Part shown: in pieces, positions 1 through 64,000 of the stretch
Position numbering within the stretch: position 1 is the stretch's first letter
Layout of the letters: each line of letters opens with the position of its first letter
Assembly: GCA_963699195.1 (NCBI GenBank)
Contig: OY969420.1
Coordinates: 29,419 to 93,418, forward strand
Source of the DNA: an uncultured bacterium
GTDB lineage: Bacteria > Patescibacteriota > Saccharimonadia > Saccharimonadales > DATKHC01
Reading direction: 5' to 3'
Length of the DNA: 64,000 bases
Position numbers and translations under genes: made by a program
Notes under the pieces: model-generated
The model's input: the letters and a program-made list of their open reading frames with translations, nothing else
Told to the model about the DNA's origin: nothing
The model's database searches: none

Positions 1-560
1 AATTTTAAGTGGAGATATCAAGACAGGTGTAAGTTTAATGTTAATTACATGCCGGCATGGACGAAGGTCCACTTTATTGCATCAAGCAGACTTAGAAATT
101 ATCAGACATGATACAACTCAAAGAGTTAACTAGATAACATTAATACAACTTCAGTGATGACATGCTTAATTGAAAACACTTCCAGATATGTACAGTGGAT
201 AGACTCCATACCACCCTACAACCATGACGATACGAACCAACATATTCTAGGAAATTAACTAAACAAGATGGAATAATTGATTGGCAAAAATCAGCTGAAC
301 AAATTGAAAGAGAAATAAGGGCATATATCGAATGGCCAAAGAGTTATCACAAAGTAAAAGACAAAGACATAATCAATAACCAAAGCTCATGTGATAGATC
401 AATAAATGGCACACCAGGTGACTTCGTATATAGATAGAGACAATCAAATTACTTTTACTGCGGAAAAAGACGCTCTAATCAGTAGACAAACTAAAACCAT
501 GCAGGTAAAAATGAAATGGATATAAAGTCTTTTCTTACTAGGTTATCGCTAATTACTAGA
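1..560 (+). CDS. fmt: methionyl-tRNA formyltransferase, C-terminal part (5' end outside the window; frame broken by indels)
   Basis: nt ~249-350 translate to RKLTKQDGIIDWQKSAEQIEREIRAYIEWPKSYH, which is the Fmt C-terminal domain signature. No intact ORF covers the region. Confidence 0.55.
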
Positions 561-684
561 ACATTTGGCGGGTGCTGAGTTGGGTCTGGTGGAGGTGGCA
601 GCTTGCGGTTGAGTAGCTTGTGGCGGACTGCTTGGTTTGCCTTGTGTTAATCGAAGCAATATTTGAGGTGCAACTGCTTTAATT

Positions 685-921
685 TCAGTTTTTAAGTTTT
701 TCGAGTTCGTCAGCTACAACTTGTTTATAGTTTGGGAAATTAGTTTCTAGCCATTTAAGTGCACCGGCTTCATCATTTTTATCAATGTAGCTTTCAAACT
801 CAGTTAATTGTTCTTCTGTCATTTGGTTTGCCAATCTAGTACCTACTCTCATCTCAAGAGTTTCATAGATATGATTGAACATTTTAGTCTTCTCTTCAGG
901 AGGTAAATCTATTAAGTCCAA
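685..921 (-). CDS. small helical protein of unknown function (resembles the CPR DUF5663-type family)
   Basis: 78-aa track ORF. Shifted frames continue upstream (MFKLDDELLKELG..) and downstream (Pro/Gln-rich tail), so the gene probably spans ~543-955 once two frameshifts are repaired. Confidence 0.45.
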   Translation of the reverse strand: MDLIDLPPEEKTKMFNHIYETLEMRVGTRLANQMTEEQLTEFESYIDKNDEAGALKWLETNFPNYKQVVADELEKLKN

Positions 922-1014
922 GTTCTTTTAGTAATTCGTCATCTAGTTTAAACATATTTATTAGCCTATATTTACTATACTCTAATAATACCAAAAAATT
1001 TTGAATTATGTTAT

Positions 1015-2793
1015 CTATAATTTTCCTGTCTATCGATTCTCTAGTATAAACTTCTATCCTGTCGTCAATCTGAAGATCAACTTTAGTTGAAGTCTTCAAA
1101 CTCATGCCACACATCTCACCTTCAAGAACTTCTTTAACATCTTGTGGGCCTCGCTTTAGATTAGTAACTTCAACTTCTGCTATTACTTCTTTATCTCTCT
1201 TTAACTCTACCAAGAGCAGGTATAACTAGTTTACCTTTTGTTACTTCACCCCCACAAATAACAGCAGTCTTTAGTCATCTTAAATATACCCTTAACAATC
1301 AGTGTTCCCATTTCTTTTTCAACTATTTCTGGCTCTAATAGTTTACTCAATTCTTCTTTGGCATCATCAATAATTCATAGATAACTTTAAATATTCTAAC
1401 CTTTACTCTCGAGCTCGATTAGCTAATTGTTGAATGTTTTTTGGCATCGTCAACATTAAATCCATAAATTATTGCATTCACCACTTTGAGCTAGATGAAT
1501 ATCATTTTCATTGATTAACCCTACACTTGATCCAATTATTCTGAACAGCTACTTCATCAGTATTTAATGGTCTTTAAACTATCCAGAACAGATATTAGTG
1601 AACCTTGTACATCAGCTTTAATAATAATATTAAGTTCATTAATCTTGTTATTATGGCTAATAATTCTTAGCAGCTCAGTACTGTTCATATCAAGCTTACC
1701 TTGATTTTGCTGACGTTAGTTTCTGTTGCAGTAGCATCGTTTCTAGCGATTTTTTCATCTTTAACTACATTAAACTCATCCCCAAAGCTTGGTAAGTTCT
1801 TAAAACCAGAAATAATTACAGGAGTGGATGCAGTAGCTTCATTAATAGCTTTCCGTCAGTATCTTGCAGATTTCTAATTCTGAGCATAGGTAGATCCAGC
1901 CACTATAAAATCGCCGGCTTTCAAGATTCCACCTTCGACTAATACCTCAGCTACTGCGCCTCTACCCTTCTCCATATGAGCTCTCAATAACTAGTCCAAA
2001 TGCTGGGACGTCTGAGTAAGCTTCTAGTTCCTCTACATCGGCGATTAAAAAATCATGTCCAGTAAGCTGATCAATTCCAGTCTTAGCCTTGGCAGATACC
2101 TCTACGGCAACAACATCACCACCCCAGCCTTCAAGTCATACATCATTTTCGGCAAGTTGCTGTTTGACTAGGTTTGGATTAGCATGTAGCTTTATCAATC
2201 TTGTTAATTGCCACAATGATCTTAACGCCTGCTTTCTTAGCAAATCTAATTGCTTCAATCGTTTGAGGCTTAACACCATCATCCGCTGCAACTACAATAA
2301 TAACTAGATCAGTAAGTTGAGCGCCATGTTCCCGTAATAGCTGCAAAAGCTTCATGTCCCGGTGTATCTAAGAAGAGTAATCAATCTATCATTATGTTCA
2401 ACTTGATAAGCGGAAATATGCTGAGTAATACCACCAGCTTCACCCTTAACCACATTTGCTCCTCTAATTGCATCCAATAAGACTAGTTTTACCATGATCA
2501 ACATGACCCATCACAGCTACGACTGGTGGCTTGGTACTGTTTTATGACCATCAATTTTGGTCTTATTCTTTCGGCTCAAAACCAGATTTTCAAGCTCATG
2601 CTTCTCAAGCTCAATATCAAGACCTAGCTCTTGTACTATAATTTGAGCAGTTTCAAAATCAATTCGTTCATTAACAGTTACCATGACGCCCATCTTCATA
2701 AGCTCAGTTATTAGTTTAGTAACTGGCAAGAGTCAACTTGTCAGCTAGATCACCGACTGTGATTGTATCTTCGAGTTCAATAGTACTTGCCAT
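1015..2793 (-). CDS. infB: translation initiation factor IF-2 (short form), frame interrupted many times
   Basis: The start is preceded by the SD GGAGGGAG. The fragments read [20 protein letters not shown] / [36 protein letters not shown], and the C-terminal fragment reads [27 protein letters not shown]. Confidence 0.8.
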
Positions 2794-2837
2794 CTTTAAC
2801 TCCCTCCTGGACAATGCCTTAAATTAATTTGACTTTG

Positions 2838-3915
2838 TTATTTCTTCTTAGCGTCTTTTAGGCTTAAGGCAATTTTGCGACCTTCAACGTCAATATCAAT
2901 AACCTTAAATTTCTTTTTTTCGTTTAGTTGAAAGATTTTTTCCGGGTCAACACTGTCATCATCACTCATTTCTGATACATGTACTAGAGCTTCAACTGAT
3001 GGACTAAGTTGTACGAATGCACCAAATGGAGTAATTCTAGTAACTTTTCCGTCCACTACATCACCCTTTTTGAATGACTTAACTTCTTGTAGCCATGGAT
3101 CTTCAGACATTTGCTTAAGACTTAGGCTTAATCTATCTTTATCGATAGCAATGATCTTTGCTTTTACGTTTTGCCCAACTTTTATGTAGTTTCTGGGTCT
3201 TCAACTCTTTCCCAAGAAATTTCTGAAATATGAATTAATCCTTCAATTCCATTAACATTAACGAAAGCTCCGAAATCAATAACTCCTGTAACTACACCTT
3301 CAACTTCATCGCCAACTTTAAGTTTTGCAGAATCGTTCCTGCATGCTATCTTTGATAGCTTCTTTTTCAGAGAAGATTAAGTTTATTATCTTTTCGACTT
3401 AGATCAATAATTCGAACTGTTAGAGGTTTGTTATTAAGTTGATTTAACTTCTGTAAGAATCTCATCTTTATCTGCACCAAGTACTCTAGGGTAATGTCCT
3501 GGAGCCAGTTGAGATACTGGTAAGAATCCACGGATTCCTTCTAGTTCAACAAGTAAACCACCTCTATTTGCATCATAGGATTGAATTTCTATAATTTCTT
3601 GATTATCGAATACTCTTTGTAATTCATCCCATCCCCGATCTTTTTCTGCTCGTTTCATACTTAGTAGCGCAAAGCCATCATCCATTTCTGGATCTACTAC
3701 GCTAGTAGATATTTCCTGACCCACACTTAATGGTGCTCCGCCTTGCATTTCCCGATGTAATACTACACCAATTCCATTTGCACCTAAGATCTACCCAGAT
3801 TTCGTGTTTTTTGACGGATATGAACTGTTCCGTCTACCATATCTCCGGATTTTAATTGTTTAAAGTCGGTCGACTCTAATAAGTCGTCCATACTGACTGT
3901 TGCTGTTTTTGACAT
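2838..3915 (-). CDS. rpsA: 30S ribosomal protein S1 (multi-S1-domain), frameshifted
   Basis: Track ORFs 2838..3110 and 3434..3748 carry S1 OB-fold repeats (GDVVDGKVTRITPFGAFVQL; GGLLVELEGIRGFLPVSQL). The ATG at 3915 is preceded by AGGAGG. Confidence 0.75.
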
Positions 3916-4055
3916 GACTTCATGCCTCCTTCAAATGTGTCCACTAAAGTCTAAGATAAAACAGATTTTGGTAAGTTCTGCTTAAACTTTTTAGGTTATT
4001 TATATTATATCTGTTAAGCCCTAATTCGTCAAAGATTAAAGCAGATTAACAATTT

Positions 4056-4890
4056 ATGATAAACTTTGGATATATGTTTGGGGCAATTGATATAGGGGGT
4101 ACAAAAACCTTACTAGCGACTTTTAGTAGAGAGGGTAAATTACTAAAAAATATTAGATTCGAGACCCCAAAAACTATGAAGATTATTCAAAGAAGAACTC
4201 GCAAAACAGTCAAACAATATAGATATTTCAGTAAGTTAAAAGTTGTAATTGGACTAGCTGTACCCGGGCTAATTAATCGACGCTAATAAGGAGATTGGCT
4301 ATAGCTTTTGCCAATTTAGCCTTGGGAAAACGTGCCAATTCAAGAAAGATGTAGAAAAATATTCAATGTGCCAGTCTTAGTTGAAAATGATGCAAAATTA
4401 GCAGCACTTTCAGAAGCGTTGAGCTTGGAAATCAATACAGAAAAGTATTATAGTAACTGTAAGTACTGGCATCGGCGCAGGCATAATTATTAATGGTAAG
4501 ATTGATCCAGATTTTGACGACATCGAAGTTGGTCAAATGTTATTTGAACATGATGGCGAGATGCAGAGATGGGAGAAGTTTGCATCGGGTAAGGCTATCG
4601 TGGCAAATTTGGTAAACATGCTAGTGAAATAGAAGATCCAGAAACTTGGTAAATTATATCTAAGAATATTGCCATAGGAGTAATTGATCTAATTGCTTCA
4701 CTTACTCCAGATGCAATAGTTATTGGTGGAGGAGTTGGTAGTCATTTTGAAAAATTTAGTGACAGATTTAAAAAGATCTTAGCAACTATAAAGATGAATT
4801 ACTTAACAATTCCACCCCTAGTTCAAAGCAAAGAGAGCAGAAGAAGCTGTAATTTATGGTGGTTACGATCTAGGAAAAGCGAACCATGAG
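4056..4890 (+). CDS. ROK-family sugar kinase (glucokinase-like), frameshifted
   Basis: The N-terminus FGAIDIGGTKTLLA is the ROK/ASKHA ATP-binding motif. Downstream frames continue ROK-like sequence to ~4890. Confidence 0.6.
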
Positions 4891-4901
4891 CACTCAGATC
4901 A

Positions 4902-5393
4902 TTGAGGATCTGGCTAAATATGTACCTGAGGTTAAGATTCGAGTCTGGTAAGTCATTTTATTGGTCGCCGGAGACCATGACAATAACCTATAATGAAAAG
5001 CTAGTTGATAATAAGACGGGTAAATGGTCCCTACTTCACGAAGCAGCGCACGCAAAACTCAATCATCTCAACTATAGTTCTGATTTGGGACTTTTGAAGC
5101 TTGAGGTAGCAGCTTGGGACAAAGCAAAAGAAATGGCTAGTTCATTTGGTCTGGAGATAGACGAAAATCATATACAGGATTGTTTGGATACTTACAGAGA
5201 CTGGTTGCATCGTAGAAGTACATGTCCAAAATGTGGGATTATATGTCTTCAATATTCACCTTCAACCTATACGTGTCATAATTGCCATACCAAATGGTCT
5301 GTTTCGGCTTCAAGATTCTGTAGACCATACCGTTTGAAGCTAGAAAATGGCAAAGAAAAAAGGTCGCAATCAACGATTGCAACCTTTTCCTAA
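4902..5393 (+). CDS. HExxH metallopeptidase-like protein with C-terminal zinc ribbon
   Basis: Contains the HEAAH motif (LLHEAAHAKLNH) and CPKCG..CHNCH cysteine pairs. An ATG at ~4886 in another frame may be the true start. Confidence 0.5.
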   Translation: MRIWLNMYLRLRFESGKSFYWSPETMTITYNEKLVDNKTGKWSLLHEAAHAKLNHLNYSSDLGLLKLEVAAWDKAKEMASSFGLEIDENHIQDCLDTYRDWLHRRSTCPKCGIICLQYSPSTYTCHNCHTKWSVSASRFCRPYRLKLENGKEKRSQSTIATFS

Positions 5394-5414
5394 GGCTAAC
5401 TGACTTAAGATATA

Positions 5415-5612
5415 TTAAGCAGTTTTCTTAGTGCGACGAGAAATTCGTCCACCTTTAGCGCCAGCCTGACGAGCTAAGTCACGATTTGCAAAGAAACCAC
5501 CAGTGTGTCCCTTTTTACCGCCCATAGCACCGATCTTTGCATAAAAATCAGCACCGTACTTAGTTTTGTTAGTACTTGCAGCAGCTTTACCACCAGCTTT
5601 AGTTCCAGCCAT
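5415..5612 (-). CDS. KGG-repeat general stress protein
   Basis: The 65-aa ORF is Gly/Lys-rich with repeated KGG/GGKKG motifs (GGKAAA, GGKKGHTGG, AKGG). Confidence 0.7.
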   Translation of the reverse strand: MAGTKAGGKAAASTNKTKYGADFYAKIGAMGGKKGHTGGFFANRDLARQAGAKGGRISRRTKKTA

Positions 5613-5649
5613 GTAATGACCTCCCTTAGTTAATTAACCTTTCGTGACA

Positions 5650-5684
5650 GAAATAAACAAAGGGCTTCAAAAAAATTGAAACCC
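5650..5684 (-). terminator. intrinsic terminator after the hydrolase gene
   Basis: Hairpin GGGTTTCAA/TTGAAGCCC followed by a T-rich tract on the minus strand. Confidence 0.5.
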
Positions 5685-5749
5685 TCATTCACTTCTCGAA
5701 ATTAGTTATAATAGTAGCACTATATTGTGCTCATGTCAATAATAGAGTA

Positions 5750-6766
5750 CTATTTTGTGTTTTGGGCAATAATTGCAGCGTGAAGAAATGGGTCATTAAC
5801 CATATTGTGCTTCTGGCCAGATATAGCTGTAGCAGTAACTCTATCTGGGCCATAACTAGTTATTAGTCTATCTGTTGCTTCTACCATTAACTGATTAATA
5901 GCTAACTCGCTCAGAGTTCCCCACACATCGTGAAGTCGCATGTATTCCTCATTTCGTAATGCTCTATTTGCAGAAACTTCATGCTTACCATGGGTTAGGG
6001 CTATAGCAGCCGCTACATTTGTAGGCCTAACTAGTCCTAAACCATATCCTGCCAACCAAAAAGATTTCCTGCCGGCATGTTTTCGAGCTTGGTTAAAAGC
6101 AGGACTATTTGCCGCTTTTACATATGCTTTTAGGGGCCCACCGGTTTTAGCAAAGCTCAGTGCCAAATCTGGCAAAGATCTGTTTAAAGGATCTGGTGCA
6201 TCTATAGCAACTACGTCAGTAACAAATTGATCGTAGTTACTGGCGTACTCTGAGGCTGTTAATGAAAGTGGTACACCATATGAATGCCCAACGTGAGCAA
6301 CCTGTTCTACACCCTGACGCTTTAAATACTGCAGGCCAGGTTCTATAACTGGTCGATAATAACCCGACCTGACAGTTTCTCTATCTTCTTTTGATAACTT
6401 ACCGAGTCCCCTGCCTGGGCCACCAATATTTCCAAATGCAACAATTCTTGTTTCGGGCTTTACCATAGCTACAACGAATAAACTACTTCTTAGTCCTGCG
6501 TCTAGGCCATTTCCCATTGAGGAGTGATACACCAAAGTATCTGCGCCATCCGGATTAATATCTAGGACCTCTACTGGTAAACCTGATGTTGGCATAAATA
6601 CCTGGTTACCTGGGAGCTGTGAGTCAATATCTCTCCAGTCCGTAATACTTCTATGGTATTCAGCGGCTTCACTTACTCTTTCTAGTACATCCTGATCAAA
6701 TGGGTGATATGCTGCAAGCCTATCGGCTTCAGCCTGTGGAGTAGATTCAGGATGTTTTGTCATCAT
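5750..6766 (-). CDS. alpha/beta-hydrolase-fold protein
   Basis: Intact 338-aa ORF with a GxSxG nucleophile elbow (HVGHSYGV). Confidence 0.55.
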   Translation of the reverse strand: MMTKHPESTPQAEADRLAAYHPFDQDVLERVSEAAEYHRSITDWRDIDSQLPGNQVFMPTSGLPVEVLDINPDGADTLVYHSSMGNGLDAGLRSSLFVVAMVKPETRIVAFGNIGGPGRGLGKLSKEDRETVRSGYYRPVIEPGLQYLKRQGVEQVAHVGHSYGVPLSLTASEYASNYDQFVTDVVAIDAPDPLNRSLPDLALSFAKTGGPLKAYVKAANSPAFNQARKHAGRKSFWLAGYGLGLVRPTNVAAAIALTHGKHEVSANRALRNEEYMRLHDVWGTLSELAINQLMVEATDRLITSYGPDRVTATAISGQKHNMVNDPFLHAAIIAQNTK

Positions 6767-6821
6767 ATTATATTACCATATTTATAGATTTTGTCAATCT
6801 GTTTGTGCTTAGTTTTTCCTC

Positions 6822-6858
6822 TTAAAAAGATAAAACCCCTCCTGTCCGGAAGGGTTTT
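6822..6858 (-). terminator. intrinsic terminator of the rRNA operon
   Basis: Stem AAAACCC..GGGTTTT directly 3' of 5S, followed by a T-run on the minus strand. Confidence 0.55.
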
Positions 6859-6865
6859 ATATAAT

Positions 6866-6980
6866 TTGGCACCGTGCTATTTTCCCAGGGGTGAACCCCA
6901 AGTATTGTAACCGCTGCAAGGCTTAACTTCTGTGTTCGGTATGGGAACAGGTGTCTCCCTCGCGCCATGGGCACCAACCA
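6866..6980 (-). rRNA. rrf: 5S rRNA
   Basis: The reverse complement reads TTGGTGCCCATGGCGCGAGGGAGACACCTGTTCCCATACCGAACACAGAAGTTAAGCC.., the canonical 5S core. Confidence 0.85.
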
Positions 6981-7136
6981 AGTCAGATAAATATTTATCT
7001 AGACTGGTTGATGTCTATAACCAAATAAGTAAATTTAAGACAAACGGGACTTGGTTTAATCCAAGCACCAACAGCTAGTCAACTGCAACCTTCTCGCAAG
7101 AAGAAATATAAATACTTCAACTGCGAGAAGTCATAA

Positions 7137-10487
<3,351 letters not shown>

Positions 10488-11280
10488 TTTACGTTTTATG
10501 CAATTGACTAGCTATTGGTACTACCAATAGTCTATAATTTAATTTGCCGTTTGTCTTATTTACTCATTAACATAAATTGTTAAGTTACAAAACTCAAGAC
10601 ATTCCCACACTTATAATATAATTCTGTCTTGGTTGAAAACTTGAGTTTACGTTTAAAGTTTCATTTCATTAAATATCTAACCTCTGTGCTTAAACTCAAG
10701 TAGCCTATAGAAGTCTATCAACTTTAACAGAGGTTGTAAAGCATAAAATGATGCTAAAATTACTTACGTAATTTCACCCAGTTAATTATTGCTCGTTAAA
10801 ATTAATGACCTTACTTCAAGACTAGACTTAGTTCCTGCATAATTATCTCGAAGCTATCTAGTTGGTCATAAGTAGATTGAGTCGTCATCTGTATTAACTT
10901 TCTGATGTAGTATCAAATCGGTTACATCAGTGAGACCCATCTAAGTATGATCCCAAAGTGTATATCTATGACTGACGTAATCTATAGCTAAATCGCTAGT
11001 CCCAAACTACTTGTGTCTAGATATTCAGCTATAGCTGACTCTTCATATCATGAGTCATTTCGATAACACTTTCGGATCATAGACGTAATTATCTTCTACC
11101 GGTACATTCCATCCATGAGTGGCCGTGAGTACTATCATTTCAAAAATTGCATCCAGTGGTCATAAGCATGCCTTCCTCGAATGCTGTCACGCCAATCAGT
11201 CAAATTATCAATACTCCTATCCCAGTGTATCCATTCATAGTCTCCATGAATGTTCCTGTATAGACTATTATAATATGTTA

Positions 11281-11357
11281 TGGTGGAGACGCGGGGATTC
11301 GAACCCCGGACCCCCTGCTTGCAAAGCAGGTGCTCTAACCAACTGAGCTACGTCCCC
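11281..11357 (-). tRNA. tRNA-Ala(UGC)
   Basis: Manual cloverleaf: GGGGACG acceptor stem, anticodon loop TTTGCAA, TTCGAAT T-loop, encoded CCA. Confidence 0.95.
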
Positions 11358-11369
11358 AAATTAATATAA

Positions 11370-11446
11370 TGGTGGGCTTGCCAGGACTTGAACCTGGGAC
11401 CTCGTCATTATCAGTGACGCGCTCTAACCAGCTGAGCTACAAGCCC
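11370..11446 (-). tRNA. tRNA-Ile(GAU)
   Basis: Manual cloverleaf: GGGCTTG acceptor stem, anticodon loop CTGATAA, encoded CCA. Confidence 0.95.
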
Positions 11447-11693
11447 GATAATCTAAAATGGATCAATCGGTATTGTACCTATAAGTTAGCTGCTAAAGTG
11501 CAACTTCACTAATAAAAAAGACGCCTGTTAAGCGTCCTTTGCTTTAAAAATCTATATAGCGCAATCAACGTCAGCTATCTTATCAAAAAAACTTTATCTG
11601 CCACATAAATGTGGTAGCGATAACTGTTAAGCTTAATACCAGTTATCCAGATCGACCATAGCTCTCGATTGCTCGAGGCTTGGTATTCTCCCT

Positions 11694-13165
<1,472 letters not shown>

Positions 13166-13265
13166 AAAAAAAGAAAACTGACGTTGATTTGCACTACATA
13201 AATTTTTAAAGTCCAAACCGATCTCAGAGACACTTCAAATAGAGCCCCCAAAAGACTTCGATAAT

Positions 13266-13296
13266 ATCGTACAGCGTACTAGCCTCTTAAAGTCAA
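13266..13296 (-). promoter_or_regulatory. possible rRNA operon promoter
   Basis: TTGACT-19 nt-TACGAT about 100 nt upstream of the 16S 5' end. The spacing is non-ideal. Confidence 0.3.
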
Positions 13297-13321
13297 GAAC
13301 TTTACGCTATAAGTGTTTTCT

Positions 13322-15834
13322 AACAACGCTTTTGGTTATTTTTCTCTGTTGGAATCGTCTTCTTCAGTCTCTATGTTCGATAGTATTTTTCGACTACTGC
13401 CATTGACGTAACATTGTCACCATCGTTAAGTCGCATTATTCTAACACCTTGAGTAGCTCGACTCATTTCAGGAATTTCTTTAAGTCCAAGTCTAATAGTT
13501 TGACCCTGACTAGAGATAACAATAACTTCTTGTAGATCATCATCTCTTTAAGGTAGCTACGCCAACTAAGTTGACCGGTCTTGTGATTAACAACTGCTGA
13601 CCTTATACCAACACCACCTCTAGCATGCGCAGTAAATTGAGCAACTTTAGTTCGCTTACCATATCCCTTTTCACTAATCACAAATATATAAGAGTTTTCT
13701 TCAACTATATCCATACCTATTACTTGGTCGCCAGCTCGTAAGTCTAATGCCTCTAACACCTCTTGATACTCTTCCCATTGGTCTAGCATCCTTTTCATGG
13801 AACCTAATGGCCTGTCCGTTAGCAGTTGATATTAAGTATTTCGTTTTTACCATTAGTCATTGAAACCCATTTAAGTTCATCACCTTCATCAAGATTAATT
13901 GCATCAAGTCCAGTCTGTCTTACGTTCTGGTATTGGCTAAACGGTGTCTTCTTAACTACTCCCCTAACTGTACACATCATTAAGTGGCCGTCATTATCAT
14001 GTTGTCTTACTGATATTTACAACGTAGCTAACTTTTTCTTCTGGTTGAAGCTGTAATAAGATTAACTAATGCGATACCTTTAGCATTAAGATTTGTAGCT
14101 GGAATTTCATAAGTTTTAAGTCTAAATACTCGTCCTTTATTAGTGAAGAATAGCAAGAAATCGTGAGTACTAGCATAAACTACTCGATCAATTACATCTT
14201 CTTCCCGGGTAACCATTCCTCGTCGACCTTTACCACCTCGTCCTTGTCTTCTTGTAATCAGCGATTGGACTGCGTTTTATGTAGTTTGCAAGTGTAAGCG
14301 TTACAACAACTTGTTCATCAGGAACTAGATCTTCGTCATTCATTTTGCCTAGTTCTTGTGGGATAATTACAGTTCGTCGTTCGTCGCCATATTTTTCTTT
14401 AAGTTCTAGCATTTCATCCCGAATGATCTTCAAAATCTTCTTCTCATCAGCTAAAATGCCTTCTAAGTTTAGCAATTAACTTCATAAGTTCAGCTAGTTC
14501 ATCTTCAATTTTTTTACGCTCAAGCCCAGCTAGTCGTCGAAGCTGCATTTCAAGGATTGCTTTTGCTTGAATTTCACTTAACTTAAATTTCTTAATTAGG
14601 TTTTCTTGAGCTTCTTCAGTAGTCTCACTGGCTCTAATAACTGCAATAACTTCATCAATATGATCAAGTGCAATCTTTAACCCTCTAAAATATGAGCTCG
14701 TTCTTTGGCTTTTCTAAGTTCAAATTCAGTTCGTCGTCTAACCACTGACTTGTCGGTGTTTAATATGCTCTATAATAATATCCTGAAGCCCAAGTACTCT
14801 TGGCTGAATACCATCAATAAGAGCTAGCATGTTGTAATGGAAAGTGCTTTGTAAAGGAGTTAATTTAAATAGTTGGTTCAGTAACTTCTTAGGATAAGCG
14901 TCTTTCTTAAGATCGATTACAATTTTAACTTCACCGCGAGAACTTTCGTCCCGAATATCACTAAGCCCAGCTGATTTTCTTATCTTTATATAAGATCAGC
15001 TATTTTCTCAATTAAACTAGCTTTGTTAAGGCCATATGGAATTTCAGTAATAATTATCTGACTTTTACCCTTATCATTTTCAACTATCTCAGCAACACCT
15101 CTAACTACTACACCGCCACGACCAGTTGCATAAGCAGTTCGTAAGTGAATCTTTACCGTAAACAACTCCACCAGTTGGGAAATCTGGACCCTTTAAGATG
15201 CTCAAGTAAATCATCTAAAGTTGCGTCTAGGATTATCAATCTGATGAACTGTTGCATCAACTAATTCACTTAAGTTATGTGGTGGCATATTAGTAGCCAT
15301 ACCAACTGCAATACCAAGTTGTCCATTAAGTAGTAAGTTAGGTAGTTTTGCTGGTAGAACTGCTGGTTCTTTTCGCTCACCATCATAAGTATCAATGAAA
15401 TCTACAGTTTCTTTATCGATATCTACTAATAGCTCTTCAGCTGCTTCGCATCATCTTGAGCTTCGGTATAACGTTCAGCAGCTGGAGGATCTCCATCCAT
15501 TGAACCAAAGTTACCTTGTCCATCAACAAGCATGTATCGCATTGACCAAGGCTGAGCTAGTCTTACCATGGCATCATAAATAGCTACGTTTCCGTGAGGG
15601 TGGTACCTAGCCATTACAGTACCAGTAACGTTAGCGCTTTTTCGATACTTTCCGTGGGTCTTAAGACCTTCTTCCATGCATTGTATACAAAATACGACGA
15701 TGGACCGGTTTAAGGCCGTCTCTGACGTCCGGAAGAGCCCTTGCAACAATCACACTCATTGAGTATGTTAAATAGCTAGTTTCCATAACATCTTCGATGC
15801 TACTTGGTTCAAGTAGTCTTGAATGAGTTTGCAT
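13322..15834 (-). CDS. gyrA: DNA gyrase subunit A, heavily frameshifted
   Basis: N-terminus [50 protein letters not shown], then [45 protein letters not shown]. At least 8 ORF fragments. The 3' end is approximate. Confidence 0.85.
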
Positions 15835-15867
15835 CAGGTGGCTATCTCAATCTCTTCTAGTTCGTTA

Positions 15868-17884
<2,017 letters not shown>

Positions 17885-18022
17885 TTAAAAACCCTCTCCG
17901 TGATTTTACATTTTTGAATTTACTTATATTATATATGATTTCTGATCTATAAACAAGCTCGTGAAGGAGGAAAATAACTAAGATTATCTACTTTTAATAG
18001 TCAGTTTATTTGATGGAAACCA

Positions 18023-21000
18023 CTAACCTACTTTAGGTTCTCGGTTAGTTAGATTTCCCGCATTGTCTATATATATAGTATCGTCTGCATCCGACGGTGG
18101 TATTGGATTATTTCTAGGTATCTTAAACTCTTCGTGTGGCTTACTGAAACTGTTGGTTGCAACCGGACTAGCTACTGCCGGGTCAACGGGTGGTGGTGGC
18201 TGAACAATTGGTTCAATTGGTTCTGTTGGAATTGTACTTTGGAATGGAGGTTGCGGATTCTGTTGTGTTAACGGGTTGGTTGCAGGTGTGGGCTGAAGCG
18301 GCGCTTGTTGCTCTGGTAACTGACTAGCATATGTTGGGCTCGCCTGAGGTTCTGGTTTATTCAAAACCGGTACTGAATCTGCATTATTAAATTGTGGATT
18401 ATACGGCTGAGATTGTACGGGAGGCTGATTATTAATAGGGGGCATAGGTGGTCTCGTGCCAGGAGTCTTCTGCTTCTTTTCAACCATTCGTCAAGGAAAG
18501 ATGACCCAGACTTGCGTACAGGTGGAGCTGATGGACCAGTTGGTGGATTATATGGAGGCTGAGGCTTATATGTCGGTGGGGCTGACCCACTAGGAGAAGA
18601 ACCAAACCTGGATAGCGGATCGGTTGTACCAAATGCTTTTGGAGCTTCTTTCGTAGCTAATCTACCAAATATCTTCTTTTCAACTTCTGCTTTTGGATGA
18701 CCATACTTAGCAGCAGATAGCTGTTTTAATGCATGGGCTAACTCAGCGTTTGGTTGGCCTAGTGCCGGCATAGTAGTCATACTAAATGCACTGAGTTGGT
18801 ACACCATTAATTAAGGTTCTAACAATCGTATTAAAGTTAGGTACCCTAAGTAGATCCTCACCCTCAAACAATGGCTGGAAGTATTTAGCTAATATGTCAA
18901 CATCATTTTGACCAACCCTAAAGGCAATTATGGTACCCATATTTCCAAATACAGCATCTCTAATTTCATCAGATAACTGAGTAGTAAACTGGTTGGCTAC
19001 AACTAAGTTAAGGTGGTATTTACGAGCTTCGGACATGATTGTCGCAAATGAGTCTGTTGAGAAGTTTTGAAACTCATCTACATATAAACAAAAGTCTTTT
19101 CGCTCTGATTCTGGAATATTGGATCTACTCATAGCAGCTGCTTGGAACTTCATAACAAATACCATACCTAGAAGTTTAGAATTCAGCTCCCAGTCTTACC
19201 CTTACTAAGGTTAACTAGAAGTATTTTGCCTTCATCCATAACTTCTCTAAGATCAAAAGCACTCTTGGTTTGACCAATGATGTTACGCATCATTTCATTA
19301 CTTAAGAATGCTCCAAACTTACTAACAAACCAGCTAGTTACCTCACCAAATTCATTAGATCTTTGAGACTGAGGCATTTCTTTCTGCCAAAATTCAAGAC
19401 ATTTGGATCTGTAACATACTGTAAGTTTCTGTTTAACAAATGCTGGGTCTCTAAATAATTTAGGTATATCAATAAAGGTTCCACCAGCTGGATCAGCCAT
19501 TACTGTCAGTGCGGCATTTCTAAATAAATGCTCATAGCGAGGACCCATAATACCCTGATGCTGTGGGTCATAAAGCTTATATAGCATGTTTAGGGCTTCT
19601 TGAACTAAGAAATCTTTTTGGTCACTATTCTTATATTCAAACAGGTTTAAGACCGAGCGGGATAGTCTGTTTCAGCGGGAGAGAAATATATTACGTCCTC
19701 TGTTCTTTCCTTTGGTACCATAGCGAAGAATTTGTCTGCTACGTCACCATGTGGATCAACAAAAGCAAAGCCACCACCACTCAACATGTCTTGAAGTGCT
19801 AGGTTTTCTAGGAAGGTAGACTTTCCAGTACCTGTTTGACCAACTACATAAACGTGACGCTGTCTATCCGTTAGATCTAGTCTAACTGGCTTTTTTACAC
19901 CCCTAAATAAGTTATATCCAAGTAATAGACCATGTTCAGGTATGTTCCGTGGTCCATCAACTTGTTTTGATTCCTGCCTATCAAGTTGTGATGTAGGAAT
20001 ATTTTTTCTATCGGGAAAGTGAAATAGAGTGGCAAGTTCAACAGAATTTAGAATATTCTTATTATTTTCAGGCGGGAAAAATCTAAGTAATATATGCGGT
20101 GACAAACCTCTCCATATCTTTAGCAACTGTATATTTGAAGCCATTTTTACCTGGAGAGTCATATAAGGCAAAGCTCGACGACAATGTTTCGTAAGAATAG
20201 TTTGAGCCTTTTGACTAATATTTGAGGATGCTACTACTCTAATAAGTACTTCAAAACCAGGATATTTAACTTTATCTTCAATTGCATCACTTACACTTTG
20301 ATCTAAATTAGATACTTTATCTCCTTAGGTGGGTTCTGCCGCTTTATTGATCTGCTGCAGCATCCAATAATTTGATTTAACAAGCCCTAACCCTTTTTGC
20401 AGCAGGTGGTTTTTTGCCGCCTTGTACCGTGACGTTTATTGGCTGCAACTCACAGATGCAATTTTACGCCAACTCGGATTAGCTGGCCTAATGAGAATTT
20501 GGATACCCGCACCATCATCTTTATCTAGTGAGGAAAGGCATTTAGTAGTGATTGCATTGGATCACGTTTAATATCTTGGAATGTTGCTATAGGGTAAGCA
20601 AAAGGTTCCTCTTAAGGTTCATCTCACCACCTATAGTTCCACTTATTTTTCCAATTGGACTAAATATATTAGATTCAGATACTTCTTCTAGTCTGGCGGT
20701 TGGATATGCGCTAACTACAGCTTGCTTAACTACATCAACTAAGGCTACCGGTACAGCAGCATAGAAGTTTACTAAGCCCCTTGGTACAGACAATTTCAAA
20801 TGAAAAATGTCTTTGACCATAAAACTTAGATTTGAAATCTTTTTTAAATGTACTGGCAATAATACTGTATAAAATTTGAGCCTTTGATATATTTTCATCA
20901 TCAACATCTCTAGCATCTCTCCCCCGACATTTATATCTTCACTTGGCGGGTGGTAGCTGAATCAGTAACATGACCATTTTTAGGCCACGTTCATAATTTT

Positions 21001-21102
21001 TCTGTTCTCGTAAGTACTCTCCTAGCCTGAAAAAAAACAATAGGGGCACCTATCATTAAAATTACACCGATTACTATTATTACTGGTTATTAAAGCGGCC
21101 AT
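18023..21102 (-). CDS. VirD4/TraG-like (type IV coupling-protein-like) P-loop ATPase with N-terminal TM segment and Pro/Gln-rich tail, frameshifted
   Basis: Walker A VVGQTGTGKST, Walker B LYVDEFQNF and ARKYHLNLVVANQ are spread over track ORFs 19647..20171 and 18782..19165. The tail ORFs 18023..18807 are low-complexity P/Q/N sequence. Confidence 0.6.
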
Positions 21103-21112
21103 TTGTTACTCG

Positions 21113-21444
21113 TTATCAATCTTTAAATTAGTGTGGAATCTCTTACTTTGATAATCATCTGCGTATTTTTTTTATTTCATTAGTTTGCTCATATGGATCA
21201 TTTTTGGTTTGTTCTACAATTGCCTTAGCTTTAACGACCCAGGCTTTTTCAATTAAATCCACGTCATCGTTGCTGGTAAATTATCCGTAACTGTTATCTT
21301 TCTAGGAGTTGAGCTGTAGTTTGGGGCAGGATTAACAGTTTGACGATGGATCTATAGTATTGGCTGCTGACTAATTGTGTTGGGCAGTTAGATATTGCTA
21401 ATGCGGCTTACTAGTAGCGTTTTTCTCCACGGCTCTTGCCATAG
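21113..21444 (-). CDS. small hypothetical protein, frameshifted
   Basis: Shifted frames read ..DDVDLIEKAWVVKAKAIVEQTKNDPYEQTNE.. No motif recognised. Confidence 0.3.
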
Positions 21445-21505
21445 AGTGTTCTCCGTATTATTTGTCGACACCGATTCATAAAGCTCGATTACCACGTTGT
21501 TCGGC

Positions 21506-21931
21506 TCAGGTTGAACCTCTGGAATTTAAATGGTGCTGATTCGTTATTTGCTTGAAAATTGATCCATATCTAATCTTTATTATATAGCTAGAGCCTATAC
21601 ACATCAATTTCTTATGACTTATCATATTTAAGTTATTTAGGTTTTTAGAAAATCTACCTTTAAGTAAATACCAGGATATACATATAACTATCACAGATAG
21701 AAAGAATAATATCTCTAAAAGTAAATGGTTTATTGAAGCTAATACAATTAATAGAACTGGTACAAGTGCAATAATTCCGGAAATTAACGTACATTCTAGT
21801 TTTTGATATCCGTTCTTGCTCTTTAATTTTCTTAAGAATACAGATATAACAGTTACATAAATTATTAGAAACAGTAATAATACAGGTAGTATAAGTAATG
21901 GTATAGATAAATTCTGAGGGTTTGTAAACAA
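21506..21931 (-). CDS. hypothetical multi-pass membrane protein
   Basis: The 141-aa ORF has 3-4 hydrophobic helices. The region is AT-rich, so this call is weak. Confidence 0.35.
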   Translation of the reverse strand: MFTNPQNLSIPLLILPVLLLFLIIYVTVISVFLRKLKSKNGYQKLECTLISGIIALVPVLLIVLASINHLLLEILFFLSVIVICISWYLLKGRFSKNLNNLNMISHKKLMCIGSSYIIKIRYGSIFKQITNQHHLNSRGST

Positions 21932-22030
21932 ATATAAACAGAGGTAAACTCAAATAAAGCTACTACTAATAGAATATTTTTCTTATTTTTTTAGGCTTAA
22001 TTTTTAAGCATATATTACTATTATCCCACA

Positions 22031-22233
22031 ATAAATAAAAATCGTACTTAGAGAAGTACGATTTGCTCTCAATATAAAAATAAAGTGTTCATGGTAGGCC
22101 GGGCAATAAATCCGCTCAATATTAAAAATTAAATAGCGCTTATCGCCCTAAGCCTTAACTGACCGCTCTCTTACGAGAGCGTTATCGACTTAAATTAAGT
22201 CATAGTTTGTTATGTTTTTTGTTTTTTACGCAC
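22031..22233 (-). ncRNA. candidate ~200-nt small RNA (class unknown)
   Basis: Bounded by a consensus promoter (22240-22268) and a 10-bp perfect hairpin plus T-tract (22031-22063). It has an internal GNRA-capped stem CGCTCTC-GTAA-GAGAGCG and no ORF. Confidence 0.4.
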
Positions 22234-22239
22234 GACAAA

Positions 22240-22268
22240 ATATTAGCACTTTAAATAAGTATAGTCAA
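22240..22268 (-). promoter_or_regulatory. sigma70-type promoter TTGACT-17-TAATAT
   Basis: Exact hexamers and spacing, read on the minus strand. Confidence 0.55.
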
Positions 22269-22824
22269 TATATTTTTATTGTAGTAACTACATCGTTTAA
22301 ACTGTTAATCTATAAATTATTAATCTATTAATATGTAAATATTAGTTGTTGTGAATACTATGATTTCAATTATAAATTTGTACATTATTAGCGAACAAAA
22401 TACGAATATATGTATACGTCTTTGCCAGCTATTATTTATAACAATCACCATAATTCTACGTTACCTTTGCATTTAAACAACTCCAAAATTATTGGATTAT
22501 TTAAACTATTAAAAGCCCAAATTGAATTTATGTGTTGTTATTATGAAATACAAATAAAAATATAAAAGTATTGAGCTTATTATATTATTTAGACTTATTA
22601 GTCGGAATTCCACTAATTAATATATTGAATAATTAGGTCTTACATAATTGTGTTACAAATTCCAAGACATTTATATAAAATTTTTATAATAAAATACTAA
22701 ATACGCTTAAAAATATTAAATAAAGTTTTTATAAAAGTCATAATTTCAGCCTTCTTATAACAGTTACGGTTTTATAAAATTATAATTAATGTGCATAAAA
22801 TATTATTTTTTTAACATAATCGTG

Positions 22825-22854
22825 TTGACAATAGTAAAATCATTGGATTAATAT
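22825..22854 (+). promoter_or_regulatory. sigma70-type promoter TTGACA-18-TAATAT
   Basis: Consensus -35 hexamer and a near-consensus -10 hexamer. Confidence 0.55.
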
Positions 22855-22860
22855 ATGGTA

Positions 22861-23036
22861 GCGCTTGAATAAAAAAAGTGCTCAAAAACAAAAAAGACCT
22901 CGTAACAACGGCTTCTCGCAAGCCGTTGTTCCTTAACAAAAACCGAAACAATAAAGCCGAAAATAAATACTATAAACTTATAAACAAACACTTAAAAATA
23001 ACCTGCTAAGAATATCACGATGGCAGGTTATTTTTT
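22861..23036 (+). ncRNA. candidate ~175-nt small RNA or attenuating leader upstream of infC-rpmI-rplT
   Basis: Starts after the promoter at 22825-22854. Contains an 11-bp stem AACAACGGCTT/AAGCCGTTGTT and ends in the 10-bp stem AATAACCTGC/GCAGGTTATT followed by a T-run. No ORF. Confidence 0.4.
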
Positions 23037-23121
23037 ATTGGTTAAAGAATGTTAAATTCTGTAGTTCGATATATTGCCATTGATTACCAGTTCCACTCTG
23101 TACTCATATAGAAACTTAAGC

Positions 23122-23151
23122 TTGAAATATTGTGCTGTTATCTGTTATATT
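23122..23151 (+). promoter_or_regulatory. possible infC operon promoter TTGAAA-18-TATATT
   Basis: Hexamers about 40 nt upstream of the infC SD. Confidence 0.4.
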
Positions 23152-23189
23152 ATTGAAAGTGAATAGTAATGTGATTAAGGAGAAAATTC

Positions 23190-23719
23190 ATAGACAAGAA
23201 CGTCCGCCTGAATGGGAGTATTCGGGCAGCTAATCTTCGCGTTATCGACGAGAATGGTGATCAATTAGGAGTACTAAGTCGTGAAGAAGCTCTTAAGTTA
23301 GCTGAACAACATGAACTTGATTTGGTTGAGATTTCACCTAATGCTAATCCGCCTGTAGCTAAAATTGTTGATTGGGGAAAATATAATTACCAAAGAACTA
23401 AGCAGCTACAGAAGAATAAGCGAAACACTAAATCTTTAGAAATTAAACAAATCAGATTTGGTCTAAAGATTAGTGATCATGACCTAGGCGTAAAGCTTAA
23501 AAAAGCAAATGACTTTCTAGAGACTGGTCATAAGGTAAGTTTACGTTATTCTATAGAGGCAGAGAGCTTGCACATAAAGAATTAGGCTTTAAACTAGCAG
23601 ACAAAGTCATCGAGAATTTTGGAGATAAGATAGTAGTTGACCAGCAGCCACAACTTGCAGGAAAACAGTTAAATTTTGTTATAAGGAGTAATAATCGTGC
23701 CAAAGCTAAAGACGCATAG
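23190..23719 (+). CDS. infC: translation initiation factor IF-3, one frameshift near 23540
   Basis: ..NVRLNGSIRAANLRVIDENGDQLGVLSREEALKLAEQHELDLVEISPNANPPVAKIVDWGKYNY.. The in-frame codon 6 nt after the SD AAGGAGA is ATA. Confidence 0.8.
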
Positions 23720-23892
23720 CGGTACTAAAGATAGAGTCAGAGTCACCAAGAACGGTAAGGTTCTTAGCTAGACATTCTATGACTAATCACTTTTTAGAAA
23801 AGAAAAGTAATTCACGAAAGCGTAGGCTAGCTACAACTAAAAGTATTGTCGGTAAAAATAAGAAGATCATTAAGTTGAGGCTAGGAGTTTAG
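23697..23892 (+). CDS. rpmI: 50S ribosomal protein L35, frameshifted
   Basis: GTG start, VPKLKTHSGTKDRVRVTKNGKVL.. Continues in a shifted frame to ..KKIIKLRLGV*. Confidence 0.75.
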
Positions 23893-23893
23893 T

Positions 23894-24240
23894 ATGCGAG
23901 TAAAAAGAGGAGTTGCAGCCCACAAGAAACACAATAAAATTCGTCTAGCAGACGAAGGGTATGACACGATCTAACCGATCAAGTGTACGTAGAGGCCGAC
24001 AAGCTACAACTAAAGCCTTACAGTTCGCCTATCGTGACCGACGAAACAGAAAACGAACAATGAGAAGCCTATGGAATGCTAGAATTAATGCAGCTGCCAG
24101 AATAAATGGTACAACTTACAGTCGCTTCATTGCTAATTTAAAGAAGTCTAACATTACAATTAGATCGAAAAATACTAAGCGAGTTAGCCGTAAACGAACC
24201 TGCTAGTTTTAAGGCAATCGTTGAAGCTTCAACTAAATAA
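23894..24240 (+). CDS. rplT: 50S ribosomal protein L20, frameshifted
   Basis: [15 protein letters not shown].., then track ORF 23961..24206 ([48 protein letters not shown]). Confidence 0.8.
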
Positions 24241-24266
24241 TATAATTGCCACATCGAAAATAAAAG

Positions 24267-24290
24267 CCACCAGATTATCGGTGGTTTTTT
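24267..24290 (+). terminator. intrinsic terminator after rplT
   Basis: CCACC-loop-GGTGG followed by TTTTTT. Confidence 0.6.
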
Positions 24291-24298
24291 AATTATGC

Positions 24299-24655
24299 TA
24301 GGCCAGATTATCTATAAGCCGGGTTCTGTCGTAGACTAATCATCTATCTAGTTCTAACGTTGCCATTAGAATCGAGCGGATAAAATTGACGATGCGGTGA
24401 GCGGGAAACCATTCGAAATTCGATATGCACCATCTCCTTGCAGCGGACAGGGTTTACCACTTTTACTGGTCACCCAGTAAAACTGTGGGCTCTTACCCCA
24501 CTCTTTTCACCCTTACCGTAAATGGCGGTCTTGTTTCTGTGACACTTTCCCTAGGATCACTCCCGGTTGCCGTTAGCAACTGTCCTTCCCTATGCTGCCC
24601 GGACTTTCCTCTTATCTACATAGTAGACAAGCGATTAGTCAATAATCTGGCCAGG
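24299..24655 (-). ncRNA. rnpB: RNase P RNA (bacterial type A)
   Basis: The minus strand contains GAGGAAAGTCCGGGCAG, GGTAAGGGTGAAAAGAGTGGGGTAAGAGCCCACAG and ACGACAGAACCCGGCTTATAG. The ends pair as P1 (GGCCAGATTAT/ATAATCTGGCC). Confidence 0.85.
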
Positions 24656-24673
24656 GGTAATTATACCTTAAAA

Positions 24674-25414
24674 CTAAGTAATACCTAAAGCATCATCTAA
24701 ACAGATGTTAACCTGTTCATCCGCTAATTTGTTGTATGCTCTTAGGACGTGAGTAAATGTAACCTGATCGAACTGGGTTACTAAGTCCTTAATGTCTCTA
24801 TAAATTGGGTAGAGTGCTTCGTTTTTAATCTTGAACTTACCATTTATCTGATTTACGACCAGTAAGCTGTCCATATATACGTCAACCGTCTTGGCGTGCA
24901 TGGCTAGAGCGTCCTGAAGTGCAAACTTAATTGATTTATATTCAGCCTGATTATTTGTCGTCACCCCCAAATAGACACCGTTTGCCTTTATTAACTGATC
25001 GTCTTCGGTTAATAGGACATACCCCGAAGCCGAAGGACCTGGGTTACCCCTTGAACCACCATCCGCATATATCTTTAACCTTGTGGTGTCTAGATCAGAG
25101 TTGTTACTCAAGCTTTTAGGTTCATCATATTTCTCATATTTAAAAGTTAATAACTTTAGGTGGTCATCGGCTGAGAGATCGATGTCATCCGATATTATAA
25201 GTGACCTCACGTCTTCTGAAGGATCGGATGATAGCTTGGCGACGTTGACCGACTCAACTACAGCCTTCCCGAATGCTACATTCTCATCGTTAAAGAATTC
25301 TAATTGATCATCTACTGATATATCATCTTTATCATTAACGAGAGCAACTTTAGTTGTTTTACCACTATTTATACTATCAAGTAAGCTATCTTTGATTTTT
25401 AAAAATTTCATCAA
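24674..25414 (-). CDS. RNase HI-family protein with an extra ~120-aa N-terminal domain
   Basis: The C-terminal half reads YADGGSRGNPGPSASGYV..NNQAEY..VYMDS..KLADEQ (DEDD catalytic pattern). Confidence 0.75.
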   Translation of the reverse strand: MMKFLKIKDSLLDSINSGKTTKVALVNDKDDISVDDQLEFFNDENVAFGKAVVESVNVAKLSSDPSEDVRSLIISDDIDLSADDHLKLLTFKYEKYDEPKSLSNNSDLDTTRLKIYADGGSRGNPGPSASGYVLLTEDDQLIKANGVYLGVTTNNQAEYKSIKFALQDALAMHAKTVDVYMDSLLVVNQINGKFKIKNEALYPIYRDIKDLVTQFDQVTFTHVLRAYNKLADEQVNICLDDALGIT

Positions 25415-25464
25415 TTACTATTCTAACCTAGATTCAATTAGTTTATTCTATGTTAAGTCATTAT

Positions 25465-25541
25465 CGGGGTGTGGCGCAGTTGGCTAGCGCGTACGGCTGG
25501 GGGCCGTGAGGTCGCAGGTTCAAGTCCTGTCACCCCGACCA
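25465..25541 (+). tRNA. tRNA-Pro(GGG)
   Basis: Acceptor CGGGGTG/CACCCCG, anticodon loop CTGGGGG, T-loop TTCAAGT, encoded CCA. Confidence 0.9.
25518..25534 (+). repeat. att-like direct repeat (inside the tRNA-Pro T-arm/acceptor)
   Basis: GTTCAAGTCCTGTCACC. Confidence 0.6.
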
Positions 25542-27115
25542 GATGAGATTTTATGCATTTTGAAGTACGTTTTAAATGGTTCTCGTATCTGGTAATCAAC
25601 AACATTTTGATCGTCTACTGCTACGTTCAAGTATATTAAGCGAGCTATTCTGTCTTTTGCCGCAACATCCGCTGCTTTAAGGTATAAATCTGCGTTTCTT
25701 GTAACGTTCAAGAAGTCTTTGAAGCTCATCATATCCTCTTCAGGGCTTGTGAGTTGCTCTTGGTATGTACCTAGTTTGTTTAGTAAGTTATCTGATTGAA
25801 TATCTAACTCTTTAACACGAGTTTCATTTATTTTATAGATTGTACTTGAGGGATCTAAGTTAACAATCTTTAAGCTTCGGTTTTTAATTTCTTGTTCAAC
25901 ATTCTTTAGCGCACCTTGCGTCGAATGAATCTTAATTGTTAATTCTTGTTGTTTAGTACTATTGATGGAAGATAGCTTATTACAAAGTTGGTCGTAATCT
26001 TTTTGAGAAACCTTTATGTTTTTCAACATATCATACATAAAGTTAAAAATAACTATTGCCCTAACGGATTGGTGTAGTCTAAATTCTTTATTTTTTCTAA
26101 CACAATAAGGATTATCACAACGATAAGATAATATTCGTTTCTTTTCTATTTTACGCCCACTAAGTGGTGTTTGAGGATACATAGTCTTGTTGCAATAAGC
26201 ACAGATGACCATATTTATAAGTGGCTTAAACACTAGTCTTTTACGATCCTTAACAGACCTTCTACCAGATAGGCTTTGAACATAATTATAAGTATCCTCA
26301 TCCGTTGCGGGAGAAAAGTTGTAGTTAGGGAGGTCTCGAAGATCAATGCTCTTACCTTTTTGAATTAATATTCCATAGAAAAAGGGATCATCAAATACTC
26401 TGTCGCTTAGTATTTTGTCACTCATAAAAACCTTCTTGCCAGCTTTCTCGGCTTTGTCTTTGTATACTCGTGCATAGCCTTGTTTGTTCATGTGTGTGGC
26501 TATAGTCTTCAACGATTTACCGTCTTTGCGCATAATCCATGCTTCACTTATTAGTTCGAAGTTTTTGCCATCAGGACGATATATGCCCTCTTCAGTACGA
26601 ATATATCCATGTTTTGGTGTACCAGCCGACTTACCCTCTTTAAGCCCCTTTATTACCCCCCTTGTTACATCCTGTGATAATTTATCTGAATATTGTTTTG
26701 ATAAAACGAAAGCCATACCGAGAAGCATCTTGCCATTAGCGTCTGAGGTAAAGTGATGTGTAACAAACTTCATGTCCTTAATTATATTTTCATCAACCAT
26801 ATCTATAATCTCGCCACCCTCTTTCATATTTCTGGCTAAGCGATCAGGATTCCAAGCTAAGATTGCATCATATTTTTTATCTTGTATACCTTTTAGTATT
26901 TTATTAAATTCTGGTCTTTGATTGGGTTTTTTAGCAGATTTTTTCTCTTGGACTATTGCAGCAATTTTTATACCTAACCTTTTAGCCATAATTCTACATT
27001 CATCTATTTGATGATCTATTGTACGTATTTGTCGCTGAGGATCATCTGTTGATTTACGTGCATATAGAACATATTTCAATTTGGTAATATCTACCCGAGA
27101 GTCATCATCTTCCAT
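25520..27115 (-). CDS. large serine recombinase (integrase)
   Basis: 531 aa. Resolvase-type N-terminus YVLYARKSTDD..Q..ID.Q and WNPDRLARN, a recombinase domain, Cys motifs CAYC..CDNPYC and a coiled-coil C-terminus. The last 22 nt overlap tRNA-Pro antisense. Confidence 0.9.
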   Translation of the reverse strand: MEDDDSRVDITKLKYVLYARKSTDDPQRQIRTIDHQIDECRIMAKRLGIKIAAIVQEKKSAKKPNQRPEFNKILKGIQDKKYDAILAWNPDRLARNMKEGGEIIDMVDENIIKDMKFVTHHFTSDANGKMLLGMAFVLSKQYSDKLSQDVTRGVIKGLKEGKSAGTPKHGYIRTEEGIYRPDGKNFELISEAWIMRKDGKSLKTIATHMNKQGYARVYKDKAEKAGKKVFMSDKILSDRVFDDPFFYGILIQKGKSIDLRDLPNYNFSPATDEDTYNYVQSLSGRRSVKDRKRLVFKPLINMVICAYCNKTMYPQTPLSGRKIEKKRILSYRCDNPYCVRKNKEFRLHQSVRAIVIFNFMYDMLKNIKVSQKDYDQLCNKLSSINSTKQQELTIKIHSTQGALKNVEQEIKNRSLKIVNLDPSSTIYKINETRVKELDIQSDNLLNKLGTYQEQLTSPEEDMMSFKDFLNVTRNADLYLKAADVAAKDRIARLIYLNVAVDDQNVVDYQIREPFKTYFKMHKISSGRGDRT

Positions 27116-27157
27116 GAACTAATTGTACCTCAGTAAAAGAGTTATATTATTCATAGA

Positions 27158-27412
27158 TTATATTTCAATACGACCACCGTTATTATCTGTTATGGTAGTT
27201 TCGTTTAATTTTGCTAAAGGTGAATTTAAATCAATTTTAAGCATCTCGTCAATTAATATGGCTAGATTATCTATACCCTCATCTTCTACAAGTCTATGAG
27301 TTTGCTTATTAGAAAACTTTGGTGGTTCAGTAGGTATTTTATTCTTCATGGCACAGGGCTTCATTAAACCCTTGCCAAATTCAATGTTTGAACATATAAA
27401 AAAAATCGTCAA
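27158..27412 (-). CDS. small hypothetical protein (probable start at Met17, MKPCAMKNK..)
   Basis: Track ORF. Its annotated TTG start is actually the -35-like TTGACG of the repeated 14-mer. Confidence 0.4.
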   Translation of the reverse strand: MTIFFICSNIEFGKGLMKPCAMKNKIPTEPPKFSNKQTHRLVEDEGIDNLAILIDEMLKIDLNSPLAKLNETTITDNNGGRIEI

Positions 27413-27468
27413 GAACTACAAATGTCTAACAGTTTAGAAATGTAAATACTACAATAAATTACAGTTAT

Positions 27469-27963
27469 TTACTCAGTCATTACATAGTCTTCTTCCAAAT
27501 TATCGTCTTTGATTATCTCTCCATTAACATCGACGAGACCATATCCCCTAAGAATATCTCGTATCGGTCGATGCTGACATTGGCTCTTTAAGTCTTGGGA
27601 TGGTTTTCCAATACCTCTATCAAGAATTTCTTTGGCTGCAATAAATCTAATTCGATCATCACAGCTATCTAATAATTGCTCTAATACTTTAACCGCTTTT
27701 ATACTATTAAGTCTTACTACATTAACTGCAGCTTCTTTAGCTTCATCTGATAATTTACTTATATAGTCTTGATAATCATTTTTCCATTCTCTACTGAAGT
27801 ATGTAGCAACAGTTGCATATGGTGCGTCTATTGTCTCAGCAACTTTCTCAAGACATTCACCCCTGTACCTCATATTGAATGCTTCCGTTTTTTTGAGCTG
27901 GTTTGAGACTAGTTGAGGACTACCCATGATTAAGGATATTAGTTTATCGGTTCGAGTCGTCAA
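27469..27963 (-). CDS. HTH/terminase-small-subunit-like DNA-binding protein (probable start MGSPQL at 27927)
   Basis: The promoter TTGACG-16-TAATAT lies 8 nt before the ATG at 27927. The protein is helical with ..AAKEILDRGIGKP... Confidence 0.5.
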   Translation of the reverse strand: MTTRTDKLISLIMGSPQLVSNQLKKTEAFNMRYRGECLEKVAETIDAPYATVATYFSREWKNDYQDYISKLSDEAKEAAVNVVRLNSIKAVKVLEQLLDSCDDRIRFIAAKEILDRGIGKPSQDLKSQCQHRPIRDILRGYGLVDVNGEIIKDDNLEEDYVMTE

Positions 27964-28002
27964 GAACTACATAGCATTTTCATAAAGTGATAGGATAAAT
28001 AA

Positions 28003-28632
28003 ATGAACTACGTCTACATGTTTTTGGGAAGTTTAATTGGAGCTATCATTGGTGGATTCGTAGCTATTACACAAGAAAATTCTAAGATTCCTAACATTGA
28101 AATTTTACCAGGCAAGCCAGCCGACGGAAATGGAAGTCGTAGATTTTTGCATCTAAAGATTACGAATATAAGGCGTGAGAATTTCTGGCAGAAATTTAGA
28201 AAGGGCAATAAACCTGCTTTGCTATGTAAGATACAACTAGAGTTTTTAGACCCTGAAAATAAGACACAGCTTTTTGAAATTCAAGCAAGATGGTCAACTT
28301 CAGCCGAACCATTAACCCTAAGCTCAACTAACTTAAATATTGGCACTTTTGATCCTCGTCAAGCATTTGCTGCAGAAGTCGAAAATATATTAACATCTGA
28401 GAGTAAAGAAATAGACATAGCACTAAAAAACAATAACGAGCAAGGATTCTACGGATTTAATAATTGGAGTTACTTATATAATCACGAAAATCCAGATTGG
28501 CATATCACTTCATCTTCCGTATTGGTAAGAGTAAATTTCTCTTGCGATACTACAAGTACATCTAAATTATTTAGAATCTCCAATCCCAATACCCGAATAA
28601 CTAATTTCAAAATTAAAGAAGTAAAGTCGTAA
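28003..28632 (+). CDS. hypothetical protein with N-terminal TM helix
   Basis: Intact 209-aa ORF. The N-terminus FLGSLIGAIIGGFVAI is hydrophobic. No motif recognised. Confidence 0.5.
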   Translation: MNYVYMFLGSLIGAIIGGFVAITQENSKIPNIEILPGKPADGNGSRRFLHLKITNIRRENFWQKFRKGNKPALLCKIQLEFLDPENKTQLFEIQARWSTSAEPLTLSSTNLNIGTFDPRQAFAAEVENILTSESKEIDIALKNNNEQGFYGFNNWSYLYNHENPDWHITSSSVLVRVNFSCDTTSTSKLFRISNPNTRITNFKIKEVKS

Positions 28633-28653
28633 CTCGCTAGCTTAAATTATTGC

Positions 28654-29724
28654 TTAATTGCTTGGCGTAAATGTTACTTGGCTCATTCCTGAAATTGCTA
28701 CCACGTCACCTTTATAGATCGTAACCGTAAGGCTAGGTACTTCGTCAAGAGACTTATCATTACCTAAAATTTCATCATATGAGCTACTACCAGTAGTCGA
28801 GAAATTACCGCTCTGACCTGAGCCAGGAGTTACAACATATCTTCCAGCAGCTACGTCTTGACCAACGGTAAACGTTCCAGCATATAGGTTAGTAGTCGTC
28901 CGAGTTGTTACAAAGGGTGTTGTTACTGGAGTAAAGGTAACGCTACTCAATCCTGATATTGAGATTTGGTCGCCAGTAGAAATTTGTACACGTATTTTCG
29001 GTACTGCGCTTAATGAACTGTCCGTACCAAGTATCTCGTCATAACTGTCAGTGCCAGAAACACTGAAATTACCGCTCTGACCAGCTCCAGCAGTCACATC
29101 GTATAAACCGTTAGCGACATCTTTACCCCCAGTGAATGTACCCGCTCCTAGCGTTACTGCTGTGCCGGTAACTTGCCTTGTCGCGACTTTAGCTGCTGGC
29201 TTTGCGGTAACTACTGGTGTACTAGGCTTTGTTGAACTTGGTGCTGTACTTGTTATAGAGGTTGTATTTGTCGGTTTACTGTTTCCATTTGCCACTGAAA
29301 TAATTATGATCAGAAATATGATACCGCCAATAATACTCAGTGCCCTATGATCCTTGAACCAGTTATCTGATTGCTTTGTCTTGTGATTTTCCATGTGAGT
29401 ACCTGTATCTTCCTTCCATACGATATTATTAACTGATTTTGTAGCAATCATTATAATGTCGATAATCCATAAGATTCCGAACAAACCAAAGGTAAATAAT
29501 TTTAATATACCCTTACCAACCTTGCCTAAGTAGAACTGATCTATGCCCCATAACCCAAGAAATATAGATAGTAAAAGTGCTGTTAGCCAATTCCTTTGTA
29601 ATACGCCAGTTTTGACTACAGGTGCTGGATTGTGAACATTTACATGTACATCACCAAGTGGATGATGCTCAACATGGCTAATTGTCTTCTTTTTGTTATT
29701 TTCGGATTTTTTAAAGTCATCCAT
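28654..29724 (-). CDS. TM2-domain membrane protein with a duplicated C-terminal beta-rich domain
   Basis: TM2 signature LLSIFLGLWGIDQFYLGKVGKGILKLFTFGLFGILWIIDII. It carries two ~85-aa repeats (GTFTGGKDVANGLYDV..GQSGNFS..SYDEILG..). Confidence 0.7.
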   Translation of the reverse strand: MDDFKKSENNKKKTISHVEHHPLGDVHVNVHNPAPVVKTGVLQRNWLTALLLSIFLGLWGIDQFYLGKVGKGILKLFTFGLFGILWIIDIIMIATKSVNNIVWKEDTGTHMENHKTKQSDNWFKDHRALSIIGGIIFLIIIISVANGNSKPTNTTSITSTAPSSTKPSTPVVTAKPAAKVATRQVTGTAVTLGAGTFTGGKDVANGLYDVTAGAGQSGNFSVSGTDSYDEILGTDSSLSAVPKIRVQISTGDQISISGLSSVTFTPVTTPFVTTRTTTNLYAGTFTVGQDVAAGRYVVTPGSGQSGNFSTTGSSSYDEILGNDKSLDEVPSLTVTIYKGDVVAISGMSQVTFTPSN

Positions 29725-29808
29725 AACATCTCCTAAAAGTCTTATTGGGTTGAATTATGCTACAAGCTGTCTGTAGATGCAAGAACAGCTTAGCGACAAA
29801 CTGTATGT

Positions 29809-30030
29809 ATGACATCTGAACAAAAGTTTTTAACAAGTTTCGGAAACCGATTATCTTCTATTCGAAAACAAAAAGGAATTACTCAAGAGAGACTCGCCGA
29901 CTTAGTAGAAGTTCATAGGACTTACATTGGATTTATAGAACAAGGTAAGCGAAATCCAAGCATTTCTAATATAAATAAAATCACGAAGGCTCTCGGTATT
30001 TCACTAGAAGTATTCTTTAAAGACTTGTGA
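29809..30030 (+). CDS. XRE-family HTH transcriptional regulator
   Basis: 73 aa: LSSIRKQKGITQERLADLVEVHRTYIGFIEQGKRNPSISNINKITKALGISL. Confidence 0.85.
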   Translation: MTSEQKFLTSFGNRLSSIRKQKGITQERLADLVEVHRTYIGFIEQGKRNPSISNINKITKALGISLEVFFKDL

Positions 30031-30071
30031 TAACTTCTGTTTGATATTATAAATACTAACTTATCTTATTC

Positions 30072-30968
30072 TCAAGTAGAACGAATTGTCTCCCACTCTT
30101 TCTTCCAATTTGTTTTTGGATTTGCTTCAAGTTTTTCAATTAAATCAAAAAGATTAGATATATCTTTACCAACATCCCTCCAATATTGGTCAGAAGTATG
30201 ATTCCTCAGATTTTCGATGAGTAGGTCTGAGTACTCCTTAGCTTTAACTAGCTCAGCTTCTGCAGCAGGGTTTCCTGAATAATCAACCGTAAATAAGCGC
30301 GTAACTAGGTTCATATATACTGCAAGAATAAATAAGAAGTTGTTAGTAACTAATCCAATCATGTTTTTGTCGAGCTTATAAATTAGCGTAATAGGCTTTG
30401 GGTCGGTTTTATCCTGATTGTCTTTAAGGCTATCAAGAACTCCTACCCAGTTTCCATGATAGAACATAGACATGATGCTATATTTTGTCCACTTTAGTTT
30501 TAAGTCTTGGTTAATAAAGTTCGTTATATTTAACTTAGGTAAACCTTTTTCGTGAACAAGTGCGTTATAGGGTTTATCAGGGTAACAGGATATGTACAAT
30601 ATTCTTACGAAAGTCTCATATGCACTCCTTAATAAAATAATGCTGTCCTCATAAAAACCGCTACACAGTAACGTATAGGCAGAGTAAATAGGCTTTAGGG
30701 CATGTACCGTTGCGCTGTATTGAACGGCACGGTGAGTTGGCCAATGACTTCTCTTAATGTAGTTCTGATGATGCGTATGCATGGTTATCGATGAAAAATA
30801 CATTTCAAATTGGCTCATAAAACGACCATAACTTTTATCCATGTATGCTTGATGCTTTACTTGATATTCTCGAATGTCAGAAACAACTTTTATATCAGCT
30901 TGATTTGTAAGTTCATCTAATCGATTACGAAGTTTGTCTGACATATTTTTCCTTACTTTATCGTTCAT
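30072..30968 (-). CDS. hypothetical helical protein (possibly DUF5677/Abi-like)
   Basis: Intact 298-aa ORF. The segment AYTLLCSGFYEDSIILLRSAYETFVRILY resembles the helix pair of DUF5677/AbiV-type proteins, judged from memory only. Confidence 0.4.
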   Translation of the reverse strand: MNDKVRKNMSDKLRNRLDELTNQADIKVVSDIREYQVKHQAYMDKSYGRFMSQFEMYFSSITMHTHHQNYIKRSHWPTHRAVQYSATVHALKPIYSAYTLLCSGFYEDSIILLRSAYETFVRILYISCYPDKPYNALVHEKGLPKLNITNFINQDLKLKWTKYSIMSMFYHGNWVGVLDSLKDNQDKTDPKPITLIYKLDKNMIGLVTNNFLFILAVYMNLVTRLFTVDYSGNPAAEAELVKAKEYSDLLIENLRNHTSDQYWRDVGKDISNLFDLIEKLEANPKTNWKKEWETIRST

Positions 30969-31067
30969 GTAAACATTCTACTCGCTGACAGTTTATATAT
31001 ACTAGTATCAGCTACCCATTTATATTCAACGTGCTGCTTTGATGTATTTATACAGTATAGAAGTACT

Positions 31068-31421
31068 CTAAGCGTGGAAGCCAATCGTTGGTTTATCCCC
31101 TGATGAGGTGTTCAATTCAAAGTATGTGAGTAAGCTATCGAGTTTAGTTTTAAGATATCCCAGCTTCAAGTTAGTATTACCCGTGGCTGCTGTTTCATGG
31201 GTCATGTAATTAATTTCAGTCGTCTCAGAACCAAGCATTGAATGCGGTATTCTAAACTCTTCAACATCAATCCCAATCGAACTAAGCGCATCAAGCTGCT
31301 TTCCGTAAATCTCGGCAGTATCTATATCAACTGTATTATTTGGGTGTTCATTCGGAAGATTTCCCTTAAGCGAAAGTAAGCTAGCATATGCACGTTTCAA
31401 AACATCTTGTTGGTCTGACAT
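31068..31421 (-). CDS. hypothetical protein
   Basis: Intact 117-aa ORF upstream of, and co-oriented with, the 298-aa gene. A -10-like TATTAT lies 6 nt before the ATG. Confidence 0.45.
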   Translation of the reverse strand: MSDQQDVLKRAYASLLSLKGNLPNEHPNNTVDIDTAEIYGKQLDALSSIGIDVEEFRIPHSMLGSETTEINYMTHETAATGNTNLKLGYLKTKLDSLLTYFELNTSSGDKPTIGFHA

Positions 31422-31464
31422 GCGTTTATAATATCATTGACAGATATATGCTCAGAGTAGATTC

Positions 31465-31481
31465 GTTCAAGTCATGTCACC
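31465..31481 (+). repeat. att-like direct repeat (decayed tRNA-Pro 3' fragment)
   Basis: GTTCAAGTCATGTCACC. The next 7 nt, TTTATCA, compare with CCGACCA in the tRNA, and all differences are GC to AT. Confidence 0.55.
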
Positions 31482-31506
31482 TTTATCAACTGAGTCACGT
31501 GCTTCA

Positions 31507-31830
31507 TATCTGTTACAGTTCGTATGCAGCTTGACTATATTCTGCTATAGCTATGCGGGTGTTATCAATCAAGCCCCTATCGTTACTATAATCCCAGTAT
31601 GTTTTTAGGGATTTTAGTAGAGTTTCTAGTCGTTCAAGATTAATCGCTCCTACTCGACCATTAAGAATTTCAGTAGCTTTTAGGGCAATTTAAAAATCGG
31701 CCCGGTCACCTTTTATAACCTGAGAGAACCCAGGTGGGTGTTCGCACACGTTAACCATGGCTAACGATGGATATTGAACTCCCGATATAAAATTATTCAG
31801 ATTAATTTGGTATACCCGGCCGATCTACCC
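31507..31830 (-). CDS. hypothetical protein, interrupted
   Basis: Shifted frames read MVNVCEHPPGFSQVIKGDRADF / KIALKATEILNGRVGAINLERLETLLKSLKTYWDYSNDRGLIDN... Confidence 0.25.
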
Positions 31831-31868
31831 ATATTATACAGCCAACAAAGCTTCTGATTAAAGAGATT

Positions 31869-32594
31869 TTATAAATGCACTAGACCCGATAGAACCCAAT
31901 TATAAATGTTAGTTAGGATGCTAAACCCGCCAGCTAGGGCAAGAGCTATAACTATAAAAAAGCCGAAAGGCTCAATTCGTTGCATGAATTCCTGGACCGG
32001 TTCTGGAGCAAAGGCATAGAGTATCCTAGAGCCATCTAGTGGTGGAATTGGGACTAGATTGAAGACAAATAAAATGACGTTTAGCTCTGTAAATATAACT
32101 AGTGCATTGGCAATAAATGCGCTTCCTATTGATACGTTTTGTATTAGTATTGCCCCTATTGCTGCCAAGACTAGGTTTGAAAACGGGCCCGCTGCAGCAA
32201 GTAAAGCCGCTCCATACTCTTCATATTTTACTCTGTTAGGGTTAAATGGAACTGGCTTAGCCGCTAGTATCGGCACATGAAAAAATATCAATGTAATTGC
32301 AGGTAGAATTACGGTCATAAATGGATCAATGTGCCTTAGTGGATTTAGGCTTAATCTCCCTTGGTCTTGAGCAGTTGTGTCACCTAACTTATAACCGACA
32401 TAACCATGCATGAACTCATGAATGGTCAAGGAGACCAGAAGCGATACTAATACAACAACGATATTGGCCGCTGATAGATTATTTCCAAACATCCTATTTA
32501 GTATACAGTAGCGAGAAGAGTGTTGACTAAAATGTATAAAATCGGTACAATAACACCTTAAATAAAGGATTGTCATGCAAGTTTGCGAAATCAC
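31869..32594 (-). CDS. site-2 protease family (M50) membrane metalloprotease (likely start MFGNN at ~32491)
   Basis: HEFMHG zinc motif in a polytopic membrane protein, with a NLVPIPPLDGS motif. Confidence 0.8.
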   Translation of the reverse strand: MISQTCMTILYLRCYCTDFIHFSQHSSRYCILNRMFGNNLSAANIVVVLVSLLVSLTIHEFMHGYVGYKLGDTTAQDQGRLSLNPLRHIDPFMTVILPAITLIFFHVPILAAKPVPFNPNRVKYEEYGAALLAAAGPFSNLVLAAIGAILIQNVSIGSAFIANALVIFTELNVILFVFNLVPIPPLDGSRILYAFAPEPVQEFMQRIEPFGFFIVIALALAGGFSILTNIYNWVLSGLVHL

Positions 32595-32769
32595 CGGGAA
32601 AGGTAAACAATTTGGTAGTAACGTTAGTTTCTCGCAACGTCACACTAATAAAGTTTGGAAACCAAATCTTCAGACCAAGACTATTATTATTGATGGCAAA
32701 AAAACTAAAGTAAAGATTAGCACTCAAGCAATTAGAACCCTTAAGAAAAAAGGCTTAATTACTAAGTAA
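32575..32769 (+). CDS. rpmB: 50S ribosomal protein L28
   Basis: MQVCEITGKGKQFGSNVSFSQRHTNKVWKPNLQ... Confidence 0.9.
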   Translation: MQVCEITGKGKQFGSNVSFSQRHTNKVWKPNLQTKTIIIDGKKTKVKISTQAIRTLKKKGLITK

Positions 32770-32772
32770 GTT

Positions 32773-33399
32773 CTAGCTCTCTAGAACAATCAGTTTTGTC
32801 GTGTCACCTTCACTGAAATTACTTGATTTAAGCTTTAGCTTAGCGACAGTTTCAGTTGGCTCCATAGCCAACTCTTTTAATGCTTCGCTTAGTTTAGCCT
32901 GAGGCGTTTCATACTTTATTTTGCCATCATCGTAATGGGTTGGGATGACCAAATATGGTTCTATAGACCTAATGACTACTAGCGCATCTGATCCGCTTAG
33001 CATAGTTTCATGGTTGCCAACTGGGATAACGATCACATCAACTTCACCAAGCTGTTCAACCTGAGAATCGGTTAGGGTTGAGTCAATATTGCCTATTATT
33101 GCCAGTTTAACGTCTTCGTGTTCGATCTTGTATATAGTATTAGTTGATGTCTTGGGCTCACCCCTATAGGCTCTAGCCGAAATTCCAAATATAGATGTGT
33201 CTGCAACTTCATATTCACCAGGCATATCGATCAGTAGTTTGATCTTATTATCAACTTTCCTAGCTTCTGAATCTGTAAATAATACTGTGTCATCGTCCTT
33301 AATATACGACTTACCACCACTTACTATGCCATCAACAATAATGTTAGATTTTTTTGTAGTTATACGGATACAGTTAGAGCCGTGATATTGTAATTCCAT
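32773..33399 (-). CDS. MBL-fold (UPF0173-like) protein
   Basis: The 208-aa N-terminus MELQYHGSNCIRITTKKSNIIVDG is typical of the family. No clear HxHxDH motif is visible. Confidence 0.5.
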   Translation of the reverse strand: MELQYHGSNCIRITTKKSNIIVDGIVSGGKSYIKDDDTVLFTDSEARKVDNKIKLLIDMPGEYEVADTSIFGISARAYRGEPKTSTNTIYKIEHEDVKLAIIGNIDSTLTDSQVEQLGEVDVIVIPVGNHETMLSGSDALVVIRSIEPYLVIPTHYDDGKIKYETPQAKLSEALKELAMEPTETVAKLKLKSSNFSEGDTTKLIVLES

Positions 33400-33411
33400 T
33401 TATTTTTCCCC

Positions 33412-34073
33412 TTAACTTGAAGCTGTTGAGCCCATTAAATTGTTTTTGTCAGCTATAACTTGTTTCTTTGCATTTAATACCAGTGTTATAAAGCGGTCAT
33501 TAACCTCTCTTCTGTAATTAAAGTCATCAGGTGAAAGCAACGCATAGCGTAAATCTTGATTCTCTTGCTTCTCTAGCTCTGCAATATACTTTGAGAGTTG
33601 CGTAGGATTAACGTCACCAACTATTAAGGACGTCGACGCCTGATGACTCATCTCTGGTAAAGTAACCAGTAAAAACAGCTAGTTCGACATTACCGATTGC
33701 ATGTATAGGGTGATCAGCTTTCTTAATCTTAGGCACCTCTACTTCTGTATCTGTGGTTATTTCAGCGGGCTCATCAGTTGTTTTAGTTGATGTCGAAGGA
33801 GTTATGGAGGCAGTTGGAGAGTTACCAAATATCGTAATAGTGGAGAGTAATATTCATACTTTTGATTAACTTCATAATACAAGCGATTATTATCCCTCGT
33901 GTCTGAAGAAATTATGCCAATACTAAGTAAGTTTGCAAGTTCCCGTCTAACCGAATTTATTTGCTCATCGATTTTGCGAGTAATCTCTCGAACGTAAAAT
34001 GAGCGATTAGGATTGGAATAGAAAAGTTTAGTAATTTAACCCGTGTCTTTGATCCAAACAATTGCTCAATCAT
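33412..34073 (-). CDS. winged-helix transcriptional regulator-like protein, frameshifted
   Basis: The N-terminus reads MIEQLFGSKTRVKLL.. / ..FYVREITRKIDEQINSVRRELANLLSIGIISS.. over shifted frames. The C-terminus is track ORF 33412..33651. Confidence 0.45.
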
Positions 34074-34186
34074 GTATTCATTGTAGCAGATATTAAATAA
34101 TTATTCACTTTAATTTATTCAAAAACGTTGTGACAATTTCAATGCTTTTACTTCTTTTATTCACCCATTGAGTACTATTATTACGC

Positions 34187-34987
34187 TTAAACCAGTGTAC
34201 GTTGTTTTTTAGCTAACTGGAGTGAGTGAATTATTATTAGTTTTTTTGTCTGTTCCAGACTTTGCTTACCTTCAAATTGTTTTTGGAATTCGCGGTAGCC
34301 AATGCCCTTCATTGGTTCAATGTCCCAGCCATATTTTTTTGATAGTTTTTTGACCTCGTTTTCCAGCCCATTTTTGAGCATTTTATCAACTCTTTTTTTA
34401 ATATTATTAGCCAACTTTTCGGGTTCTAACTTAAGTCCCAAAATCAAGGCGTCTGACCTAATTGGCTTTGATTTTGGCTTAACGCCGTGATTTTCCAAAA
34501 GCCTAATTACTCGCCGTTTATTATTTAGATCAATTCCCGAGCTATCATACTTTAATTTTGCGACACGTTCCTTAAGCTCAATGAGCGACATAGAGTTATA
34601 CTTTTTTCGATCTTCATCAGACCCTGTTGGTAGAAAACTATAGTCATATATAAGGCTATCTATATATAGACCGGTTCCTCCAGAAATTATCGGTAATTTA
34701 CCCTTTGCTCTTATTTCTTTAATCTTTTCGGTGGCTAATCTTTTAAACAAGGCTGCATTAAATCCATCTTCAGGGTCTGCTATATCTATTAAGTGATGAG
34801 TTACTGCTTTCTGATCTTCCTTGCTTGGCGTTGCAGTACCAATGTTAAATCCTCTGTATACAGCCCAAGAATCAGCATTGATAATCTCGCCGCTGAATTT
34901 AAGGGCTATATCCATAGCCAAATCTGATTTACCGGAGGCGGTTTCTCCAACAATAACGACTATAGGTTCTAGTTTGGGGGCCACCAC
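34187..34987 (-). CDS. miaA: tRNA dimethylallyltransferase
   Basis: P-loop GETASGKSDLAMDIA, then ..IINADSWAVYRGFNIGTATP... Confidence 0.85.
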   Translation of the reverse strand: MVAPKLEPIVVIVGETASGKSDLAMDIALKFSGEIINADSWAVYRGFNIGTATPSKEDQKAVTHHLIDIADPEDGFNAALFKRLATEKIKEIRAKGKLPIISGGTGLYIDSLIYDYSFLPTGSDEDRKKYNSMSLIELKERVAKLKYDSSGIDLNNKRRVIRLLENHGVKPKSKPIRSDALILGLKLEPEKLANNIKKRVDKMLKNGLENEVKKLSKKYGWDIEPMKGIGYREFQKQFEGKQSLEQTKKLIIIHSLQLAKKQRTLV

Positions 34988-35286
34988 AGTAATTTTCCTA
35001 TATCCACCCTGTTATCAACAACTTTTACACCCTCTTGTTCAAGGTGTTTTCTATGTCCTTGTCTACCGCCAGGGTAACCACTGGCAAGCCCACCCCTCTT
35101 ATTAACTACCCGTTGCCAAGGCAGGTTGGGGTCTCCAAAGTGGGCAATACCACCAACAACCCTAGCTGAGGACGGTGAACCACATAAAGCAGCTAACTGA
35201 CCATAAGTCATAACTCTTCCTTTAGGTATTTGACTAACTAGTTCCTCAACCAAATCTCTGAACTTAGGCTGTATCTCATCATTCAC
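34969..35286 (-). CDS. alkyltransferase-like (ATL) DNA-binding protein; MGMT fold without the active-site Cys
   Basis: 105 aa: GRVMTYGQLAALCGSPSSARVVGGI..LPWQRVVN (PWQR in place of PCHR). Confidence 0.75.
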   Translation of the reverse strand: MNDEIQPKFRDLVEELVSQIPKGRVMTYGQLAALCGSPSSARVVGGIAHFGDPNLPWQRVVNKRGGLASGYPGGRQGHRKHLEQEGVKVVDNRVDIGKLLWWPPN

Positions 35287-35302
35287 GGGTTTAGTTTAAC
35301 AG

Positions 35303-37157
35303 TTAAAGAGTAGTTTTGCCGACTCGATCTTTTGCTTCACTGGCAACTTTATCTAAGAACTCGTCTGCTTTATATGACCGTTGATTATCTCCGGCTCCCA
35401 AATCACCCCTTATTCTAGGAGTTAGATCACCCGATGCTATCTCTTTGTCGCCTAGCACTAGAGTATATGGTACTTTCATTAGTTCAGAGTTACGAATCTT
35501 CTTACCAACGGATTCATTTGAGTTATCTATGAACACTCTTAGACCGTGACTCTTTGCTTTCTTATATAACTCATTGGCATAGTTAATCGTTGGTTCTTCT
35601 TGATTAACAGTTATGAGTCTAATCTGTTCTGGGGCCAACCATACCGGGAATTTGCCGGCAAAATGTTCGATAAGTAGCATAATAAATCTCTCAAACGACC
35701 CCAATATTGCCCGGTGAATCATCACAGGTGTCTGCTCGTCACTGTTCTGGTCTATGTAAGTGAGACCAAATCGTTTAGGCATAGCAAAGTCTAGCTGGAC
35801 AGTGGCAAGTTGTGTCTCCCGACCAAGTGCATCCTTAAACATAAAGTCCAACTTTGGTCCGTATAGCGCGGCTTCACCTTCCATTCGTTTTGCATTCAGC
35901 TCGTATTTATCACTTATTTTGCTGAGCATATCTTCTGCTTTATCCCAGTCAGAAGGTTCACCAATATATTTATCTGGACTTTTAGGGTCCCTAACGGATA
36001 GAGACACCCAGTGCTCACCCCATAGACCAATGTTCTCATAGAACTGTTTGATTGCTTCTACTATAACTCCTGCCTCGTCTTGAATTTGGTCTACTCGACA
36101 AAATGTGTGTCCATCATCAACCGTAAAACCACGAGTTCTTTGTAATCCGCCGATTTGACCTGGCTTTTCATCACGATATTGCATTGTTTGCTCTATATAT
36201 CTCAGAGGTAGGTCTCGATAGCTTCGAGGCCTGGAGGCATATATCTGTGTATGATGAGGACAGTTAACTGGCTTTAGGATAAACTCTTGGTCATAATGGC
36301 TCTCTACGTGGAATAATTCCTCTTCGAACTTGGCTGCGTGACCAGATATCTCATACAGTTCTAGTTTTGCTAGATGCGGAATCGATACCATCTGCATATC
36401 ATGCTTCTGACTAATCTCTTTAAGAGCATTCTTTAACTCCTCTATAAGCACTGTTCCCCTGGGCGTATACATAGGTAAACCCGGGCCAACTAGATCTGAG
36501 AAAACAAATAGATCTAATTCTTGCCCAATTTTACGGTGATCCTATTTCTTAGCTTCCTCGAGATAAGCTCAAGTGCTCTATCTAACTCCTGTTCGTTTCT
36601 AAAAGCTACCCCATATATTCTTTGCATTTGGGCATTATCAGCCTTTCCACGCCAGTAAGCTCCTGATACTCGAAGTAGTTTGAATGGTCCGACCTCACCT
36701 GTTGATTTAACATGTGGCCCTCGGCATAGATCCGTAAAGTCCCCATTCTTATAGAAAGATACACTTTCAACTTTTGTATCATTGGTCAGCTGGTCAAGCC
36801 AAGTTCTTTAGCATCTATTTCACTAGCTAGAGTTGTACCTGATCGTTTTAGATCATTTAGTAGTTCTAGTTTATAGGGCTGATTTGCTTCATTGGCCCAT
36901 TTAATTGCCTCGTCTATAGGCAGATCATATTGCTCAAAGGTCTGATTTTCGGCGATTATCTTCTTCATCTCATCTGTTATTTCACCAAATTCTCTTCAGA
37001 TAAGCTTATCTTCACCTAGATCAATATCATAATAAAAGCCATCATCAACTGCTGGGCCGACACCAAATTTAGCATCTGGCCACTTTCTTTTAATGGCTGA
37101 GGCCATTATATGGGCCAAACTGTGTCTCATTGGTTCTAAATTGCTTTTATCATCCAT
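35303..37157 (-). CDS. thrS: threonine--tRNA ligase (N-terminal third frameshifted)
   Basis: The 389-aa intact C-terminal ORF holds the class II core and anticodon domain ([29 protein letters not shown]). N-terminal fragments read [19 protein letters not shown]... Confidence 0.9.
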
Positions 37158-37497
37158 ATATATCCGTTAATTATTTATACCTTTATTACCTGATAAGTAT
37201 ATCATGATTACCCCTGTAGTGAGTTTAACTAAAAATCGGTTGAATGCCCTCGTAACTGCATTCAACCGATATAGGTTAGGAACCTCGAATGACCTAACCT
37301 ACCGAAAGATCATAACAATGATAGTATTATTAGGCTAGTACTATTATATTGTTAATATTACAAATCTTCTGGGGATTAGTTTACTAGATTTTTACCTCTA
37401 GTTCAATAATACCACTGGTGATATAGATCACATATTTATACACATAGGCCTAAAATCAAAAAACTACCTTATTTGATATAAAGTAGTTATCTAGTTT

Positions 37498-37574
37498 TGG
37501 TGGGCGATATAGGATTCGAACCTATCACCTCCGCAACGTCAATGCGGCGCTCTAGCCAAATGAGCTAATCGCCC
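37498..37574 (-). tRNA. tRNA-Val(GAC)
   Basis: Acceptor GGGCGAT/ATCGCCC, anticodon loop TTGACGT, encoded CCA. Confidence 0.9.
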
Positions 37575-37930
37575 TATTATTACAACAACTCAAAACTATA
37601 CTTAACTACACTGTAAATCGCAAGTTTTCAATTAAGCACTTACCCTGTTAGCGTATTGACTATAATGCTTATTTATATTAGTATAACCAAGTTAAACGGG
37701 AGGCACTCAATTTTGAGTACCACTATTTCAAGTTCGCTTGATAAATTTCAACTGTTTTACGAAGAACTATTAACAAATTCTACCCCTGTTAGACGAATAC
37801 GTCGAGCACGGATCACTACCGTTAAATAACTTTGTAAATCAGCAGTTATATATGAGGGTAAGCCTAAACTCCACAGTTTTAGGCTTTTATCCACTAGAAT
37901 TATTTTCTAGGGTTATGTCAATATATTGAC

Positions 37931-38390
37931 ATGGTATGTATATATTGTGGATCAAAGACTCAAGTAGTCAATTCAAGAGGTCAAGTAACGTTTAAAACAG
38001 GTATGGCGTCGCCGAAAATGCTTAAAGTTGCCATAATATATTTACTACAATTGAGACGTATTAACTTCTCTGGATCGTTACTCTTGGAAAATAAATCAGG
38101 TAAAATAGAACCGATTTATAAAAGAAAAATTGTTATTTAGTATCTATAGTAGCCTTGGTCACAGAAAGGACGCTATAGCTGATGCAATAGCAATCACCGA
38201 TACAATAATGTCTAACCTTATAAAGTCTCTTAAATCGCCTCTCATTAAGCGAAATCAGTCTATAGAAACTTCCGTCAGGCGTATTAAGCAAATTTGATAA
38301 GCCAGCATCCGTTCACTATATGGCATATTACCCTGTTAAAATAGCCTTAATTTGTACTCTTTTACCTTGCTACCCTTGGTCAGTTGTAAC
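37931..38390 (+). CDS. nrdR: transcriptional repressor NrdR, frameshifted
   Basis: The N-terminus MVCIYCGSKTQVVNSRG is the NrdR zinc ribbon. Later frames read ..RRRKCLSCHNIFTTIE.. The 3' end is approximate. Confidence 0.6.
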
Positions 38391-38473
38391 AACAGCTTTT
38401 TCGGTTATATCAAAGTTATCTATATATTTACCCAGACATTAGTCTTGTCTGAGAGTTAATTGCCGCAAACGCA

Positions 38474-39962
38474 TTATATAAAATAGTTGTGATAGGAAGA
38501 TATATCCATTGCACAACCATTAAGAATGGTTCTTCGGCGCTTATAGTATGCAGGTCTAGGTGGTAGCGTACTTAAACTGAAGAACAGGGTAACGAAGATT
38601 CCGGCTAGAGCGATCGTCTGAATTCGGCTAACCACAATCGGTAGTAGGTCGGCCGAATAGTTTTGTGGGTTAAAGAACGCTGGTATAAATGCAGAAAATG
38701 CCAGAAGTAGCGGGGCTGTTGCCCAGCTTACATGACCCTCTAATAAGCTGTAGCAGCTTAAAAAGTAGTCCACCTTTTTTAATGTTATTTTTCTTAAAAA
38801 ATCCGTTTTCTATTACGTAATGCCACATCAGAAGCACCCCAAGCCCACCTTCTTAGTTGAATAAACTGAGCCCTAAGAGTTCGTTTATACCCCTTTGCCA
38901 AAACTGCATCCTGATAGATTGGCAGATAAATTGGAAACACTTGGTGATTCCCATCATATCTAAAATAGGTCCTCCAAAACTGGTGACCATCTTCCACGAT
39001 TGATCTGACGCTCCAAAAGTTAGTATCTATAAGAGTCTGCAGGCTCTGCGCATGAGATGAAAAATTTCGCAGCGCATGAGGCCTCATACTACTAACCACT
39101 ATGCCAAAATGAATTACCAGTTGCGATTACCCGCATCGGTGCTGGTGCGTCCCATATATTGTTTGTAAACATTGGAACAGGCTGAAATGAGGTATATAAA
39201 GGATCGTGCAGTTACAGAGTAAACATAGGCCAGTCCAGCTAGATAGTTGGGGTCTGGTCGATTGTCTGCATCAAGAGTCGTAACAATAACGTTTAGTGGA
39301 TCAATATTTTTTTCTTCTATGTACTTAGCAAGTTTTCTACCTGCACCGGAGATATTACCTCCCTTACCTATAATTTCTCCTGGAAGATCCATTGGGTGTT
39401 TCACCGCAATTGAATACATAAACTTATCGCCATATTCGTTAATTAGATCAAGGACTAATGCTTCTTTCTCTGCTCCAGCTCGATCTTCATAGGCAATCAC
39501 AAATATTACCCTCTTCATATCATATTTAGATGCAAGTATAGACTTAATCGTTGGCTCTAAAACTTCTTTACTTTCATTATATGTAGCAAGAATAATTGCC
39601 TGAACAATGTTTTCAGGATTAATTGGTACTGGGTGTTCAGCTATCCTCTTTAAATTATTACAGTGCCATTTGGGTACACCAGTTGCTTTTGCCTCACCTG
39701 TACGAACATCCTCTAGCATATCTAGCCATGGTAGTTTTTTTTGTTCTTTAATGGTTCTGAATCCTTGAACCGCCCGAATATCTAAACCGACTGACTTAGT
39801 TAACCAAAGTAATAGATAGCCGAGTATGAAAAAAACCGTTAGGACTGGATTAACAAGACTAAGTACAAAAGGCAGAATTAATATTGTCCAGCTAATGACT
39901 CCTGGAAGTGCTTCAAAGACTCTATATCTGAAATCCCCGATCTTTCGGAAATGGTATTTCAA
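38474..39962 (-). CDS. family-2 glycosyltransferase (cellulose-synthase-like membrane GT), frameshifted into 3 ORFs
   Basis: Track ORFs 39114..39962, 38794..39099 and 38474..38773. Contains ..ILATYNES.., TLDADN and QFIQLRRWAWG (QxxRW). Confidence 0.7.
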
Positions 39963-39979
39963 GATCTCGTATATTCATA

Positions 39980-40336
39980 TTACGGTAAAACTATTAAAGC
40001 ATTACTTACTATTATGGCTAGTATAATTAACAAAAGTCCAAGAGAAAGAATAACTATTGAGTAGTCTCTCCTAACGTTATAGGTCCTATAGCTAAGCACT
40101 GCGTTTATAATTAAAGTTAAATAAATAAAAATAATAAAAGCATACAGCGAAAGTGCTGTACCATTTTTAAAAGCGCTTAATCCCAAGTTAGACCGATACT
40201 GAATAATATGATAGTTCGGGCTGCTGCTGCCTAGTCTTAAGAACAATAATATGCTGCTTATTATTGCTAGGAATATGTTTGAACTAAGAACTAATAAAAT
40301 CGGTTTATCGTGAAAATATTTTTTTTCTGTGGCCAT
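39980..40336 (-). CDS. hypothetical membrane protein
   Basis: 118 aa with 3-4 TM helices. Confidence 0.5.
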   Translation of the reverse strand: MATEKKYFHDKPILLVLSSNIFLAIISSILLFLRLGSSSPNYHIIQYRSNLGLSAFKNGTALSLYAFIIFIYLTLIINAVLSYRTYNVRRDYSIVILSLGLLLIILAIIVSNALIVLP

Positions 40337-40441
40337 AAATTATTAAACATTCATTTTGTAAAATTATACGAAAATATTATGAACAATGATTTAAACCATT
40401 ATAACATTTATAGATAATAACTTGTATCTGACATGCTTAAT

Positions 40442-40903
40442 TTAAATGCCACTAATAGCGTTTTGGATTTGTGTCTCGATTTTGTTATATATGCCCGTTG
40501 GATGTAGAAAACCATAGTAATAAACTAGGTAGGCTACTACCAGAATTATAATAATAGTCAGGATTCTAATAATTACTACCCTCTTTCTAAATGAGAGTAG
40601 TGCTTGGCTATAAGCACTGTATTGGGTGCGATAATTATCAGGAGTACTATTTGTCTGTTCAGAGTGTGTAACTAAACTGCTTTGAATAACCGTTGGTTGT
40701 GCAGGTTTATCAGTGAGAGGATTAATTGCTCCAGGTTGGGCTTCTGCTGCCTGAACTATTTTTTCAGGTGTCGTATTAGATACAGGTATTTCAACCTTGT
40801 ATCCTGGCCCTTTACTGTTTACGGCCGGCGTTGTTGGTTGTTTACTTTGATCTTCCATATTAGCTCTAGCATAATTATTACATATTTTAAGCGTAGAAAT
40901 CAC
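40442..40903 (-). CDS. hypothetical membrane-anchored protein (likely start MEDQSK at ~40857)
   Basis: Hydrophilic N-terminal half with a single C-terminal TM segment VVIIRILTIIIILVVAYLVYYYG. Confidence 0.45.
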   Translation of the reverse strand: MISTLKICNNYARANMEDQSKQPTTPAVNSKGPGYKVEIPVSNTTPEKIVQAAEAQPGAINPLTDKPAQPTVIQSSLVTHSEQTNSTPDNYRTQYSAYSQALLSFRKRVVIIRILTIIIILVVAYLVYYYGFLHPTGIYNKIETQIQNAISGI

Positions 40904-40921
40904 TTTTAGGGTAATATTTAA

Positions 40922-40931
40922 GATTTGAACC
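40922..40931 (+). repeat. possible distal att remnant of island B
   Basis: GATTTGAACC matches the tRNA-Asp T-arm (53075-53084). It is intergenic, at the transition from backbone to accessory genes. Confidence 0.35.
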
Positions 40932-40951
40932 TATTTTATTAATGCACATGC

Positions 40952-41143
40952 TTGCTTTGTAGTCAAAGTGTTGCTATATGTATAGTAATGAAACTTATCT
41001 TGGCAATTCTAATTATAGTTATTGGATACGTCTATTTTCTAGACCACACTACAAACATAGTCCTTAACCAGGCTATGCAAGTTCATCATGTATATCAGGA
41101 TGCAGCTAATTATTCAGACAATTTAGCTAATAGTGCTCAGTAG
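40952..41143 (+). CDS. small TM protein (likely start MKLILAIL..)
   Basis: Track ORF with a single hydrophobic helix. Confidence 0.35.
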   Translation: MLCSQSVAICIVMKLILAILIIVIGYVYFLDHTTNIVLNQAMQVHHVYQDAANYSDNLANSAQ

Positions 41144-41146
41144 CCA

Positions 41147-42157
41147 TTAAGCTGCCGATAAGGAACTTAAGCCCGAGTATGCTTCAAGAGCCTTATCTTG
41201 GTCACCCTCATATATCTTCTCAATAATAAGGTTAGTAGCTTCCATGAAGTCCCTTGTTTCGTATGGCACTCTTGATAGTGCCGAATAAAGACCGGGGCTA
41301 AGAGCTTCAATTCGTTTTGCAAATTCTCTTAATCCTTCTATATCTGTCCTTGATTTAAGCATTGCATCAAATATTGCAGGGTCCTTAGCGATAAGTAATT
41401 CTATACCATAAGCCGAGTGTGATGAGACAGAAATTCCTATTTTATTTTTTTTAGATGATTTAACAAAAAAACTTTGTGGAAGCTTATATGGATTACCGTT
41501 CAAACTTAGCTCCTGAGAACCAGCCTTTTGTGGAAAGCCATTTGGCATAGCAAGTTCTTCAGTTACGTAGCGATGTTCCATTAGGCCCGCAAAACCCTCT
41601 TCAAAGAAAGATCCCCTTTCTTCACCATCGTTATCTTTAACAGAAAATCCACTTCTCAGTAACAGAGTGCCGATTTCACCCGATTGAGTCCGAGCAAGCC
41701 CTAGTGGTTTATTTTTTGCACTAGCATGGCCAATTTCGTGAACTAAAAGAGATTCGGTTAACTCTGGGCCGTTTGCAGCTTCCGCGGCTCTATTCCGAAC
41801 CACATAACTTAAATCTAATACTGCAAAGTATGCACCAGTAGTTTTGGCTTCATCACCCCCTGCACCACCAACCAAGTTTTCTAACGCTGGCATATCATTG
41901 CTATCAACGGCTATAAAATCATGCATTGGGAGACCATAGTGATCTAGGAACTTTGCAACCCGTCCGACATTTAGGCCAGTTTCTTCATGTCTAACCTCAT
42001 GTAATATCCTCGCGCGCATATCGCCATAATAACTTTCTACAGTTGCTACATCATTTGGGTCAGCCGGACCCGTATATGGATATTCAGCTTGTCCATCATA
42101 GAGAGATATGTAAGGTTGATTTCCTTTAGCGTACTCTGTTTGTTTACTTTCTGACAT
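41147..42157 (-). CDS. HExxH zinc-metallopeptidase-like protein
   Basis: 336 aa with the motif SLLVHEIGHAS. The promoter TTGACT-17-TAATAT lies 6 nt upstream of the ATG. Confidence 0.55.
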   Translation of the reverse strand: MSESKQTEYAKGNQPYISLYDGQAEYPYTGPADPNDVATVESYYGDMRARILHEVRHEETGLNVGRVAKFLDHYGLPMHDFIAVDSNDMPALENLVGGAGGDEAKTTGAYFAVLDLSYVVRNRAAEAANGPELTESLLVHEIGHASAKNKPLGLARTQSGEIGTLLLRSGFSVKDNDGEERGSFFEEGFAGLMEHRYVTEELAMPNGFPQKAGSQELSLNGNPYKLPQSFFVKSSKKNKIGISVSSHSAYGIELLIAKDPAIFDAMLKSRTDIEGLREFAKRIEALSPGLYSALSRVPYETRDFMEATNLIIEKIYEGDQDKALEAYSGLSSLSAA

Positions 42158-42163
42158 TATATA

Positions 42164-42192
42164 ATATTACCATAAAAGTAGCCCAAAGTCAA
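42164..42192 (-). promoter_or_regulatory. promoter TTGACT-17-TAATAT (leaderless-type)
   Basis: Exact hexamers. Only TATATA separates the -10 from the ATG at 42157. Confidence 0.55.
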
Positions 42193-42277
42193 TATTTAGG
42201 CATGTCCTCATTGGGTTAAAGTTAGAATTTTTAATAGAGTGCCCTGGTATGATTACTACTAATGCTAGACTAAGTCT

Positions 42278-43114
42278 ATGGAATACGGTATACCCTTTTT
42301 AGCAGCAATAGCTGTTGCTATTTGTAATGGTTTGGCAGCTGTACTTCAAAAAGTCAGCGCGAATAAGAAGCGTCTAGTAGTAACTCTTAATTTTGGCATC
42401 ATACTTGCTTTACTGCGAAATTGGCCCTACTTAGCTGGCACAATCTTAGATGTACTTGCAGGAGGATTTACTCTATTAGCCAGTCACACACTACCTCTAT
42501 TTTTAGTTCAATCACTTATAGCTACAAGCATTATATTCACTGCAATTTTTGAACGTGTAATTTTTAAGAAGAAAATAACGTTAAAAAGTCTATTAGCTAT
42601 GATTGTAGTTTTGATTGGCTTAGGAATGATTGCCGTTGCAACTCATTCTCACCAAGCAAATATAATTGGTAGTGCGTTTAAACTTATCCTGAGCATATCT
42701 CCATTAATAGTCATTGTAATTGGATTTTGGTGTTTGAAAACTAAAACACGATCAGCAAGTTTTGGGTTAGCCGCATTAAGTGGTGTTTGCTTTGGTATGA
42801 CTTCTGTTGGAGGTCGAATATTAATCTACCCTGATCCGGTTTGGCATATTGTTTCCAACATCTTAGCTTGGATAATTGTTATCTACGCAATCTTAGGTCT
42901 CTTTTTCTTTACTACAGCCCTACAGCGAATTTCTGCCACTGCAGTTAATAGTACGATGGTAGGCTTTCAGACAATTGTACCAACAGCTATTGGTATTATC
43001 TTTTTAGGCGATACTGCCCGGCAAGGTCGGTGGGCTCTTGTAGCCCTAGGAACAGTATTGGTGCTTATCGGTTGTCTATATGTTACATCAAGTTCACAGA
43101 GTAAATCTGTGTAG
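42278..43114 (+). CDS. polytopic membrane protein (DMT/EamA-like transporter)
   Basis: 278 aa with ~9-10 TM helices. It is the only plus-strand gene inside the array. Confidence 0.5.
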   Translation: MEYGIPFLAAIAVAICNGLAAVLQKVSANKKRLVVTLNFGIILALLRNWPYLAGTILDVLAGGFTLLASHTLPLFLVQSLIATSIIFTAIFERVIFKKKITLKSLLAMIVVLIGLGMIAVATHSHQANIIGSAFKLILSISPLIVIVIGFWCLKTKTRSASFGLAALSGVCFGMTSVGGRILIYPDPVWHIVSNILAWIIVIYAILGLFFFTTALQRISATAVNSTMVGFQTIVPTAIGIIFLGDTARQGRWALVALGTVLVLIGCLYVTSSSQSKSV

Positions 43115-43126
43115 TTGTAGTTCTTG

Positions 43127-43870
43127 CTAAGTTGTTGGCTGCCCAGCTTCAAACCATTCTCTAATTTGATTTGAGCGAGGCGCATCTGGATTTAAACGTG
43201 TCCAAGTTTCCAGCATTAAGAACATTAAGGCGTCATCATAGTCTCTATTTTCTAAGACATCTCTCCTTAAGTTCATTCGTTGCATTTTTGGTTCATCAGG
43301 TCTATTAGGATCGTAATATTTTTCTAAATCCTCTAATCCATATAACTGACAAGTACTAAAATCGCTATTACCACTTAATATGGCAGTTCTATTTGTTATT
43401 AGTGGCGATTTTTTCATAAAATCTAAACACAGTCTACACGGGAGCAAAGTCGTCGGTGTCTCTCCAAGGATTTCATCGAATTCAGGTTCACCCCATACAG
43501 TTAGTGCTGCTATATCCGTAAATCCCTTGTATTCTGCTCTTGCAATTCCCATTTCCTCGGCATGAATATTCATTTCAACACCGTTGTGGGTTCTCACATT
43601 ATATCCACCGACTATTCCATTCCTAGAATTATCTCTGTCCATACAATATGCTGCTGCACCGACGCGTTTATCACGCCAGGATGCTGCTTGGGCCCCTGCA
43701 ACTTCAGCACTTCGAATTAAAAACACTAGATTATTTATTGCTGACCAGCTTACTTGCCACTCGGTTAATTCAGGTGGATAATAGCCGTCCGTATCAAGGT
43801 TTGGCATTGTCATTTTAAGAAAAAGTTCTGGTACTTTAGTTAGCTCACTCATGAAATAAAAAAATACCAT
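43127..43870 (-). CDS. cytidine/nucleotide deaminase-fold (CDA) protein (likely start MSELTK at 43852)
   Basis: Zinc motifs HAEEM and PCRLC, separated by ~40 aa. Confidence 0.6.
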   Translation of the reverse strand: MVFFYFMSELTKVPELFLKMTMPNLDTDGYYPPELTEWQVSWSAINNLVFLIRSAEVAGAQAASWRDKRVGAAAYCMDRDNSRNGIVGGYNVRTHNGVEMNIHAEEMGIARAEYKGFTDIAALTVWGEPEFDEILGETPTTLLPCRLCLDFMKKSPLITNRTAILSGNSDFSTCQLYGLEDLEKYYDPNRPDEPKMQRMNLRRDVLENRDYDDALMFLMLETWTRLNPDAPRSNQIREWFEAGQPTT

Positions 43871-43889
43871 GTTTATGGTATTTTGTCCA
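43861..43889 (-). promoter_or_regulatory. promoter TGGACA-17-TATTTT
   Basis: The spacer contains the inverted repeat AAATACCAT-AAAC-ATGGTATTT. Confidence 0.4.
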
Positions 43890-43910
43890 ATTACTGGGCA
43901 TTGCTTAAGT

Positions 43911-44396
43911 CTACGTTGTGCTACCAGACTTGGGTGTAAGTGTAATCCCTAAAACCATAGCGCACATATGTTGTGCTGCAGGAGTACTTATTTCTTTTAT
44001 AGCATCGAGTGCTTCTTGACCAAGAACACCAGCAATAATCTTATCCTCAATTTGCTCGCCATCATACCTCATGCCTCGCTCTCCAATGAGTTGGCTTCTT
44101 AAGTTGTGAAGGCACGTTTCAGAGCTAACACGACCACTGTCAATTAGTGATCGTATCACAACTCCCCCTAAGAGAGCGCCCTGAAGAGCCGCATCAGCAC
44201 TTACAATGTCGTGCTCTTTTGCCGCTAAATCATACATTATCTCTGTTGCAGTTAATAAGGGTGTTAGGGTATCTCTTAGCCAAGCCTGCTCTTGTCGCCG
44301 GAAATCATTCGGTGGTAGACTTCTTGCCGTCTCTAGTGCAACCCTAATATCATCACCACCTATATTAATAGGACAAACTGAACCTTGATTAAACAT
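43911..44396 (-). CDS. hypothetical protein
   Basis: Intact 161-aa ORF with its own upstream AT-rich promoter-like region. Confidence 0.45.
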   Translation of the reverse strand: MFNQGSVCPINIGGDDIRVALETARSLPPNDFRRQEQAWLRDTLTPLLTATEIMYDLAAKEHDIVSADAALQGALLGGVVIRSLIDSGRVSSETCLHNLRSQLIGERGMRYDGEQIEDKIIAGVLGQEALDAIKEISTPAAQHMCAMVLGITLTPKSGSTT

Positions 44397-44478
44397 TTCT
44401 AAGTAAGTAAATAAGTTTACTTAGTAAATTGCAAGCATGAGTATAATTGTGAATTGCTACTAGAGAATTTTAGGATAA

Positions 44479-44754
44479 TCAATCTAACTTTGTTGGATCT
44501 GGATCTCCGCCCAGTTTAGTGCAAGTCCAATAATATAGATTAGCTCTAAATGTTTCTACAGGATTTTTCAATAATGCTCCTGCGCCACCGCCAGCTGCTG
44601 TAGCAACAATATCTTCTACAACATTCCCACCAAATTTTGTTGCTGCAGCTAATGCCAATGCGCCACCAATAGCCGCAAATACTACTCTAGGCGTATTGTG
44701 CCCATGCTCACCTTCTGGGTCGAATTGTCTTGAATATTCTCTAAACTCGGTCAT
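44479..44754 (-). CDS. small Gly/Ala-rich membrane protein
   Basis: 91 aa: VVFAAIGGALALAAATKFGG..AAGGGAGALL (glycine-zipper-like). Confidence 0.45.
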   Translation of the reverse strand: MTEFREYSRQFDPEGEHGHNTPRVVFAAIGGALALAAATKFGGNVVEDIVATAAGGGAGALLKNPVETFRANLYYWTCTKLGGDPDPTKLD

Positions 44755-44829
44755 TAACCAAAAATACTATATAAATAGCATTTTGAAAATTGATTATGCT
44801 TAGATTTAAGTAACTCCATTGGTTTAGGG

Positions 44830-45126
44830 CTATTTTTGTCCAGGTTTAGTATTAGGTGACACATTGTCGCCTTCAGAGTGATGTTGACCTACTTGATTAT
44901 TGTGGGCGCTACCTTCAATATGATCTATAGCTTCACTTATTGGGGTTGCAACCCAAGTTAATGGATTTGCTACTTCGACAGTTGGCTGCTTGGGGTGTTC
45001 TCCCTGATTATGAGCGACCTGTAAGCCAACTAAGCTTACAACCGCAAGTGTTAAACCGCCAATTGCCCTTTTTGTTCTAGCTGATAATTTATTTTTGTTT
45101 GGATCTATGGGATCTTTTTCTGACAT
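44830..45126 (-). CDS. small signal-anchored protein
   Basis: 98 aa with a TM segment AIGGLTLAVVSLVGLQV. Confidence 0.45.
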   Translation of the reverse strand: MSEKDPIDPNKNKLSARTKRAIGGLTLAVVSLVGLQVAHNQGEHPKQPTVEVANPLTWVATPISEAIDHIEGSAHNNQVGQHHSEGDNVSPNTKPGQK

Positions 45127-45128
45127 TT

Positions 45129-45566
45129 TTATTGCCCCCTAGCGACTAATATTCCTGGCTTTGTTGGCCTGGAAGTAGTTACTCTTTCGATATGGCTCTT
45201 GCCTTTATCCTTATCATCCCAAACTCTCGTGAATAAACCTAAGCTTTCATCACGCTTACCAAACTCACCTGAGTCTGTAGTATTTAGACCCCATATACTA
45301 GCTGTTTGTTCGGTACCATCCTGGTTATGTATTACCGTATCATTAGTCTCAATAAAAACAGGACCACCAACTTTACGTGCTAACCCTTCTAGTAAGTCTC
45401 TTCCTTCTGTGCCTGGTCTAGACATATCTATTACCATTCCATAACCTTCTTTACCACTCATCGCAATTGGCTTGAATGGGCTGCTACCAGGTATAGATTC
45501 CTGTTCACCAGTTTGAGTGCTGGCTTCTGATGGATTTAGTATTTTTGGTTCGGTTTCTGTAGTCAT
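45129..45566 (-). CDS. hypothetical protein
   Basis: Intact 145-aa ORF. Its stop lies 2 nt before the next gene's ATG, so the two form an operon pair. Confidence 0.5.
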   Translation of the reverse strand: MTTETEPKILNPSEASTQTGEQESIPGSSPFKPIAMSGKEGYGMVIDMSRPGTEGRDLLEGLARKVGGPVFIETNDTVIHNQDGTEQTASIWGLNTTDSGEFGKRDESLGLFTRVWDDKDKGKSHIERVTTSRPTKPGILVARGQ

Positions 45567-45593
45567 TTTTTGTTTTTCCTTTTTAGTTATATA

Positions 45594-45650
45594 TTTAAAG
45601 AGCTTACACTCATATTAGCATAAGCTTTACGATTTGTCAATATAATGGCT
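45594..45650 (-). repeat. 57-nt promoter repeat, copy 1
   Basis: 56/57 identical to 46595-46651. Confidence 0.8.
45612..45640 (-). promoter_or_regulatory. promoter TTGACA-17-TAATAT
   Basis: Part of the 57-nt repeat at 45594-45650. Confidence 0.6.
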
Positions 45651-45680
45651 GTAAGTTACTTTTGTATTTTGGAACTTTTA

Positions 45681-46226
45681 TTAATTTTCAGGTTCATGAA
45701 TTAGATGAGATAAATTACTCAAATCTGAACCAAGTTTCTTTGTAGAGGTTCCTTTTAAAGTCTTGCTCGAGGTTGTTACAAATTGTTTGAGTGACTCTAT
45801 TGTCCTAGTCCAATGATATAGATTAAATACTCTCGTAGGCACCTCAATAGCTGGTCTATCACCATCATTTAACCTTACCTTTTTAACTACTGCTGCTTCC
45901 CCTCCGTCTATGCACCAAGCTGGAACATTTGTGCCTTGATGAGTAGCAAATGCCATCAATACACCCTTTTCATCACCCTCTTTCATTAGACTTTCAAATT
46001 CTTGCCAGGCTGGGTCTAAGTAACCCTGTGCTAAGTTAGTTTCTGCCCCTGTTACTACCATTTGTAATTGTTCTCTGTCACTATCTGATAGATCAAAATC
46101 TCTTCCAAATAGAGCACCCGGCTCTAGGGCTTTTTGTGTGATTTGGCCAAGTCTCACCCTATCCAACTGACCTGCTGTTGAAAGTTCTGGAACATTTAAA
46201 TCGGGTTGTTCGGGAGTATTTGTCAT
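45681..46226 (-). CDS. hypothetical protein
   Basis: Intact 181-aa ORF. Confidence 0.5.
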   Translation of the reverse strand: MTNTPEQPDLNVPELSTAGQLDRVRLGQITQKALEPGALFGRDFDLSDSDREQLQMVVTGAETNLAQGYLDPAWQEFESLMKEGDEKGVLMAFATHQGTNVPAWCIDGGEAAVVKKVRLNDGDRPAIEVPTRVFNLYHWTRTIESLKQFVTTSSKTLKGTSTKKLGSDLSNLSHLIHEPEN

Positions 46227-46244
46227 TTGAATTTTTACTATGTT

Positions 46245-46574
46245 TTAAGACTCAGGTCGGCTCAGCATAGCCCCTAGTGCATCTGCTTCAGCTTGTCGGC
46301 GCAATAGCTCATGTGTCAATATCATTGTTCTATGAAGAGCTCTAATAGCATTATGGTCTGGATTTGGGCCCAGCATAGAGACTGCCAATACACCAACATT
46401 ATTGTATACTTCAGGATTATTAACCTGTAACCTTTCGTCTGCTTGGCCTATTACAGCATTGATCCCCTGTTCTTGAATATCGGCAAATATTGATTCTATG
46501 GTTACGCCAGACACTCTGGGAAGTTGATAGTCAGTAGGATTTTGAAATTCTGGTTTTTTATCTTTATCTGTCAT
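46245..46574 (-). CDS. hypothetical protein
   Basis: Intact 109-aa ORF. Confidence 0.5.
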   Translation of the reverse strand: MTDKDKKPEFQNPTDYQLPRVSGVTIESIFADIQEQGINAVIGQADERLQVNNPEVYNNVGVLAVSMLGPNPDHNAIRALHRTMILTHELLRRQAEADALGAMLSRPES

Positions 46575-46594
46575 TTTTTATCTTTATATTTTAA

Positions 46595-46651
46595 TTTAAA
46601 GAGCTTACACTCATATTAGCATAAGCTTTACTATTTGTCAATATAATGGCT
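46595..46651 (-). repeat. 57-nt promoter repeat, copy 2
   Basis: 56/57 identical to 45594-45650. Confidence 0.8.
46613..46641 (-). promoter_or_regulatory. promoter TTGACA-17-TAATAT
   Basis: Exact hexamers and spacing. Confidence 0.6.
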
Positions 46652-46686
46652 AGCAGAAGCTTTAGAATTGTGGAACAATTTTACTA

Positions 46687-47337
46687 TTAAGAACTCTCCG
46701 TATTCTTTGCTACACACCTTAGAATACTAGACTCTTGGCCATTATAAACTTCATCTATAACATCAAGGTGTTCAATTTGGAATAACCCGCTTAGCAATGT
46801 CCTAGTGTATGGCTTTGAAAACAGATGTCTCACATGTCCGCTATCGGATACGAAAATGTCTTTTTCTACTTCTTTCCCGTTACCAAGTTCTAGATTTTCA
46901 ACTGACTTGCATGCAAAAACTAGCAGTCCACCTACTTTTAAAACTTCTTTGATGTTTTTAACTATTCTTTTAGTGTCGTTATGACTGTAGTAGTGGAGGG
47001 AGAGATTGGCGAACACAACATCAAAACTATTGTCTGGGTAAGGTAGTACATTACGCATGTCGAGTACATCAAACTCTATCCCGCTGTCAGCAAGATATCG
47101 CCGGTCCTGTTCAATAACGACTTCGGAAGCATCCGTTGCAATTACGATGTGTCCGCGTCTGGTAAAAAACTCAGCGTCTCGGCCTACGCCACATCCAAGC
47201 TCAAGTACTTGTGAGTTATCAGCAAAATATTGCTCGGCAAGTTCGGCTAATGGACTAGGTTGGTTCCGCAATTTTTCATGGGCACCAGCTGCATGTTTAG
47301 CATCCCATACTGGTATTTGGTCTGGTATAGAAGACAT
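46687..47337 (-). CDS. class I SAM-dependent methyltransferase
   Basis: Motif I VLELGCGVGRD, post-I IATDASE, FDVVFAN. Confidence 0.8.
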   Translation of the reverse strand: MSSIPDQIPVWDAKHAAGAHEKLRNQPSPLAELAEQYFADNSQVLELGCGVGRDAEFFTRRGHIVIATDASEVVIEQDRRYLADSGIEFDVLDMRNVLPYPDNSFDVVFANLSLHYYSHNDTKRIVKNIKEVLKVGGLLVFACKSVENLELGNGKEVEKDIFVSDSGHVRHLFSKPYTRTLLSGLFQIEHLDVIDEVYNGQESSILRCVAKNTESS

Positions 47338-47351
47338 ATATATACCCTACC

Positions 47352-47375
47352 AAAAAAACACTTCTTAACGAAGTG
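47352..47375 (-). terminator. intrinsic terminator after the MazG-like gene
   Basis: CACTTC-GTTAA-GAAGTG followed by TTTTTTT on the minus strand. Confidence 0.6.
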
Positions 47376-47380
47376 CTTAC

Positions 47381-47417
47381 GCCTGGCAGGCCGTAGCACT
47401 GGAAGTCTGGAGCTATT
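47381..47417 (-). repeat. conserved island-B box, copy 1
   Basis: Minus strand AATAGCTCCAGACTTCCAGTGCTACGGCCTGCCAGGC. Its TAG is the stop codon of the upstream ORF. Confidence 0.7.
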
Positions 47418-48240
47418 TCTGCGCAGAGGGTGCTTCGGGATCAATAAATAAAGCTTTGAGTGCCTGGTCTTGATTTACATATTCATACGTAGCATTTACT
47501 ACCCATGGGCTTAGACGTTCCCTGCCCGAAGACGTACTTTGTCTTTGTTGGGCTTCGTCAACAACATGGGGGATTCGTGCACGATTCGCTAGCTTGTTTA
47601 AGGTATTTTCAATGCAGTTAGTCAAAAGTAGTCCTGTTTTATTTGCAATTATTCCCACATGCACAAGTAAATCGCTCAAGGTCTTGGACAAATCAGGCCT
47701 TTCAACTCCAATTCCTACCCATAAACCATCAGTCTTAGGGTTCAGTACATCAACAACCCTTAAAGTGGCTATAGCAAGTGATTCGAAGAGTTTATCATCT
47801 TCATCTGGCTTTATGGGGTTCCCATCAGGATCAAATATTGGGGTGAGTCCATCTAGAGCAGTTGGGTCAATAGCATAATCTTCCAGTAGGACTGGTGTAC
47901 CTGCGCTATCAGGCGGAGTAGGTTCAATATTTTTAAAACGAGCGATTTCCGATATATACCAAAGAACATCGCCAAGCTCCCCCTCAACTGCAACCGTGTC
48001 AGCAAGGTGATTGTCTGAGTAAAATGTAGCGGACTCTAAGAATTCAAAAGACTCTTCTAGTAACCCTTTCCTTAGCAGCAACTCTGGATCTGGGTAGTCT
48101 TCGTATTGAGCAAATACAGAAGTCATTCCGTATAGTTGACCCAAGCTAAGCTGAGGTGATTTTTCAAAAGGATTTGCCGTATTAGTGACTGTCTGCGAAG
48201 TGTCATTTAACGGATTCTCAGGCGTTGAAGTCATAAACAA
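47413..48240 (-). CDS. MazG-like nucleoside-triphosphate pyrophosphohydrolase (likely start MTSTPE at 48234)
   Basis: EESFEFLES .. EGELGDVLWYISEIA (ExxE..ExxD pattern). Confidence 0.6.
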   Translation of the reverse strand: MFMTSTPENPLNDTSQTVTNTANPFEKSPQLSLGQLYGMTSVFAQYEDYPDPELLLRKGLLEESFEFLESATFYSDNHLADTVAVEGELGDVLWYISEIARFKNIEPTPPDSAGTPVLLEDYAIDPTALDGLTPIFDPDGNPIKPDEDDKLFESLAIATLRVVDVLNPKTDGLWVGIGVERPDLSKTLSDLLVHVGIIANKTGLLLTNCIENTLNKLANRARIPHVVDEAQQRQSTSSGRERLSPWVVNATYEYVNQDQALKALFIDPEAPSAQK

Positions 48241-48280
48241 AAAAATACCATGGAAATACTATTTTGAAAAATGCTTACAC

Positions 48281-48317
48281 TTGACGGGCCGTAGCAATAG
48301 GAGTCTGGAACTACTAT
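48281..48317 (-). repeat. conserved island-B box, copy 2
   Basis: Minus strand ATAGTAGTTCCAGACTCCTATTGCTACGGCCCGTCAA. Confidence 0.7.
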
Positions 48318-49045
48318 TGTGGTGGCAAGTCAGAGAAATATTGGCCGGTTTTACGGATAAGCTCCGCTACTGGATTTTGAGCGAAAGCGAAAGGAGGAGA
48401 CAGCAGATCATTGAACCCTTCAAAGCCCACTTCGTTACTTACATTTGAGCCGAGAGGGGGAGTAATAATTTTGGTCTGATCGGCAATAATAAATGTTCCT
48501 AAGGGCATAGTCACCTGACCCCTTTTATTTAGCCCTACGCATGTTCGTTGCTCGATTGTGCCGGTTTTTAAATGGCCGATGGCTGGCTGCAGATGGTGCC
48601 AACTTAACCAGCCCAATTGTTCATTGTCCTGACTCGAGGTTCTAAAAGAACCCAAGCTACCGTGACCTACGAATGCCAATGAAGATACATCAGGGTCAGC
48701 AATAGTCTTGAGCACCTCTTGAGTCGAGGGGTCCTCTAGCAATAGGACTCTTTCGCAACCACGTAATGCTGTCTCGCGTTCGGCCACCTGAAGAGCATGG
48801 ACTTGGGCCGTTTCGTAATCTTTACCAGATTTTTGTTCACCCGCGTTAACCAAGATTGCAAACGAACCTCTCGCATCATCTACACCCAATCGTGAGGCAG
48901 CAAGCATTTCGGCGTGATTGGTGTGCTGTTTGAGCAAAACGGGTATACGGGTGTTAATTTTTCCTGATCTGCCCATAAAAATCCTTTCAGCGATAATCAA
49001 AATCAATTTAAAACAAAAAATACCATAAATATAGTATTTGGTCAA
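48314..49045 (-). CDS. hypothetical protein; possible minimal caspase/CHAT-like fold (likely start MGRSGK at 48976)
   Basis: LAFVGHGS followed ~40 aa later by IEQRTCVG (a His..Cys dyad pattern). This is speculative. Confidence 0.4.
   Translation of the reverse strand: MTKYYIYGIFCFKLILIIAERIFMGRSGKINTRIPVLLKQHTNHAEMLAASRLGVDDARGSFAILVNAGEQKSGKDYETAQVHALQVAERETALRGCERVLLLEDPSTQEVLKTIADPDVSSLAFVGHGSLGSFRTSSQDNEQLGWLSWHHLQPAIGHLKTGTIEQRTCVGLNKRGQVTMPLGTFIIADQTKIITPPLGSNVSNEVGFEGFNDLLSPPFAFAQNPVAELIRKTGQYFSDLPPQ
49017..49045 (-). promoter_or_regulatory. promoter TTGACC-17-TATTTT
   Basis: Lies directly 3' of box copy 3. Confidence 0.45.
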
Positions 49046-49056
49046 GCATATGTGTA

Positions 49057-49090
49057 ATGGCGGTTGTGGCTTTCCAGATTTGGAGCTATT
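49057..49090 (-). repeat. conserved island-B box, copy 3
   Basis: Minus strand AATAGCTCCAAATCTGGAAAGCCACAACCGCCAT. Confidence 0.6.
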
Positions 49091-49093
49091 TTA

Positions 49094-49348
49094 CTACTTT
49101 GGAGCCTCAAATATAGCCAAAGCAGCTAATTGACGTGTTTTAGCAGCCTCAACCTGCTCAGGAAAATCAGGACTAGATGTTCTCATATCTACATAATGTT
49201 CAGTGGCCATGCGTATTTCACCCGCCAATGATTCTTGATCAATTATTTGAAGACCACCTAGCTCAAATAATTGTTCGCCAGATAATCTAACGGTAACTGG
49301 TCGACCTGATTGCTTTACAAGTTTGTCTTGCGAGTCCGGAGTTGTCAT
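49094..49348 (-). CDS. ribbon-helix-helix (CopG/Arc-like) DNA-binding protein
   Basis: RPVTVRLSGEQLFEL..SLAGEIRMATEHYV fits the RHH beta-strand plus two-helix pattern. Confidence 0.5.
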   Translation of the reverse strand: MTTPDSQDKLVKQSGRPVTVRLSGEQLFELGGLQIIDQESLAGEIRMATEHYVDMRTSSPDFPEQVEAAKTRQLAALAIFEAPK

Positions 49349-49355
49349 ATTTTAA

Positions 49356-49384
49356 ACATTAACATCTTATTGGCATTTTGTCAA
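49356..49384 (-). promoter_or_regulatory. promoter TTGACA-17-TAATGT (leaderless-type)
   Basis: Only 7 nt lie between the -10 and the ATG at 49348. Confidence 0.6.
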
Positions 49385-49385
49385 T

Positions 49386-49420
49386 GTAGCGGGCTGTAGC
49401 TTTAGAAGTCTGGAACTATT
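49386..49420 (-). repeat. conserved island-B box, copy 4
   Basis: Minus strand AATAGTTCCAGACTTCTAAAGCTACAGCCCGCTAC. It abuts the -35. Confidence 0.7.
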
Positions 49421-49464
49421 TTGCTATAAATAACCTGCTAATCACTTAGTTTGCTAATTGTTAG

Positions 49465-49947
49465 TTATGGTTGCTCATATCCATTAGAAGCGTTAATGCC
49501 ATGACTTTCTGGCGGCATACTATCTCGTATTATGCCAGGTCCGCTAACGTTCTTACCAAATCCTGAAGAGCTACCAGTTCGAGGTTCTATTCCACCTTCA
49601 CCCGTTCCAGGAGAAGTTACATTGTTAGCAGTGGTACCAACAAGGTTTGCGGTACCCTCTGTCCATCCAGCGTTGCTACGAAGGTTTTGGCTCCTAGTCA
49701 CATCCGCAGTCTTACTCTGACCGATTCCAAAAATTTTCTTCATATGCTCTTTACCAATCAATGCATTCCCCGTCACACCGCTTGTAACTAATCCTGCTAC
49801 TGTTTCGGGCGTAAACCCAACTTCACCAATATGTTTATAAAAATATAGATTAGCTGCTACACAGGCAAACACACCAATTTGTCGAGCTACTCTTGCTTTC
49901 CGATTTGCACTTTCCGGAACTTCAATACTGTATAATTCATTATTCAT
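49465..49947 (-). CDS. hypothetical protein with one TM segment and a Gly/Ser/Thr/Asn-rich tail
   Basis: Intact 160-aa ORF. Confidence 0.5.
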   Translation of the reverse strand: MNNELYSIEVPESANRKARVARQIGVFACVAANLYFYKHIGEVGFTPETVAGLVTSGVTGNALIGKEHMKKIFGIGQSKTADVTRSQNLRSNAGWTEGTANLVGTTANNVTSPGTGEGGIEPRTGSSSGFGKNVSGPGIIRDSMPPESHGINASNGYEQP

Positions 49948-49971
49948 TTTTTGTTTTTACTTTACATAAAA

Positions 49972-50000
49972 ATACTACCATATATTTGGTAGTATGTCAA
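49972..50000 (-). promoter_or_regulatory. promoter TTGACA-17-TAGTAT
   Basis: The spacer holds the palindrome TACTACCA-AATATA-TGGTAGTA. Confidence 0.6.
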
Positions 50001-50004
50001 TTAC

Positions 50005-50040
50005 ATGGCGGGCCGTAGTGCAAGATATCTGGAACTACTT
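50005..50040 (-). repeat. conserved island-B box, copy 5
   Basis: Minus strand AAGTAGTTCCAGATATCTTGCACTACGGCCCGCCAT. Confidence 0.7.
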
Positions 50041-50142
50041 TAGCACCCAAGCGTCTGATATCTACTACCCTAAAATAGAAAACCGCCCAAGTTATGAGCG
50101 ATTATCTACACTTAAATTATCTTAAATATCTAAACTTTTAAC

Positions 50143-50601
50143 CTATTGCTTTGGTTGCTCAATGTTAATATGTACACCTTGAGCTTCAGCTTCTTGAATG
50201 GCTTGCTCATGATATTCACCTTGATGAGCAGTATAGTGGGCAGCACTAGTTTCTAAAGTGCTGTCATATGCACCCTGTGCTTGACTCTCGTTAATCTTTG
50301 CAACGTCTGCGGCATTTTGAGCCTTAGATTTTATGACTGCGGGAGCGTATTGTTCAGGAACATCAGTACCACCACCATACGGGTGACTCAATATGTCGTC
50401 TCTCCTACTAAAACGATAGTTAGGGTCATGTAGGTTACGAGTAGCTTCGTCCAACTTTTGTTCTGCTGCTTGGCTTTGATTTTGTCGCCATTCTAGCGTT
50501 TCACTATCTTGTTTGTGTTGTTTGTATAGGCTTTCTGCTTCAGAAGATAATTCGTGATTCATAATGTTACTTATACTAGCATAAGCTGTATGTTTTGTCA
50601 A
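50143..50601 (-). CDS. hypothetical hydrophilic protein (likely start MNHELS at 50562)
   Basis: The first 13 codons of the track ORF are the promoter TTGACA-17-TAGTAT itself. Confidence 0.5.
   Translation of the reverse strand: MTKHTAYASISNIMNHELSSEAESLYKQHKQDSETLEWRQNQSQAAEQKLDEATRNLHDPNYRFSRRDDILSHPYGGGTDVPEQYAPAVIKSKAQNAADVAKINESQAQGAYDSTLETSAAHYTAHQGEYHEQAIQEAEAQGVHINIEQPKQ
50573..50601 (-). promoter_or_regulatory. promoter TTGACA-17-TAGTAT (leaderless-type)
   Basis: 10 nt lie between the -10 and the ATG at 50562. It shares TAGCATAAGCT with the 57-nt repeat promoters. Confidence 0.6.
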
Positions 50602-50642
50602 CTTGACTTTTCATAGGTTATATTTTACATCACAATAATTAT

Positions 50643-51077
50643 ATGAGTTCAAAACTAAAACAATCAGGAAGACCAACCGTCCTTACTAAGCCAACTGTCT
50701 TGAAATTGGAACAAGCCCTGAAAGACGGTTTTAGCATTGAAATGGCTTGTTATGTATCTGATATTAGCCGTAGCACCTACTACGCCAATTTACAGACAGA
50801 TACGGACTTTATGAACAAAATGGAACTGGCTCAGTCATGGGCTACAGAACGTGCAAAACAAGTTGTTATCCAAGCTATTGATAAAGGCAACCTAAAAGCG
50901 GCTCAGTGGTGGCTAGAACGCAAGCTAAGAGCAGAATTCAGTCTTAACGCACCAACATTTGCTCAAGGTAACGGTGATAGCGACTTCGTAGACCAGTATT
51001 TTGACGGTAATCAGAATAAGTTCTTAGACTTTATGTCGCATACCATTGAAGCTATGCGAGAGCCTAGTAAATCGTAG
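50643..51077 (+). CDS. HTH DNA-binding protein (terminase-small-subunit/homeodomain-like)
   Basis: 144 aa: GRPTVLTKPTVLKLEQALKDGFSIEMACYVSDISRSTYY..AAQWWLERK. Confidence 0.55.
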   Translation: MSSKLKQSGRPTVLTKPTVLKLEQALKDGFSIEMACYVSDISRSTYYANLQTDTDFMNKMELAQSWATERAKQVVIQAIDKGNLKAAQWWLERKLRAEFSLNAPTFAQGNGDSDFVDQYFDGNQNKFLDFMSHTIEAMREPSKS

Positions 51078-51285
51078 TAAATAATATATCAAAATATATT
51101 TGCAAAGCACCATAGTAAGTATTACCATGAGCATAATATTTGGTGAGAGCTGGACACAGCTACTAAAACAAATAGGTTCGTTAGGTTAGTTGGGAGATAG
51201 AACAATAGGTCTAGTTAGTACGTTAACAGCAGCAGTTCTATTATCGTCCACGCAGATTGCAACATAAGAAACCTGCTCTTAATGT

Positions 51286-51552
51286 GTGCAGCAATCAACC
51301 GACACACCAGTTACAAAACTATTACCAGCCCATGCCACGCCTGAGCCTGGTTCAGTTCAACGTGGTCAATCTAAGTCCTTTGCAGACTTGCAACCAGGTC
51401 TTGAAAACATACATAAAATTAACGACCTGAACCCTGAGCAACAGAACCTATTTAACTTTCTCAAGTTAGTGGTTGATATTAAGTATCGCCATAAATATGG
51501 TGAGAAAATTGAGCAAAATAGTGGTAAAGGATATAGTACCTATGATGATTGA
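51286..51552 (+). CDS. small hypothetical protein upstream of the recombinase (possible directionality factor)
   Basis: 88-aa track ORF with a GTG start. No motif recognised. Confidence 0.3.
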   Translation: MQQSTDTPVTKLLPAHATPEPGSVQRGQSKSFADLQPGLENIHKINDLNPEQQNLFNFLKLVVDIKYRHKYGEKIEQNSGKGYSTYDD

Positions 51553-53101
51553 TATCCCAATACCAAAATCAAAATGTTACGTTTACTTACGCCGTTCTCA
51601 AGACCGAGATGACAGACAAGCACTTAGTTTGGATAAACAAGACCAGCAGGTTAAGCGAATTATTTCTGACAATAAGTTCTCTCCAATATACTTACCTGCC
51701 GAAGAACGTTCTGCTAAATATCCTGGTCGCCCTATTTTTGGTGATATGGTAAAAGGCATTGAAAATGGTGAAGCCCGCTATATAGCTGTTTGGCATATTT
51801 CTAGACTTAGCAGAAACCCAATAGATGGCGGTCAGATAATTTACCTACTGGATACAGGTAAGCTACTAGCAATTTATACACCTAATCGTGTTTACAGAAA
51901 CACACCAGATGATAAGGCATTTTTAGCCATTGAGCTTGCCTTTGCTAAGAAAAATAATGACGATTTAAGTGAGCAGGTTAAAGAAAGCTACGTTGTTAAG
52001 CGTCAACGTGGTGAGTATCCTGGCCCCGCTTTTTTGGGGTACATCAACATTATCGTTAGACCAGGTGTCCGCAATATCGCACCATGTCCAGAAGAAGGCC
52101 CCAAACTTTATGATGTATTTGTTTACGCTGCTACAGGTATGTACACGCTAGACGAAGTATGGAAGTACGCTCAAGACAGAGGGCTTAAATCACCAACTAA
52201 CCCTAACAACCTAATTGCTAAAACCACCTTAGAAAATGGGTTAAAAAGACGAGATTACACTGGTGTTTTCAAAAGAGGCGGTGCTGAATGGATACAAGGT
52301 AGTTACGAACCCCTAATATCAGTTGATTTATATGACAGAGTTCAAGCAGCTATGGGTTGGGCAAAACAACACAAAAACTACTCAACTAAAGGTGCTTTTT
52401 ATGCCTATAAAGGTGTCCCCCGTTGTGGAACTTGTAGCATGAATATTACTGCCTATACCAAGCCTAAAGTGCTTGCGACTACAGGTGAATTAGCAAGTTA
52501 CACTTTTTACGTCTGTACCAAAAAGAGTAAAACCATTAAGTGTAAAGAACCACAGCTTGCTGAACATGAGTTTACTGGCGTTATTAAAGACGAGATGTCC
52601 AACTATGAGATAACCGAAGCAGACGGCGAAGTGTGCAAGTTACTGGTTCATAACGTCTACGATGATTACATGAAAAGCCAGGACATATACAATGATGTCT
52701 GGAAGCATGACTTAAGACAGGCGGAGAAGGCTCTAGATGTTCTAGACGATAAATTAGAGCATGGTGTCATTACTGATGACCGCTACCAGCTTAGAGCAGC
52801 TAAACATCAAAGTATGGTGGTTAGAACTACCAAACTTCTTAACGGTTCTTCACAAGACGCCGAACGCTGGTTAGAACTATGTAATGAAACCTTTTCAGGT
52901 ATAACCAACATTGGCGAAGTATTTGAACTAGCAAATGATGAAGAACGCCGTCAGTTAATGCTGTATTTAGGTACGAACTGGACTTTAAGCAACAAAAAAG
53001 TGGCTCTAACAGCTAGAGAACCACTTAATATGCTACATAAAAATACCCGTAAATCGGATTGGCGGGCTCGACCGGATTTGAACCGGCGATCTCCTCCGTG
53101 A
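51473..53101 (+). CDS. large serine recombinase (integrase); likely start MMIDIP at 51542
   Basis: YVYLRRSQDRDDRQ..SLDKQ, VWHISRLSRN, Cys motifs CGTC..C..C. The last ~42 nt are antisense to the tRNA-Asp 3' half. Confidence 0.9.
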   Translation: MILSIAINMVRKLSKIVVKDIVPMMIDIPIPKSKCYVYLRRSQDRDDRQALSLDKQDQQVKRIISDNKFSPIYLPAEERSAKYPGRPIFGDMVKGIENGEARYIAVWHISRLSRNPIDGGQIIYLLDTGKLLAIYTPNRVYRNTPDDKAFLAIELAFAKKNNDDLSEQVKESYVVKRQRGEYPGPAFLGYINIIVRPGVRNIAPCPEEGPKLYDVFVYAATGMYTLDEVWKYAQDRGLKSPTNPNNLIAKTTLENGLKRRDYTGVFKRGGAEWIQGSYEPLISVDLYDRVQAAMGWAKQHKNYSTKGAFYAYKGVPRCGTCSMNITAYTKPKVLATTGELASYTFYVCTKKSKTIKCKEPQLAEHEFTGVIKDEMSNYEITEADGEVCKLLVHNVYDDYMKSQDIYNDVWKHDLRQAEKALDVLDDKLEHGVITDDRYQLRAAKHQSMVVRTTKLLNGSSQDAERWLELCNETFSGITNIGEVFELANDEERRQLMLYLGTNWTLSNKKVALTAREPLNMLHKNTRKSDWRARPDLNRRSPP

Positions 53102-53135
53102 CAGGGAGGCGTGATAACCACTTCACTACGAGCCC
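53060..53135 (-). tRNA. tRNA-Asp(GUC)
   Basis: Acceptor GGGCTCG/CGAGCCC, anticodon loop CTGTCAC, T-loop TTCAAAT, encoded CCA. Confidence 0.9.
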
Positions 53136-53217
53136 ATAGATCATGCAAAATCATAACAGTTTCACCCTTATAAAACAACTGTAATTGGGCTGTTTGTTAT
53201 ACTTAAAGTCTATTATT

Positions 53218-53293
53218 GCCGACATAGCTCAGTTGGTAGAGCGGCGCTTTCGTAAAGCGTAGGTCAGCGGTTCGATTCCGCTTGTCGGCTCCA
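53218..53293 (+). tRNA. tRNA-Thr(CGU)
   Basis: Acceptor GCCGACA/TGTCGGC, anticodon loop TTCGTAA, encoded CCA. Confidence 0.9.
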
Positions 53294-53303
53294 TCAATTA
53301 ATT

Positions 53304-53378
53304 GCGGGTATCGTATAGTGGTTAATATGCAGCCTTCCCAAGGCTGAGAGCTGGGTTCGATTCCCAGTATCCGCACCA
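53304..53378 (+). tRNA. tRNA-Gly(CCC)
   Basis: Acceptor GCGGGTA/TATCCGC, anticodon loop TTCCCAA, encoded CCA. Confidence 0.9.
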
Positions 53379-53381
53379 TAC

Positions 53382-54461
53382 TTAATTATTTTTATCTATC
53401 ATATTTTTTAAGGCCGATTGGCTTACCCTATACATTAATCTAATTTTTTGTAATCTTCCTCTTATATTTTCCGTAGGCCTGCCATCCGCACCATAAATTT
53501 CATCCAAATAACCAGATACGCCAAAAGGTATCTGAAATTCGTAGAAAACAATAGACTTTCTCATCTTGTCGAAATCATAGTCGCCATCAAACACGGTACT
53601 GTCTTTTACACCTACATCAAAACATAAGGTATTTAATCTGGTTCCGATATGCTCTTCCAGATCATTAATAAATCTACTCATAAAAGCATCCATACGAGTA
53701 AGTTCTGTCTCATCCGGTAATTTACCGTAGGCTCCATTGGAGATATTCCCACTCTCTGCTACTACAATTTCTTGATTCGATAAGCCAATCGAACTTGCCT
53801 TACTACCAATACTCTTTATTATCTTTGCCTTTCTATCCGCAGGTATGCTTGTACTTTCGAGAATTAGATCTCCTAAAGTTGAATAGCCATTGCCAATCAC
53901 AATTGGGCGAACCTTTTTATAAGCTACACGCCATACCTTATTTGGATCTTCACTATCTTTATGTGCGACATATCGCCAGTCCTGCTCTGGTGTCTCATCA
54001 CTCTGTACCAAAAAATCTTCCTCAGACGTAGATAACAATTCAGCTAGCGCTGCTCTATCTGTAAAAAGTCGAGTATCTCTACCGCCAACCCCAAATACGG
54101 GCTTAACAAAGAATGAAGGTTCATCCGGTAGCTCTAGGTCTATTGCTTCTACAATCTCATGAGCATCGGTGCCAGCTTGAATTAAAATGGAGCTTGGCGC
54201 CAAATAACCTAGTTGCCTTACCGTATACCCAAAACTTTGTTTTGAAGCAAGTTCTACGCCTACATCGCCATTGATAAATTGAAAAGCAAAAGCCTGTCCT
54301 TCACCAAAGGTTCCATTTCGAACCCTAAATGCATTAGGAATAGTTTGCCCAAATATTTTGGCAGCTTCTACCCACTCAGTACCTGATAGTGTAGGTATTG
54401 AAGCTATATCTTCATGAGGATATATGTGTTGCTGCTGATTGGTTTTTTGGTCCACTGTCAT
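53382..54461 (-). CDS. ATP-grasp-fold protein
   Basis: FFVKPVFGVGGRDTRLF, WRYVAHKD..VWRVAYKK, GNISNGAYG and YEFQIPFG match ATP-grasp core motifs. Confidence 0.6.
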   Translation of the reverse strand: MTVDQKTNQQQHIYPHEDIASIPTLSGTEWVEAAKIFGQTIPNAFRVRNGTFGEGQAFAFQFINGDVGVELASKQSFGYTVRQLGYLAPSSILIQAGTDAHEIVEAIDLELPDEPSFFVKPVFGVGGRDTRLFTDRAALAELLSTSEEDFLVQSDETPEQDWRYVAHKDSEDPNKVWRVAYKKVRPIVIGNGYSTLGDLILESTSIPADRKAKIIKSIGSKASSIGLSNQEIVVAESGNISNGAYGKLPDETELTRMDAFMSRFINDLEEHIGTRLNTLCFDVGVKDSTVFDGDYDFDKMRKSIVFYEFQIPFGVSGYLDEIYGADGRPTENIRGRLQKIRLMYRVSQSALKNMIDKNN

Positions 54462-54478
54462 TGGAATACATACTTGAA

Positions 54479-55216
54479 CTAATTGCTTCTGACGCCGGTT
54501 GGGCCAGATTCAGGAATACTTGGTGTTTGAGATTCCCATGCCGAACCTGGTAGCCTAACCTTATTATCAATAACCCAACCTTGACTAGTATATTCAAATG
54601 CTCCGCAAGGTTCATTATTACCACTGTTATGGGTTTGTTGGCTGTCATAAACCGTAAGGATGCTACCGATGAGACTAACTGACTCAGGTATTTCTACGCT
54701 TAAAGATTCTACTGGCGCAAAACTACTCAATGTATTTGAGTATTTCCATAAAGTTTGAGCCCCAAGTGCTCTATTAACTTCGTAGGATATGTCTGGATTT
54801 GATAACGACTCACTATTATTAGGTGATACAAATTTACCATTTGGCGTGTCAGATATATTAAGATTCATCGAAACCTCAGTATCACCTTTGGGTGAAGCAA
54901 CGTTCTCAACATTACTAATACTGCAAGTTAGAGCACTTACAATATTTGCCGGATCAGAATAGTTTATATTTGGGGTTGTGCCTTCCTGTTCAGTCCCACC
55001 GCCTTCGCCAAGAGTTCCCCCGCTAGGAGAATCTTTAGGTACTAAGCCCTCAAGAGGCCCTGGACCATTTACATTTAAATTAGGTAAGGTAGTTGAAGTT
55101 ACATTGGGTCTTGCTATTACACTTTCGGTACTTCCACAAGCAGACACGCCAATACCAACAGCAGTAGCAGTTAAGATAACGGGCATCGTTTTCTTTAGAT
55201 AGGCCTCACCAAACAT
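54479..55216 (-). CDS. lipoprotein, Ser/Thr/Asn-rich
   Basis: Signal peptide with lipobox ..GIGVSAC|GS. Confidence 0.6.
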   Translation of the reverse strand: MFGEAYLKKTMPVILTATAVGIGVSACGSTESVIARPNVTSTTLPNLNVNGPGPLEGLVPKDSPSGGTLGEGGGTEQEGTTPNINYSDPANIVSALTCSISNVENVASPKGDTEVSMNLNISDTPNGKFVSPNNSESLSNPDISYEVNRALGAQTLWKYSNTLSSFAPVESLSVEIPESVSLIGSILTVYDSQQTHNSGNNEPCGAFEYTSQGWVIDNKVRLPGSAWESQTPSIPESGPTGVRSN

Positions 55217-55269
55217 ATACGTAGATTATGTCATCTTATTAAGTTATTGTCAATGCTTAAGTGAGGTGA

Positions 55270-56358
55270 TTAGTTTACTTTTATATATACCTTAGCTTTT
55301 TGTGTATTCTTCAGAGGCGCCAGATATGTATTTACATCTTGGAAATTAAATACCATATGTGATGCTTGAATCTGATCACCTGCCACAGATAGATTCTTGT
55401 CTATCTCTAAACTAGGTCCAGTATTTAGTATTGGCGTATACTGCCCTGGCTTAATCGCAAATAAAGCATTAACGACTATTGGAGATACATTTATATTGTT
55501 TTGACTAATTAAGAAACCGTATTGGCCACCATTGGACTTAGTAGTTGTATCATCCGATACTTGTGAGGCCAGAGTCGCAAAATCGGTCCCTTTTTGAAGC
55601 TGAGCATAGGCAGAATTAGCTCTAGCATGTGTTGCCGTATCTAGCGTAGAAACAACGTTGTTTTCAAGCAATTGGGTTTTAAGCTCTCGTTTAAAATCAT
55701 TTAGGTCCCAGCCATAGTAAGTTTTAAGTACACTATTAAACTCAGATTGATTATCACCTAGTCTGTTCTCTTGTCTAACTATGGTGATTTCGTCGTTTAA
55801 TTGCTGAGAAGTAACAGTTACATGATTCTTAGCAGCTAACTCACCAATATATGCATCATCGAGCACTTTTTGGAGTGCCCTAGTCTGATAATCTGCAAGT
55901 TGTTGTTTGCCTGATGGTGTGGAGAAATTCAATTTTTCTTGGGTTTGATAATAATGAACGTAGTGTTCAAGTTCGAATAGGTAGTTGTTATAGCTAACAA
56001 AATGCCCATTTATTCTGGCAATTGGGAAAGGTATTACCTGTGTAACTTTATATAAGAACGAAGAATAACTATCAAATTTATAAAGTGCCAAAGTACAGTA
56101 AGTAAAGAATCCCACTATCAAAACTATAATTAAGGTAGTTGTGATTACAATTATTCGGTTTTTAGAGTGCTGCAACGGATATATATACTTACGAGCACCT
56201 TTAAGTACATCCTCCCTGTGCATTGCCACAGTTTCATTTGTAATTCTTGGTACAGCCTCAGGACTCTGCTCAGCTGGTTGAGCTTGAGTGGCGGTTGGTT
56301 TGGTTTGACCTTTTAGTTTATGTACTGGTTTTAATATTTTATTCCGTCGCGGCTTCAT
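55270..56358 (-). CDS. membrane-anchored parvulin-type peptidyl-prolyl isomerase (PrsA/SurA-like)
   Basis: N-terminal TM segment. The C-terminal PpiC domain reads FATLASQVSDDTTTKSNGGQYGFL..VVNALFAIKPGQYT. Confidence 0.7.
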   Translation of the reverse strand: MKPRRNKILKPVHKLKGQTKPTATQAQPAEQSPEAVPRITNETVAMHREDVLKGARKYIYPLQHSKNRIIVITTTLIIVLIVGFFTYCTLALYKFDSYSSFLYKVTQVIPFPIARINGHFVSYNNYLFELEHYVHYYQTQEKLNFSTPSGKQQLADYQTRALQKVLDDAYIGELAAKNHVTVTSQQLNDEITIVRQENRLGDNQSEFNSVLKTYYGWDLNDFKRELKTQLLENNVVSTLDTATHARANSAYAQLQKGTDFATLASQVSDDTTTKSNGGQYGFLISQNNINVSPIVVNALFAIKPGQYTPILNTGPSLEIDKNLSVAGDQIQASHMVFNFQDVNTYLAPLKNTQKAKVYIKVN

Positions 56359-56881
56359 CTAAACTTGACTCCTCCTGGTTAAGTGGAACGACTGGAACTA
56401 TACCGCTATCACGTAATATACCCAATATTGCTTGCTGTGTCTTTGCTGGGTGATGAACTTCGTGAATGATAAGATCGCCCATATATGTCTGAATAATTAT
56501 AGTACCAAAACCCAGTAATGTCTCCTGTATACCATTAACTTCATAGTTCACCATCTGTATTTGATTAATCCCTATATCGACAACACTCCTATGAAATAGG
56601 CCTTTTTGGGTAATCTGAATAAATCTACGGTCCGTAACAATAAACACCGTATAAAACCAACTAATCCACCAAGGAGAGTAAAGTATCATACCAACTAATG
56701 CCCCAGCCAGGAGTCCTTCTACAAAGAAACTATATTCTGGTTTAATCAGAGAAGGGATTGTTCCGAGTAATAAACAAAGGCTAGCTAGTATTAAACCCCT
56801 TCGCATAACAATTGGGTGTTTTCTAAATACTAATAAGACTTCTTCATCATCTAACTGGTCAGAAAAGTGTTTTTCTTTCAT
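56339..56881 (-). CDS. bacterial PH-domain (YdbS/YdbT-like) membrane protein
   Basis: EEVLLVFRKHPIVM, two TM helices, then IVTDRRFIQITQKGLFHRSVVDI. Confidence 0.6.
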   Translation of the reverse strand: MKEKHFSDQLDDEEVLLVFRKHPIVMRRGLILASLCLLLGTIPSLIKPEYSFFVEGLLAGALVGMILYSPWWISWFYTVFIVTDRRFIQITQKGLFHRSVVDIGINQIQMVNYEVNGIQETLLGFGTIIIQTYMGDLIIHEVHHPAKTQQAILGILRDSGIVPVVPLNQEESSLDEAATE

Positions 56882-56977
56882 AGGGTAAGCGTAACTTTTT
56901 TATCTAATGTAGTCTAGACCTAATGCTTAGATTACAGTCCTCATATTTTAACACTTAAACGCTCGATGTTTTAGGTT

Positions 56978-57421
56978 TTACTGGAGGGTAGCTGGCTCTT
57001 TTGGAAAATCATTTTTTAGTGCTTCCACAATAGCATTTTGAAGTTGAATTGTATTGAACGCTAAATTTGGAAATTCTTCTTTGTCTACCCAGACTGGATG
57101 ATGCGTAGTTAACTCAAATTTGTTCATTTGGGCTTCTTCAGAGCCTTCCTGCAAAGCAACTTTGTCATGTGGGGCAACTTCGCATAAAAATATGTACTGC
57201 TCATTGTATGGTGGTTCGTGGTCCTCAAAGAAAACAAGACGATAAGATACAACGTCCAAACCCGTTTCTTCTTTTACTTCTCTAACCAAGGTTTGTTCAA
57301 TCGATTCACCATCAGTATTCCGTCCACCAATGAGAGTATAATATTTTTTCCCATACTTATTTCGGTGCATTAAAAGCAGTTTGTCGTTTTCAATTATTAT
57401 TGCTCTAGCAGCTTTTGACAT
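56978..57421 (-). CDS. NUDIX hydrolase
   Basis: Nudix box GGRNTDGESIEQTLVREVKEETGL. Confidence 0.85.
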   Translation of the reverse strand: MSKAARAIIIENDKLLLMHRNKYGKKYYTLIGGRNTDGESIEQTLVREVKEETGLDVVSYRLVFFEDHEPPYNEQYIFLCEVAPHDKVALQEGSEEAQMNKFELTTHHPVWVDKEEFPNLAFNTIQLQNAIVEALKNDFPKEPATLQ

Positions 57422-57627
57422 AGATTAATTATACAGAAATAACGAAAATCACTTCTACTTCTTAAATAGAAAACCGTCTTTCAGTGCATGTTCAGCAAAG
57501 CCAAGACCTAGTGCTAGCATACCAATGCCCAGAGCTATCCGTAAAAAACTTCGAGATTTCTTCTGCTCTTTATTATTTTCAGGAGTTGCCATGATCGTAT
57601 TATACAAACTTAGTAGTCTTTCGTTTC

Positions 57628-57702
57628 TGGTGCCCCTACTACGATTCGAACGTAGATCATTTCCTTAGGACGGAACTACTCTATCCATTGAGCTATAGGG
57701 GC
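57628..57702 (-). tRNA. tRNA-Arg(CCU)
   Basis: Acceptor GCCCCTA/TAGGGGC, anticodon loop GTCCTAA, encoded CCA. There is one mismatch at the top of the anticodon stem. Confidence 0.8.
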
Positions 57703-57795
57703 ACTAGATATATTTACCTTTTTAAGAAAGCCTAGTAGTGCTACTTACGTACATTACATCTTCACCAGCTCGAGTATAACTGTGAATTTTCTCAT

Positions 57796-58311
57796 TCACT
57801 TAAACCATAGCTTTATCTCATGAGTTGCTTCTTCTGGATTCTCACTAGCATGAAATAAGTTATGGATACGATCTTAGTTCAGCATTAGGATTGATCGGGC
57901 TATATATAGAGTAATCGCCTCGGATAGTACCAAGCAGCTGCTTTAAATGGCAAAGTGTTGCCCGCAAGCTTACGCACCATTTCAATTGACTTCGATCCCC
58001 TCTACAACCATACAAACAACCGGACCTGAAGTTAAGTAGTCCATTAATGTTTCACTTACAAGTTTTCCAAGCTCTTTTTTATCTACAGTACCTAGTACAT
58101 CAATAGCCTCAACATCTAAGTTATCAAAGCCACTAAGACTTTTTTCACCAAGTCGCTCAATCCAAAATTCATCTGATACTGGATAGTGGCTTTTAACCAT
58201 TTCTCGATCAGGTTGAACCATTTTAATTGCTACTATTTTTAGTCCAGCTTTTTCGATACGTGAAATAATTTCGCCAATCAAGCCTCTTTTTACGCCGTCA
58301 GGCTTTATCAT
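57796..58311 (-). CDS. ndk: nucleoside diphosphate kinase, C-terminal part frameshifted
   Basis: [32 protein letters not shown].., later frames ..RGDYSI.. and ..[20 protein letters not shown]. The 3' end is uncertain. Confidence 0.75.
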
Positions 58312-58428
58312 ACAGAAAGTTCTCTGAAATTTAATTGGATGAAGGGCTGGATGTAGTTTTCCATATTTTACTTAATTTCCTTTAATTATTAGATTGATTA
58401 TAACAGATTAGAATAGACCTAACTAAGC

Positions 58429-59373
58429 TTGAATAATTTTCTTATGCTATACAATAAGAATATGCAATTCTCAAAATTAAAAACAGATTTTTTAGAACAC
58501 ATGGAAATTGAACAAGGTCGGTCACAAAAAACAATCGCAAATTATGATCATTATTTAATAAGTTTAATTGATTTTGCCGGTGATATAAAAGTTAGTGAAA
58601 TCAATCCCGAACTTATCAGAAAATGGCGACTTTGGCTAAATCGACTTGGTACAAATGTATCTGATGAACTACAAAAATCCACGCAAAATTATCATCTTAT
58701 TGCACTTAGAAGTTTTCTAAAATATTGCGCAAAAGAGATATACCAACGATGTCAGCTGATAAAATAGAACTTGCTAAAACTCATAGAAAACAAGTTACTT
58801 TTTTAAATATTGAAGAATTAAATAGATTATTTGACAACCGGATTTAATAAAATTAGTGGTCTGCGAGACCGCGCGATATTAGAATTATTATTTAGTAGTG
58901 GTCTACGTGTTTCTGAACTTAGTTAGTTTAGACAGAGATCATATAAACCTTAAACGACGAGAATTTATGGTACGTGGTAAGGGACAAAAAGATAGACCAA
59001 TTTTTATAAGTGAGCAATCTGCTGAATGGATACATAGGTATTTAGAAAAACGACAAGATAATGACCCTGCTTTATTTGTTCGCTATAGTGGCAATAAACA
59101 ATCTAGTTTAGACGGCAACTATCAATCGTCTTACTATCAAGAAGCATACAACGAATGGTTGCAAGAAGTGCAAAATTAGCTGGCATTACTAAACATGTTA
59201 GCCCGCACACAATGAGACATTCATATGCTACAGATTTACTGATGAATGGAGCAGATCTGCGAAGTGTGCAAGCACTTTTAGGACATAGTAATATTGCTAC
59301 TACGCAAATATATACTCATGTTACTGACCCACATCTAAAAAGTGTTCATGAACAGTTTCATAATAAAGACTAG
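58429..59373 (+). CDS. XerC/XerD-type tyrosine recombinase, frameshifted into 3 ORFs (likely start MQFSKL at 58462)
   Basis: The N-terminal SAM-like domain reads ..[14 protein letters not shown].. The C-terminus reads [39 protein letters not shown]. Confidence 0.8.
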
Positions 59374-59375
59374 AT

Positions 59376-59858
59376 CTATATAAGTGGATTACATGGATCG
59401 CTAAAGTCTCCAGTAGTGGCAGAAGGATTTAGTGGCACATCCCCTGGAAGTGTCCCTGATGGCAAGACCTCAGTAGCGGTCGATCCACTTACAGATAGCC
59501 TCTTACAGAGTGTATTGATAGTTGATATAGCGTTACCCGGAACTGGTGGTGCTACTGAACCGCCGCCTCCTCCACCGCCAACACCTGTTTGTATTGCCAC
59601 TCTTTTTACAATCCCGGCAGATTCTCCAGTTACATCTATAACTACTTGATTTGACGAGCTACTACCTTGATTTACGTTAACTGTTTCAGCATGGGTACAT
59701 ATACAGTCACCACCATAACCGGGGTTCTCAATTGATGATTCATATGTATCTTGTATTGTATAGTTTGCCGAGTTGTAGAATTGTGTTAATTTTATGGCGT
59801 ATTCGTTTATATTGCCGGGGTTACTATAAAGACCACTGCTACCACCTAAAAGCTTCAC
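59376..59858 (-). CDS. hypothetical secreted/pilus-associated protein, Gly-rich
   Basis: 160-aa ORF with a GTG start, immediately after the PilX-like gene. Confidence 0.4.
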   Translation of the reverse strand: MKLLGGSSGLYSNPGNINEYAIKLTQFYNSANYTIQDTYESSIENPGYGGDCICTHAETVNVNQGSSSSNQVVIDVTGESAGIVKRVAIQTGVGGGGGGGSVAPPVPGNAISTINTLCKRLSVSGSTATEVLPSGTLPGDVPLNPSATTGDFSDPCNPLI

Positions 59859-59865
59859 TGTAAAA

Positions 59866-60770
59866 TTACAAAATCACAGGTAGGTAGTCGTCAAAAGTAG
59901 ATACATCTTTATACCAAGTGCCGCCCCCATCATGAGATGTGTCTTGAGAATAACCTCCACAAGCAGCCGCATATACCCCACCATTTTTAATATTTTTTGC
60001 GTATTGGCCATACCAGCCATCACCACCAGACATCTCATAGTATGCATACAAAGCATTGCTTGGATACAAATAAAAAGTTAATTCATTTGAAGTTAAAAAT
60101 GATGTAGTTATTGTACCGCTTTGTGGGATTGGAACCATTTGTACTTCTACTAATGGTGGACAGTTGCTAGGCCAACTACTTACTGAAGGTAAGGATGGCG
60201 AAGCTATTGTTGGAGCGTCAGTATTTATTGGTGGTGCTACCACGGAAGGACAATCAGTCATATTCCAGAATGTGGTTGGGCTATTTGGGTCATTATATGT
60301 AAAATGCATACTGCCAATATATAGCGAGGTTAACGGGTTATAGGGTGGCTGTAGTTGTGTTAAAGACGTAACTTCTGATTGATTTGCTCCTCCAGTAGAT
60401 GCAACAGAGGATAGAGTTGAGCTTACACTTACACATGTGTATTTACAATTTCCCGGTGCCGAAAGAATATTAGACGAACCCTGAATATAATTATTTGATG
60501 AATTACCACAATTCGGAGAAGGCGGTATTCCATGACCATTTGTAAGTGAGTTATTTATGAGAGAATAAGCGTCGTTAATACCCGACTCAGCAGCATATTA
60601 GCCTGTATGCTCAATTGCTTATTTAGAGCGTCTTTAACTTCAGATCTTGATACTTGAGAAAAACCAATTACGATAATACTAATTACTACCATTAAAATCA
60701 TCGCAGAAAAAATAGCAACAATTCCCTTTTGATTGGTTTTAATGTTATCGTATTGTTTTCTCATCATCAT
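59866..60770 (-). CDS. PilX-like minor pilin / pilus assembly protein, one frameshift near 60598
   Basis: N-terminus ..KGIVAIFSAMILMVVISIIVIGFSQ..SIQAN then, shifted, YAAESGINDAYS.. continues in frame into ORF 59866..60309. Confidence 0.55.
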
Positions 60771-60805
60771 TAGTTTAATTTAACTTTACCATTTTATATT
60801 AATGT

Positions 60806-61495
60806 TTAAAAATCCGAGTGTTGTCTTTCATCAACAGCAGTTGTTATTGTTGAGTTATCACAGAATGCTCCACCTTTATTCAGGTTGTTACATACAAAAG
60901 TTGTAGGATTATAACTACCTTTATTGCCGTAGAGAATATCAAGACTAATTCCATATAAATTTTGTGTTGTTGAATGGTTTAATTGATAGACCATGTTAGT
61001 CCCTCCGCCTGGTTCGTTTACAGGAATGAGAATTTGCATATTTGCACTCAATAAGGATTGTGCGTTTGTTGATGGCCCAGGTACAACAGCTCCAAGACCT
61101 GAGGGCGGTGGACATGAACCGCCTCCAGCGTTATCTTGAGTCAAAGCTGAAGGTAATGGAACCTCATATTGGTATAAATATCTATATCCGTTTGCGCAGA
61201 AAACATATGTCGGATAACCATTCCAAGAATAAGGGCCAGTACTCGGAGTTACAGCGTTATTATTATTATTTCCGAGTTGTAACTCCTGAGATATTTGGCT
61301 AATTATGGTTCGATTTGTATTATCAACTTCTGCAGTTACTGAGCCCCTAATGTAGCTCCGAGTTATTTGAACAATACCATATGTTGTTATCAGAAGAACT
61401 ATAGAGAAAACCGATGTTGCAATTAGCAGCTCAACTATTGTAAAACCTAGGCTATTCGACTTAAATAATTTCTTTTTCACCATTTTACGTTGCAA
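60806..61495 (-). CDS. type IV minor pilin (PilW-like)
   Basis: Prepilin motif G|FTIVELLIATSVFSIVLL. Confidence 0.7.
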   Translation of the reverse strand: MQRKMVKKKLFKSNSLGFTIVELLIATSVFSIVLLITTYGIVQITRSYIRGSVTAEVDNTNRTIISQISQELQLGNNNNNAVTPSTGPYSWNGYPTYVFCANGYRYLYQYEVPLPSALTQDNAGGGSCPPPSGLGAVVPGPSTNAQSLLSANMQILIPVNEPGGGTNMVYQLNHSTTQNLYGISLDILYGNKGSYNPTTFVCNNLNKGGAFCDNSTITTAVDERQHSDF

Positions 61496-62012
61496 CCCTG
61501 TAGTACAAATCTATTTGATCAGTCGTTATGTCCTGATTGTGACCATTCCAGGTTACTTGAATCTGAAAAGTGTACGTACTTATTGGATATTGACCACCGG
61601 GTTGAGTTACCCCTGTGCCAATGCCTGTAATTTTAACGTTATATCTAATAGCAGACGCACCAGAAGCAAAATTACCACAATTAGCATTTGTATAGGCAAG
61701 TAGAGATGCACCTGTTGAGAAACAAAATGGATTATTAGTACTAGGTGGCCCAGAAGTTCCAGGAAGATACCCAGAGTTCCCAGGAGCATTGAGACCAGAG
61801 GTATTATTACTTGCAAGTGCCCTTAGTGTCTCCAGTTGATACTGTGCAATTCCAAGTGCCTGATTTTTCTCTTGAGCACCTTGGATCTGTTGCAACGATT
61901 TATTTGTGGTTACATATCCACCGGTTAATATAAGTGCAAGAATAGCCATTGCAATTAGAACTTCAATTATTGTGTCTCCGCGAGTGTTATTTTTTATTTT
62001 TGCTATGAACAT
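61485..62012 (-). CDS. type IV minor pilin (PilV-like)
   Basis: Prepilin motif G|DTIIEVLIAMAILALIL. Confidence 0.7.
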   Translation of the reverse strand: MFIAKIKNNTRGDTIIEVLIAMAILALILTGGYVTTNKSLQQIQGAQEKNQALGIAQYQLETLRALASNNTSGLNAPGNSGYLPGTSGPPSTNNPFCFSTGASLLAYTNANCGNFASGASAIRYNVKITGIGTGVTQPGGQYPISTYTFQIQVTWNGHNQDITTDQIDLYYRVAT

Positions 62013-62911
62013 GCTGCTCCTGTAAATGTAGAGTATTGCACACTGAGTGGATTACCCTGATTAGCGCTATCATTACCGCCAATTGTTATCTTGGCAAACC
62101 TATTGCTATAATCTGTGCTCTTTAAGCAGATATCTACTCCTTGTGAGGGGTTAATTGGCGTAATTGAGTTACTTGAATTCGTTACTGTAGTAGCCGAGGC
62201 GGGCGCTGCATTTGTCAGACTACTAATGTAATTTTTAGCGGTAGAACCAGTATAAAATAATGGTGCACTTGGTACAGGTACTGGCACCAACTGTGTAGCT
62301 AATGAGCCTTGAGAACTACCAGATTGAGCGAAATTATAGAAAAATCCGACTATACTATCGGGCACTGGCGAGCCACCATTAGTGTTACTATCGGTGTAGT
62401 TGACACTTGATATTTTAAACCTTGAAGGTATAGTAACAGTGCTTACTAATTCTGGTACCGGAAGAGCATCCTGAAAATCAGCTGGGGGACTTCCAGAATT
62501 TTGGTATAATTCAAATTGTCGTGCGAATACAGCATATACATTATAGGTAGTGGGAGCGGTTGATGGGACATCTTGAGGCGAGAATTGAATTGCATAACCT
62601 ATAAAAGTACAACCATAGTTTTGCCCCTGAGTTCCCCCTCCAGGGCTTACTTGTGGAACTTGTGCTGACGGCGCTCCAGTATCAACAGTATTACAGCTGA
62701 ACTGTTTTACGTCGTTGTAATACCCATCGTTAACGTCAGCTGCTAGACTTTGCATCTGAGAGTAGAAAGTACGAGAGCCTTGTAAAAAGTATGTTGGCTT
62801 TTGTCTTTGTGAAACTAAGTTCACTACACTAAAGAAAATAATCCCACTTATCGAAAGGAATATCATTATTTCTACTACAGTGAAACCATGTGGTTCGTTA
62901 CCACCAAACAT
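62003..62911 (-). CDS. type IV pilin-like protein (FimT/FimU-like)
   Basis: Prepilin motif HG|FTVVEIMIFLSISGIIFF. Confidence 0.65.
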   Translation of the reverse strand: MFGGNEPHGFTVVEIMIFLSISGIIFFSVVNLVSQRQKPTYFLQGSRTFYSQMQSLAADVNDGYYNDVKQFSCNTVDTGAPSAQVPQVSPGGGTQGQNYGCTFIGYAIQFSPQDVPSTAPTTYNVYAVFARQFELYQNSGSPPADFQDALPVPELVSTVTIPSRFKISSVNYTDSNTNGGSPVPDSIVGFFYNFAQSGSSQGSLATQLVPVPVPSAPLFYTGSTAKNYISSLTNAAPASATTVTNSSNSITPINPSQGVDICLKSTDYSNRFAKITIGGNDSANQGNPLSVQYSTFTGAACS

Positions 62912-62958
62912 GACTTAAGTATAGCATAAGGACTTCTTGTTCAATCCAATATATTTTG

Positions 62959-63768
62959 TCAAATTATAAGATTTTTATACCAGTCAATTATGCTAGCACC
63001 AAACAGATAGGTAATAATCGTCGCTATAATAAGTAACGGCCCAAACGCTATTAAACTATTAGTCTTTAACCTATTAGTAGAAATCAATGCAATTGAGATG
63101 ATACTACCTATAAATGAGGCTAAAAATACCATCAGAATGGCTCTCATGGGTCCCCCTAGGAGTAAACCAAGTACAATCCCTAGTTTTACGTCTCCTCCTC
63201 CGATCCACCTCCCGTTTGACACTACAAAGATTGCATAGAACAATCCGGCTGAAAATATTAGACCCCATATAGAAGCATATAGAAGGCTGATGGATGCATT
63301 AAAGAAGATAAATTGGGTTGCAAGCTGTATAACAGCTAAAAATATAAGTGGACCGACTATTCGGTTAGGTAGCAGTCGCCATCTTAGGTCATAGATCAAT
63401 AAGATCATAAAACCCAATAAAAAAACTAGCCAGAATACAAATAAGGTTTTACCTTCAGCATTAAATTGATATGGCCAATATACATAAGATATGACAAATA
63501 AAATAGGAACCGCTATCTCTGCAAATGGATTATCGCTAATTGGTTTCTTGCAGTATCTACACCTGCCTTTAAGGGATATCCAGCTTAGTACAGGTACGAG
63601 GTCTTTTGGTGCCAAAATATGATGACAATTAGAACACATTGACCTGCCACGCCATATTGATAAGTTAGCTAGTTTACCGGTTTTGGTTCTACTGTGAAGT
63701 CGCCAAACATAGGCATTAATGAAACTGCCAAAACATAAACCCAGAATTACAAGAAGTAGTATGAACAT
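62959..63768 (-). CDS. pilD: prepilin peptidase (A24 family)
   Basis: Cys box CSNCHH..CRYCKK, polytopic membrane protein, IGGGDVKLG aspartate motif. Confidence 0.85.
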   Translation of the reverse strand: MFILLLVILGLCFGSFINAYVWRLHSRTKTGKLANLSIWRGRSMCSNCHHILAPKDLVPVLSWISLKGRCRYCKKPISDNPFAEIAVPILFVISYVYWPYQFNAEGKTLFVFWLVFLLGFMILLIYDLRWRLLPNRIVGPLIFLAVIQLATQFIFFNASISLLYASIWGLIFSAGLFYAIFVVSNGRWIGGGDVKLGIVLGLLLGGPMRAILMVFLASFIGSIISIALISTNRLKTNSLIAFGPLLIIATIITYLFGASIIDWYKNLII

Positions 63769-63852
63769 TTAACAATATTCTAACTCAAACCTGCCATTAC
63801 GAATAATTTAGAACCAAACATTAATAAAAGAAAGAATAACTACTAATTTCTT

Positions 63853-64000
63853 TTATGACTGTATACAACCACCTGCTTGGCTAGCTGTTCCTGATGTTTG
63901 TACAGGGTAAATAACAGCCACTGCTGTGGTGTCAGCTGTCGGAGTTGAAATAGTACCACCAGTTATTGTTGGACAATCGTATCCAATTAATACTAGTATC
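63853..64000 (-). CDS. type IV pilin, C-terminal fragment (5' end outside the window)
   Basis: The frame reads ..GYDCPTITGGTISTPTADTTAVAVIYPVQTSGTASQAGGCIQS*, giving a C..C disulfide-loop end. Confidence 0.5.
   Translation of the reverse strand, partial: ILVLIGYDCPTITGGTISTPTADTTAVAVIYPVQTSGTASQAGGCIQS

Follow-up and report, generated by a model that had tools for sequence, protein, structure and literature searches.

The stretch of DNA analysed here (hereafter the window; 64,000 nucleotides from an uncultured bacterium, GCA_963699195.1 OY969420.1:29419-93418) harbors two recombinase genes, each converging on a tRNA gene. Recombinase A (25520-27115, minus strand) meets tRNA-Pro(GGG) (25465-25541, plus strand; Rfam tRNA score of 60 bits), and recombinase B (51473-53101, plus strand) meets tRNA-Asp(GTC) (53060-53135, minus strand). 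Both tRNA genes were recognized by ARAGORN and Rfam, are intact, and represent the host targets of recombinases A and B, respectively. The recombinase genes, delimited through Pfam and their homologs (for recombinase A, the homolog tails), are present in what we interpret below as their integrated form, tail-swapped in the case of recombinase A; the product of recombinase A is 531 aa long and that of recombinase B 542 aa if counted from the first TTG, even though the homolog starts suggest that the latter probably begins near 51521, which would give about 526 aa. The initial annotation had maintained that the two integrase ORFs end inside the tRNA genes, and the tRNA calls together with the ORF ends confirm this. 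Indeed, recombinase A terminates with SSGRGDRT and a stop codon, antisense over 22 nt of tRNA-Pro, its last four codons and the stop (GDRT-stop) being host tRNA sequence read antisense. Recombinase B terminates with WRARPDLNRRSPP, antisense over 42 nt of tRNA-Asp; here the host tRNA-antisense codons begin after SDWR(A), and the TGA stop sits in the anticodon loop. Other genes of the assembly have frameshifts; both integrase ORFs match their homologs through to the end.

The description of the two ORFs as large serine recombinases (LSRs) was also borne out, by Pfam domains and by the architecture of the AF2 model. Both proteins carry Resolvase matches plus Recombinase and/or Zn_ribbon_recom matches, the resolvase catalytic domain (PF00239) being found at 1.5e-22 in recombinase A and at 1.3e-15 in recombinase B; the PF07508 and PF13408 matches are weak in recombinase A but clearer in its homologs. 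R20 and S22, the latter being the serine nucleophile of the YARKS motif, are invariant in alignments of 21 and 45 sequences, and the four cysteines of the zinc ribbon (C305, C308, C333, and C338) are invariant or conserved. The AF2 model, with long helices at 371-454, displays the full LSR architecture, including a zinc-ribbon domain with a coiled coil. No Phage_integrase domain, typical of tyrosine recombinases, was found in either island, both enzymes being of the serine type. Recombinases A and B share only 27% identity over 184 aa. They belong to two different LSR families, both common in Saccharibacteria, to which the genome of the window belongs.

Island A, at tRNA-Pro, extends over 6.1 kb (25542-31660). 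Directly upstream of recombinase A lies a small conserved ORF of 84 aa (27158-27412, minus strand), which is also conserved beside the integrase in a related circle (L001; 60% identity over 35 aa) and might encode a directionality factor or a regulator. It is followed by an HTH protein belonging to the conserved module of the island and resembling a small terminase subunit (27469-27963, minus strand; weak PHROG match to terminase small subunit), and the same circle has a Terminase_2-like gene. The cargo (28003-31421, Pfam) comprises a 209-aa ORF, a TM2-domain protein, an XRE HTH protein, a DUF5677 protein, and a 117-aa ORF. To the right of an older array, island B, at tRNA-Asp, covers at least 50006-53067 (3.06 kb) and matches a 3.1-kb island in L004/L012 at 88% identity. 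Its conserved integrase module includes a small-terminase-subunit-like HTH gene (50643-51077, plus strand; PHROG_4102, 3.9e-16; DUF5681-like in relatives) and a conserved ORF of 88 aa that overlaps recombinase B at its start (51286-51552, plus strand). The latter, a candidate RDF, is found beside the integrase across family B, with tblastn matches in L002/3, L004, L009, L010, L016, L117, L119, and L122. In the IMG/VR viral contigs, the elements are absent at >30% identity. Between the islands lie genes for an M50 peptidase, MiaA, an MGMT-like protein, ThrRS, tRNA-Val, and a glycosyltransferase. Islands A and B are thus independent, unrelated, and very small integrative elements, and the mirror-image arrangement across 27.6 kb, to which the initial annotation had drawn attention, is a coincidence of two unrelated islands separated by housekeeping genes.

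The overlap with tRNA genes is not due to chance, because tRNA-antisense endings recur across the homologs of both enzymes, in about 80% of each family. Tails of this kind close 99 of the 120 RecA homologs, and 94 of the 120 RecB homologs end in WRARPD[SL]NRRS[SP]P, a further five being cut off inside the motif. A survey for LSR ORFs overlapping tRNA genes, already suggested by the initial annotation, gave a concordant picture: among 80 metagenomic RecA-family loci, 52 of the 75 complete ORFs overlap a convergent tRNA gene (Pro in 48 cases and Leu in 4) by 11-77 nt, and about six more run through the entire tRNA or are ended by the contig end. In the genomes carrying RecB relatives, the overlapped gene is tRNA-Asp (the target in L004, L010, L012, L014-L016, L119, and L122) and, in one, tRNA-Met.

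A minority of the homologs depart from this pattern precisely at the position of the tRNA 3' end, after SGR in family A or WR(A) in family B, and have a longer tail that continues in frame for 25-46 codons past this position. Two circles, of 5,665 bp (L001) and 5,729 bp (L003/L002), carry a long-form integrase and no tRNA. A free circle does not underlie every long form, since some of these genes belong to large chromosomal contigs or occupy sites other than tRNA genes (L042, L123). In the window, the 3' end displaced from the recombinase A gene is still intact (31513-31653, minus strand; 46 codons and a stop, VGAINLERLETLLKSLKTYWDYSNDRGLIDNTRIAIAEYSQAAYEL; tblastn with long-form tails, E 5e-15) and lies 6.1 kb away from the recombinase A junction; its first nine or so codons constitute the P' half-site, and an intact remnant of the same kind is present in more than 20 other islands. 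Joining the ends of island A (the reconstructed attP) yields a full-length long-form ORF, collinear with homologs of 570-577 aa. These long and integrated forms and the displaced tail support the earlier suggestion that the integrase gene harbors the attachment core. In the family A tail, the low synonymous divergence of codons 1-9 (pS 0.21) points to a constraint at the DNA level, and the pN/pS of 0.27 in codons 10-24 points to purifying selection at the protein level; the C-terminus is a conserved YEL/YEY. It might be argued that the att site is placed downstream of a complete integrase gene, so that the overlap is incidental read-through and no protein is lost on integration; this would suit the overlapping codons, which are clearly not under selection as protein, an overlap that varies between 11 and 77 nt with the first chance stop, and the free-form tail of family B, whose conservation does not extend beyond that of the DNA site (EVWNYF, corresponding to TGGAAC). 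However, the long forms of both families add in-frame codons from exactly the tRNA end, and the family A tail is under purifying selection, keeps its C-terminal motif, and persists as intact remnants; from these observations we place the attP core inside the free-form ORF and consider the read-through explanation improbable.

The island ends share only 6 bp (CGACCA) in A and 8 bp (TGGCGGGC) in B. At the junction of island A with the tRNA (P-core-B, 25536-25541), the core coincides with the final 6 nt of tRNA-Pro, and it recurs at the right end of the island (P'-core-B', 31655-31660, with the host flank starting at 31661), being the sole sequence common to the two junctions. In island B, the core (53060-53067) is the complement of the last 8 nt of tRNA-Asp, and the intact 3.06-kb element ends, on its distal side, in the core plus the P' half-site, TGGCGGGC CGTAGTGCAAGATATC TGGAACTAC (50006-50039, plus strand), identical at 34 of 34 nt to the single distal site of the L004/L012 island. 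The free and long forms part from the integrated ones exactly at the last 6-8 nt of the tRNA, and beyond the core they show no tRNA-like sequence except a shifted TTGAAC motif; moreover, k-mer and mismatch searches revealed no displaced tRNA fragment of at least 10 nt elsewhere in the window. Because of the few shared base pairs, the position of the divergence, and the missing fragment, the overlapped T-arm/acceptor bases are best read as host DNA in antisense, which contradicts the initial idea of a functional tRNA 3' end supplied by the element. On the same evidence, and given that the enzymes are serine and not tyrosine recombinases, we find it hardly credible that attP bears the tRNA 3' half (22-42 nt), with a crossover deep in the tRNA and an element copy restoring the gene, as in tyrosine-type islands, although the overlaps of 22 and 42 nt would fit such a model and tRNA targeting is typical of it (PMC4383910).

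In 15 of 15 RecA-type islands, the distance from the core to the T-loop-like TTGAAC motif is exactly 5 bp greater in the element P' arm than in the tRNA. In LSR sites, the outer half-site motif is 5 bp closer to the center in attB than in attP (PMC3783163), and the shift reads as this canonical attP/attB signature; in family B, with the anchor chosen, the offset is 6 bp and not 5, and the P arm has no clear symmetry. In 35 RecA-type loci, one P' copy was found per locus, defining islands of 2.6-9.5 kb. Neither an empty attB site nor a circular junction of islands A and B themselves was recovered, so that the island boundaries rest on reconstruction and on the relatives.

Based on these data, we propose that attP is, very probably, embedded in the integrase ORF and that integration at the tRNA 3' end would swap the tail of the enzyme for host tRNA-antisense codons. 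The scheme builds on the observed junctions, cores, free circles, family-wide pattern, and 5-bp rule. In the free circular element, attP would fall within the 3' part of the integrase ORF, the P (left) arm being integrase coding sequence, the core corresponding to the last 6-8 nt of the target tRNA, and the P' (right) arm encoding the beginning of the C-terminal tail. For the enzyme, one attB half-site would be the acceptor/T-arm part of the tRNA gene (the B half-site at tRNA-Pro for recombinase A), and the P' arm would mimic this half-site with TTGAAC placed 5 bp further out. The crossover would occur within the core, at the extreme tRNA 3' end, and for this reason the tRNA would stay intact without any element-borne copy. 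The integrase ORF, cut on integration, would then read the host tRNA antisense up to a chance stop, so that the length of the overlap would be set only by the tRNA sequence, and the original tail-coding segment would end up at the other end of the island. Excision would be expected to generate the junctions ..AAAATCTCATC-TGGTCG-AGTAGGAGCG.. for island A and ..AAATCGGAT-TGGCGGGC-CGTAGTGCAAG.. for island B. In the AF2 model, no predicted domain follows the break point, which falls in a linker of low pLDDT (521-533); since all the LSR domains are retained, the tail-swapped enzyme may still be active for excision, and the loss of the conserved helical tail in family A might have a regulatory effect.

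Like phage-type LSRs (Listeria A118/LI integrase, Bxb1, and phiC31), the two enzymes combine resolvase, recombinase, and zinc-ribbon domains with a coiled coil and rely on short att sites sharing few base pairs, with the outer zinc-ribbon motif 5 bp nearer the center in attB. However, the target is a tRNA 3' end instead of a protein-coding gene, attP would lie inside the integrase ORF, so that integration would alter the integrase C-terminus, and the carriers are 3-9-kb elements of CPR bacteria, absent at >30% identity from the IMG/VR viral contigs. In the mycobacteriophages BPs and Brujita, which possess a tyrosine integrase, attP is located in the repressor gene, and integration changes the C-terminus of the product and hence its activity/stability. 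The proposed scheme shares with this integration-dependent immunity an attP inside a gene and a C-terminus changed by integration, but here it is the serine integrase whose own gene is affected, and any regulatory consequence is hypothetical. The ''suicidal'' tyrosine integrases of the SSV1 type, known from archaeal viruses and plasmids and reported as exclusive to Archaea, have the site in their own gene and a tRNA target, and the gene is split on integration into non-functional N- and C-terminal parts (PMC8371274). The site in the integrase's own gene, the tRNA target, and the partitioned ORF have their equivalents here, whereas serine chemistry, a bacterial host, and the exchange of only a C-terminal tail beyond all known domains set the two systems apart. 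Islander-type tyrosine islands, at tRNA or tmRNA genes, likewise insert site-specifically at the tRNA 3' side and leave the tRNA functional; however, they carry a tRNA fragment and leave the displaced one as a long direct repeat, in place of the 6-8 bp and the serine enzyme found here. According to the Islander paper, no serine integrase with a tRNA gene as its target was known (PMC4383910), and a later Prochlorococcus survey found an LSR rather than a tyrosine recombinase in 27 of 937 elements. The initial annotation was right in that tRNA targeting is unusual for LSRs, but the behavior is otherwise not tyrosine-like, few-bp identity and the 5-bp shift being standard for LSRs.

To the left of island B, the plus strand contains six further, progressively degenerate copies of the core plus P' site (repeat family D3; at 49387, 49058, 48282, 47384, 46647, and 45646, within 45646-49425), most of which were detected by nhmmer at E values of 1e-7 to 1e-10, with no match in 1.05 Mb of control DNA. 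Between successive copies lie one or two cargo genes on the minus strand, and every copy borders directly on a promoter-like or terminator-like sequence of that strand. The number of copies is 6-7 in the window, one in L004, two in L010 and L117, and 13 in L119, where nearly perfect cores stand between nearly every gene pair. The array might consist of scars of successive tRNA-Asp integrations (SCC-like tandem accretion) and not of actively exchanging cassettes, a reading that we regard as quite possible, if slightly short of probable; to the same degree, the newest integrase-bearing element would be the one adjoining the tRNA, and older integrase-less remnants would have been pushed outward. 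The decay of the copies with distance from tRNA-Asp, only that at 50006 keeping a core that matches the tRNA junction, and the differing copy number among relatives are consistent with accretion; the cassette genes are variable in content and encode proteins non-homologous to one another, which rules out duplication as their origin; and, since the B' arms bear no relationship to one another from host to host, a site might be usable again as attB whatever the sequence that precedes core and tRNA. The same reading fits less well with units of just 0.3-1.1 kb, none of which has an integrase remnant, with the many well-kept cores of L119, and with the three copies already present on a free 5.7-kb circle; moreover, hybrid sites are not known to serve as attB for canonical LSRs.

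In SCCmec and pseudo-SCC, the LSRs CcrAB/CcrC insert multi-kb cassettes at the 3' end of rlmH without inactivating it. In its architecture, our array resembles this arrangement, with insertion by an LSR at the 3' end of a conserved gene and tandem recombinase-less cassettes bounded by a short attachment repeat; it differs in its small single-gene units, in having tRNA-Asp instead of a protein gene as target, and in repeating a full P'-type half-site. A more doubtful alternative, in our opinion, is that the tRNA-Asp LSR family runs an integron-analogous gene-cassette system with serine-recombinase chemistry, able to capture and stack genes and to carry them with the 3-kb integrase module. If so, stacks could reach at least 12 single genes, every one of them furnished with a promoter of its own and one core plus P' half-site; and, given that the active site would lie inside the integrase ORF, every recombination event would give the enzyme a new C-terminus. 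A recombinase gene beside the array, one site per single-gene cassette, and variable, non-homologous content are shared with integrons, cassette mobility being putative here. In contrast, integrons use a tyrosine recombinase (IntI), attI, and folded single-stranded attC sites, and their cassettes are mostly promoterless, whereas here we find an LSR, double-strand half-sites, a promoter-like sequence per cassette, and a whole platform mobile at a tRNA gene. The repeated site forms no strong hairpin and displays the two-block conservation typical of a protein-binding duplex half-site.

The initial annotation had described two large serine recombinase (LSR) genes whose ends lie antisense inside convergent tRNA genes, and this is confirmed for both. 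The ORF of recombinase A (25520..27115, minus strand) terminates in ..KISSGRGDRT after a 22-nt overlap with tRNA-Pro(GGG) (25465-25541, plus strand; ARAGORN; Rfam 60 bits), and that of recombinase B (51473..53101, plus strand) terminates in ..SDWRARPDLNRRSPP after a 42-nt overlap with tRNA-Asp(GTC) (53060-53135, minus strand; ARAGORN; Rfam 70 bits), its stop being a TGA within the anticodon loop. Both ORFs match homologs up to the final codon, though the assembly holds frameshifted housekeeping genes. Both proteins carry a resolvase catalytic domain together with recombinase and/or zinc-ribbon domains; since their catalytic domains are only 27% identical, they belong to two different LSR families (A and B).

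A survey of LSR ORFs overlapping tRNA genes revealed that the arrangement is common among the homologs of both families. The sequence WRARPD[SL]NRRS[SP]P, which is the antisense reading of the tRNA-Asp 3' half, forms the C-terminal end of 94 of the 120 best recombinase B homologs (45-94% identity, labelled mostly Saccharibacteria or Patescibacteria), and tRNA-antisense codons close 99 of the 120 best recombinase A homologs (e.g., ..GRGDRT, ..SRGAGN, ..GRGERTRTFDL..). Among 80 metagenomic loci, 52 of the 75 complete A-family ORFs overlap a convergent tRNA by 11-77 nt (tRNA-Pro in 48 cases, with all three anticodons represented, and tRNA-Leu in 4), and about six further ORFs traverse the whole tRNA or are cut by the contig end. 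The B-family loci found in genomes lie at tRNA-Asp, apart from one at tRNA-Met. The overlap length is set only by the first stop in the tRNA antisense: a TTCAAGT T-loop gives an early stop (ACT TGA), and with TTCGAGT the ORF continues.

A minority of homologs in both families diverge precisely at the tRNA start and possess a C-terminal tail of their own. These long forms read ..SGR-VGAINLEQLDxLLxSLKTYW...AYEL to the stop in family A (570-577 aa) and ..WRA-VTSEVWNYF... in family B (534-543 aa). The contig encoding one of them, P0131, is 5,695 bp long with ends overlapping by 30 nt, which indicates a circle of 5,665 bp, and two contigs encoding another, P0055 (L002 and L003), are circular permutations, 100% identical, of a single 5,729-bp circle. 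These three contigs carry no tRNA, so that the long forms, at least in the case of P0131 and P0055, represent the unintegrated state. A further long form lies in a 24-kb contig (L042), where its neighbours are STAND NTPases, an IS element, RecD2 and methylases.

The tail missing from recombinase A was located, by tblastn with long-form tails, at 31513-31653 (minus strand), where it is intact and reads VGAINLERLETLLKSLKTYWDYSNDRGLIDNTRIAIAEYSQAAYEL to its stop. A core, CGACCA, is present at the tRNA-side junction (25536-25541; ..GTCACCC-CGACCA-GATGAGATTTTATGC..) and at the far junction (31655-31660; ..GCTCCTACT-CGACCA-TTAAGAATTTCAG..). Joining the island ends yields an attP with the integrase reading ..KMHKISSGR/VGAINLE.., collinear with the long-form homologs and ~577 aa in length, compared with 531 aa for the integrated form, and the reconstructed attB is an intact tRNA-Pro followed by TTAAGAATT... 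Because the two junctions rejoin to attP and attB, island A is assigned to 25542-31660 (6.1 kb); it contains the integrase, a conserved 84-aa ORF, a small-terminase-like HTH protein and five cargo ORFs.

This reconstruction does not support the proposal that the element supplies the functional tRNA 3' end: only 6 bp are shared, and no displaced tRNA 3' fragment of at least 10 nt was detected in the window, either by pattern search with three mismatches or with 10-mers. On this reconstruction, the T-arm and acceptor bases beneath the recombinase A ORF are host DNA, with at most the shared 6 bp derived from the element. A match to GGTTCAAATC at 40931 was rejected as a displaced fragment, being only an isolated 10-mer within an AT-rich spacer. 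Flanking-gene look-ups and junction searches in viral contigs recovered no empty sites or excision junctions of islands A and B themselves: of the exact flanking host proteins, one was not on record and the other led to a 3.5-kb contig ending before the tRNAs, and an exact search of viral contigs with the predicted attP junctions gave no matches. The relatives of the recombinases in IMG/VR share 30% identity or less, and therefore the islands are not recognised phages.

Both ends of 15 independent A-type islands were compared for the layout of their attachment sites. In the tRNA arm GTCG and the T-loop TTGAAC are separated by 12 nt, and in the P' arm of the element (one of the two attP arms) by 17 nt, the offset of TTGAAC being exactly 5 bp in all 15 islands. 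According to Rutherford et al. (PMC3783163), the zinc-ribbon-domain motif lies 5 bp nearer the crossover in LSR attB than in attP; since the shift matches this rule, the P' arm is a mimic of the tRNA T-arm, set in attP register. No relationship is seen among the host-side (B') arms of different hosts, and hence attB recognition seems to depend chiefly on the tRNA half. All 35 A-type loci contain a single P' copy, and its distance from the integrase stop, 2.6-9.5 kb, gives the island sizes. In some family members (L123:11510-11530, P0086; L026-L029; L056) the end is formed neither by a tRNA nor by a typical P' tail; their contigs are large and chromosomal, a setting suggestive of secondary (non-tRNA) integration sites or of copies that have decayed. 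We also considered whether the insertion of a cassette had parted P0086, a chromosomal long-form integrase, from its tRNA, an idea that was rejected as its site is non-tRNA.

What integration does to the enzyme can be approached through the AlphaFold2 model of P0131 (mean pLDDT 79.8), in which all LSR domains finish before residue ~520, the break point (..SGR/V..) falls within a low-confidence linker (521-533), and the tail is a moderately confident helix (533-551) followed by a disordered end. Since the domains end before the break point, the integrated enzymes retain every known domain. In the A-family tail, synonymous divergence is low over codons 1-9 (pS 0.21), in keeping with a DNA site; codons 10-24 have a pN/pS of 0.27 with nearly saturated synonymous sites; codons 25-40 are essentially unconstrained (0.82); and the C-terminal YEL/YEY is conserved. 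On the basis of this pattern, the tail looks like a functional peptide, present only when the element is free, and we infer that it modulates directionality or stability. The B-family tail is conserved only where it coincides with the DNA site, and for this reason its swap may be neutral.

In island B, the core (53060-53067, TGGCGGGC) is the complement of the tRNA-Asp 3' end GCCCGCCA; it recurs at 50006, followed by CGTAGTGCAAGATATCTGGAACTAC, which translates to WRAVVQDIWNYF as in the long-form tails. A different Saccharimonadales genome (L004/L012), whose host flanks are just 67-71% identical to the window, harbors a 3.1-kb island 88% identical to island B over the HTH gene, an 88-aa ORF, the integrase and the tRNA. 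The one distal site of that 3.1-kb island agrees with 50006-50039 at 34 of 34 positions, on which basis the intact island B spans 50006-53067. The 88-aa ORF adjoins the integrase throughout the B family. In both families, all elements have a small-terminase-like HTH gene (DUF5681-like) beside the integrase module and otherwise lack phage genes (window 27469-27963, minus strand, and 50643-51077, plus strand; L001:5142-5570; L003:2203-2553); this recalls phage satellites that redirect helper packaging, or the gene may encode an excisionase-like factor. Directly to the right of tRNA-Asp, on the opposite strand, are tRNA-Thr and tRNA-Gly (53218-53378), which in relatives (L004:1298-1463, L012, L122) share its strand and lie ~10 kb further left, implying a rearrangement around the tRNA-Asp integration hotspot.

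Further copies of the core plus P' lie to the left of 50006, at 49387, 49058, 48282, 47384, 46647 and 45646, with increasingly mutated cores (TAGCGGGC, TGGCGGTT, TGACGGGC, TGGCAGGC, TGGCTAGC and TGGCTGTA, respectively). They sit between minus-strand genes, among them those for a MazG-like protein, a SAM methyltransferase and unknowns, and each adjoins either a minus-strand promoter-like sequence (TTGACA-N17-TAnnAT) or a terminator-like hairpin followed by GTGCTTAYGCY. The site profile has no match in 1.05 Mb of unrelated loci; B-family loci carry one copy (L004, L012, L016, L122) or two (L010, L117), the free circle L003 three, one of them within the integrase ORF, and L119 thirteen, one between nearly all small-gene pairs and almost all with perfect cores. 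In this last locus (1036-7960; JGI Ga0556752_000007) the thirteen near-perfect TGGCGGGC plus P' copies precede a recombinase B relative at tRNA-Asp, and at 7764 the copy has, instead, 16 nt from the 3' end of tRNA-Asp.

The arrays did not arise by duplication, because the cassette proteins are unrelated to each other and across elements. Integrase-less units may have accreted at the tRNA in an SCC-like manner, which would agree with the outward decay of the sites in the window and with the non-specific B' arm. Alternatively, the arrays may constitute an actively exchanging, integron-like cassette system, as the thirteen intact sites of L119 and the three sites in one free circle would suggest. 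Homologs of the MazG-like cassette protein (34-41% identity) occur in ordinary chromosomal contexts, with one unconvincing site match of 8.8 bits.

As for known systems, the islands conform to LSR integration in every tested respect; what is new is the target (a tRNA), the location of attP and, in family B, the cassette arrays bounded by half-sites. According to the Islander paper (PMC4383910), tRNA genes were not among the known targets of serine integrases; a Prochlorococcus survey listed an LSR in 27 of 937 tRNA-island elements with no further analysis; and the large att-site survey of Durrant et al. sorted LSR targets according to protein-coding gene, with no mention of tRNA. None of the literature searched describes an LSR whose attP is intragenic, or LSR families of CPR bacteria that target tRNAs. 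The system is a bacterial counterpart, with serine chemistry, of the archaeal self-splitting integrases, termed exclusive to Archaea by a 2021 review (PMC8371274); here the split is probably benign and only the tail is lost. These LSRs remove the long-standing generalisation that tRNA genes are used only by tyrosine integrases, and they use the tRNA without a tRNA copy, with the crossover in its final few bases and the acceptor/T-arm as attB half-site. The loss of the tail makes a role as integration-state sensor directly testable, and the dozens of natural LSR/attP/attB sets with a highly conserved tRNA attB offer useful starting material for landing-pad-free integration tools. The arrays of single genes bounded by half-sites may represent a route, previously undescribed, of cargo accumulation in tiny CPR genomes.

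The two junctions had also been described as mirror images across 27.6 kb. This symmetry has no deeper basis: the recombinase families and tRNA targets differ, host genes lie between, and the facing orientation follows only from that of the two tRNA genes. The intervening genes code for an M50 peptidase, an MBL-fold protein, MiaA, an MGMT-like protein, ThrRS, tRNA-Val and a glycosyltransferase, and the MiaA-MGMT-ThrRS-tRNA-Val synteny is retained in a related genome (L117). The ThrRS gene (35303-37150, minus strand) is broken, its N-terminal two-thirds lying over three frames with in-frame stops, and is intact in L117 (616 aa); the break is either a pseudogene or assembly indel errors. Similarly, the family-2 glycosyltransferase gene (38474-39962, minus strand) is split into three ORFs (282, 101 and 99 aa), through either a frameshift or pseudogenization, and its L117 homolog is a single 544-aa ORF. 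Outside the islands, the rRNA operon has the order 16S, tRNA-Ile, tRNA-Ala, 23S, 5S, and the 23S match (7132-10491, minus strand) spans 3,360 nt versus the 2,925 positions of the model and so includes insertion(s) of ~430 nt. Lastly, a class A RNase P RNA (24299-24650, minus strand; 254 bits) lies just upstream of an RNase H/RVT_3-like gene and tRNA-Pro; the plus-strand ORF 24425-24688, which covers it, is spurious.

Follow-up and report, generated by a model that had tools for sequence, protein, structure and literature searches.

A composite cassette island probably built at the 3′ tip of a Saccharibacteria tRNA-Asp gene by a family of large serine recombinases

In mycobacteriophages BPs and Brujita, which use a tyrosine integrase, immunity depends on integration, as the attachment site is intragenic and recombination changes the repressor. 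SSV1-type integrases, likewise of the tyrosine type, are split by integration. Staphylococcal SCC/SCCmec elements rely on the large serine recombinases CcrAB/CcrC to insert a circle at the 3′ end of an intact housekeeping gene, with short flanking direct repeats, and recombinase-less pseudo-SCC and tandem composites gather at the one site (PMC6243372; bioRxiv 10.1101/336396). Tycheposons are small cargo-bearing, tRNA-targeting elements of the streamlined genome of Prochlorococcus, some with terS; tyrosine recombinases are found in 910 of 937 of them, and successive integration builds persistent islands in which older elements are pushed inward and decay (bioRxiv 10.1101/2020.12.28.424599). Sedentary chromosomal integrons have been described as defence biobanks (bioRxiv 10.1101/2024.07.02.601686).

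Within the window (the whole 64-kb stretch analyzed), an accessory island occupies ~40.9-53.07 kb. An initial annotation had read it as one ~12-kb tRNA-Asp element; the extent is kept, whereas seven internal sites and a 3.06-kb unit make it a composite array rather than a single element. The annotation also had backbone genes ending near 40.93 kb, in agreement with comparison to syntenic loci, where backbone synteny is regained at about 40.3-40.9 kb. The element bounded by intact sites today measures 3.06 kb (50006-53067), and the remainder comprises at least six more site-bounded cassettes (45646-50005) and, further left, an older block with decayed sites (40904-45645). The island is a small (3 kb) serine-recombinase mobile element beside a row of single-gene cassettes with a common 38-bp site. 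It was probably, though not assuredly, built at the tRNA-Asp 3′ tip by large serine recombinases of a family specific to Saccharibacteria. The array resembles an integron or a staphylococcal SCC island, and no description of such a serine-recombinase cassette array was found in the literature for Saccharibacteria, these tiny symbiotic bacteria.

The island has a single recombinase, of the serine type (51542..53101, plus strand; 519 aa from ATG, or 542 aa from TTG at 51473). Its ORF runs through the crossover site and stops in the anticodon loop of the host target, tRNA-Asp(GTC), on the minus strand (53060..53135; ARAGORN; Rfam tRNA, 70 bits). Read as its reverse complement, tRNA-Asp from the CCA end to the anticodon supplies the final 14 codons (W R A R P D L N R R S P P stop): the CCA end reads TGG on the recombinase strand (53060-53062), and the TGA stop (53099-53101) overlaps GAC. 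The ORF end and tRNA position bear out the proposed overlap of the recombinase (51473/51542-53101) with the opposite-strand tRNA. The proposal that mobile accessory DNA is linked to tRNA-Asp through a large serine recombinase also holds. Both hallmarks of such enzymes, a catalytic domain with its Ser and a recombinase domain with a Cys4 ribbon, are present. Pfam identifies the N-terminal catalytic domain (Resolvase PF00239, E 1.3e-15, residues 36-181) and the C-terminal domain (Recombinase PF07508, E 1.8e-5). In the family alignment, the catalytic S19 and R17/R18 of the YxRRSQ motif are invariant in 33 sequences, as are C295, C298, C325, and C334 of the zinc ribbon; PF13408 is on record for many homologues. 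Among solved structures, SPbeta SprA/YokA comes closest (E 3e-9, over residues 15-473), with ~23% identity to yokA of SPbeta-type phages by tblastn. Among 555 homologues, the best 120 are 45-94% identical, and 95 of these 120 carry a tRNA-Asp-encoded C-terminal tail. The recombinase 3′ end also overlaps an opposite-strand tRNA-Asp in ten metagenome-scan loci (L010-L019) and in three relatives of the 94%-identical recombinase (L003-L005). The overlap is a family trait.

An 8-bp direct repeat, TGGCGGGC, is found at 50006-50013 and at 53060-53067, where it forms the recombinase-side junction (plus strand, in the order recombinase 3′ arm, core, tRNA body). The crossover maps to this repeat, which corresponds to the CCA plus acceptor end of tRNA-Asp, and in relatives without the tRNA tail sequence divergence starts immediately 3′ of TGGCGG. 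The tRNA remains intact because the element brings an identical 3′ tip. As the crossover lies at the 8-9 bp TGGCGGRC(C) of that tip, no tRNA half is displaced, contrary to the initial annotation.

The 38-bp site, TGGCGGRCCGTAGC-N5-ARGTNTGGAACTATTT, is present in seven copies (45646-50043), all on the plus strand, intergenic between single minus-strand genes and mostly adjoining a promoter. They are the sole nhmmer matches in the 64 kb, and a PWM trained solely on 15 sites from other genomes places them at ranks 1-7 in a scan of 128,000 positions (scores 44.8-5.5, background ≤~0). Site 1, core plus right arm, is the left end of the minimal element (50006..50043; PWM 42.5, nhmmer 2e-9). It is followed leftward by site 2 (49387..49424; 44.8, 3e-10), the partly decayed site 3 with its core TGGCGG at 49058 (49057..49094; 8.6 full and 18.0 distal half, 4e-5), site 4 (48282..48319; 35.1, 8e-9), site 5 (47384..47421; 41.0, 1e-9), the decaying site 6 (46647..46684; 21.8, 5e-7), and site 7, the most decayed yet recognizable (45646..45683; 5.5 against a background maximum of ~0, 3e-3). 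Site quality is nonmonotonic with distance, site 3 being weak, and the left arms of internal sites are unlike the recombinase 3′ arm; both observations count against a composite array, as does relative L101, in which the recombinase core is followed by neither tRNA nor right arm. No clear inverted-repeat symmetry was found between the site arms, which also counts against the composite array, as binding by a canonical large-serine-recombinase dimer is then hard to account for.

Variation in the right arm follows the recombinase reading frame. Across positions 19-36, third codon positions account for 43 of 71 minor alleles; every base occurs at position 24 (Val GTN), positions 30, 33, and 36 (Asn, Tyr, Phe) are confined to C or T, and position 21 (Glu/Gln) is a purine, A or G, in all but 2 of 27 sites, which have T. 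Because site variation tracks codon degeneracy, the pattern suggests that the recombinase C-terminus switches between excised and integrated states, a swap that may regulate the enzyme.

The minimal element is bounded by the nearest 38-bp site and the tRNA. In it, a small minus-strand cargo gene (50143..50601, from the ORF list) coincides with the best promoter-like match (50601-50573; 10/12 plus TG), and translation probably starts at the ATG near 50562. The core module then encodes a 144-aa protein (50643..51077, plus strand) resembling a small terminase or DUF5681. This helix-turn-helix protein, initially annotated as HTH, matches the small-terminase-like phrog_4102 (E 3.9e-16, confined to the DNA-binding N-terminal part) and Pfam Sf6_terminase (3e-3). 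Overlapping the recombinase start is a conserved 88-aa ORF (51286..51552, plus strand) with tblastn matches in 17 loci (44-88% identity), counterparts of 81-91 aa 5′ of the recombinase in L003, L090, and L092, and no Pfam match; it is a candidate for an accessory or directionality factor. Identity to L003 is 88% across the core module (50572-53136) and 84% for the helix-turn-helix protein, against 67-71% for the flanking backbone. Homology to L003 starts at 50572, within the small cargo gene region, and the cargo of L003 is wholly different. The higher identity of the module than of the backbone points to its spread by horizontal transfer.

Leftward lie minus-strand cassette genes encoding proteins of 160 aa (49465-49947, between sites 1 and 2), 84 aa (49094-49348), and 243 aa (48314-49045), a MazG-like protein (47413-48240; family match 5e-7), and a SAM methyltransferase (46687-47337; 1e-20; PADLOC mad2-like), the last two as initially annotated, and then two further genes from the ORF list (46245-46574 and 45681-46226). 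A sigma-70-like consensus scan predicts strong minus-strand promoters (10/12 plus TG) adjoining sites 1, 6, and 7 (hexamers starting at 50000, 46641, and 45640, respectively); beside site 3 the match is weaker (9/12 plus TG, from 49045). The older block (40904..45645) has no significant or otherwise recognizable sites and two plus-strand genes, which counts against the composite array. It holds the leftmost cargo gene, encoding an HExxH protein (41147-42157; the annotated motif is visible as HEIGH), a DMT-like gene (42278-43114, plus strand), a deaminase-like gene (43127-43870), four small genes up to 45566, and a 63-aa ORF. The EamA/DMT match behind the proposed transporter is weak (1e-3); for the proposed cytidine-deaminase fold, HAEE and PCxxC motifs are present and the score (5e-5) is weak, under the Pfam cut-off. 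The proposed RHH protein gave no family match. No homologue of older-block genes was found in any syntenic locus. In L097, the HExxH gene is a site-flanked cassette, and in L099 it adjoins a recombinase; together with its downstream site it has different neighbors in the window, L097, and L099, as might be expected of a travelling cassette.

Relatives provide junctions and alternative occupancies of the target. L091 (5,759 bp, its ends overlapping by 30 nt) was assembled as a ~5.7-kb circle with the architecture of the minimal element, has a DUF5681 gene in the position of the helix-turn-helix gene, and holds two further sites; L090, from an independent sample, is a 100%-identical circular permutation of it. 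The recombinase ORF of both continues from TGGCGG directly into the right arm. The recombinase of this circular relative is 58% identical, and a tandem duplication could also give a "circular" assembly, so that the junction observed is a circular or tandem one. Between genomes, left and right site arms re-assort exactly at TGGCGG. Site 1 (50004) shares a left arm with L095 (98% identical; right arm 53%) and a right arm with L003 (at 8430; identical over 33 nt) with unrelated left arms, and the right arms of the L009 recombinase-end site and an internal L016 site share 80% identity. The initial annotation had called for a search for an empty tRNA-Asp site. The recombinase is missing from this locus in L095 (75-80% nucleotide identity in the backbone) and in L097, and L003 differs in cargo, so the target is differently occupied among relatives. 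Sites are kept next to tRNA-Asp in both recombinase-less loci, one in L095, where a promoter-type left arm directly abuts the tRNA, and seven in L097 (nhmmer E from 0.13 to 3e-10), the better-scoring of which retain the codon-degenerate pattern.

In the mechanism that we propose, the mobile unit would be a small circle. Besides the recombinase, it would carry the helix-turn-helix gene, the 88-aa gene, and a cargo of one or a few genes on the opposite strand. The attachment site would lie within the recombinase ORF, at its 3′ end, and consist of a recombinase arm, the core TGGCGGRC(C), and a right arm of ~30 bp (CGTAGC-N5-ARGTNTGGAACTATTT). Recombination of this core with the identical core at the CCA/acceptor end of tRNA-Asp would insert the circle, leave the tRNA intact, and exchange the recombinase C-terminus from ...WR-AVxx(E/Q)VWNYF... 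in the circle to ...WR-ARPDLNRRSPP in the chromosome. Every integration would leave a distal junction of left arm, core, and right arm. Any such junction could pair with the recombinase-proximal one, and therefore excision would take either the 3-kb core alone, with cassettes staying behind, or extra cassettes too. Repeated rounds would yield an array of single-gene cassettes, most with their own recognizable promoter beside the core, in which the youngest adjoin the recombinase and distal sites decay. The copy in the window may still be active, and cassettes may move individually.

The internal sites could instead be inert scars of repeated whole-element integrations whose recombinase modules were later deleted, with no cassette-wise movement. 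The most distal sites are also the most degenerate, and successive integrations that push older elements inward are documented at tRNA genes (tycheposons, bioRxiv 10.1101/2020.12.28.424599). However, there is one gene per site spacing, the promoter-bearing left arm is conserved at the core, and no recombinase remnants are present; multi-site arrays exist within the circular element, the recombinase-less L097 retains seven sites with codon degeneracy in the better ones, and one left arm is joined to different right arms and vice versa. We regard this alternative as rather unlikely. A domesticated host recombinase accompanied by regulatory intergenic repeats, not mobile, would suit the very wide distribution and strong conservation of the family in Saccharimonadales, but it is scarcely credible given the absence of the recombinase at the same locus in L095 and L097, a module 88% identical to L003 over a ~70% backbone, the circular form in a relative, and re-assortment of site arms at the core.

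The initially proposed single ~12.2-kb element, replacing the tRNA 3′ half and leaving a decayed half at 40922, drew on an exact T-arm 10-mer, GATTTGAACC (40922-40931), in the gap where backbone synteny stops. As a left-end marker this match is at chance level, the window holding two tRNA 10-mers against a shuffle mean of 5.0 (at least two in 92% of shuffles). Its flanks match at 14/75 positions (19%) in tRNA register, and the apparent GC-to-AT decay is that of an AT-rich spacer set against a GC-rich tRNA. Re-assortment and the points of divergence across the family put the crossover at the CCA/acceptor tip, outside the tRNA interior, and seven internal sites subdivide the region, which renders the model highly improbable. 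The 10-mer lies in a possible outermost site (40902..40939, plus strand) whose distal-half PWM score of 10.6, weak and not significant alone, is the second-best non-site match in 128,000 positions; undetected by the full-site nhmmer model, it may represent a site in decay and not a piece of tRNA. Also very unlikely is a phage satellite or PICI-like element in which the small-terminase-like protein redirects helper packaging and the recombinase only integrates. The "terminase small subunit" PHROG match (3.9e-16) and the existence of small tRNA-targeting elements with terS (bioRxiv 10.1101/2020.12.28.424599) speak for it, but that match is limited to the DNA-binding N-terminal part, the core spans just 3 kb with no other phage-related family found, and neither the recombinase nor the 38-bp site has a match in IMG/VR. 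As initially annotated, no capsid, portal, large-terminase, relaxase, or T4SS family was found (20 proteins against Pfam, 10 against PHROGs); of the genes typical of prophages and satellites, including packaging and interference genes, only the small-terminase-like protein is represented.

The favored reading, a composite island assembled by the serine recombinase, shares with SCC integration by a large serine recombinase, here of a predicted circle, into the 3′ end of an intact housekeeping gene (here tRNA-Asp), short direct repeats, and tandem and recombinase-less units (window, L095, L097). In contrast to SCC, the target is a tRNA tip rather than rlmH/orfX, the units are single genes of 0.3-1.1 kb, mostly with their own recognizable promoter, rather than tens of kilobases, the attachment site lies within the recombinase ORF, and the host is a Saccharibacteria genome of roughly 0.78 Mb. 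Judged by ~23% identity to SPbeta SprA, the recombinase appears far from characterized ones. As in BPs, Brujita, and SSV1, the recombination state rewrites a gene 3′ end and thereby encodes "integrated" versus "free" in a protein; here, however, a serine recombinase would swap only its own last 12 to 35 residues, with a possible functional effect suggested by codon-degenerate conservation. Tycheposons are likewise small cargo elements at tRNA genes that form islands by successive integration with distal decay, but they duplicate partial tRNAs rather than 8-9 bp, and single-gene cassette periodicity has not been described for them. Many also carry replication modules, whereas Pfam scans of island proteins gave no primase, helicase, or polymerase match. 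Integrons differ in their tyrosine recombinase IntI, in cassettes that share Pc where most here have their own predicted promoter, and in attC; the sites here are of a 38-bp duplex type without a consistent hairpin, folding no better than shuffles in 5 of 6 cases (z -1.1 to +1.3), and the array is anchored at a tRNA gene. Integrons and CALINs nevertheless resemble the island in their mostly single-gene cassettes, each with one conserved site, in the recombinase gene at the array end or, as in L097 and L095, its absence, and in cargo largely of unknown, defence-like, or nucleotide-modifying function.

The large serine recombinase called at the right end of the island (ORF 51473/51542-53101, plus strand) matches the Pfam families Resolvase (1.3e-15) and Recombinase (1.8e-5), and its catalytic serine motif and four cysteines are invariant in the family alignment. 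The nearest solved relative is SprA of SPbeta, at an identity of only ~23%. A tRNA-Asp(GTC) gene occupies 53060-53135 on the minus strand, and the overlap of the two genes, already proposed in the initial annotation, is borne out: read as a reverse complement, the tRNA supplies the last 14 codons of the recombinase (WRARPDLNRRSPP, then the stop), beginning with its CCA end, which reads TGG at 53060-53062 on the recombinase strand, and running to the anticodon loop, with the stop TGA (53099-53101) overlapping GAC. The same 3′ end within an opposite-strand tRNA-Asp is displayed by ten close loci from a metagenome scan (L010-L019) as well as by L003-L005, three relatives of the 94%-identical recombinase. 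Just 3′ of the CCA, within the recombinase coding sequence, lies a hairpin followed by a T-run on the minus strand (53045-53059; ATCCGATTTACGGGT ATTTTTATGT), and the element may supply the terminator of the tRNA.

A protein search retrieved 555 homologues of the recombinase, the best 120 of which share 45-94% identity and come from Saccharimonadales or Patescibacteria; exact-sequence look-up with either start codon found no identical copy. The tail WRARPD[LS]NRRS[PS]P terminates 95 of these best 120 homologues, and 10 more stop at or right behind WR, apparently owing to contig ends. A handful part ways straight behind WR (e.g., AVTSEVWNYF...). When the short alternative tails were used as tblastn queries, the DIESDFRT and SIKA types proved noisy and the VWNYF type alone was informative. 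The tails and loci therefore place the divergence point at TGGCGG, a hexamer made up of the CCA, discriminator base, and first acceptor bases on the tRNA-Asp side, and not in the middle of the tRNA.

The DNA motif encoding the alternative tail recurs in intergenic gaps of the window. Exactly seven copies in 64 kb were retrieved with an nhmmer site model, all intergenic, all on the plus strand, and starting at ~45646, 46647, 47384, 48282, 49057, 49387, and 50006 (sites 7 to 1, numbered from the recombinase outward), with the next-best match at E > 3. A PWM trained on 15 sites taken exclusively from other genomes ranked these seven as the top seven of ~128,000 positions (scores of 44.8 to 5.5 vs a background of ≤0). 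The site consensus is TGGCGGRCCGTAGC-N5-ARGTNTGGAACTATTT, the first 8 nt of which are the tRNA tip; a left arm precedes the TGGCGG core and a right arm follows it. Every site is located immediately downstream of a single minus-strand gene, and most also adjoin the promoter of the next gene. The strongest promoter-like matches (TTGACA, 17 nt, TAnnAT, with TG) start at 50000, 46641, and 45640, beside sites 1, 6, and 7; an equally strong match at 50601 would drive the cargo gene of the minimal element, and site 3 has a weaker match next to it, at 49045. Scans of IMG/VR for the recombinase and for the site pattern were both empty.

An attC-like identity was considered for these sites and rejected, given that they do not fold into hairpins. 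Inspection by eye for inverted-repeat symmetry between the right arm and the arms across the core from it (recombinase 3′ arm, internal left arms) gave just a short TACGG/CCGTA at some loci. In the right arm, a TTGAAC-like motif is shifted ~6 bp outward relative to its place in the tRNA, a displacement that may echo the known attP/attB offset. Palindromes of 7-10 bp occur in left arms at 49972-49995, 46602-46627, and 47356-47378, as well as at L010 and L097 sites; they overlap both the promoter spacer and the -10 box (e.g., ATACTACCA-N6-TGGTAGTAT), and one half of the palindrome resembles the right-arm motif TGGAACTAT. Such palindromes could act as operators, or give the recombinase or the helix-turn-helix protein additional places to bind.

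Site 1 (50006) and the tRNA tip (53060) have in common the 8-bp direct repeat TGGCGGGC, and the two copies enclose 3.06 kb that hold a small minus-strand gene, a helix-turn-helix gene, a conserved 88-aa ORF, and the recombinase. This layout is repeated at seven other loci (L003, L009, L010, L011, L014, L016, and L018), where the recombinase end has one strong site 3-7 kb to its left. The joined form is present in a relative with a 58%-identical recombinase: contig L091 (5,759 bp) has an exact 30-nt terminal overlap and therefore implies a 5,729-bp circle, and L090, from an independent assembly, is a circular permutation of it at 100% identity. On both contigs the recombinase ORF runs from TGGCGG directly into the right arm, and the circle carries two more sites, each followed by one minus-strand gene. 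A further contig, L092, is probably another circle, its ends overlapping by 27 nt. Such an assembly could also arise from a tandem duplication; for either arrangement, circle or tandem, the junction of recombinase arm and right arm is a product of recombination at the core.

Conservation of the right arm is codon-like. Across 27 sites, variation at positions 20-36 falls almost solely on third codon positions in the recombinase frame, in step with genetic-code degeneracy: position 24 accepts any base (Val, GTN), positions 30, 33, and 36 accept only C or T (Asn, Tyr, and Phe), position 21 is A or G in 25 of the 27 sites and T in two (Glu/Gln), and the Trp codon never varies. Third codon positions account for 43 of the 71 minor alleles within positions 19-36. 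The proximal 14 nt do not display this pattern, which fits constraint at the DNA level there. The codon-degenerate variation speaks for selection on right arms as the coding sequence of the recombinase tail, a role open to them only in the joined state seen in the circle. Upon integration, the tRNA-encoded peptide takes the place of this tail, and we infer that the swap may have a regulatory role.

Comparison of individual sites shows that the arms re-assort exactly at the core. The left arm (50 nt) of the window site at 50004 is 98% identical to that of a site in L095 (GCA_038317055.1), whereas the right arms share only 53% identity and the genes downstream of the common left arm are unrelated. 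Conversely, the same window site and the site at L003:8430 have an identical core and right arm over 33 nt and unrelated left arms; the three-way alignment places the partner switch at TGGCGG. The right arm of the recombinase-end site of L009 is also 80% identical to that of an internal site of L016.

Examination of related genomes at tRNA-Asp, recommended in the initial annotation, uncovered two loci that lack the recombinase there. The backbone of L095 is 75-80% identical to the window at the nucleotide level, and the same tRNA-Asp/Thr/Gly-SurA locus is present without the recombinase, the tRNA being neighbored by two genes and one site. A promoter-type left arm adjoins TGGCGGGC and the tRNA, a junction of the structure that would be expected once the recombinase core had been excised. 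The second locus, L097 (GCA_036513015.1), displays seven sites between tRNA-Asp and tRNA-Thr, again without a recombinase. With L003, the core module (50572-53136) shares 88% identity and the backbone 67-71%, and the cargo to the left of the core module is entirely different.

The left limit of the island was assessed by synteny. The backbone segment at 38474-40336, encoding a glycosyltransferase and a membrane protein of 118 aa, has syntenic counterparts in L095, L097, L099, L011, L013, and L018; across 40442-50601 no synteny was found in the compared loci, except for a weak 30% match of a 153-aa protein in L095. The full-site model detects no sites at 40.9-45.6 kb, and the resemblances seen by eye near 44.80 and 42.20 kb are faint and are not claimed as sites. 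The leftmost cargo gene (41147-42157), described initially as an HExxH protein and seen here to carry the motif as HEIGH, has only 15 homologues. In L097 it is a cassette between two sites, and in L099, where a site follows its 3′ end, it lies 1 kb from a recombinase; the homology of these two copies spans the gene and stops at the downstream site. Because the gene is site-flanked or site-associated in these relatives, the 40.9-45.6 kb segment is best read as an older array with decayed sites. The initial annotation had instead described one ~12-kb element bounded by a displaced tRNA fragment. The 10-nt T-arm copy at 40922 on which that boundary rested is real but does not testify to a displaced tRNA: two such 10-mers occur in the window vs 5.0 expected, and the flanks of the copy match only 14 of 75 positions in the tRNA register. 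The 10-mer sits in a weak distal-half site match (score of 10.6, the second-best non-site match), which is suggestive only. Overall, the initial observation holds in part, and its interpretation is likewise supported in part.

These features can be accommodated by a mechanism in which a circle would integrate when its own site recombines with the tRNA tip, and every such event would leave a distal junction composed of left arm, core, and right arm. The recombinase-proximal junction could later pair with any distal junction, and excision would therefore drop or gain cassettes; departure of the recombinase core would leave a recombinase-less array behind. A tentative extension, which we regard as rather doubtful when taken as a whole, is that the system is a serine-recombinase counterpart of integrons. 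Cassettes (right arm, gene, and promoter-bearing left arm) would be individually captured, shuffled, and shed at tRNA 3′ tips by a recombinase acting in cis or in trans, whose rewritten C-terminus (the VWNYF tail when free, the tRNA-encoded tail when integrated) would serve as a sensor or directionality switch.

The closest parallels are with SCC/SCCmec (composite islands that use serine recombinases and sit at a housekeeping-gene 3′ end, with pseudo-SCC units and tandem islands), with integrons and CALINs (arrays of single-gene cassettes), and with tycheposons (islands at tRNA genes in a streamlined genome). Unlike integrons, the window employs a serine-type recombinase and non-hairpin sites, and most cassettes have a recognizable promoter of their own. 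No description of the system was found in open-access papers and bioRxiv, and an earlier description elsewhere is possible. Saccharibacteria and other candidate-phyla-radiation bacteria have tiny genomes in which few mobile elements have been described. The system described here would be a dedicated and widespread means of gene acquisition for them (555 protein homologues and 511 metagenome stretches) and would imply that cassette arrays of the integron/SCC type arose independently on a serine-recombinase chassis anchored at tRNA tips. The codon-degenerate attachment arm raises the idea that a recombinase senses its own integration state via its C-terminus. A compact recombinase, defined ~40-bp sites, and a conserved, natural landing pad in the tRNA-Asp tip together make an obvious candidate for a genetic tool in Saccharibacteria.

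The cargo assignments made initially mostly hold; among them, the SAM methyltransferase and the MazG-like protein are solid. The deaminase-fold protein gives a weak match, yet deaminase motifs are present; the DMT transporter call is likewise weak. The protein listed as HTH matches a small-terminase-like PHROG, and the one listed as RHH has no family match. The window methyltransferase matches PADLOC mad2 (4.8e-19), and site-adjoining cargo at related loci (L009 8909-10960, L003 5667-6910, L101 6457-8661, and L092 124-798) includes ThsB-TIR, SLATT, PGDYG, NUDIX, GIY-YIG, SRAP, and methyltransferases; defense or nucleotide-modifying genes may be over-represented in the arrays. The GC content of the central cassettes (47001-49000) is 44.6-44.8%, vs ~32-41% in the adjoining kilobases, which fits a foreign origin.

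The metagenome scan also retrieved further recombinases ~30% identical to that of the window (L023-L089). The ORF stop lies inside the contig in 54 of them, to which the tRNA count was limited; in 40 of these 54 a tRNA gene overlaps the stop or lies ≤60 nt away, on the opposite strand in every case (40/40). Fourteen non-Asp specificities are represented (Asn, Gln, Leu, Glu, Arg, Lys, Val, Thr, Ile, Met, Cys, Pro, Ala, and Tyr), and such variety could furnish a panel of orthogonal integrases. At L045, the 8-nt tip of tRNA-Asn is repeated 4.8 kb to the left and is followed by a right-arm-like motif. On the basis of the 40 adjoining tRNAs and this repeat, the architecture of an ORF running into a tRNA typifies a whole recombinase clade, one that seems to target the tips of many different tRNAs. 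On the 345-kb contig L101 (11480-11530), neither a tRNA nor a right arm comes after the core at the recombinase end (TGGCGG, then AGTATAAAGG...), and backbone genes (aldolase and UvrB) come next; this junction may reflect rearrangement or insertion into a secondary site.

Relative to the array, tRNA-Asp/Thr/Gly differ in order and orientation among the window (53060-53378), L003, L097, L011, L013, L012, and L095, and the differences require nested inversions that end at the array or at the tRNAs. An inverted, decayed tRNA-Asp tip fragment is also seen in L099 (~3506-3535), 37 nt from a site. Both the order changes and this fragment may result from recombinase-mediated inversions.

Several other features lie outside the island. 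Two minus-strand genes (359 aa and 245 aa) without family matches occupy 53382-55216, between tRNA-Gly and a SurA-like gene. Because SurA immediately follows tRNA-Gly in L095, this segment is read as a second small insertion at a tRNA 3′ end; a search around it for a repeat of the tRNA-Gly 3′ end gave nothing convincing, and a scan of genome contigs with the 359-aa protein returned just one 30% match, in an unrelated MAG. To the left, a family-2 glycosyltransferase is broken into three minus-strand ORFs (38474-39962; 282, 101, and 99 aa). In L095, L097, and L099 one gene of 536-545 aa encodes it, and the three matching segments share one frame in L011; the split copy is a pseudogene or a sequencing error. 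Finally, a second, shorter serine recombinase consisting of only the resolvase domain is encoded at 26543-27094 (minus strand), ~1 kb from tRNA-Pro (25465-25541). It is 27% identical to residues 5-184 of the island recombinase, and the region may be another island.

Follow-up and report, generated by a model that had tools for sequence, protein, structure and literature searches.

The array of small genes behind tRNA-Asp in the window (the whole 64-kb stretch of DNA analysed) probably arose by tandem accretion of small elements, integrated at the 3' end of this tRNA gene through large serine recombinases (LSRs) of one family. This interpretation of the sequence rests on a 36-nt box that recurs family-wide, its position behind tRNA-Asp, its identity to the tRNA end and its coding signature in the LSR frame. 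It rests further on four junction types, a free form, a wider family of recombinase tails, swaps of neighbours and decay of the boxes.

Units and promoters of the array

The array contains 12 ORFs, not eleven as an earlier note had counted, running head to tail on the minus strand (43911-50562), and most have a strong promoter to themselves. They carry few domains, as that note remarked. Pfam matches were found in only two, a SAM methyltransferase and a MazG-like protein (Pfam MazG 4.9e-7), and the ORF of unit 3, previously called an RHH protein, has no Pfam match.

50081..50601, minus strand: cargo gene of the LSR element (promoter 50601-50573, ATG 50562, ORF 50143..50562)
49465..50000, minus strand: unit 2 (composite terminator/promoter 50000-49972; ORF 49465..49947)
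49094..49384, minus strand: unit 3 (promoter 49384-49356; ORF 49094..49348, 84 aa, no family match)
48314..49045, minus strand: unit 4 (promoter 49045-49017; ORF 48314..48976, 220 aa, no family match)
47413..48269, minus strand: unit 5 (hairpin and extended -10 at 48269-48241; MazG-like ORF 47413..48234)
46687..47378, minus strand: unit 6 (intrinsic terminator 47378-47356; SAM methyltransferase 46687..47337)
45681..46641, minus strand: unit 7 (promoter/hairpin 46641-46602; ORFs 46245..46574 and 45681..46226)
44830..45640, minus strand: unit 8 (promoter/hairpin 45640-45601; ORFs 45129..45566 and 44830..45126)
43127..44789, minus strand: distal array without recognisable boxes (hairpin/promoter 44789-44760 with ORF 44479..44754; ORF 43911..44396)
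43127..43852, minus strand: cytidine-deaminase-like ORF in the distal part, with a perfect palindrome/promoter at 43889-43861

Most junctions contain composite terminator/promoters, in which a hairpin over the -10 is followed by a T-run. The hairpin of unit 2 has 9 bp (fold -10.6 kcal/mol, z -3.6), the fold of unit 6 is similar (-10.3 kcal/mol, z -3.8), and the LSR-element cargo gene has a terminator-like hairpin at 50103-50081. The promoters reported previously are all present: TTGACA-17-TAGTAT at 50601-50573 and 50000-49972, TTGACA-17-TAATAT at 46641-46613 and 45640-45612, and TTGACA-17-TAATGT at 49384-49356, where the ATG of unit 3 follows 7 nt past the -10. Island-like promoters were also seen at 6797, 5739 and 22268, the first likewise with an ATG a few bases past its -10.

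Under stricter criteria (TTGAC, spacer, extended -10 TGnTAnnnT), 12 sites remained in the 64-kb window, 7 of them in the 6.8-kb island (binomial p ~7e-5). This promoter architecture is not island-specific; its style is typical of this organism and not foreign to it. The distal part (43127..44789) may be the oldest, and its outer limit is uncertain; we assume that the box-free 43.1-45.6 kb belongs to the array from its promoter style and orientation.

Copies of the box in the window

The 36-nt box has sharp edges and occurs in the island as four strong, one weak and two decayed copies. A pattern search allowing at most 3 mismatches gave 4 matches against 0.00 expected. The E values below come from an HMM trained only on 45 copies from outside the window.

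50003..50042, minus strand: box 1 (E 5e-11), predicted attR of the resident LSR element (P arm and core)
49387..49424, minus strand: box 2 (E 3e-11)
49057..49094, minus strand: box 3, partly decayed (E 0.002 over 49094-49066)
48280..48316, minus strand: box 4 (E 3e-8)
47382..47419, minus strand: box 5 (E 2e-10)
46647..46683, minus strand: decayed box (E 2.3, not significant)
45646..45680, minus strand: strongly decayed box, not detected by the HMM

The five copies described previously were thus recovered, one of them (box 3) weakly. The two described as degenerate (46642-46682 and 45641-45680) are plausibly decayed boxes: 46653-46694 is 81% identical over 42 nt to the box 2 region (49393-49434), and the more distal copy lies in a 122-nt duplicate (45554-45675, 78% identical to 46555-46676). 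Box quality in the window, as judged with the HMM, drops with distance from the tRNA, and the 57 kb outside the island contain no box. Boxes that abut the -35 and stop codons in or against the box were described correctly; in unit 5 the TAG of the box itself terminates the MazG-like ORF.

Relation of the box to the recombinase C-terminus and the tRNA end

53060..53135, minus strand: tRNA-Asp(GTC), the putative integration target (ARAGORN, Rfam, junction comparison)
51542..53101, plus strand: LSR (Pfam Resolvase 1.3e-15, Recombinase 1.8e-5)
51286..51552, plus strand: small ORF, 88 aa, overlapping the LSR start (motif found upstream of the LSR in relatives)
50643..51077, plus strand: HTH protein of the LSR element (tblastn; weak HTH-type matches only)

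The LSR ORF is open from 51473, with M24 at 51542 as the likely start, and eight syntenic relatives adjoin tRNA-Asp or tRNA-Met. By frame analysis, the final 13 codons of the LSR gene (W-R-A-R-P-D-L-N-R-R-S-P-P) overlap tRNA-Asp in antisense. The small ORF has no Pfam match, and the motif LF.FL.L.VDIKYR.KYG..G.GY precedes the LSR in 7/7 family members examined; it is a candidate accessory or directionality factor. By tblastn, L002/L017 keep the HTH protein alongside the LSR (84%), and L007 does so in part.

The final 8-9 nt of the box are identical to the tRNA-Asp 3' end, and the last 8 nt of the tRNA, GCCCGCCA (53060-53067), form the identity block common to every box. Read in reverse complement, the box amounts to exactly 12 codons that continue the LSR reading frame through the common W-R-A: W-R-A-V-A-x-E-V-W-N-Y-F (in box 1, W-R-A-V-V-Q-D-I-W-N-Y-F). 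The tRNA CCA, read in antisense, gives the conserved Trp codon, TGG. Variability is concentrated at third codon positions of this frame. There pN/pS is 0.43, compared with 0.62 in one box-strand frame and 1.03-1.26 in the other four, a signal drawn from 12 codons only and from copies whose search pattern kept certain positions fixed. Among 134 near-full-length relatives in the wider LSR family, 59 have tails encoded antisense to a tRNA (..DSN..), and a homologous tail ends at least 17 others, W-x-x-h-h-[DE]-[DE]-V-R-T-[FY]-F (h, hydrophobic residue). These comparisons indicate that the box is the element-side arm and core of attP, left behind as an attR scar.

Junction types and a free form

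All four junction types were found: attL and attR in the window, L002 and L007; attB-type in L011 and L020; and attP-type in L029, L031 and L034. In L029, positions 67-199 correspond to window 52935-53067 and 192-311 to window 50006-50125, fusing box 1 to the LSR 3' end. Three database proteins (P0014-P0016) likewise have the LSR C-terminus fused to a box-coded tail. A full-length LSR of 42% identity (P0022) ends in D-W-R-A-L-V-D-A-V-W-N-Y-Y and is encoded on the 4822-bp contig L038. The ends of this contig lie 2 nt apart within one reverse-transcriptase gene, and the protein joined across them gives a single RVT_1 match spanning the junction. L038 is probably a circular free element, as judged from its ends.

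Boxes and neighbours in other Saccharibacteria

With the search extended beyond the window, as the earlier note proposed, we found at least 57 distinct box copies in 38 sources (Saccharibacteria contigs), in one orientation per locus. They lie downstream of tRNA-Asp, on the same strand, in 9/9 loci with tRNA-Asp and enough flank. Co-occurrence with a serine recombinase and RHH/HTH genes is not constant: boxes stand behind tRNA-Asp without an LSR in L011, L016, L020 and L023. The kinds of sequence found 3' of the tRNA CCA are those found 3' of the box CCA. A terminator family directly follows the L011 and L020 tRNAs and also 4/7 of the L020 boxes; in L016 and L023 a promoter abuts the tRNA CCA or lies at most ~12 nt past it, with an ATG 7-8 nt past the -10.

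Between boxes, different contigs carry unrelated ORFs, in line with the cassette turnover that the earlier note asked about. One and the same LSR element stands beside six different right-hand neighbours, and its box is 93-100% identical in L002, L007 and L028 and near-identical in L029 and L034. Box 1 itself matches L002 (34 nt, 100%) and L007 (43 nt, 93%) with different flanking genes. L018 and L024 have an upstream unit and box in common up to CCA+2 and are unrelated beyond. We therefore assign the box to the 3' end of the unit that precedes it, and the repeated cassettes recognised previously are better written promoter-ORF-box than box-promoter-ORF.

Serial insertion and its alternatives

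We propose that the attP of this family straddles the last 12-13 codons of its own LSR gene, which in the free circle would end ...S-D-W-R-A-V-A-x-E-V-W-N-Y-F. Recombination inside the common block would fuse the LSR gene to the tRNA, so that the integrated LSR acquires its tRNA-encoded tail. The 36 nt of natural tail would be stranded as the box at the element's other end, directly behind the stop codon of the convergent cargo gene. Since the sequence right of the core is arbitrary, the tRNA arm and core may suffice as a target, in which case new elements would re-insert at the tRNA and displace older ones. Canonical LSRs, however, are not known to target attL and require a specific pair of half-sites, and an arbitrary right arm would be unusual for an LSR. 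Alternatively, an incoming circle could have produced tandem copies through homologous recombination with a resident LSR gene. Older elements would then lose the recombination module (LSR, small ORF and HTH gene) by deletion, a step that we infer with few intermediates, since an LSR remnant is kept at only 3 of ~57 junctions. Deletion would be limited by the essential tRNA 3' end on one side and the cargo promoter on the other, which would explain why many units begin with CCA, 2-5 nt and a -35 hexamer. The residue would be a repeated terminator/promoter-ORF-box unit, in which several ORFs start 4-10 nt past the -10; since a cargo gene must be expressed wherever it is inserted, each would bring a promoter and terminator of its own. 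The boxes would be scars that decay with age but could still serve as attR partners if the resident element is excised along with units downstream of it.

A possible but clearly less probable alternative is that the recombinase-less promoter-ORF-box units are themselves mobile, as in SCC or integrons; the LSR, acting in trans, would excise them (box x box or tRNA x box) and return them to the 3' end of tRNA-Asp. It overlaps with serial insertion and differs solely in how single-gene units arise and move. Unit edges are precise (CCA left, box right), the -35 lies 2-5 nt past the CCA at 11/57 box junctions, recombinase-less units directly adjoin the tRNA in L016 and L023, one toxin unit (YafQ/ParE) occupies different array positions in L007 and L011, and Ccr LSRs moving tandem cassettes provide a precedent (PMC11470126). 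However, we found no circle junction of a recombinase-less unit, and the sequences right of the core are too diverse for a recognised half-site. Deletion bounded by the essential tRNA can also explain the tight abutment, and precise excision of an LSR element would likewise leave recombinase-less units beside the tRNA. It is unlikely that ORFs are shuffled by homologous recombination alone (as might follow natural transformation), with box and terminator/promoter as a portable homology patch and no site-specific enzyme. Such shuffling fits the composite terminator/promoters, as in T4-type phages (PMC2839356, PMC4122927), and the L018/L024 breakpoint at the motif, but leaves unexplained the 12-codon LSR frame, the tRNA 3' identity, the attP/attB/attL/attR quartet and the strict place behind tRNA-Asp; moreover, the box is only 36 nt and neighbouring promoters are poorly conserved between copies.

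Readings in which the box itself acts fare worse. That it is a 3' UTR element, such as a tRNA-like terminus or a signal for the processing or stability of each mRNA, is very improbable: it stands right behind stop codons, would be co-transcribed with the ORF and ends in CCA, often followed by a terminator, but an Rfam scan gave no match, the only possible stem has 4-5 bp without covariation (variation produces A-C mismatches) and the T-arm/acceptor register misfits. The least probable reading is the operator of the earlier note, or a "stoperator", bound by the supposed RHH or the HTH protein to co-regulate the array or block its transcription. The site is asymmetric, oriented with transcription and placed at gene ends beside promoters, and the TAG-N16-CTA dyad is indeed present. 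Against this, 53 copies contain no compensatory changes and no symmetric conservation, conservation tracks codon periodicity, copies degrade, as neutral scars would, the farther they lie from the tRNA, and arrays with 3-7 boxes (L014, L018, L019 and L020) encode no homologue of either protein. The other proposal of that note, a junction for cassette exchange, agrees with an attR-type recombination junction between unrelated ORFs.

Relation to known systems

The view that no described system has this layout was too strong, as SCC, tandem tRNA islands, integrons and T4 PeSL come close. By analogy, SCC composite islands and tandem tRNA islands appear closest. SCC/SCCmec elements (CcrAB/CcrC) also use LSRs to integrate into a conserved housekeeping gene, at its 3' end, and form tandem elements in one orientation between repeated att sequences. 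These arrays carry accessory or defence cargo and include units that lack recombinase genes. Ccr LSRs mobilise att-consensus-delimited tandem cassettes singly, in pairs or together (PMC11470126). Here, the target is a tRNA gene rather than rlmH, units span 0.3-3 kb, often with one gene, compared with ~17-68 kb for SCCmec and tandem cassettes, and the single LSR is distant from Ccr (NCBIfam CcrB 41.8 bits, cut-off 900). Unlike in SCC, attP would lie inside the LSR gene, so that the protein C-terminus changes on integration, and the host is a CPR bacterium.

In tRNA islands, a regenerated tRNA and a displaced repeat mark the island ends (PMC4383910). Those of the Islander/TIGER type resemble the array in tRNA 3' end integration, serial accretion and decay, but mostly use tyrosine integrases; the islands here are miniature, and the displaced repeat has only 8-9 nt in common with the tRNA, the remainder being the recombinase 3' coding end. 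Integrons likewise hold mostly single-gene cassettes in one orientation beside a recombinase, with a conserved recombination site overlapping or abutting the stop codon and extremely diverse, ORFan-rich cargo. They differ in having an IntI tyrosine recombinase, attC-type folded palindromes and a Pc promoter, whereas these genes have their own promoters and the insertion point is a tRNA end. T4-type PeSL (promoter-early stem-loop) modules, composite terminator/promoters between small variable ORFan genes (PMC2839356, PMC4122927), have recombination breakpoints at the motif as here, but belong to phage genomes and homologous recombination without a link to tRNA or a site-specific recombinase; in our array the conserved box is separate from promoter and hairpin. 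If the boxes are integration scars, the array would be a stack of captured, self-expressed cargo and not a new regulatory system.

The island at tRNA-Asp

The window is a chromosomal stretch of Saccharibacteria type that contains an rRNA operon, RNase P RNA and eight tRNAs, and its nearest relatives are Saccharibacteria/Saccharimonadales MAGs. The island spans ~43.1-53.1 kb of the window and consists of three parts, with the features listed here.

Features of the island
43127..43852, with the minus-strand array: deaminase-like ORF
50562 down to 43911, minus strand: twelve array ORFs
50643..51077, plus strand: HTH gene
51286..51552, plus strand: 88-aa ORF
51542..53101, plus strand: large serine recombinase (LSR), its last 42 nt antisense to the 3' part of tRNA-Asp
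53060..53135, minus strand: tRNA-Asp

Within the array, a 122-nt promoter/leader segment is duplicated at 78% identity (45554-45675 and 46555-46676) and heads two different units; its promoter part recurs at 50569-50601 (85%), before the cargo gene of the LSR element. Just past a convergent EamA-like gene lies a 336-aa ORFan (41147..42157) with a strong promoter of the array style (42163-42192; ATG 6 nt after the -10), which may be an old array unit or an unrelated neighbour. Elsewhere in the window, the 23S rRNA match (7132-10491) covers 3360 nt against a model of 2925 positions, and the gene probably carries ~430 nt of inserted sequence; insertions are often seen in CPR rRNA genes. The tRNA cluster is locally rearranged between lineages. 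Divergent tRNA-Thr and tRNA-Gly genes sit at the 5' side of tRNA-Asp in the window (53218-53378) and in the related locus L020, and lie on the far side of the island, in tRNA-Asp orientation, in L002 (977-1142), L003 (2368-2520) and L007 (7017-7171).

A conserved box follows the array genes

The earlier note had described a conserved box between the array ORFs, and a pattern search bore this out (4 matches, 0.00 expected). The box is 36 nt long with sharp edges, RAAA-TAGTTCCAGA-YNTC-NNNN-GCTACGGCCCGCCA. An HMM trained solely on copies from outside the window gave four matches with E-values of 3e-8 to 3e-11 and one at 0.002. Two copies that had been called degenerate do not reach significance with the HMM, but they are recognisable as decayed duplicates. 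Scanning metagenome contigs with the box pattern identified 20 loci; together with loci fetched via the LSR, these bring the total to 57 distinct copies, including arrays of seven (L020), four (L009, L014, L018 and L019) and three (L011 and L016). Within each locus all boxes share the strand of the ORFs. In 32 of the 57 copies, the first three bases of the box or the 12 nt before it contain the end of an ORF of 40 codons or more, and in 13 of those 32 the stop codon is the box's own TAG. Boxes were absent from the 57 kb of the window outside the island, and from the fetched loci outside box arrays. Among the first 28 loci fetched, the window cargo ORFs have no homologues other than a weak methyltransferase match; therefore, the box is conserved and the surrounding genes are not. 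The one homologue found of the MazG unit, at 43% identity, has a box-free context (L037), and exact-protein look-ups for strain-level cassette turnover returned only the same strain (L036).

The box is not a REP/BIME-type repeat, being neither palindromic nor dispersed in the window or the fetched loci. Nor is it a copy of the tRNA-Asp 3' half: the match is confined to the last 8-9 nt, and the register of the T-arm is wrong; the window contains no second copy of the tRNA-Asp 3' end.

The box encodes a recombinase tail

The LSR contains an N-terminal resolvase domain (Pfam PF00239, 1.3e-15) and a 'Recombinase' domain (PF07508, 1.8e-5) in 519-542 aa, and thus has the catalytic and 'Recombinase' domains and the length (about 450-700 aa) expected of a large serine recombinase. 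On its opposite strand, the box reads as exactly twelve codons, W-R-A-V-A-x-[EQGD]-[VI]-W-N-Y-F. The LSR ends in ...K-S-D-W-R-A, followed by R-P-D-L-N-R-R-S-P-P, translated from the antisense strand of the tRNA, and a stop. W-R-A, common to box and LSR, represents a common core, the TGG of which is the antisense of CCA, and the final 8-9 nt of the box are those of the tRNA-Asp 3' end. Variation across the box copies is concentrated at third codon positions, with a pN/pS of 0.43 in the LSR frame versus 1.03-1.26 in four other frames, the remaining frame, on the box strand, being at 0.62.

A profile search combining the LSR C-terminus with box-coded tails revealed three fused database proteins (P0014-P0016), on whose contigs (L029, L031 and L034) a box arm is followed by the core and then by an LSR 3' remnant. 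L029 is an exact join of the ends of the window element: its positions 67-199 correspond to 52935-53067 and 192-311 to 50006-50125, and the switch between the two falls inside TGGCGKGC. All four junction types were found in silico; they are related by a single reciprocal exchange within the short common core GCCCGCCA.

Junction types
attL: tRNA arm, core, LSR end
attR: box arm, core, any sequence
attP-type: box arm, core, LSR end
attB-type: tRNA arm, core, native terminator

The attP junction of the element is predicted to read ...GTAGTTCCAGATATCTTGCACTACGGCCCGCCAATCCGATTTACGGG..., and the empty site after loss of the LSR element ...GGTTCAAATCCGGTCGAGCCCGCCATGTAATTGACATAC...

On contigs of sufficient length, the array begins directly downstream of tRNA-Asp, on the same strand as the tRNA. 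At least one box lies downstream in all nine loci that have tRNA-Asp and enough flank, and such arrays also occur without a recombinase (L011, L016, L020 and L023). The kinds of sequence that follow the tRNA's CCA match those that follow the CCA of the box. A terminator family, cgaaa..cacc....ggtgg.cttttttcgtgcc, is found after the tRNA in L011 and L020 and after four of the seven L020 boxes, while a promoter starts 2 nt (L023) or 12 nt (L016) past the tRNA's CCA, with the ATG 7-8 nt after the -10. This LSR family most probably puts cargo genes at tRNA-Asp, with the box as the attR scar.

Some arrays have tRNA-Asp-like 3' fragments (..CCGGTCGGGC(C/T)CGCCA, AATCCAGCCCCGCCA) directly before a promoter, at ~7035-7050 in L009, ~4470-4485 in L011 and ~3222-3240 in L031; in L009 and L011 these are preceded by a ~130-nt copy of the native region downstream of tRNA-Asp. 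Integration events of another kind may have left these as scars. The small ORF that precedes and overlaps the LSR start (51286-51552) has the motif LF.FL.L.VDIKYR.KYG..G.GY and no Pfam match. Small ORFs with this motif were present at or before the LSR start in all family members examined, including L001, L002, L003, L005, L006 and L008, and we regard this protein as a candidate accessory or directionality factor.

Growth of the array

One LSR element occurs beside six different right-hand neighbours, and the right arm of the target is therefore arbitrary; the element's box shows 93-100% identity across L002, L007 and L028, with near-identical copies in L029 and L034. The box of a newer element is joined to an older LSR remnant in three independent lineages, and these joins represent insertions made in tandem at the tRNA-proximal end. 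L018 and L024 have one unit and its box in common; the shared sequence stops at CCA+2, and what comes after is unrelated. A YafQ/ParE toxin unit takes differing positions in L007 and L011, and box quality in the window drops with distance from the tRNA.

We infer that the recombination module would be lost by deletion following integration. Deletions would be barred from the essential tRNA and disfavoured in the promoter of useful cargo, so that the junk between them would shrink to a few bases, which would explain why the -35 hexamer starts 2-5 nt after CCA in 11 of the 57 units. The next integration would place the compact [promoter-ORF-box] unit one position further from the tRNA. The close fit between cargo stop and box would arise because the cargo and LSR genes are convergent and abut in the free element.

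Promoters and terminators

The consensus promoters reported for the array in the earlier note are present at the coordinates given there. A strict scan (TTGAC, spacer, TGnTAnnnT) found 12 sites in the 64 kb, 7 of them inside the island. Housekeeping promoters at 6797 (ATG 3 nt past the -10), 5739 and 22268 are built alike, and this promoter style is therefore typical of the organism. Most units carry their own -35 and extended -10, and a promoter for most genes is the special trait of the array. Several of these promoters have a palindrome over the -10 and then a T-run. Of nine junction hairpins folded, six have z <= -2.8 and T-runs after them, and four junction hairpins were also called terminator-like; the palindrome-bearing promoters are composite terminator/promoters. 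Island-specific operators were rejected as an explanation of the palindromes, which look like terminators; the promoter style also occurs at housekeeping promoters.

Alternative explanations and known systems

The box had been proposed as an operator for a common regulator, either the 84-aa 'RHH' or the 144-aa HTH protein. Homologues of neither are found in other box arrays, and we rejected this reading on the lack of a cognate protein there, the lack of symmetric conservation and the decay with distance. An RNA element is likewise unsupported: Rfam has no match in the island, the box dyad is only 3-5 bp without covariation, and mutual information within the box gave no signal of structure or covariation. 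The array resembles PeSL terminator/promoters (PMC2839356, PMC4122927) in that its small variable ORFs are separated by a sigma70 promoter fused with a stem-loop terminator, and gene shuffling by homologous recombination through box and promoter may contribute, but it leaves the frame, the core and the tRNA location unexplained. A check for PeSL-type exchange gave one breakpoint at the box core. Searches of IMG/VR with the box pattern, in its original and a looser form, and with the LSR returned no box match and no close LSR relative, and a phage origin was rejected on these results.

The main alternative for how units move is mobilisation of recombinase-less units in trans, for which Ccr LSRs of SCC provide a precedent (PMC11470126). 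Both systems have tandem units with att repeats in the same orientation downstream of the 3' end of a conserved gene; no circle junctions of recombinase-less units were found in the sequences compared. The LSR lies outside CcrA/CcrB/CcrC, with an NCBIfam CcrB score of 41.8 bits versus a cut-off of 900, in the catalytic domain only. Integrons are similar in cargo organisation. However, the adjacent recombinase here is of the serine type rather than an IntI-type tyrosine recombinase next to attI, the box, with its dyad of only 3-5 bp and no covariation, is unlike attC sites (imperfect palindromes with conserved R/L boxes and a single-stranded fold), and most units have their own promoter whereas integron cassettes are mostly promoterless and share Pc. 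We place the array outside the Ccr, IntI and PeSL families; in function, it is a small-scale counterpart of SCC composite islands and tandem tRNA islands (PMC4383910). No description of the array, the box or LSRs in Saccharibacteria islands was found in the literature searched.

A linked pair of readings goes further, and we hold it only tentatively, as rather improbable: that the LSR mobilises recombinase-less [promoter-ORF-box] units singly in trans, and that, across the large clade of tRNA-targeting LSRs, the C-terminal tail swap on integration, in which the conserved EVWNYF/EVRTFF tail is replaced by a tRNA-encoded one, is a built-in switch of activity or directionality. Mobilisation of this kind, if true, would make the island an equivalent, in ultra-small CPR bacteria, of an integron run by a serine recombinase: the tRNA-Asp 3' end would correspond to attI and the 36-nt box to attC.

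A probable free element and the wider recombinase family

An exhaustive protein search found 6573 LSR relatives. Among the 134 near-full-length best matches, 59 end in tRNA-antisense tails (..W-R-x-x-D-S-N-P..) and at least 17 in W-x-x-h-h-[DE]-[DE]-V-R-T-[FY]-F (h, hydrophobic residue), which corresponds to the peptide that the box encodes. One full-length LSR, P0022 (42% identity), has a tail that reads D-W-R-A-L-V-D-A-V-W-N-Y-Y. Its 4822-bp contig (L038) begins and ends within one reverse-transcriptase gene, at points 2 nt apart, and the end-joined protein gives a single RVT_1 match spanning the junction; the simplest interpretation of L038 is a free element, circular or in tandem, whose attP is intact. 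It follows that the tail encoded by the box truly belongs to the LSR protein and is conserved in it, and coding for it accounts for the twelve-codon length and codon-like conservation of the box.

A large clade within P0019-P0167, 27-35% identical to the window LSR, has ends that are antisense translations of the tRNA T-arm and acceptor stem (..RDSNP.., ..WDSNPRP..). Throughout the family, the recombinases appear to target tRNA 3' ends and to have a gene that crosses the att site. The usual reported targets are protein-coding genes for serine integrases and tRNAs for tyrosine integrases, which makes this clade noteworthy. In this broad LSR clade attP lies within the recombinase gene, which gives the free and the integrated element different forms of the protein, and we found no description of such a clade in the literature searched. 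One locus labelled 'Verrucomicrobiia bacterium' (L006) has a Saccharibacteria-type LSR and tRNA-Asp + tRNA-Arg synteny and aligns with L011 over several blocks at about 70-79% nucleotide identity; it is therefore probably mis-binned.

Cargo and significance

Cargo in the window and related arrays includes toxins, a reverse transcriptase, OLD-like ATPases, MazG, methyltransferases, ankyrin proteins and cell-wall hydrolases; PADLOC run on the window cargo gave only a generic methyltransferase match. The related arrays (L031 453-2315, the contig ends of L038, L007 7262-7840, L011 3070-3648 and L009 1952-3646) encode an AAA_15/AAA_21 ATPase with an RloB protein (OLD-like), a GIY-YIG protein, a reverse transcriptase, a YafQ/ParE toxin pair, an ankyrin protein and a secreted protein with discoidin and CHAP domains, which suggests defence and host-interaction functions. 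The LSR and its ~45-bp site are a candidate tool for site-specific integration in the hard-to-engineer Saccharibacteria and other CPR. These bacteria have tiny genomes and are thought to have few mobile elements. The island represents a defined hotspot downstream of tRNA-Asp at which self-expressed genes of foreign origin build up.
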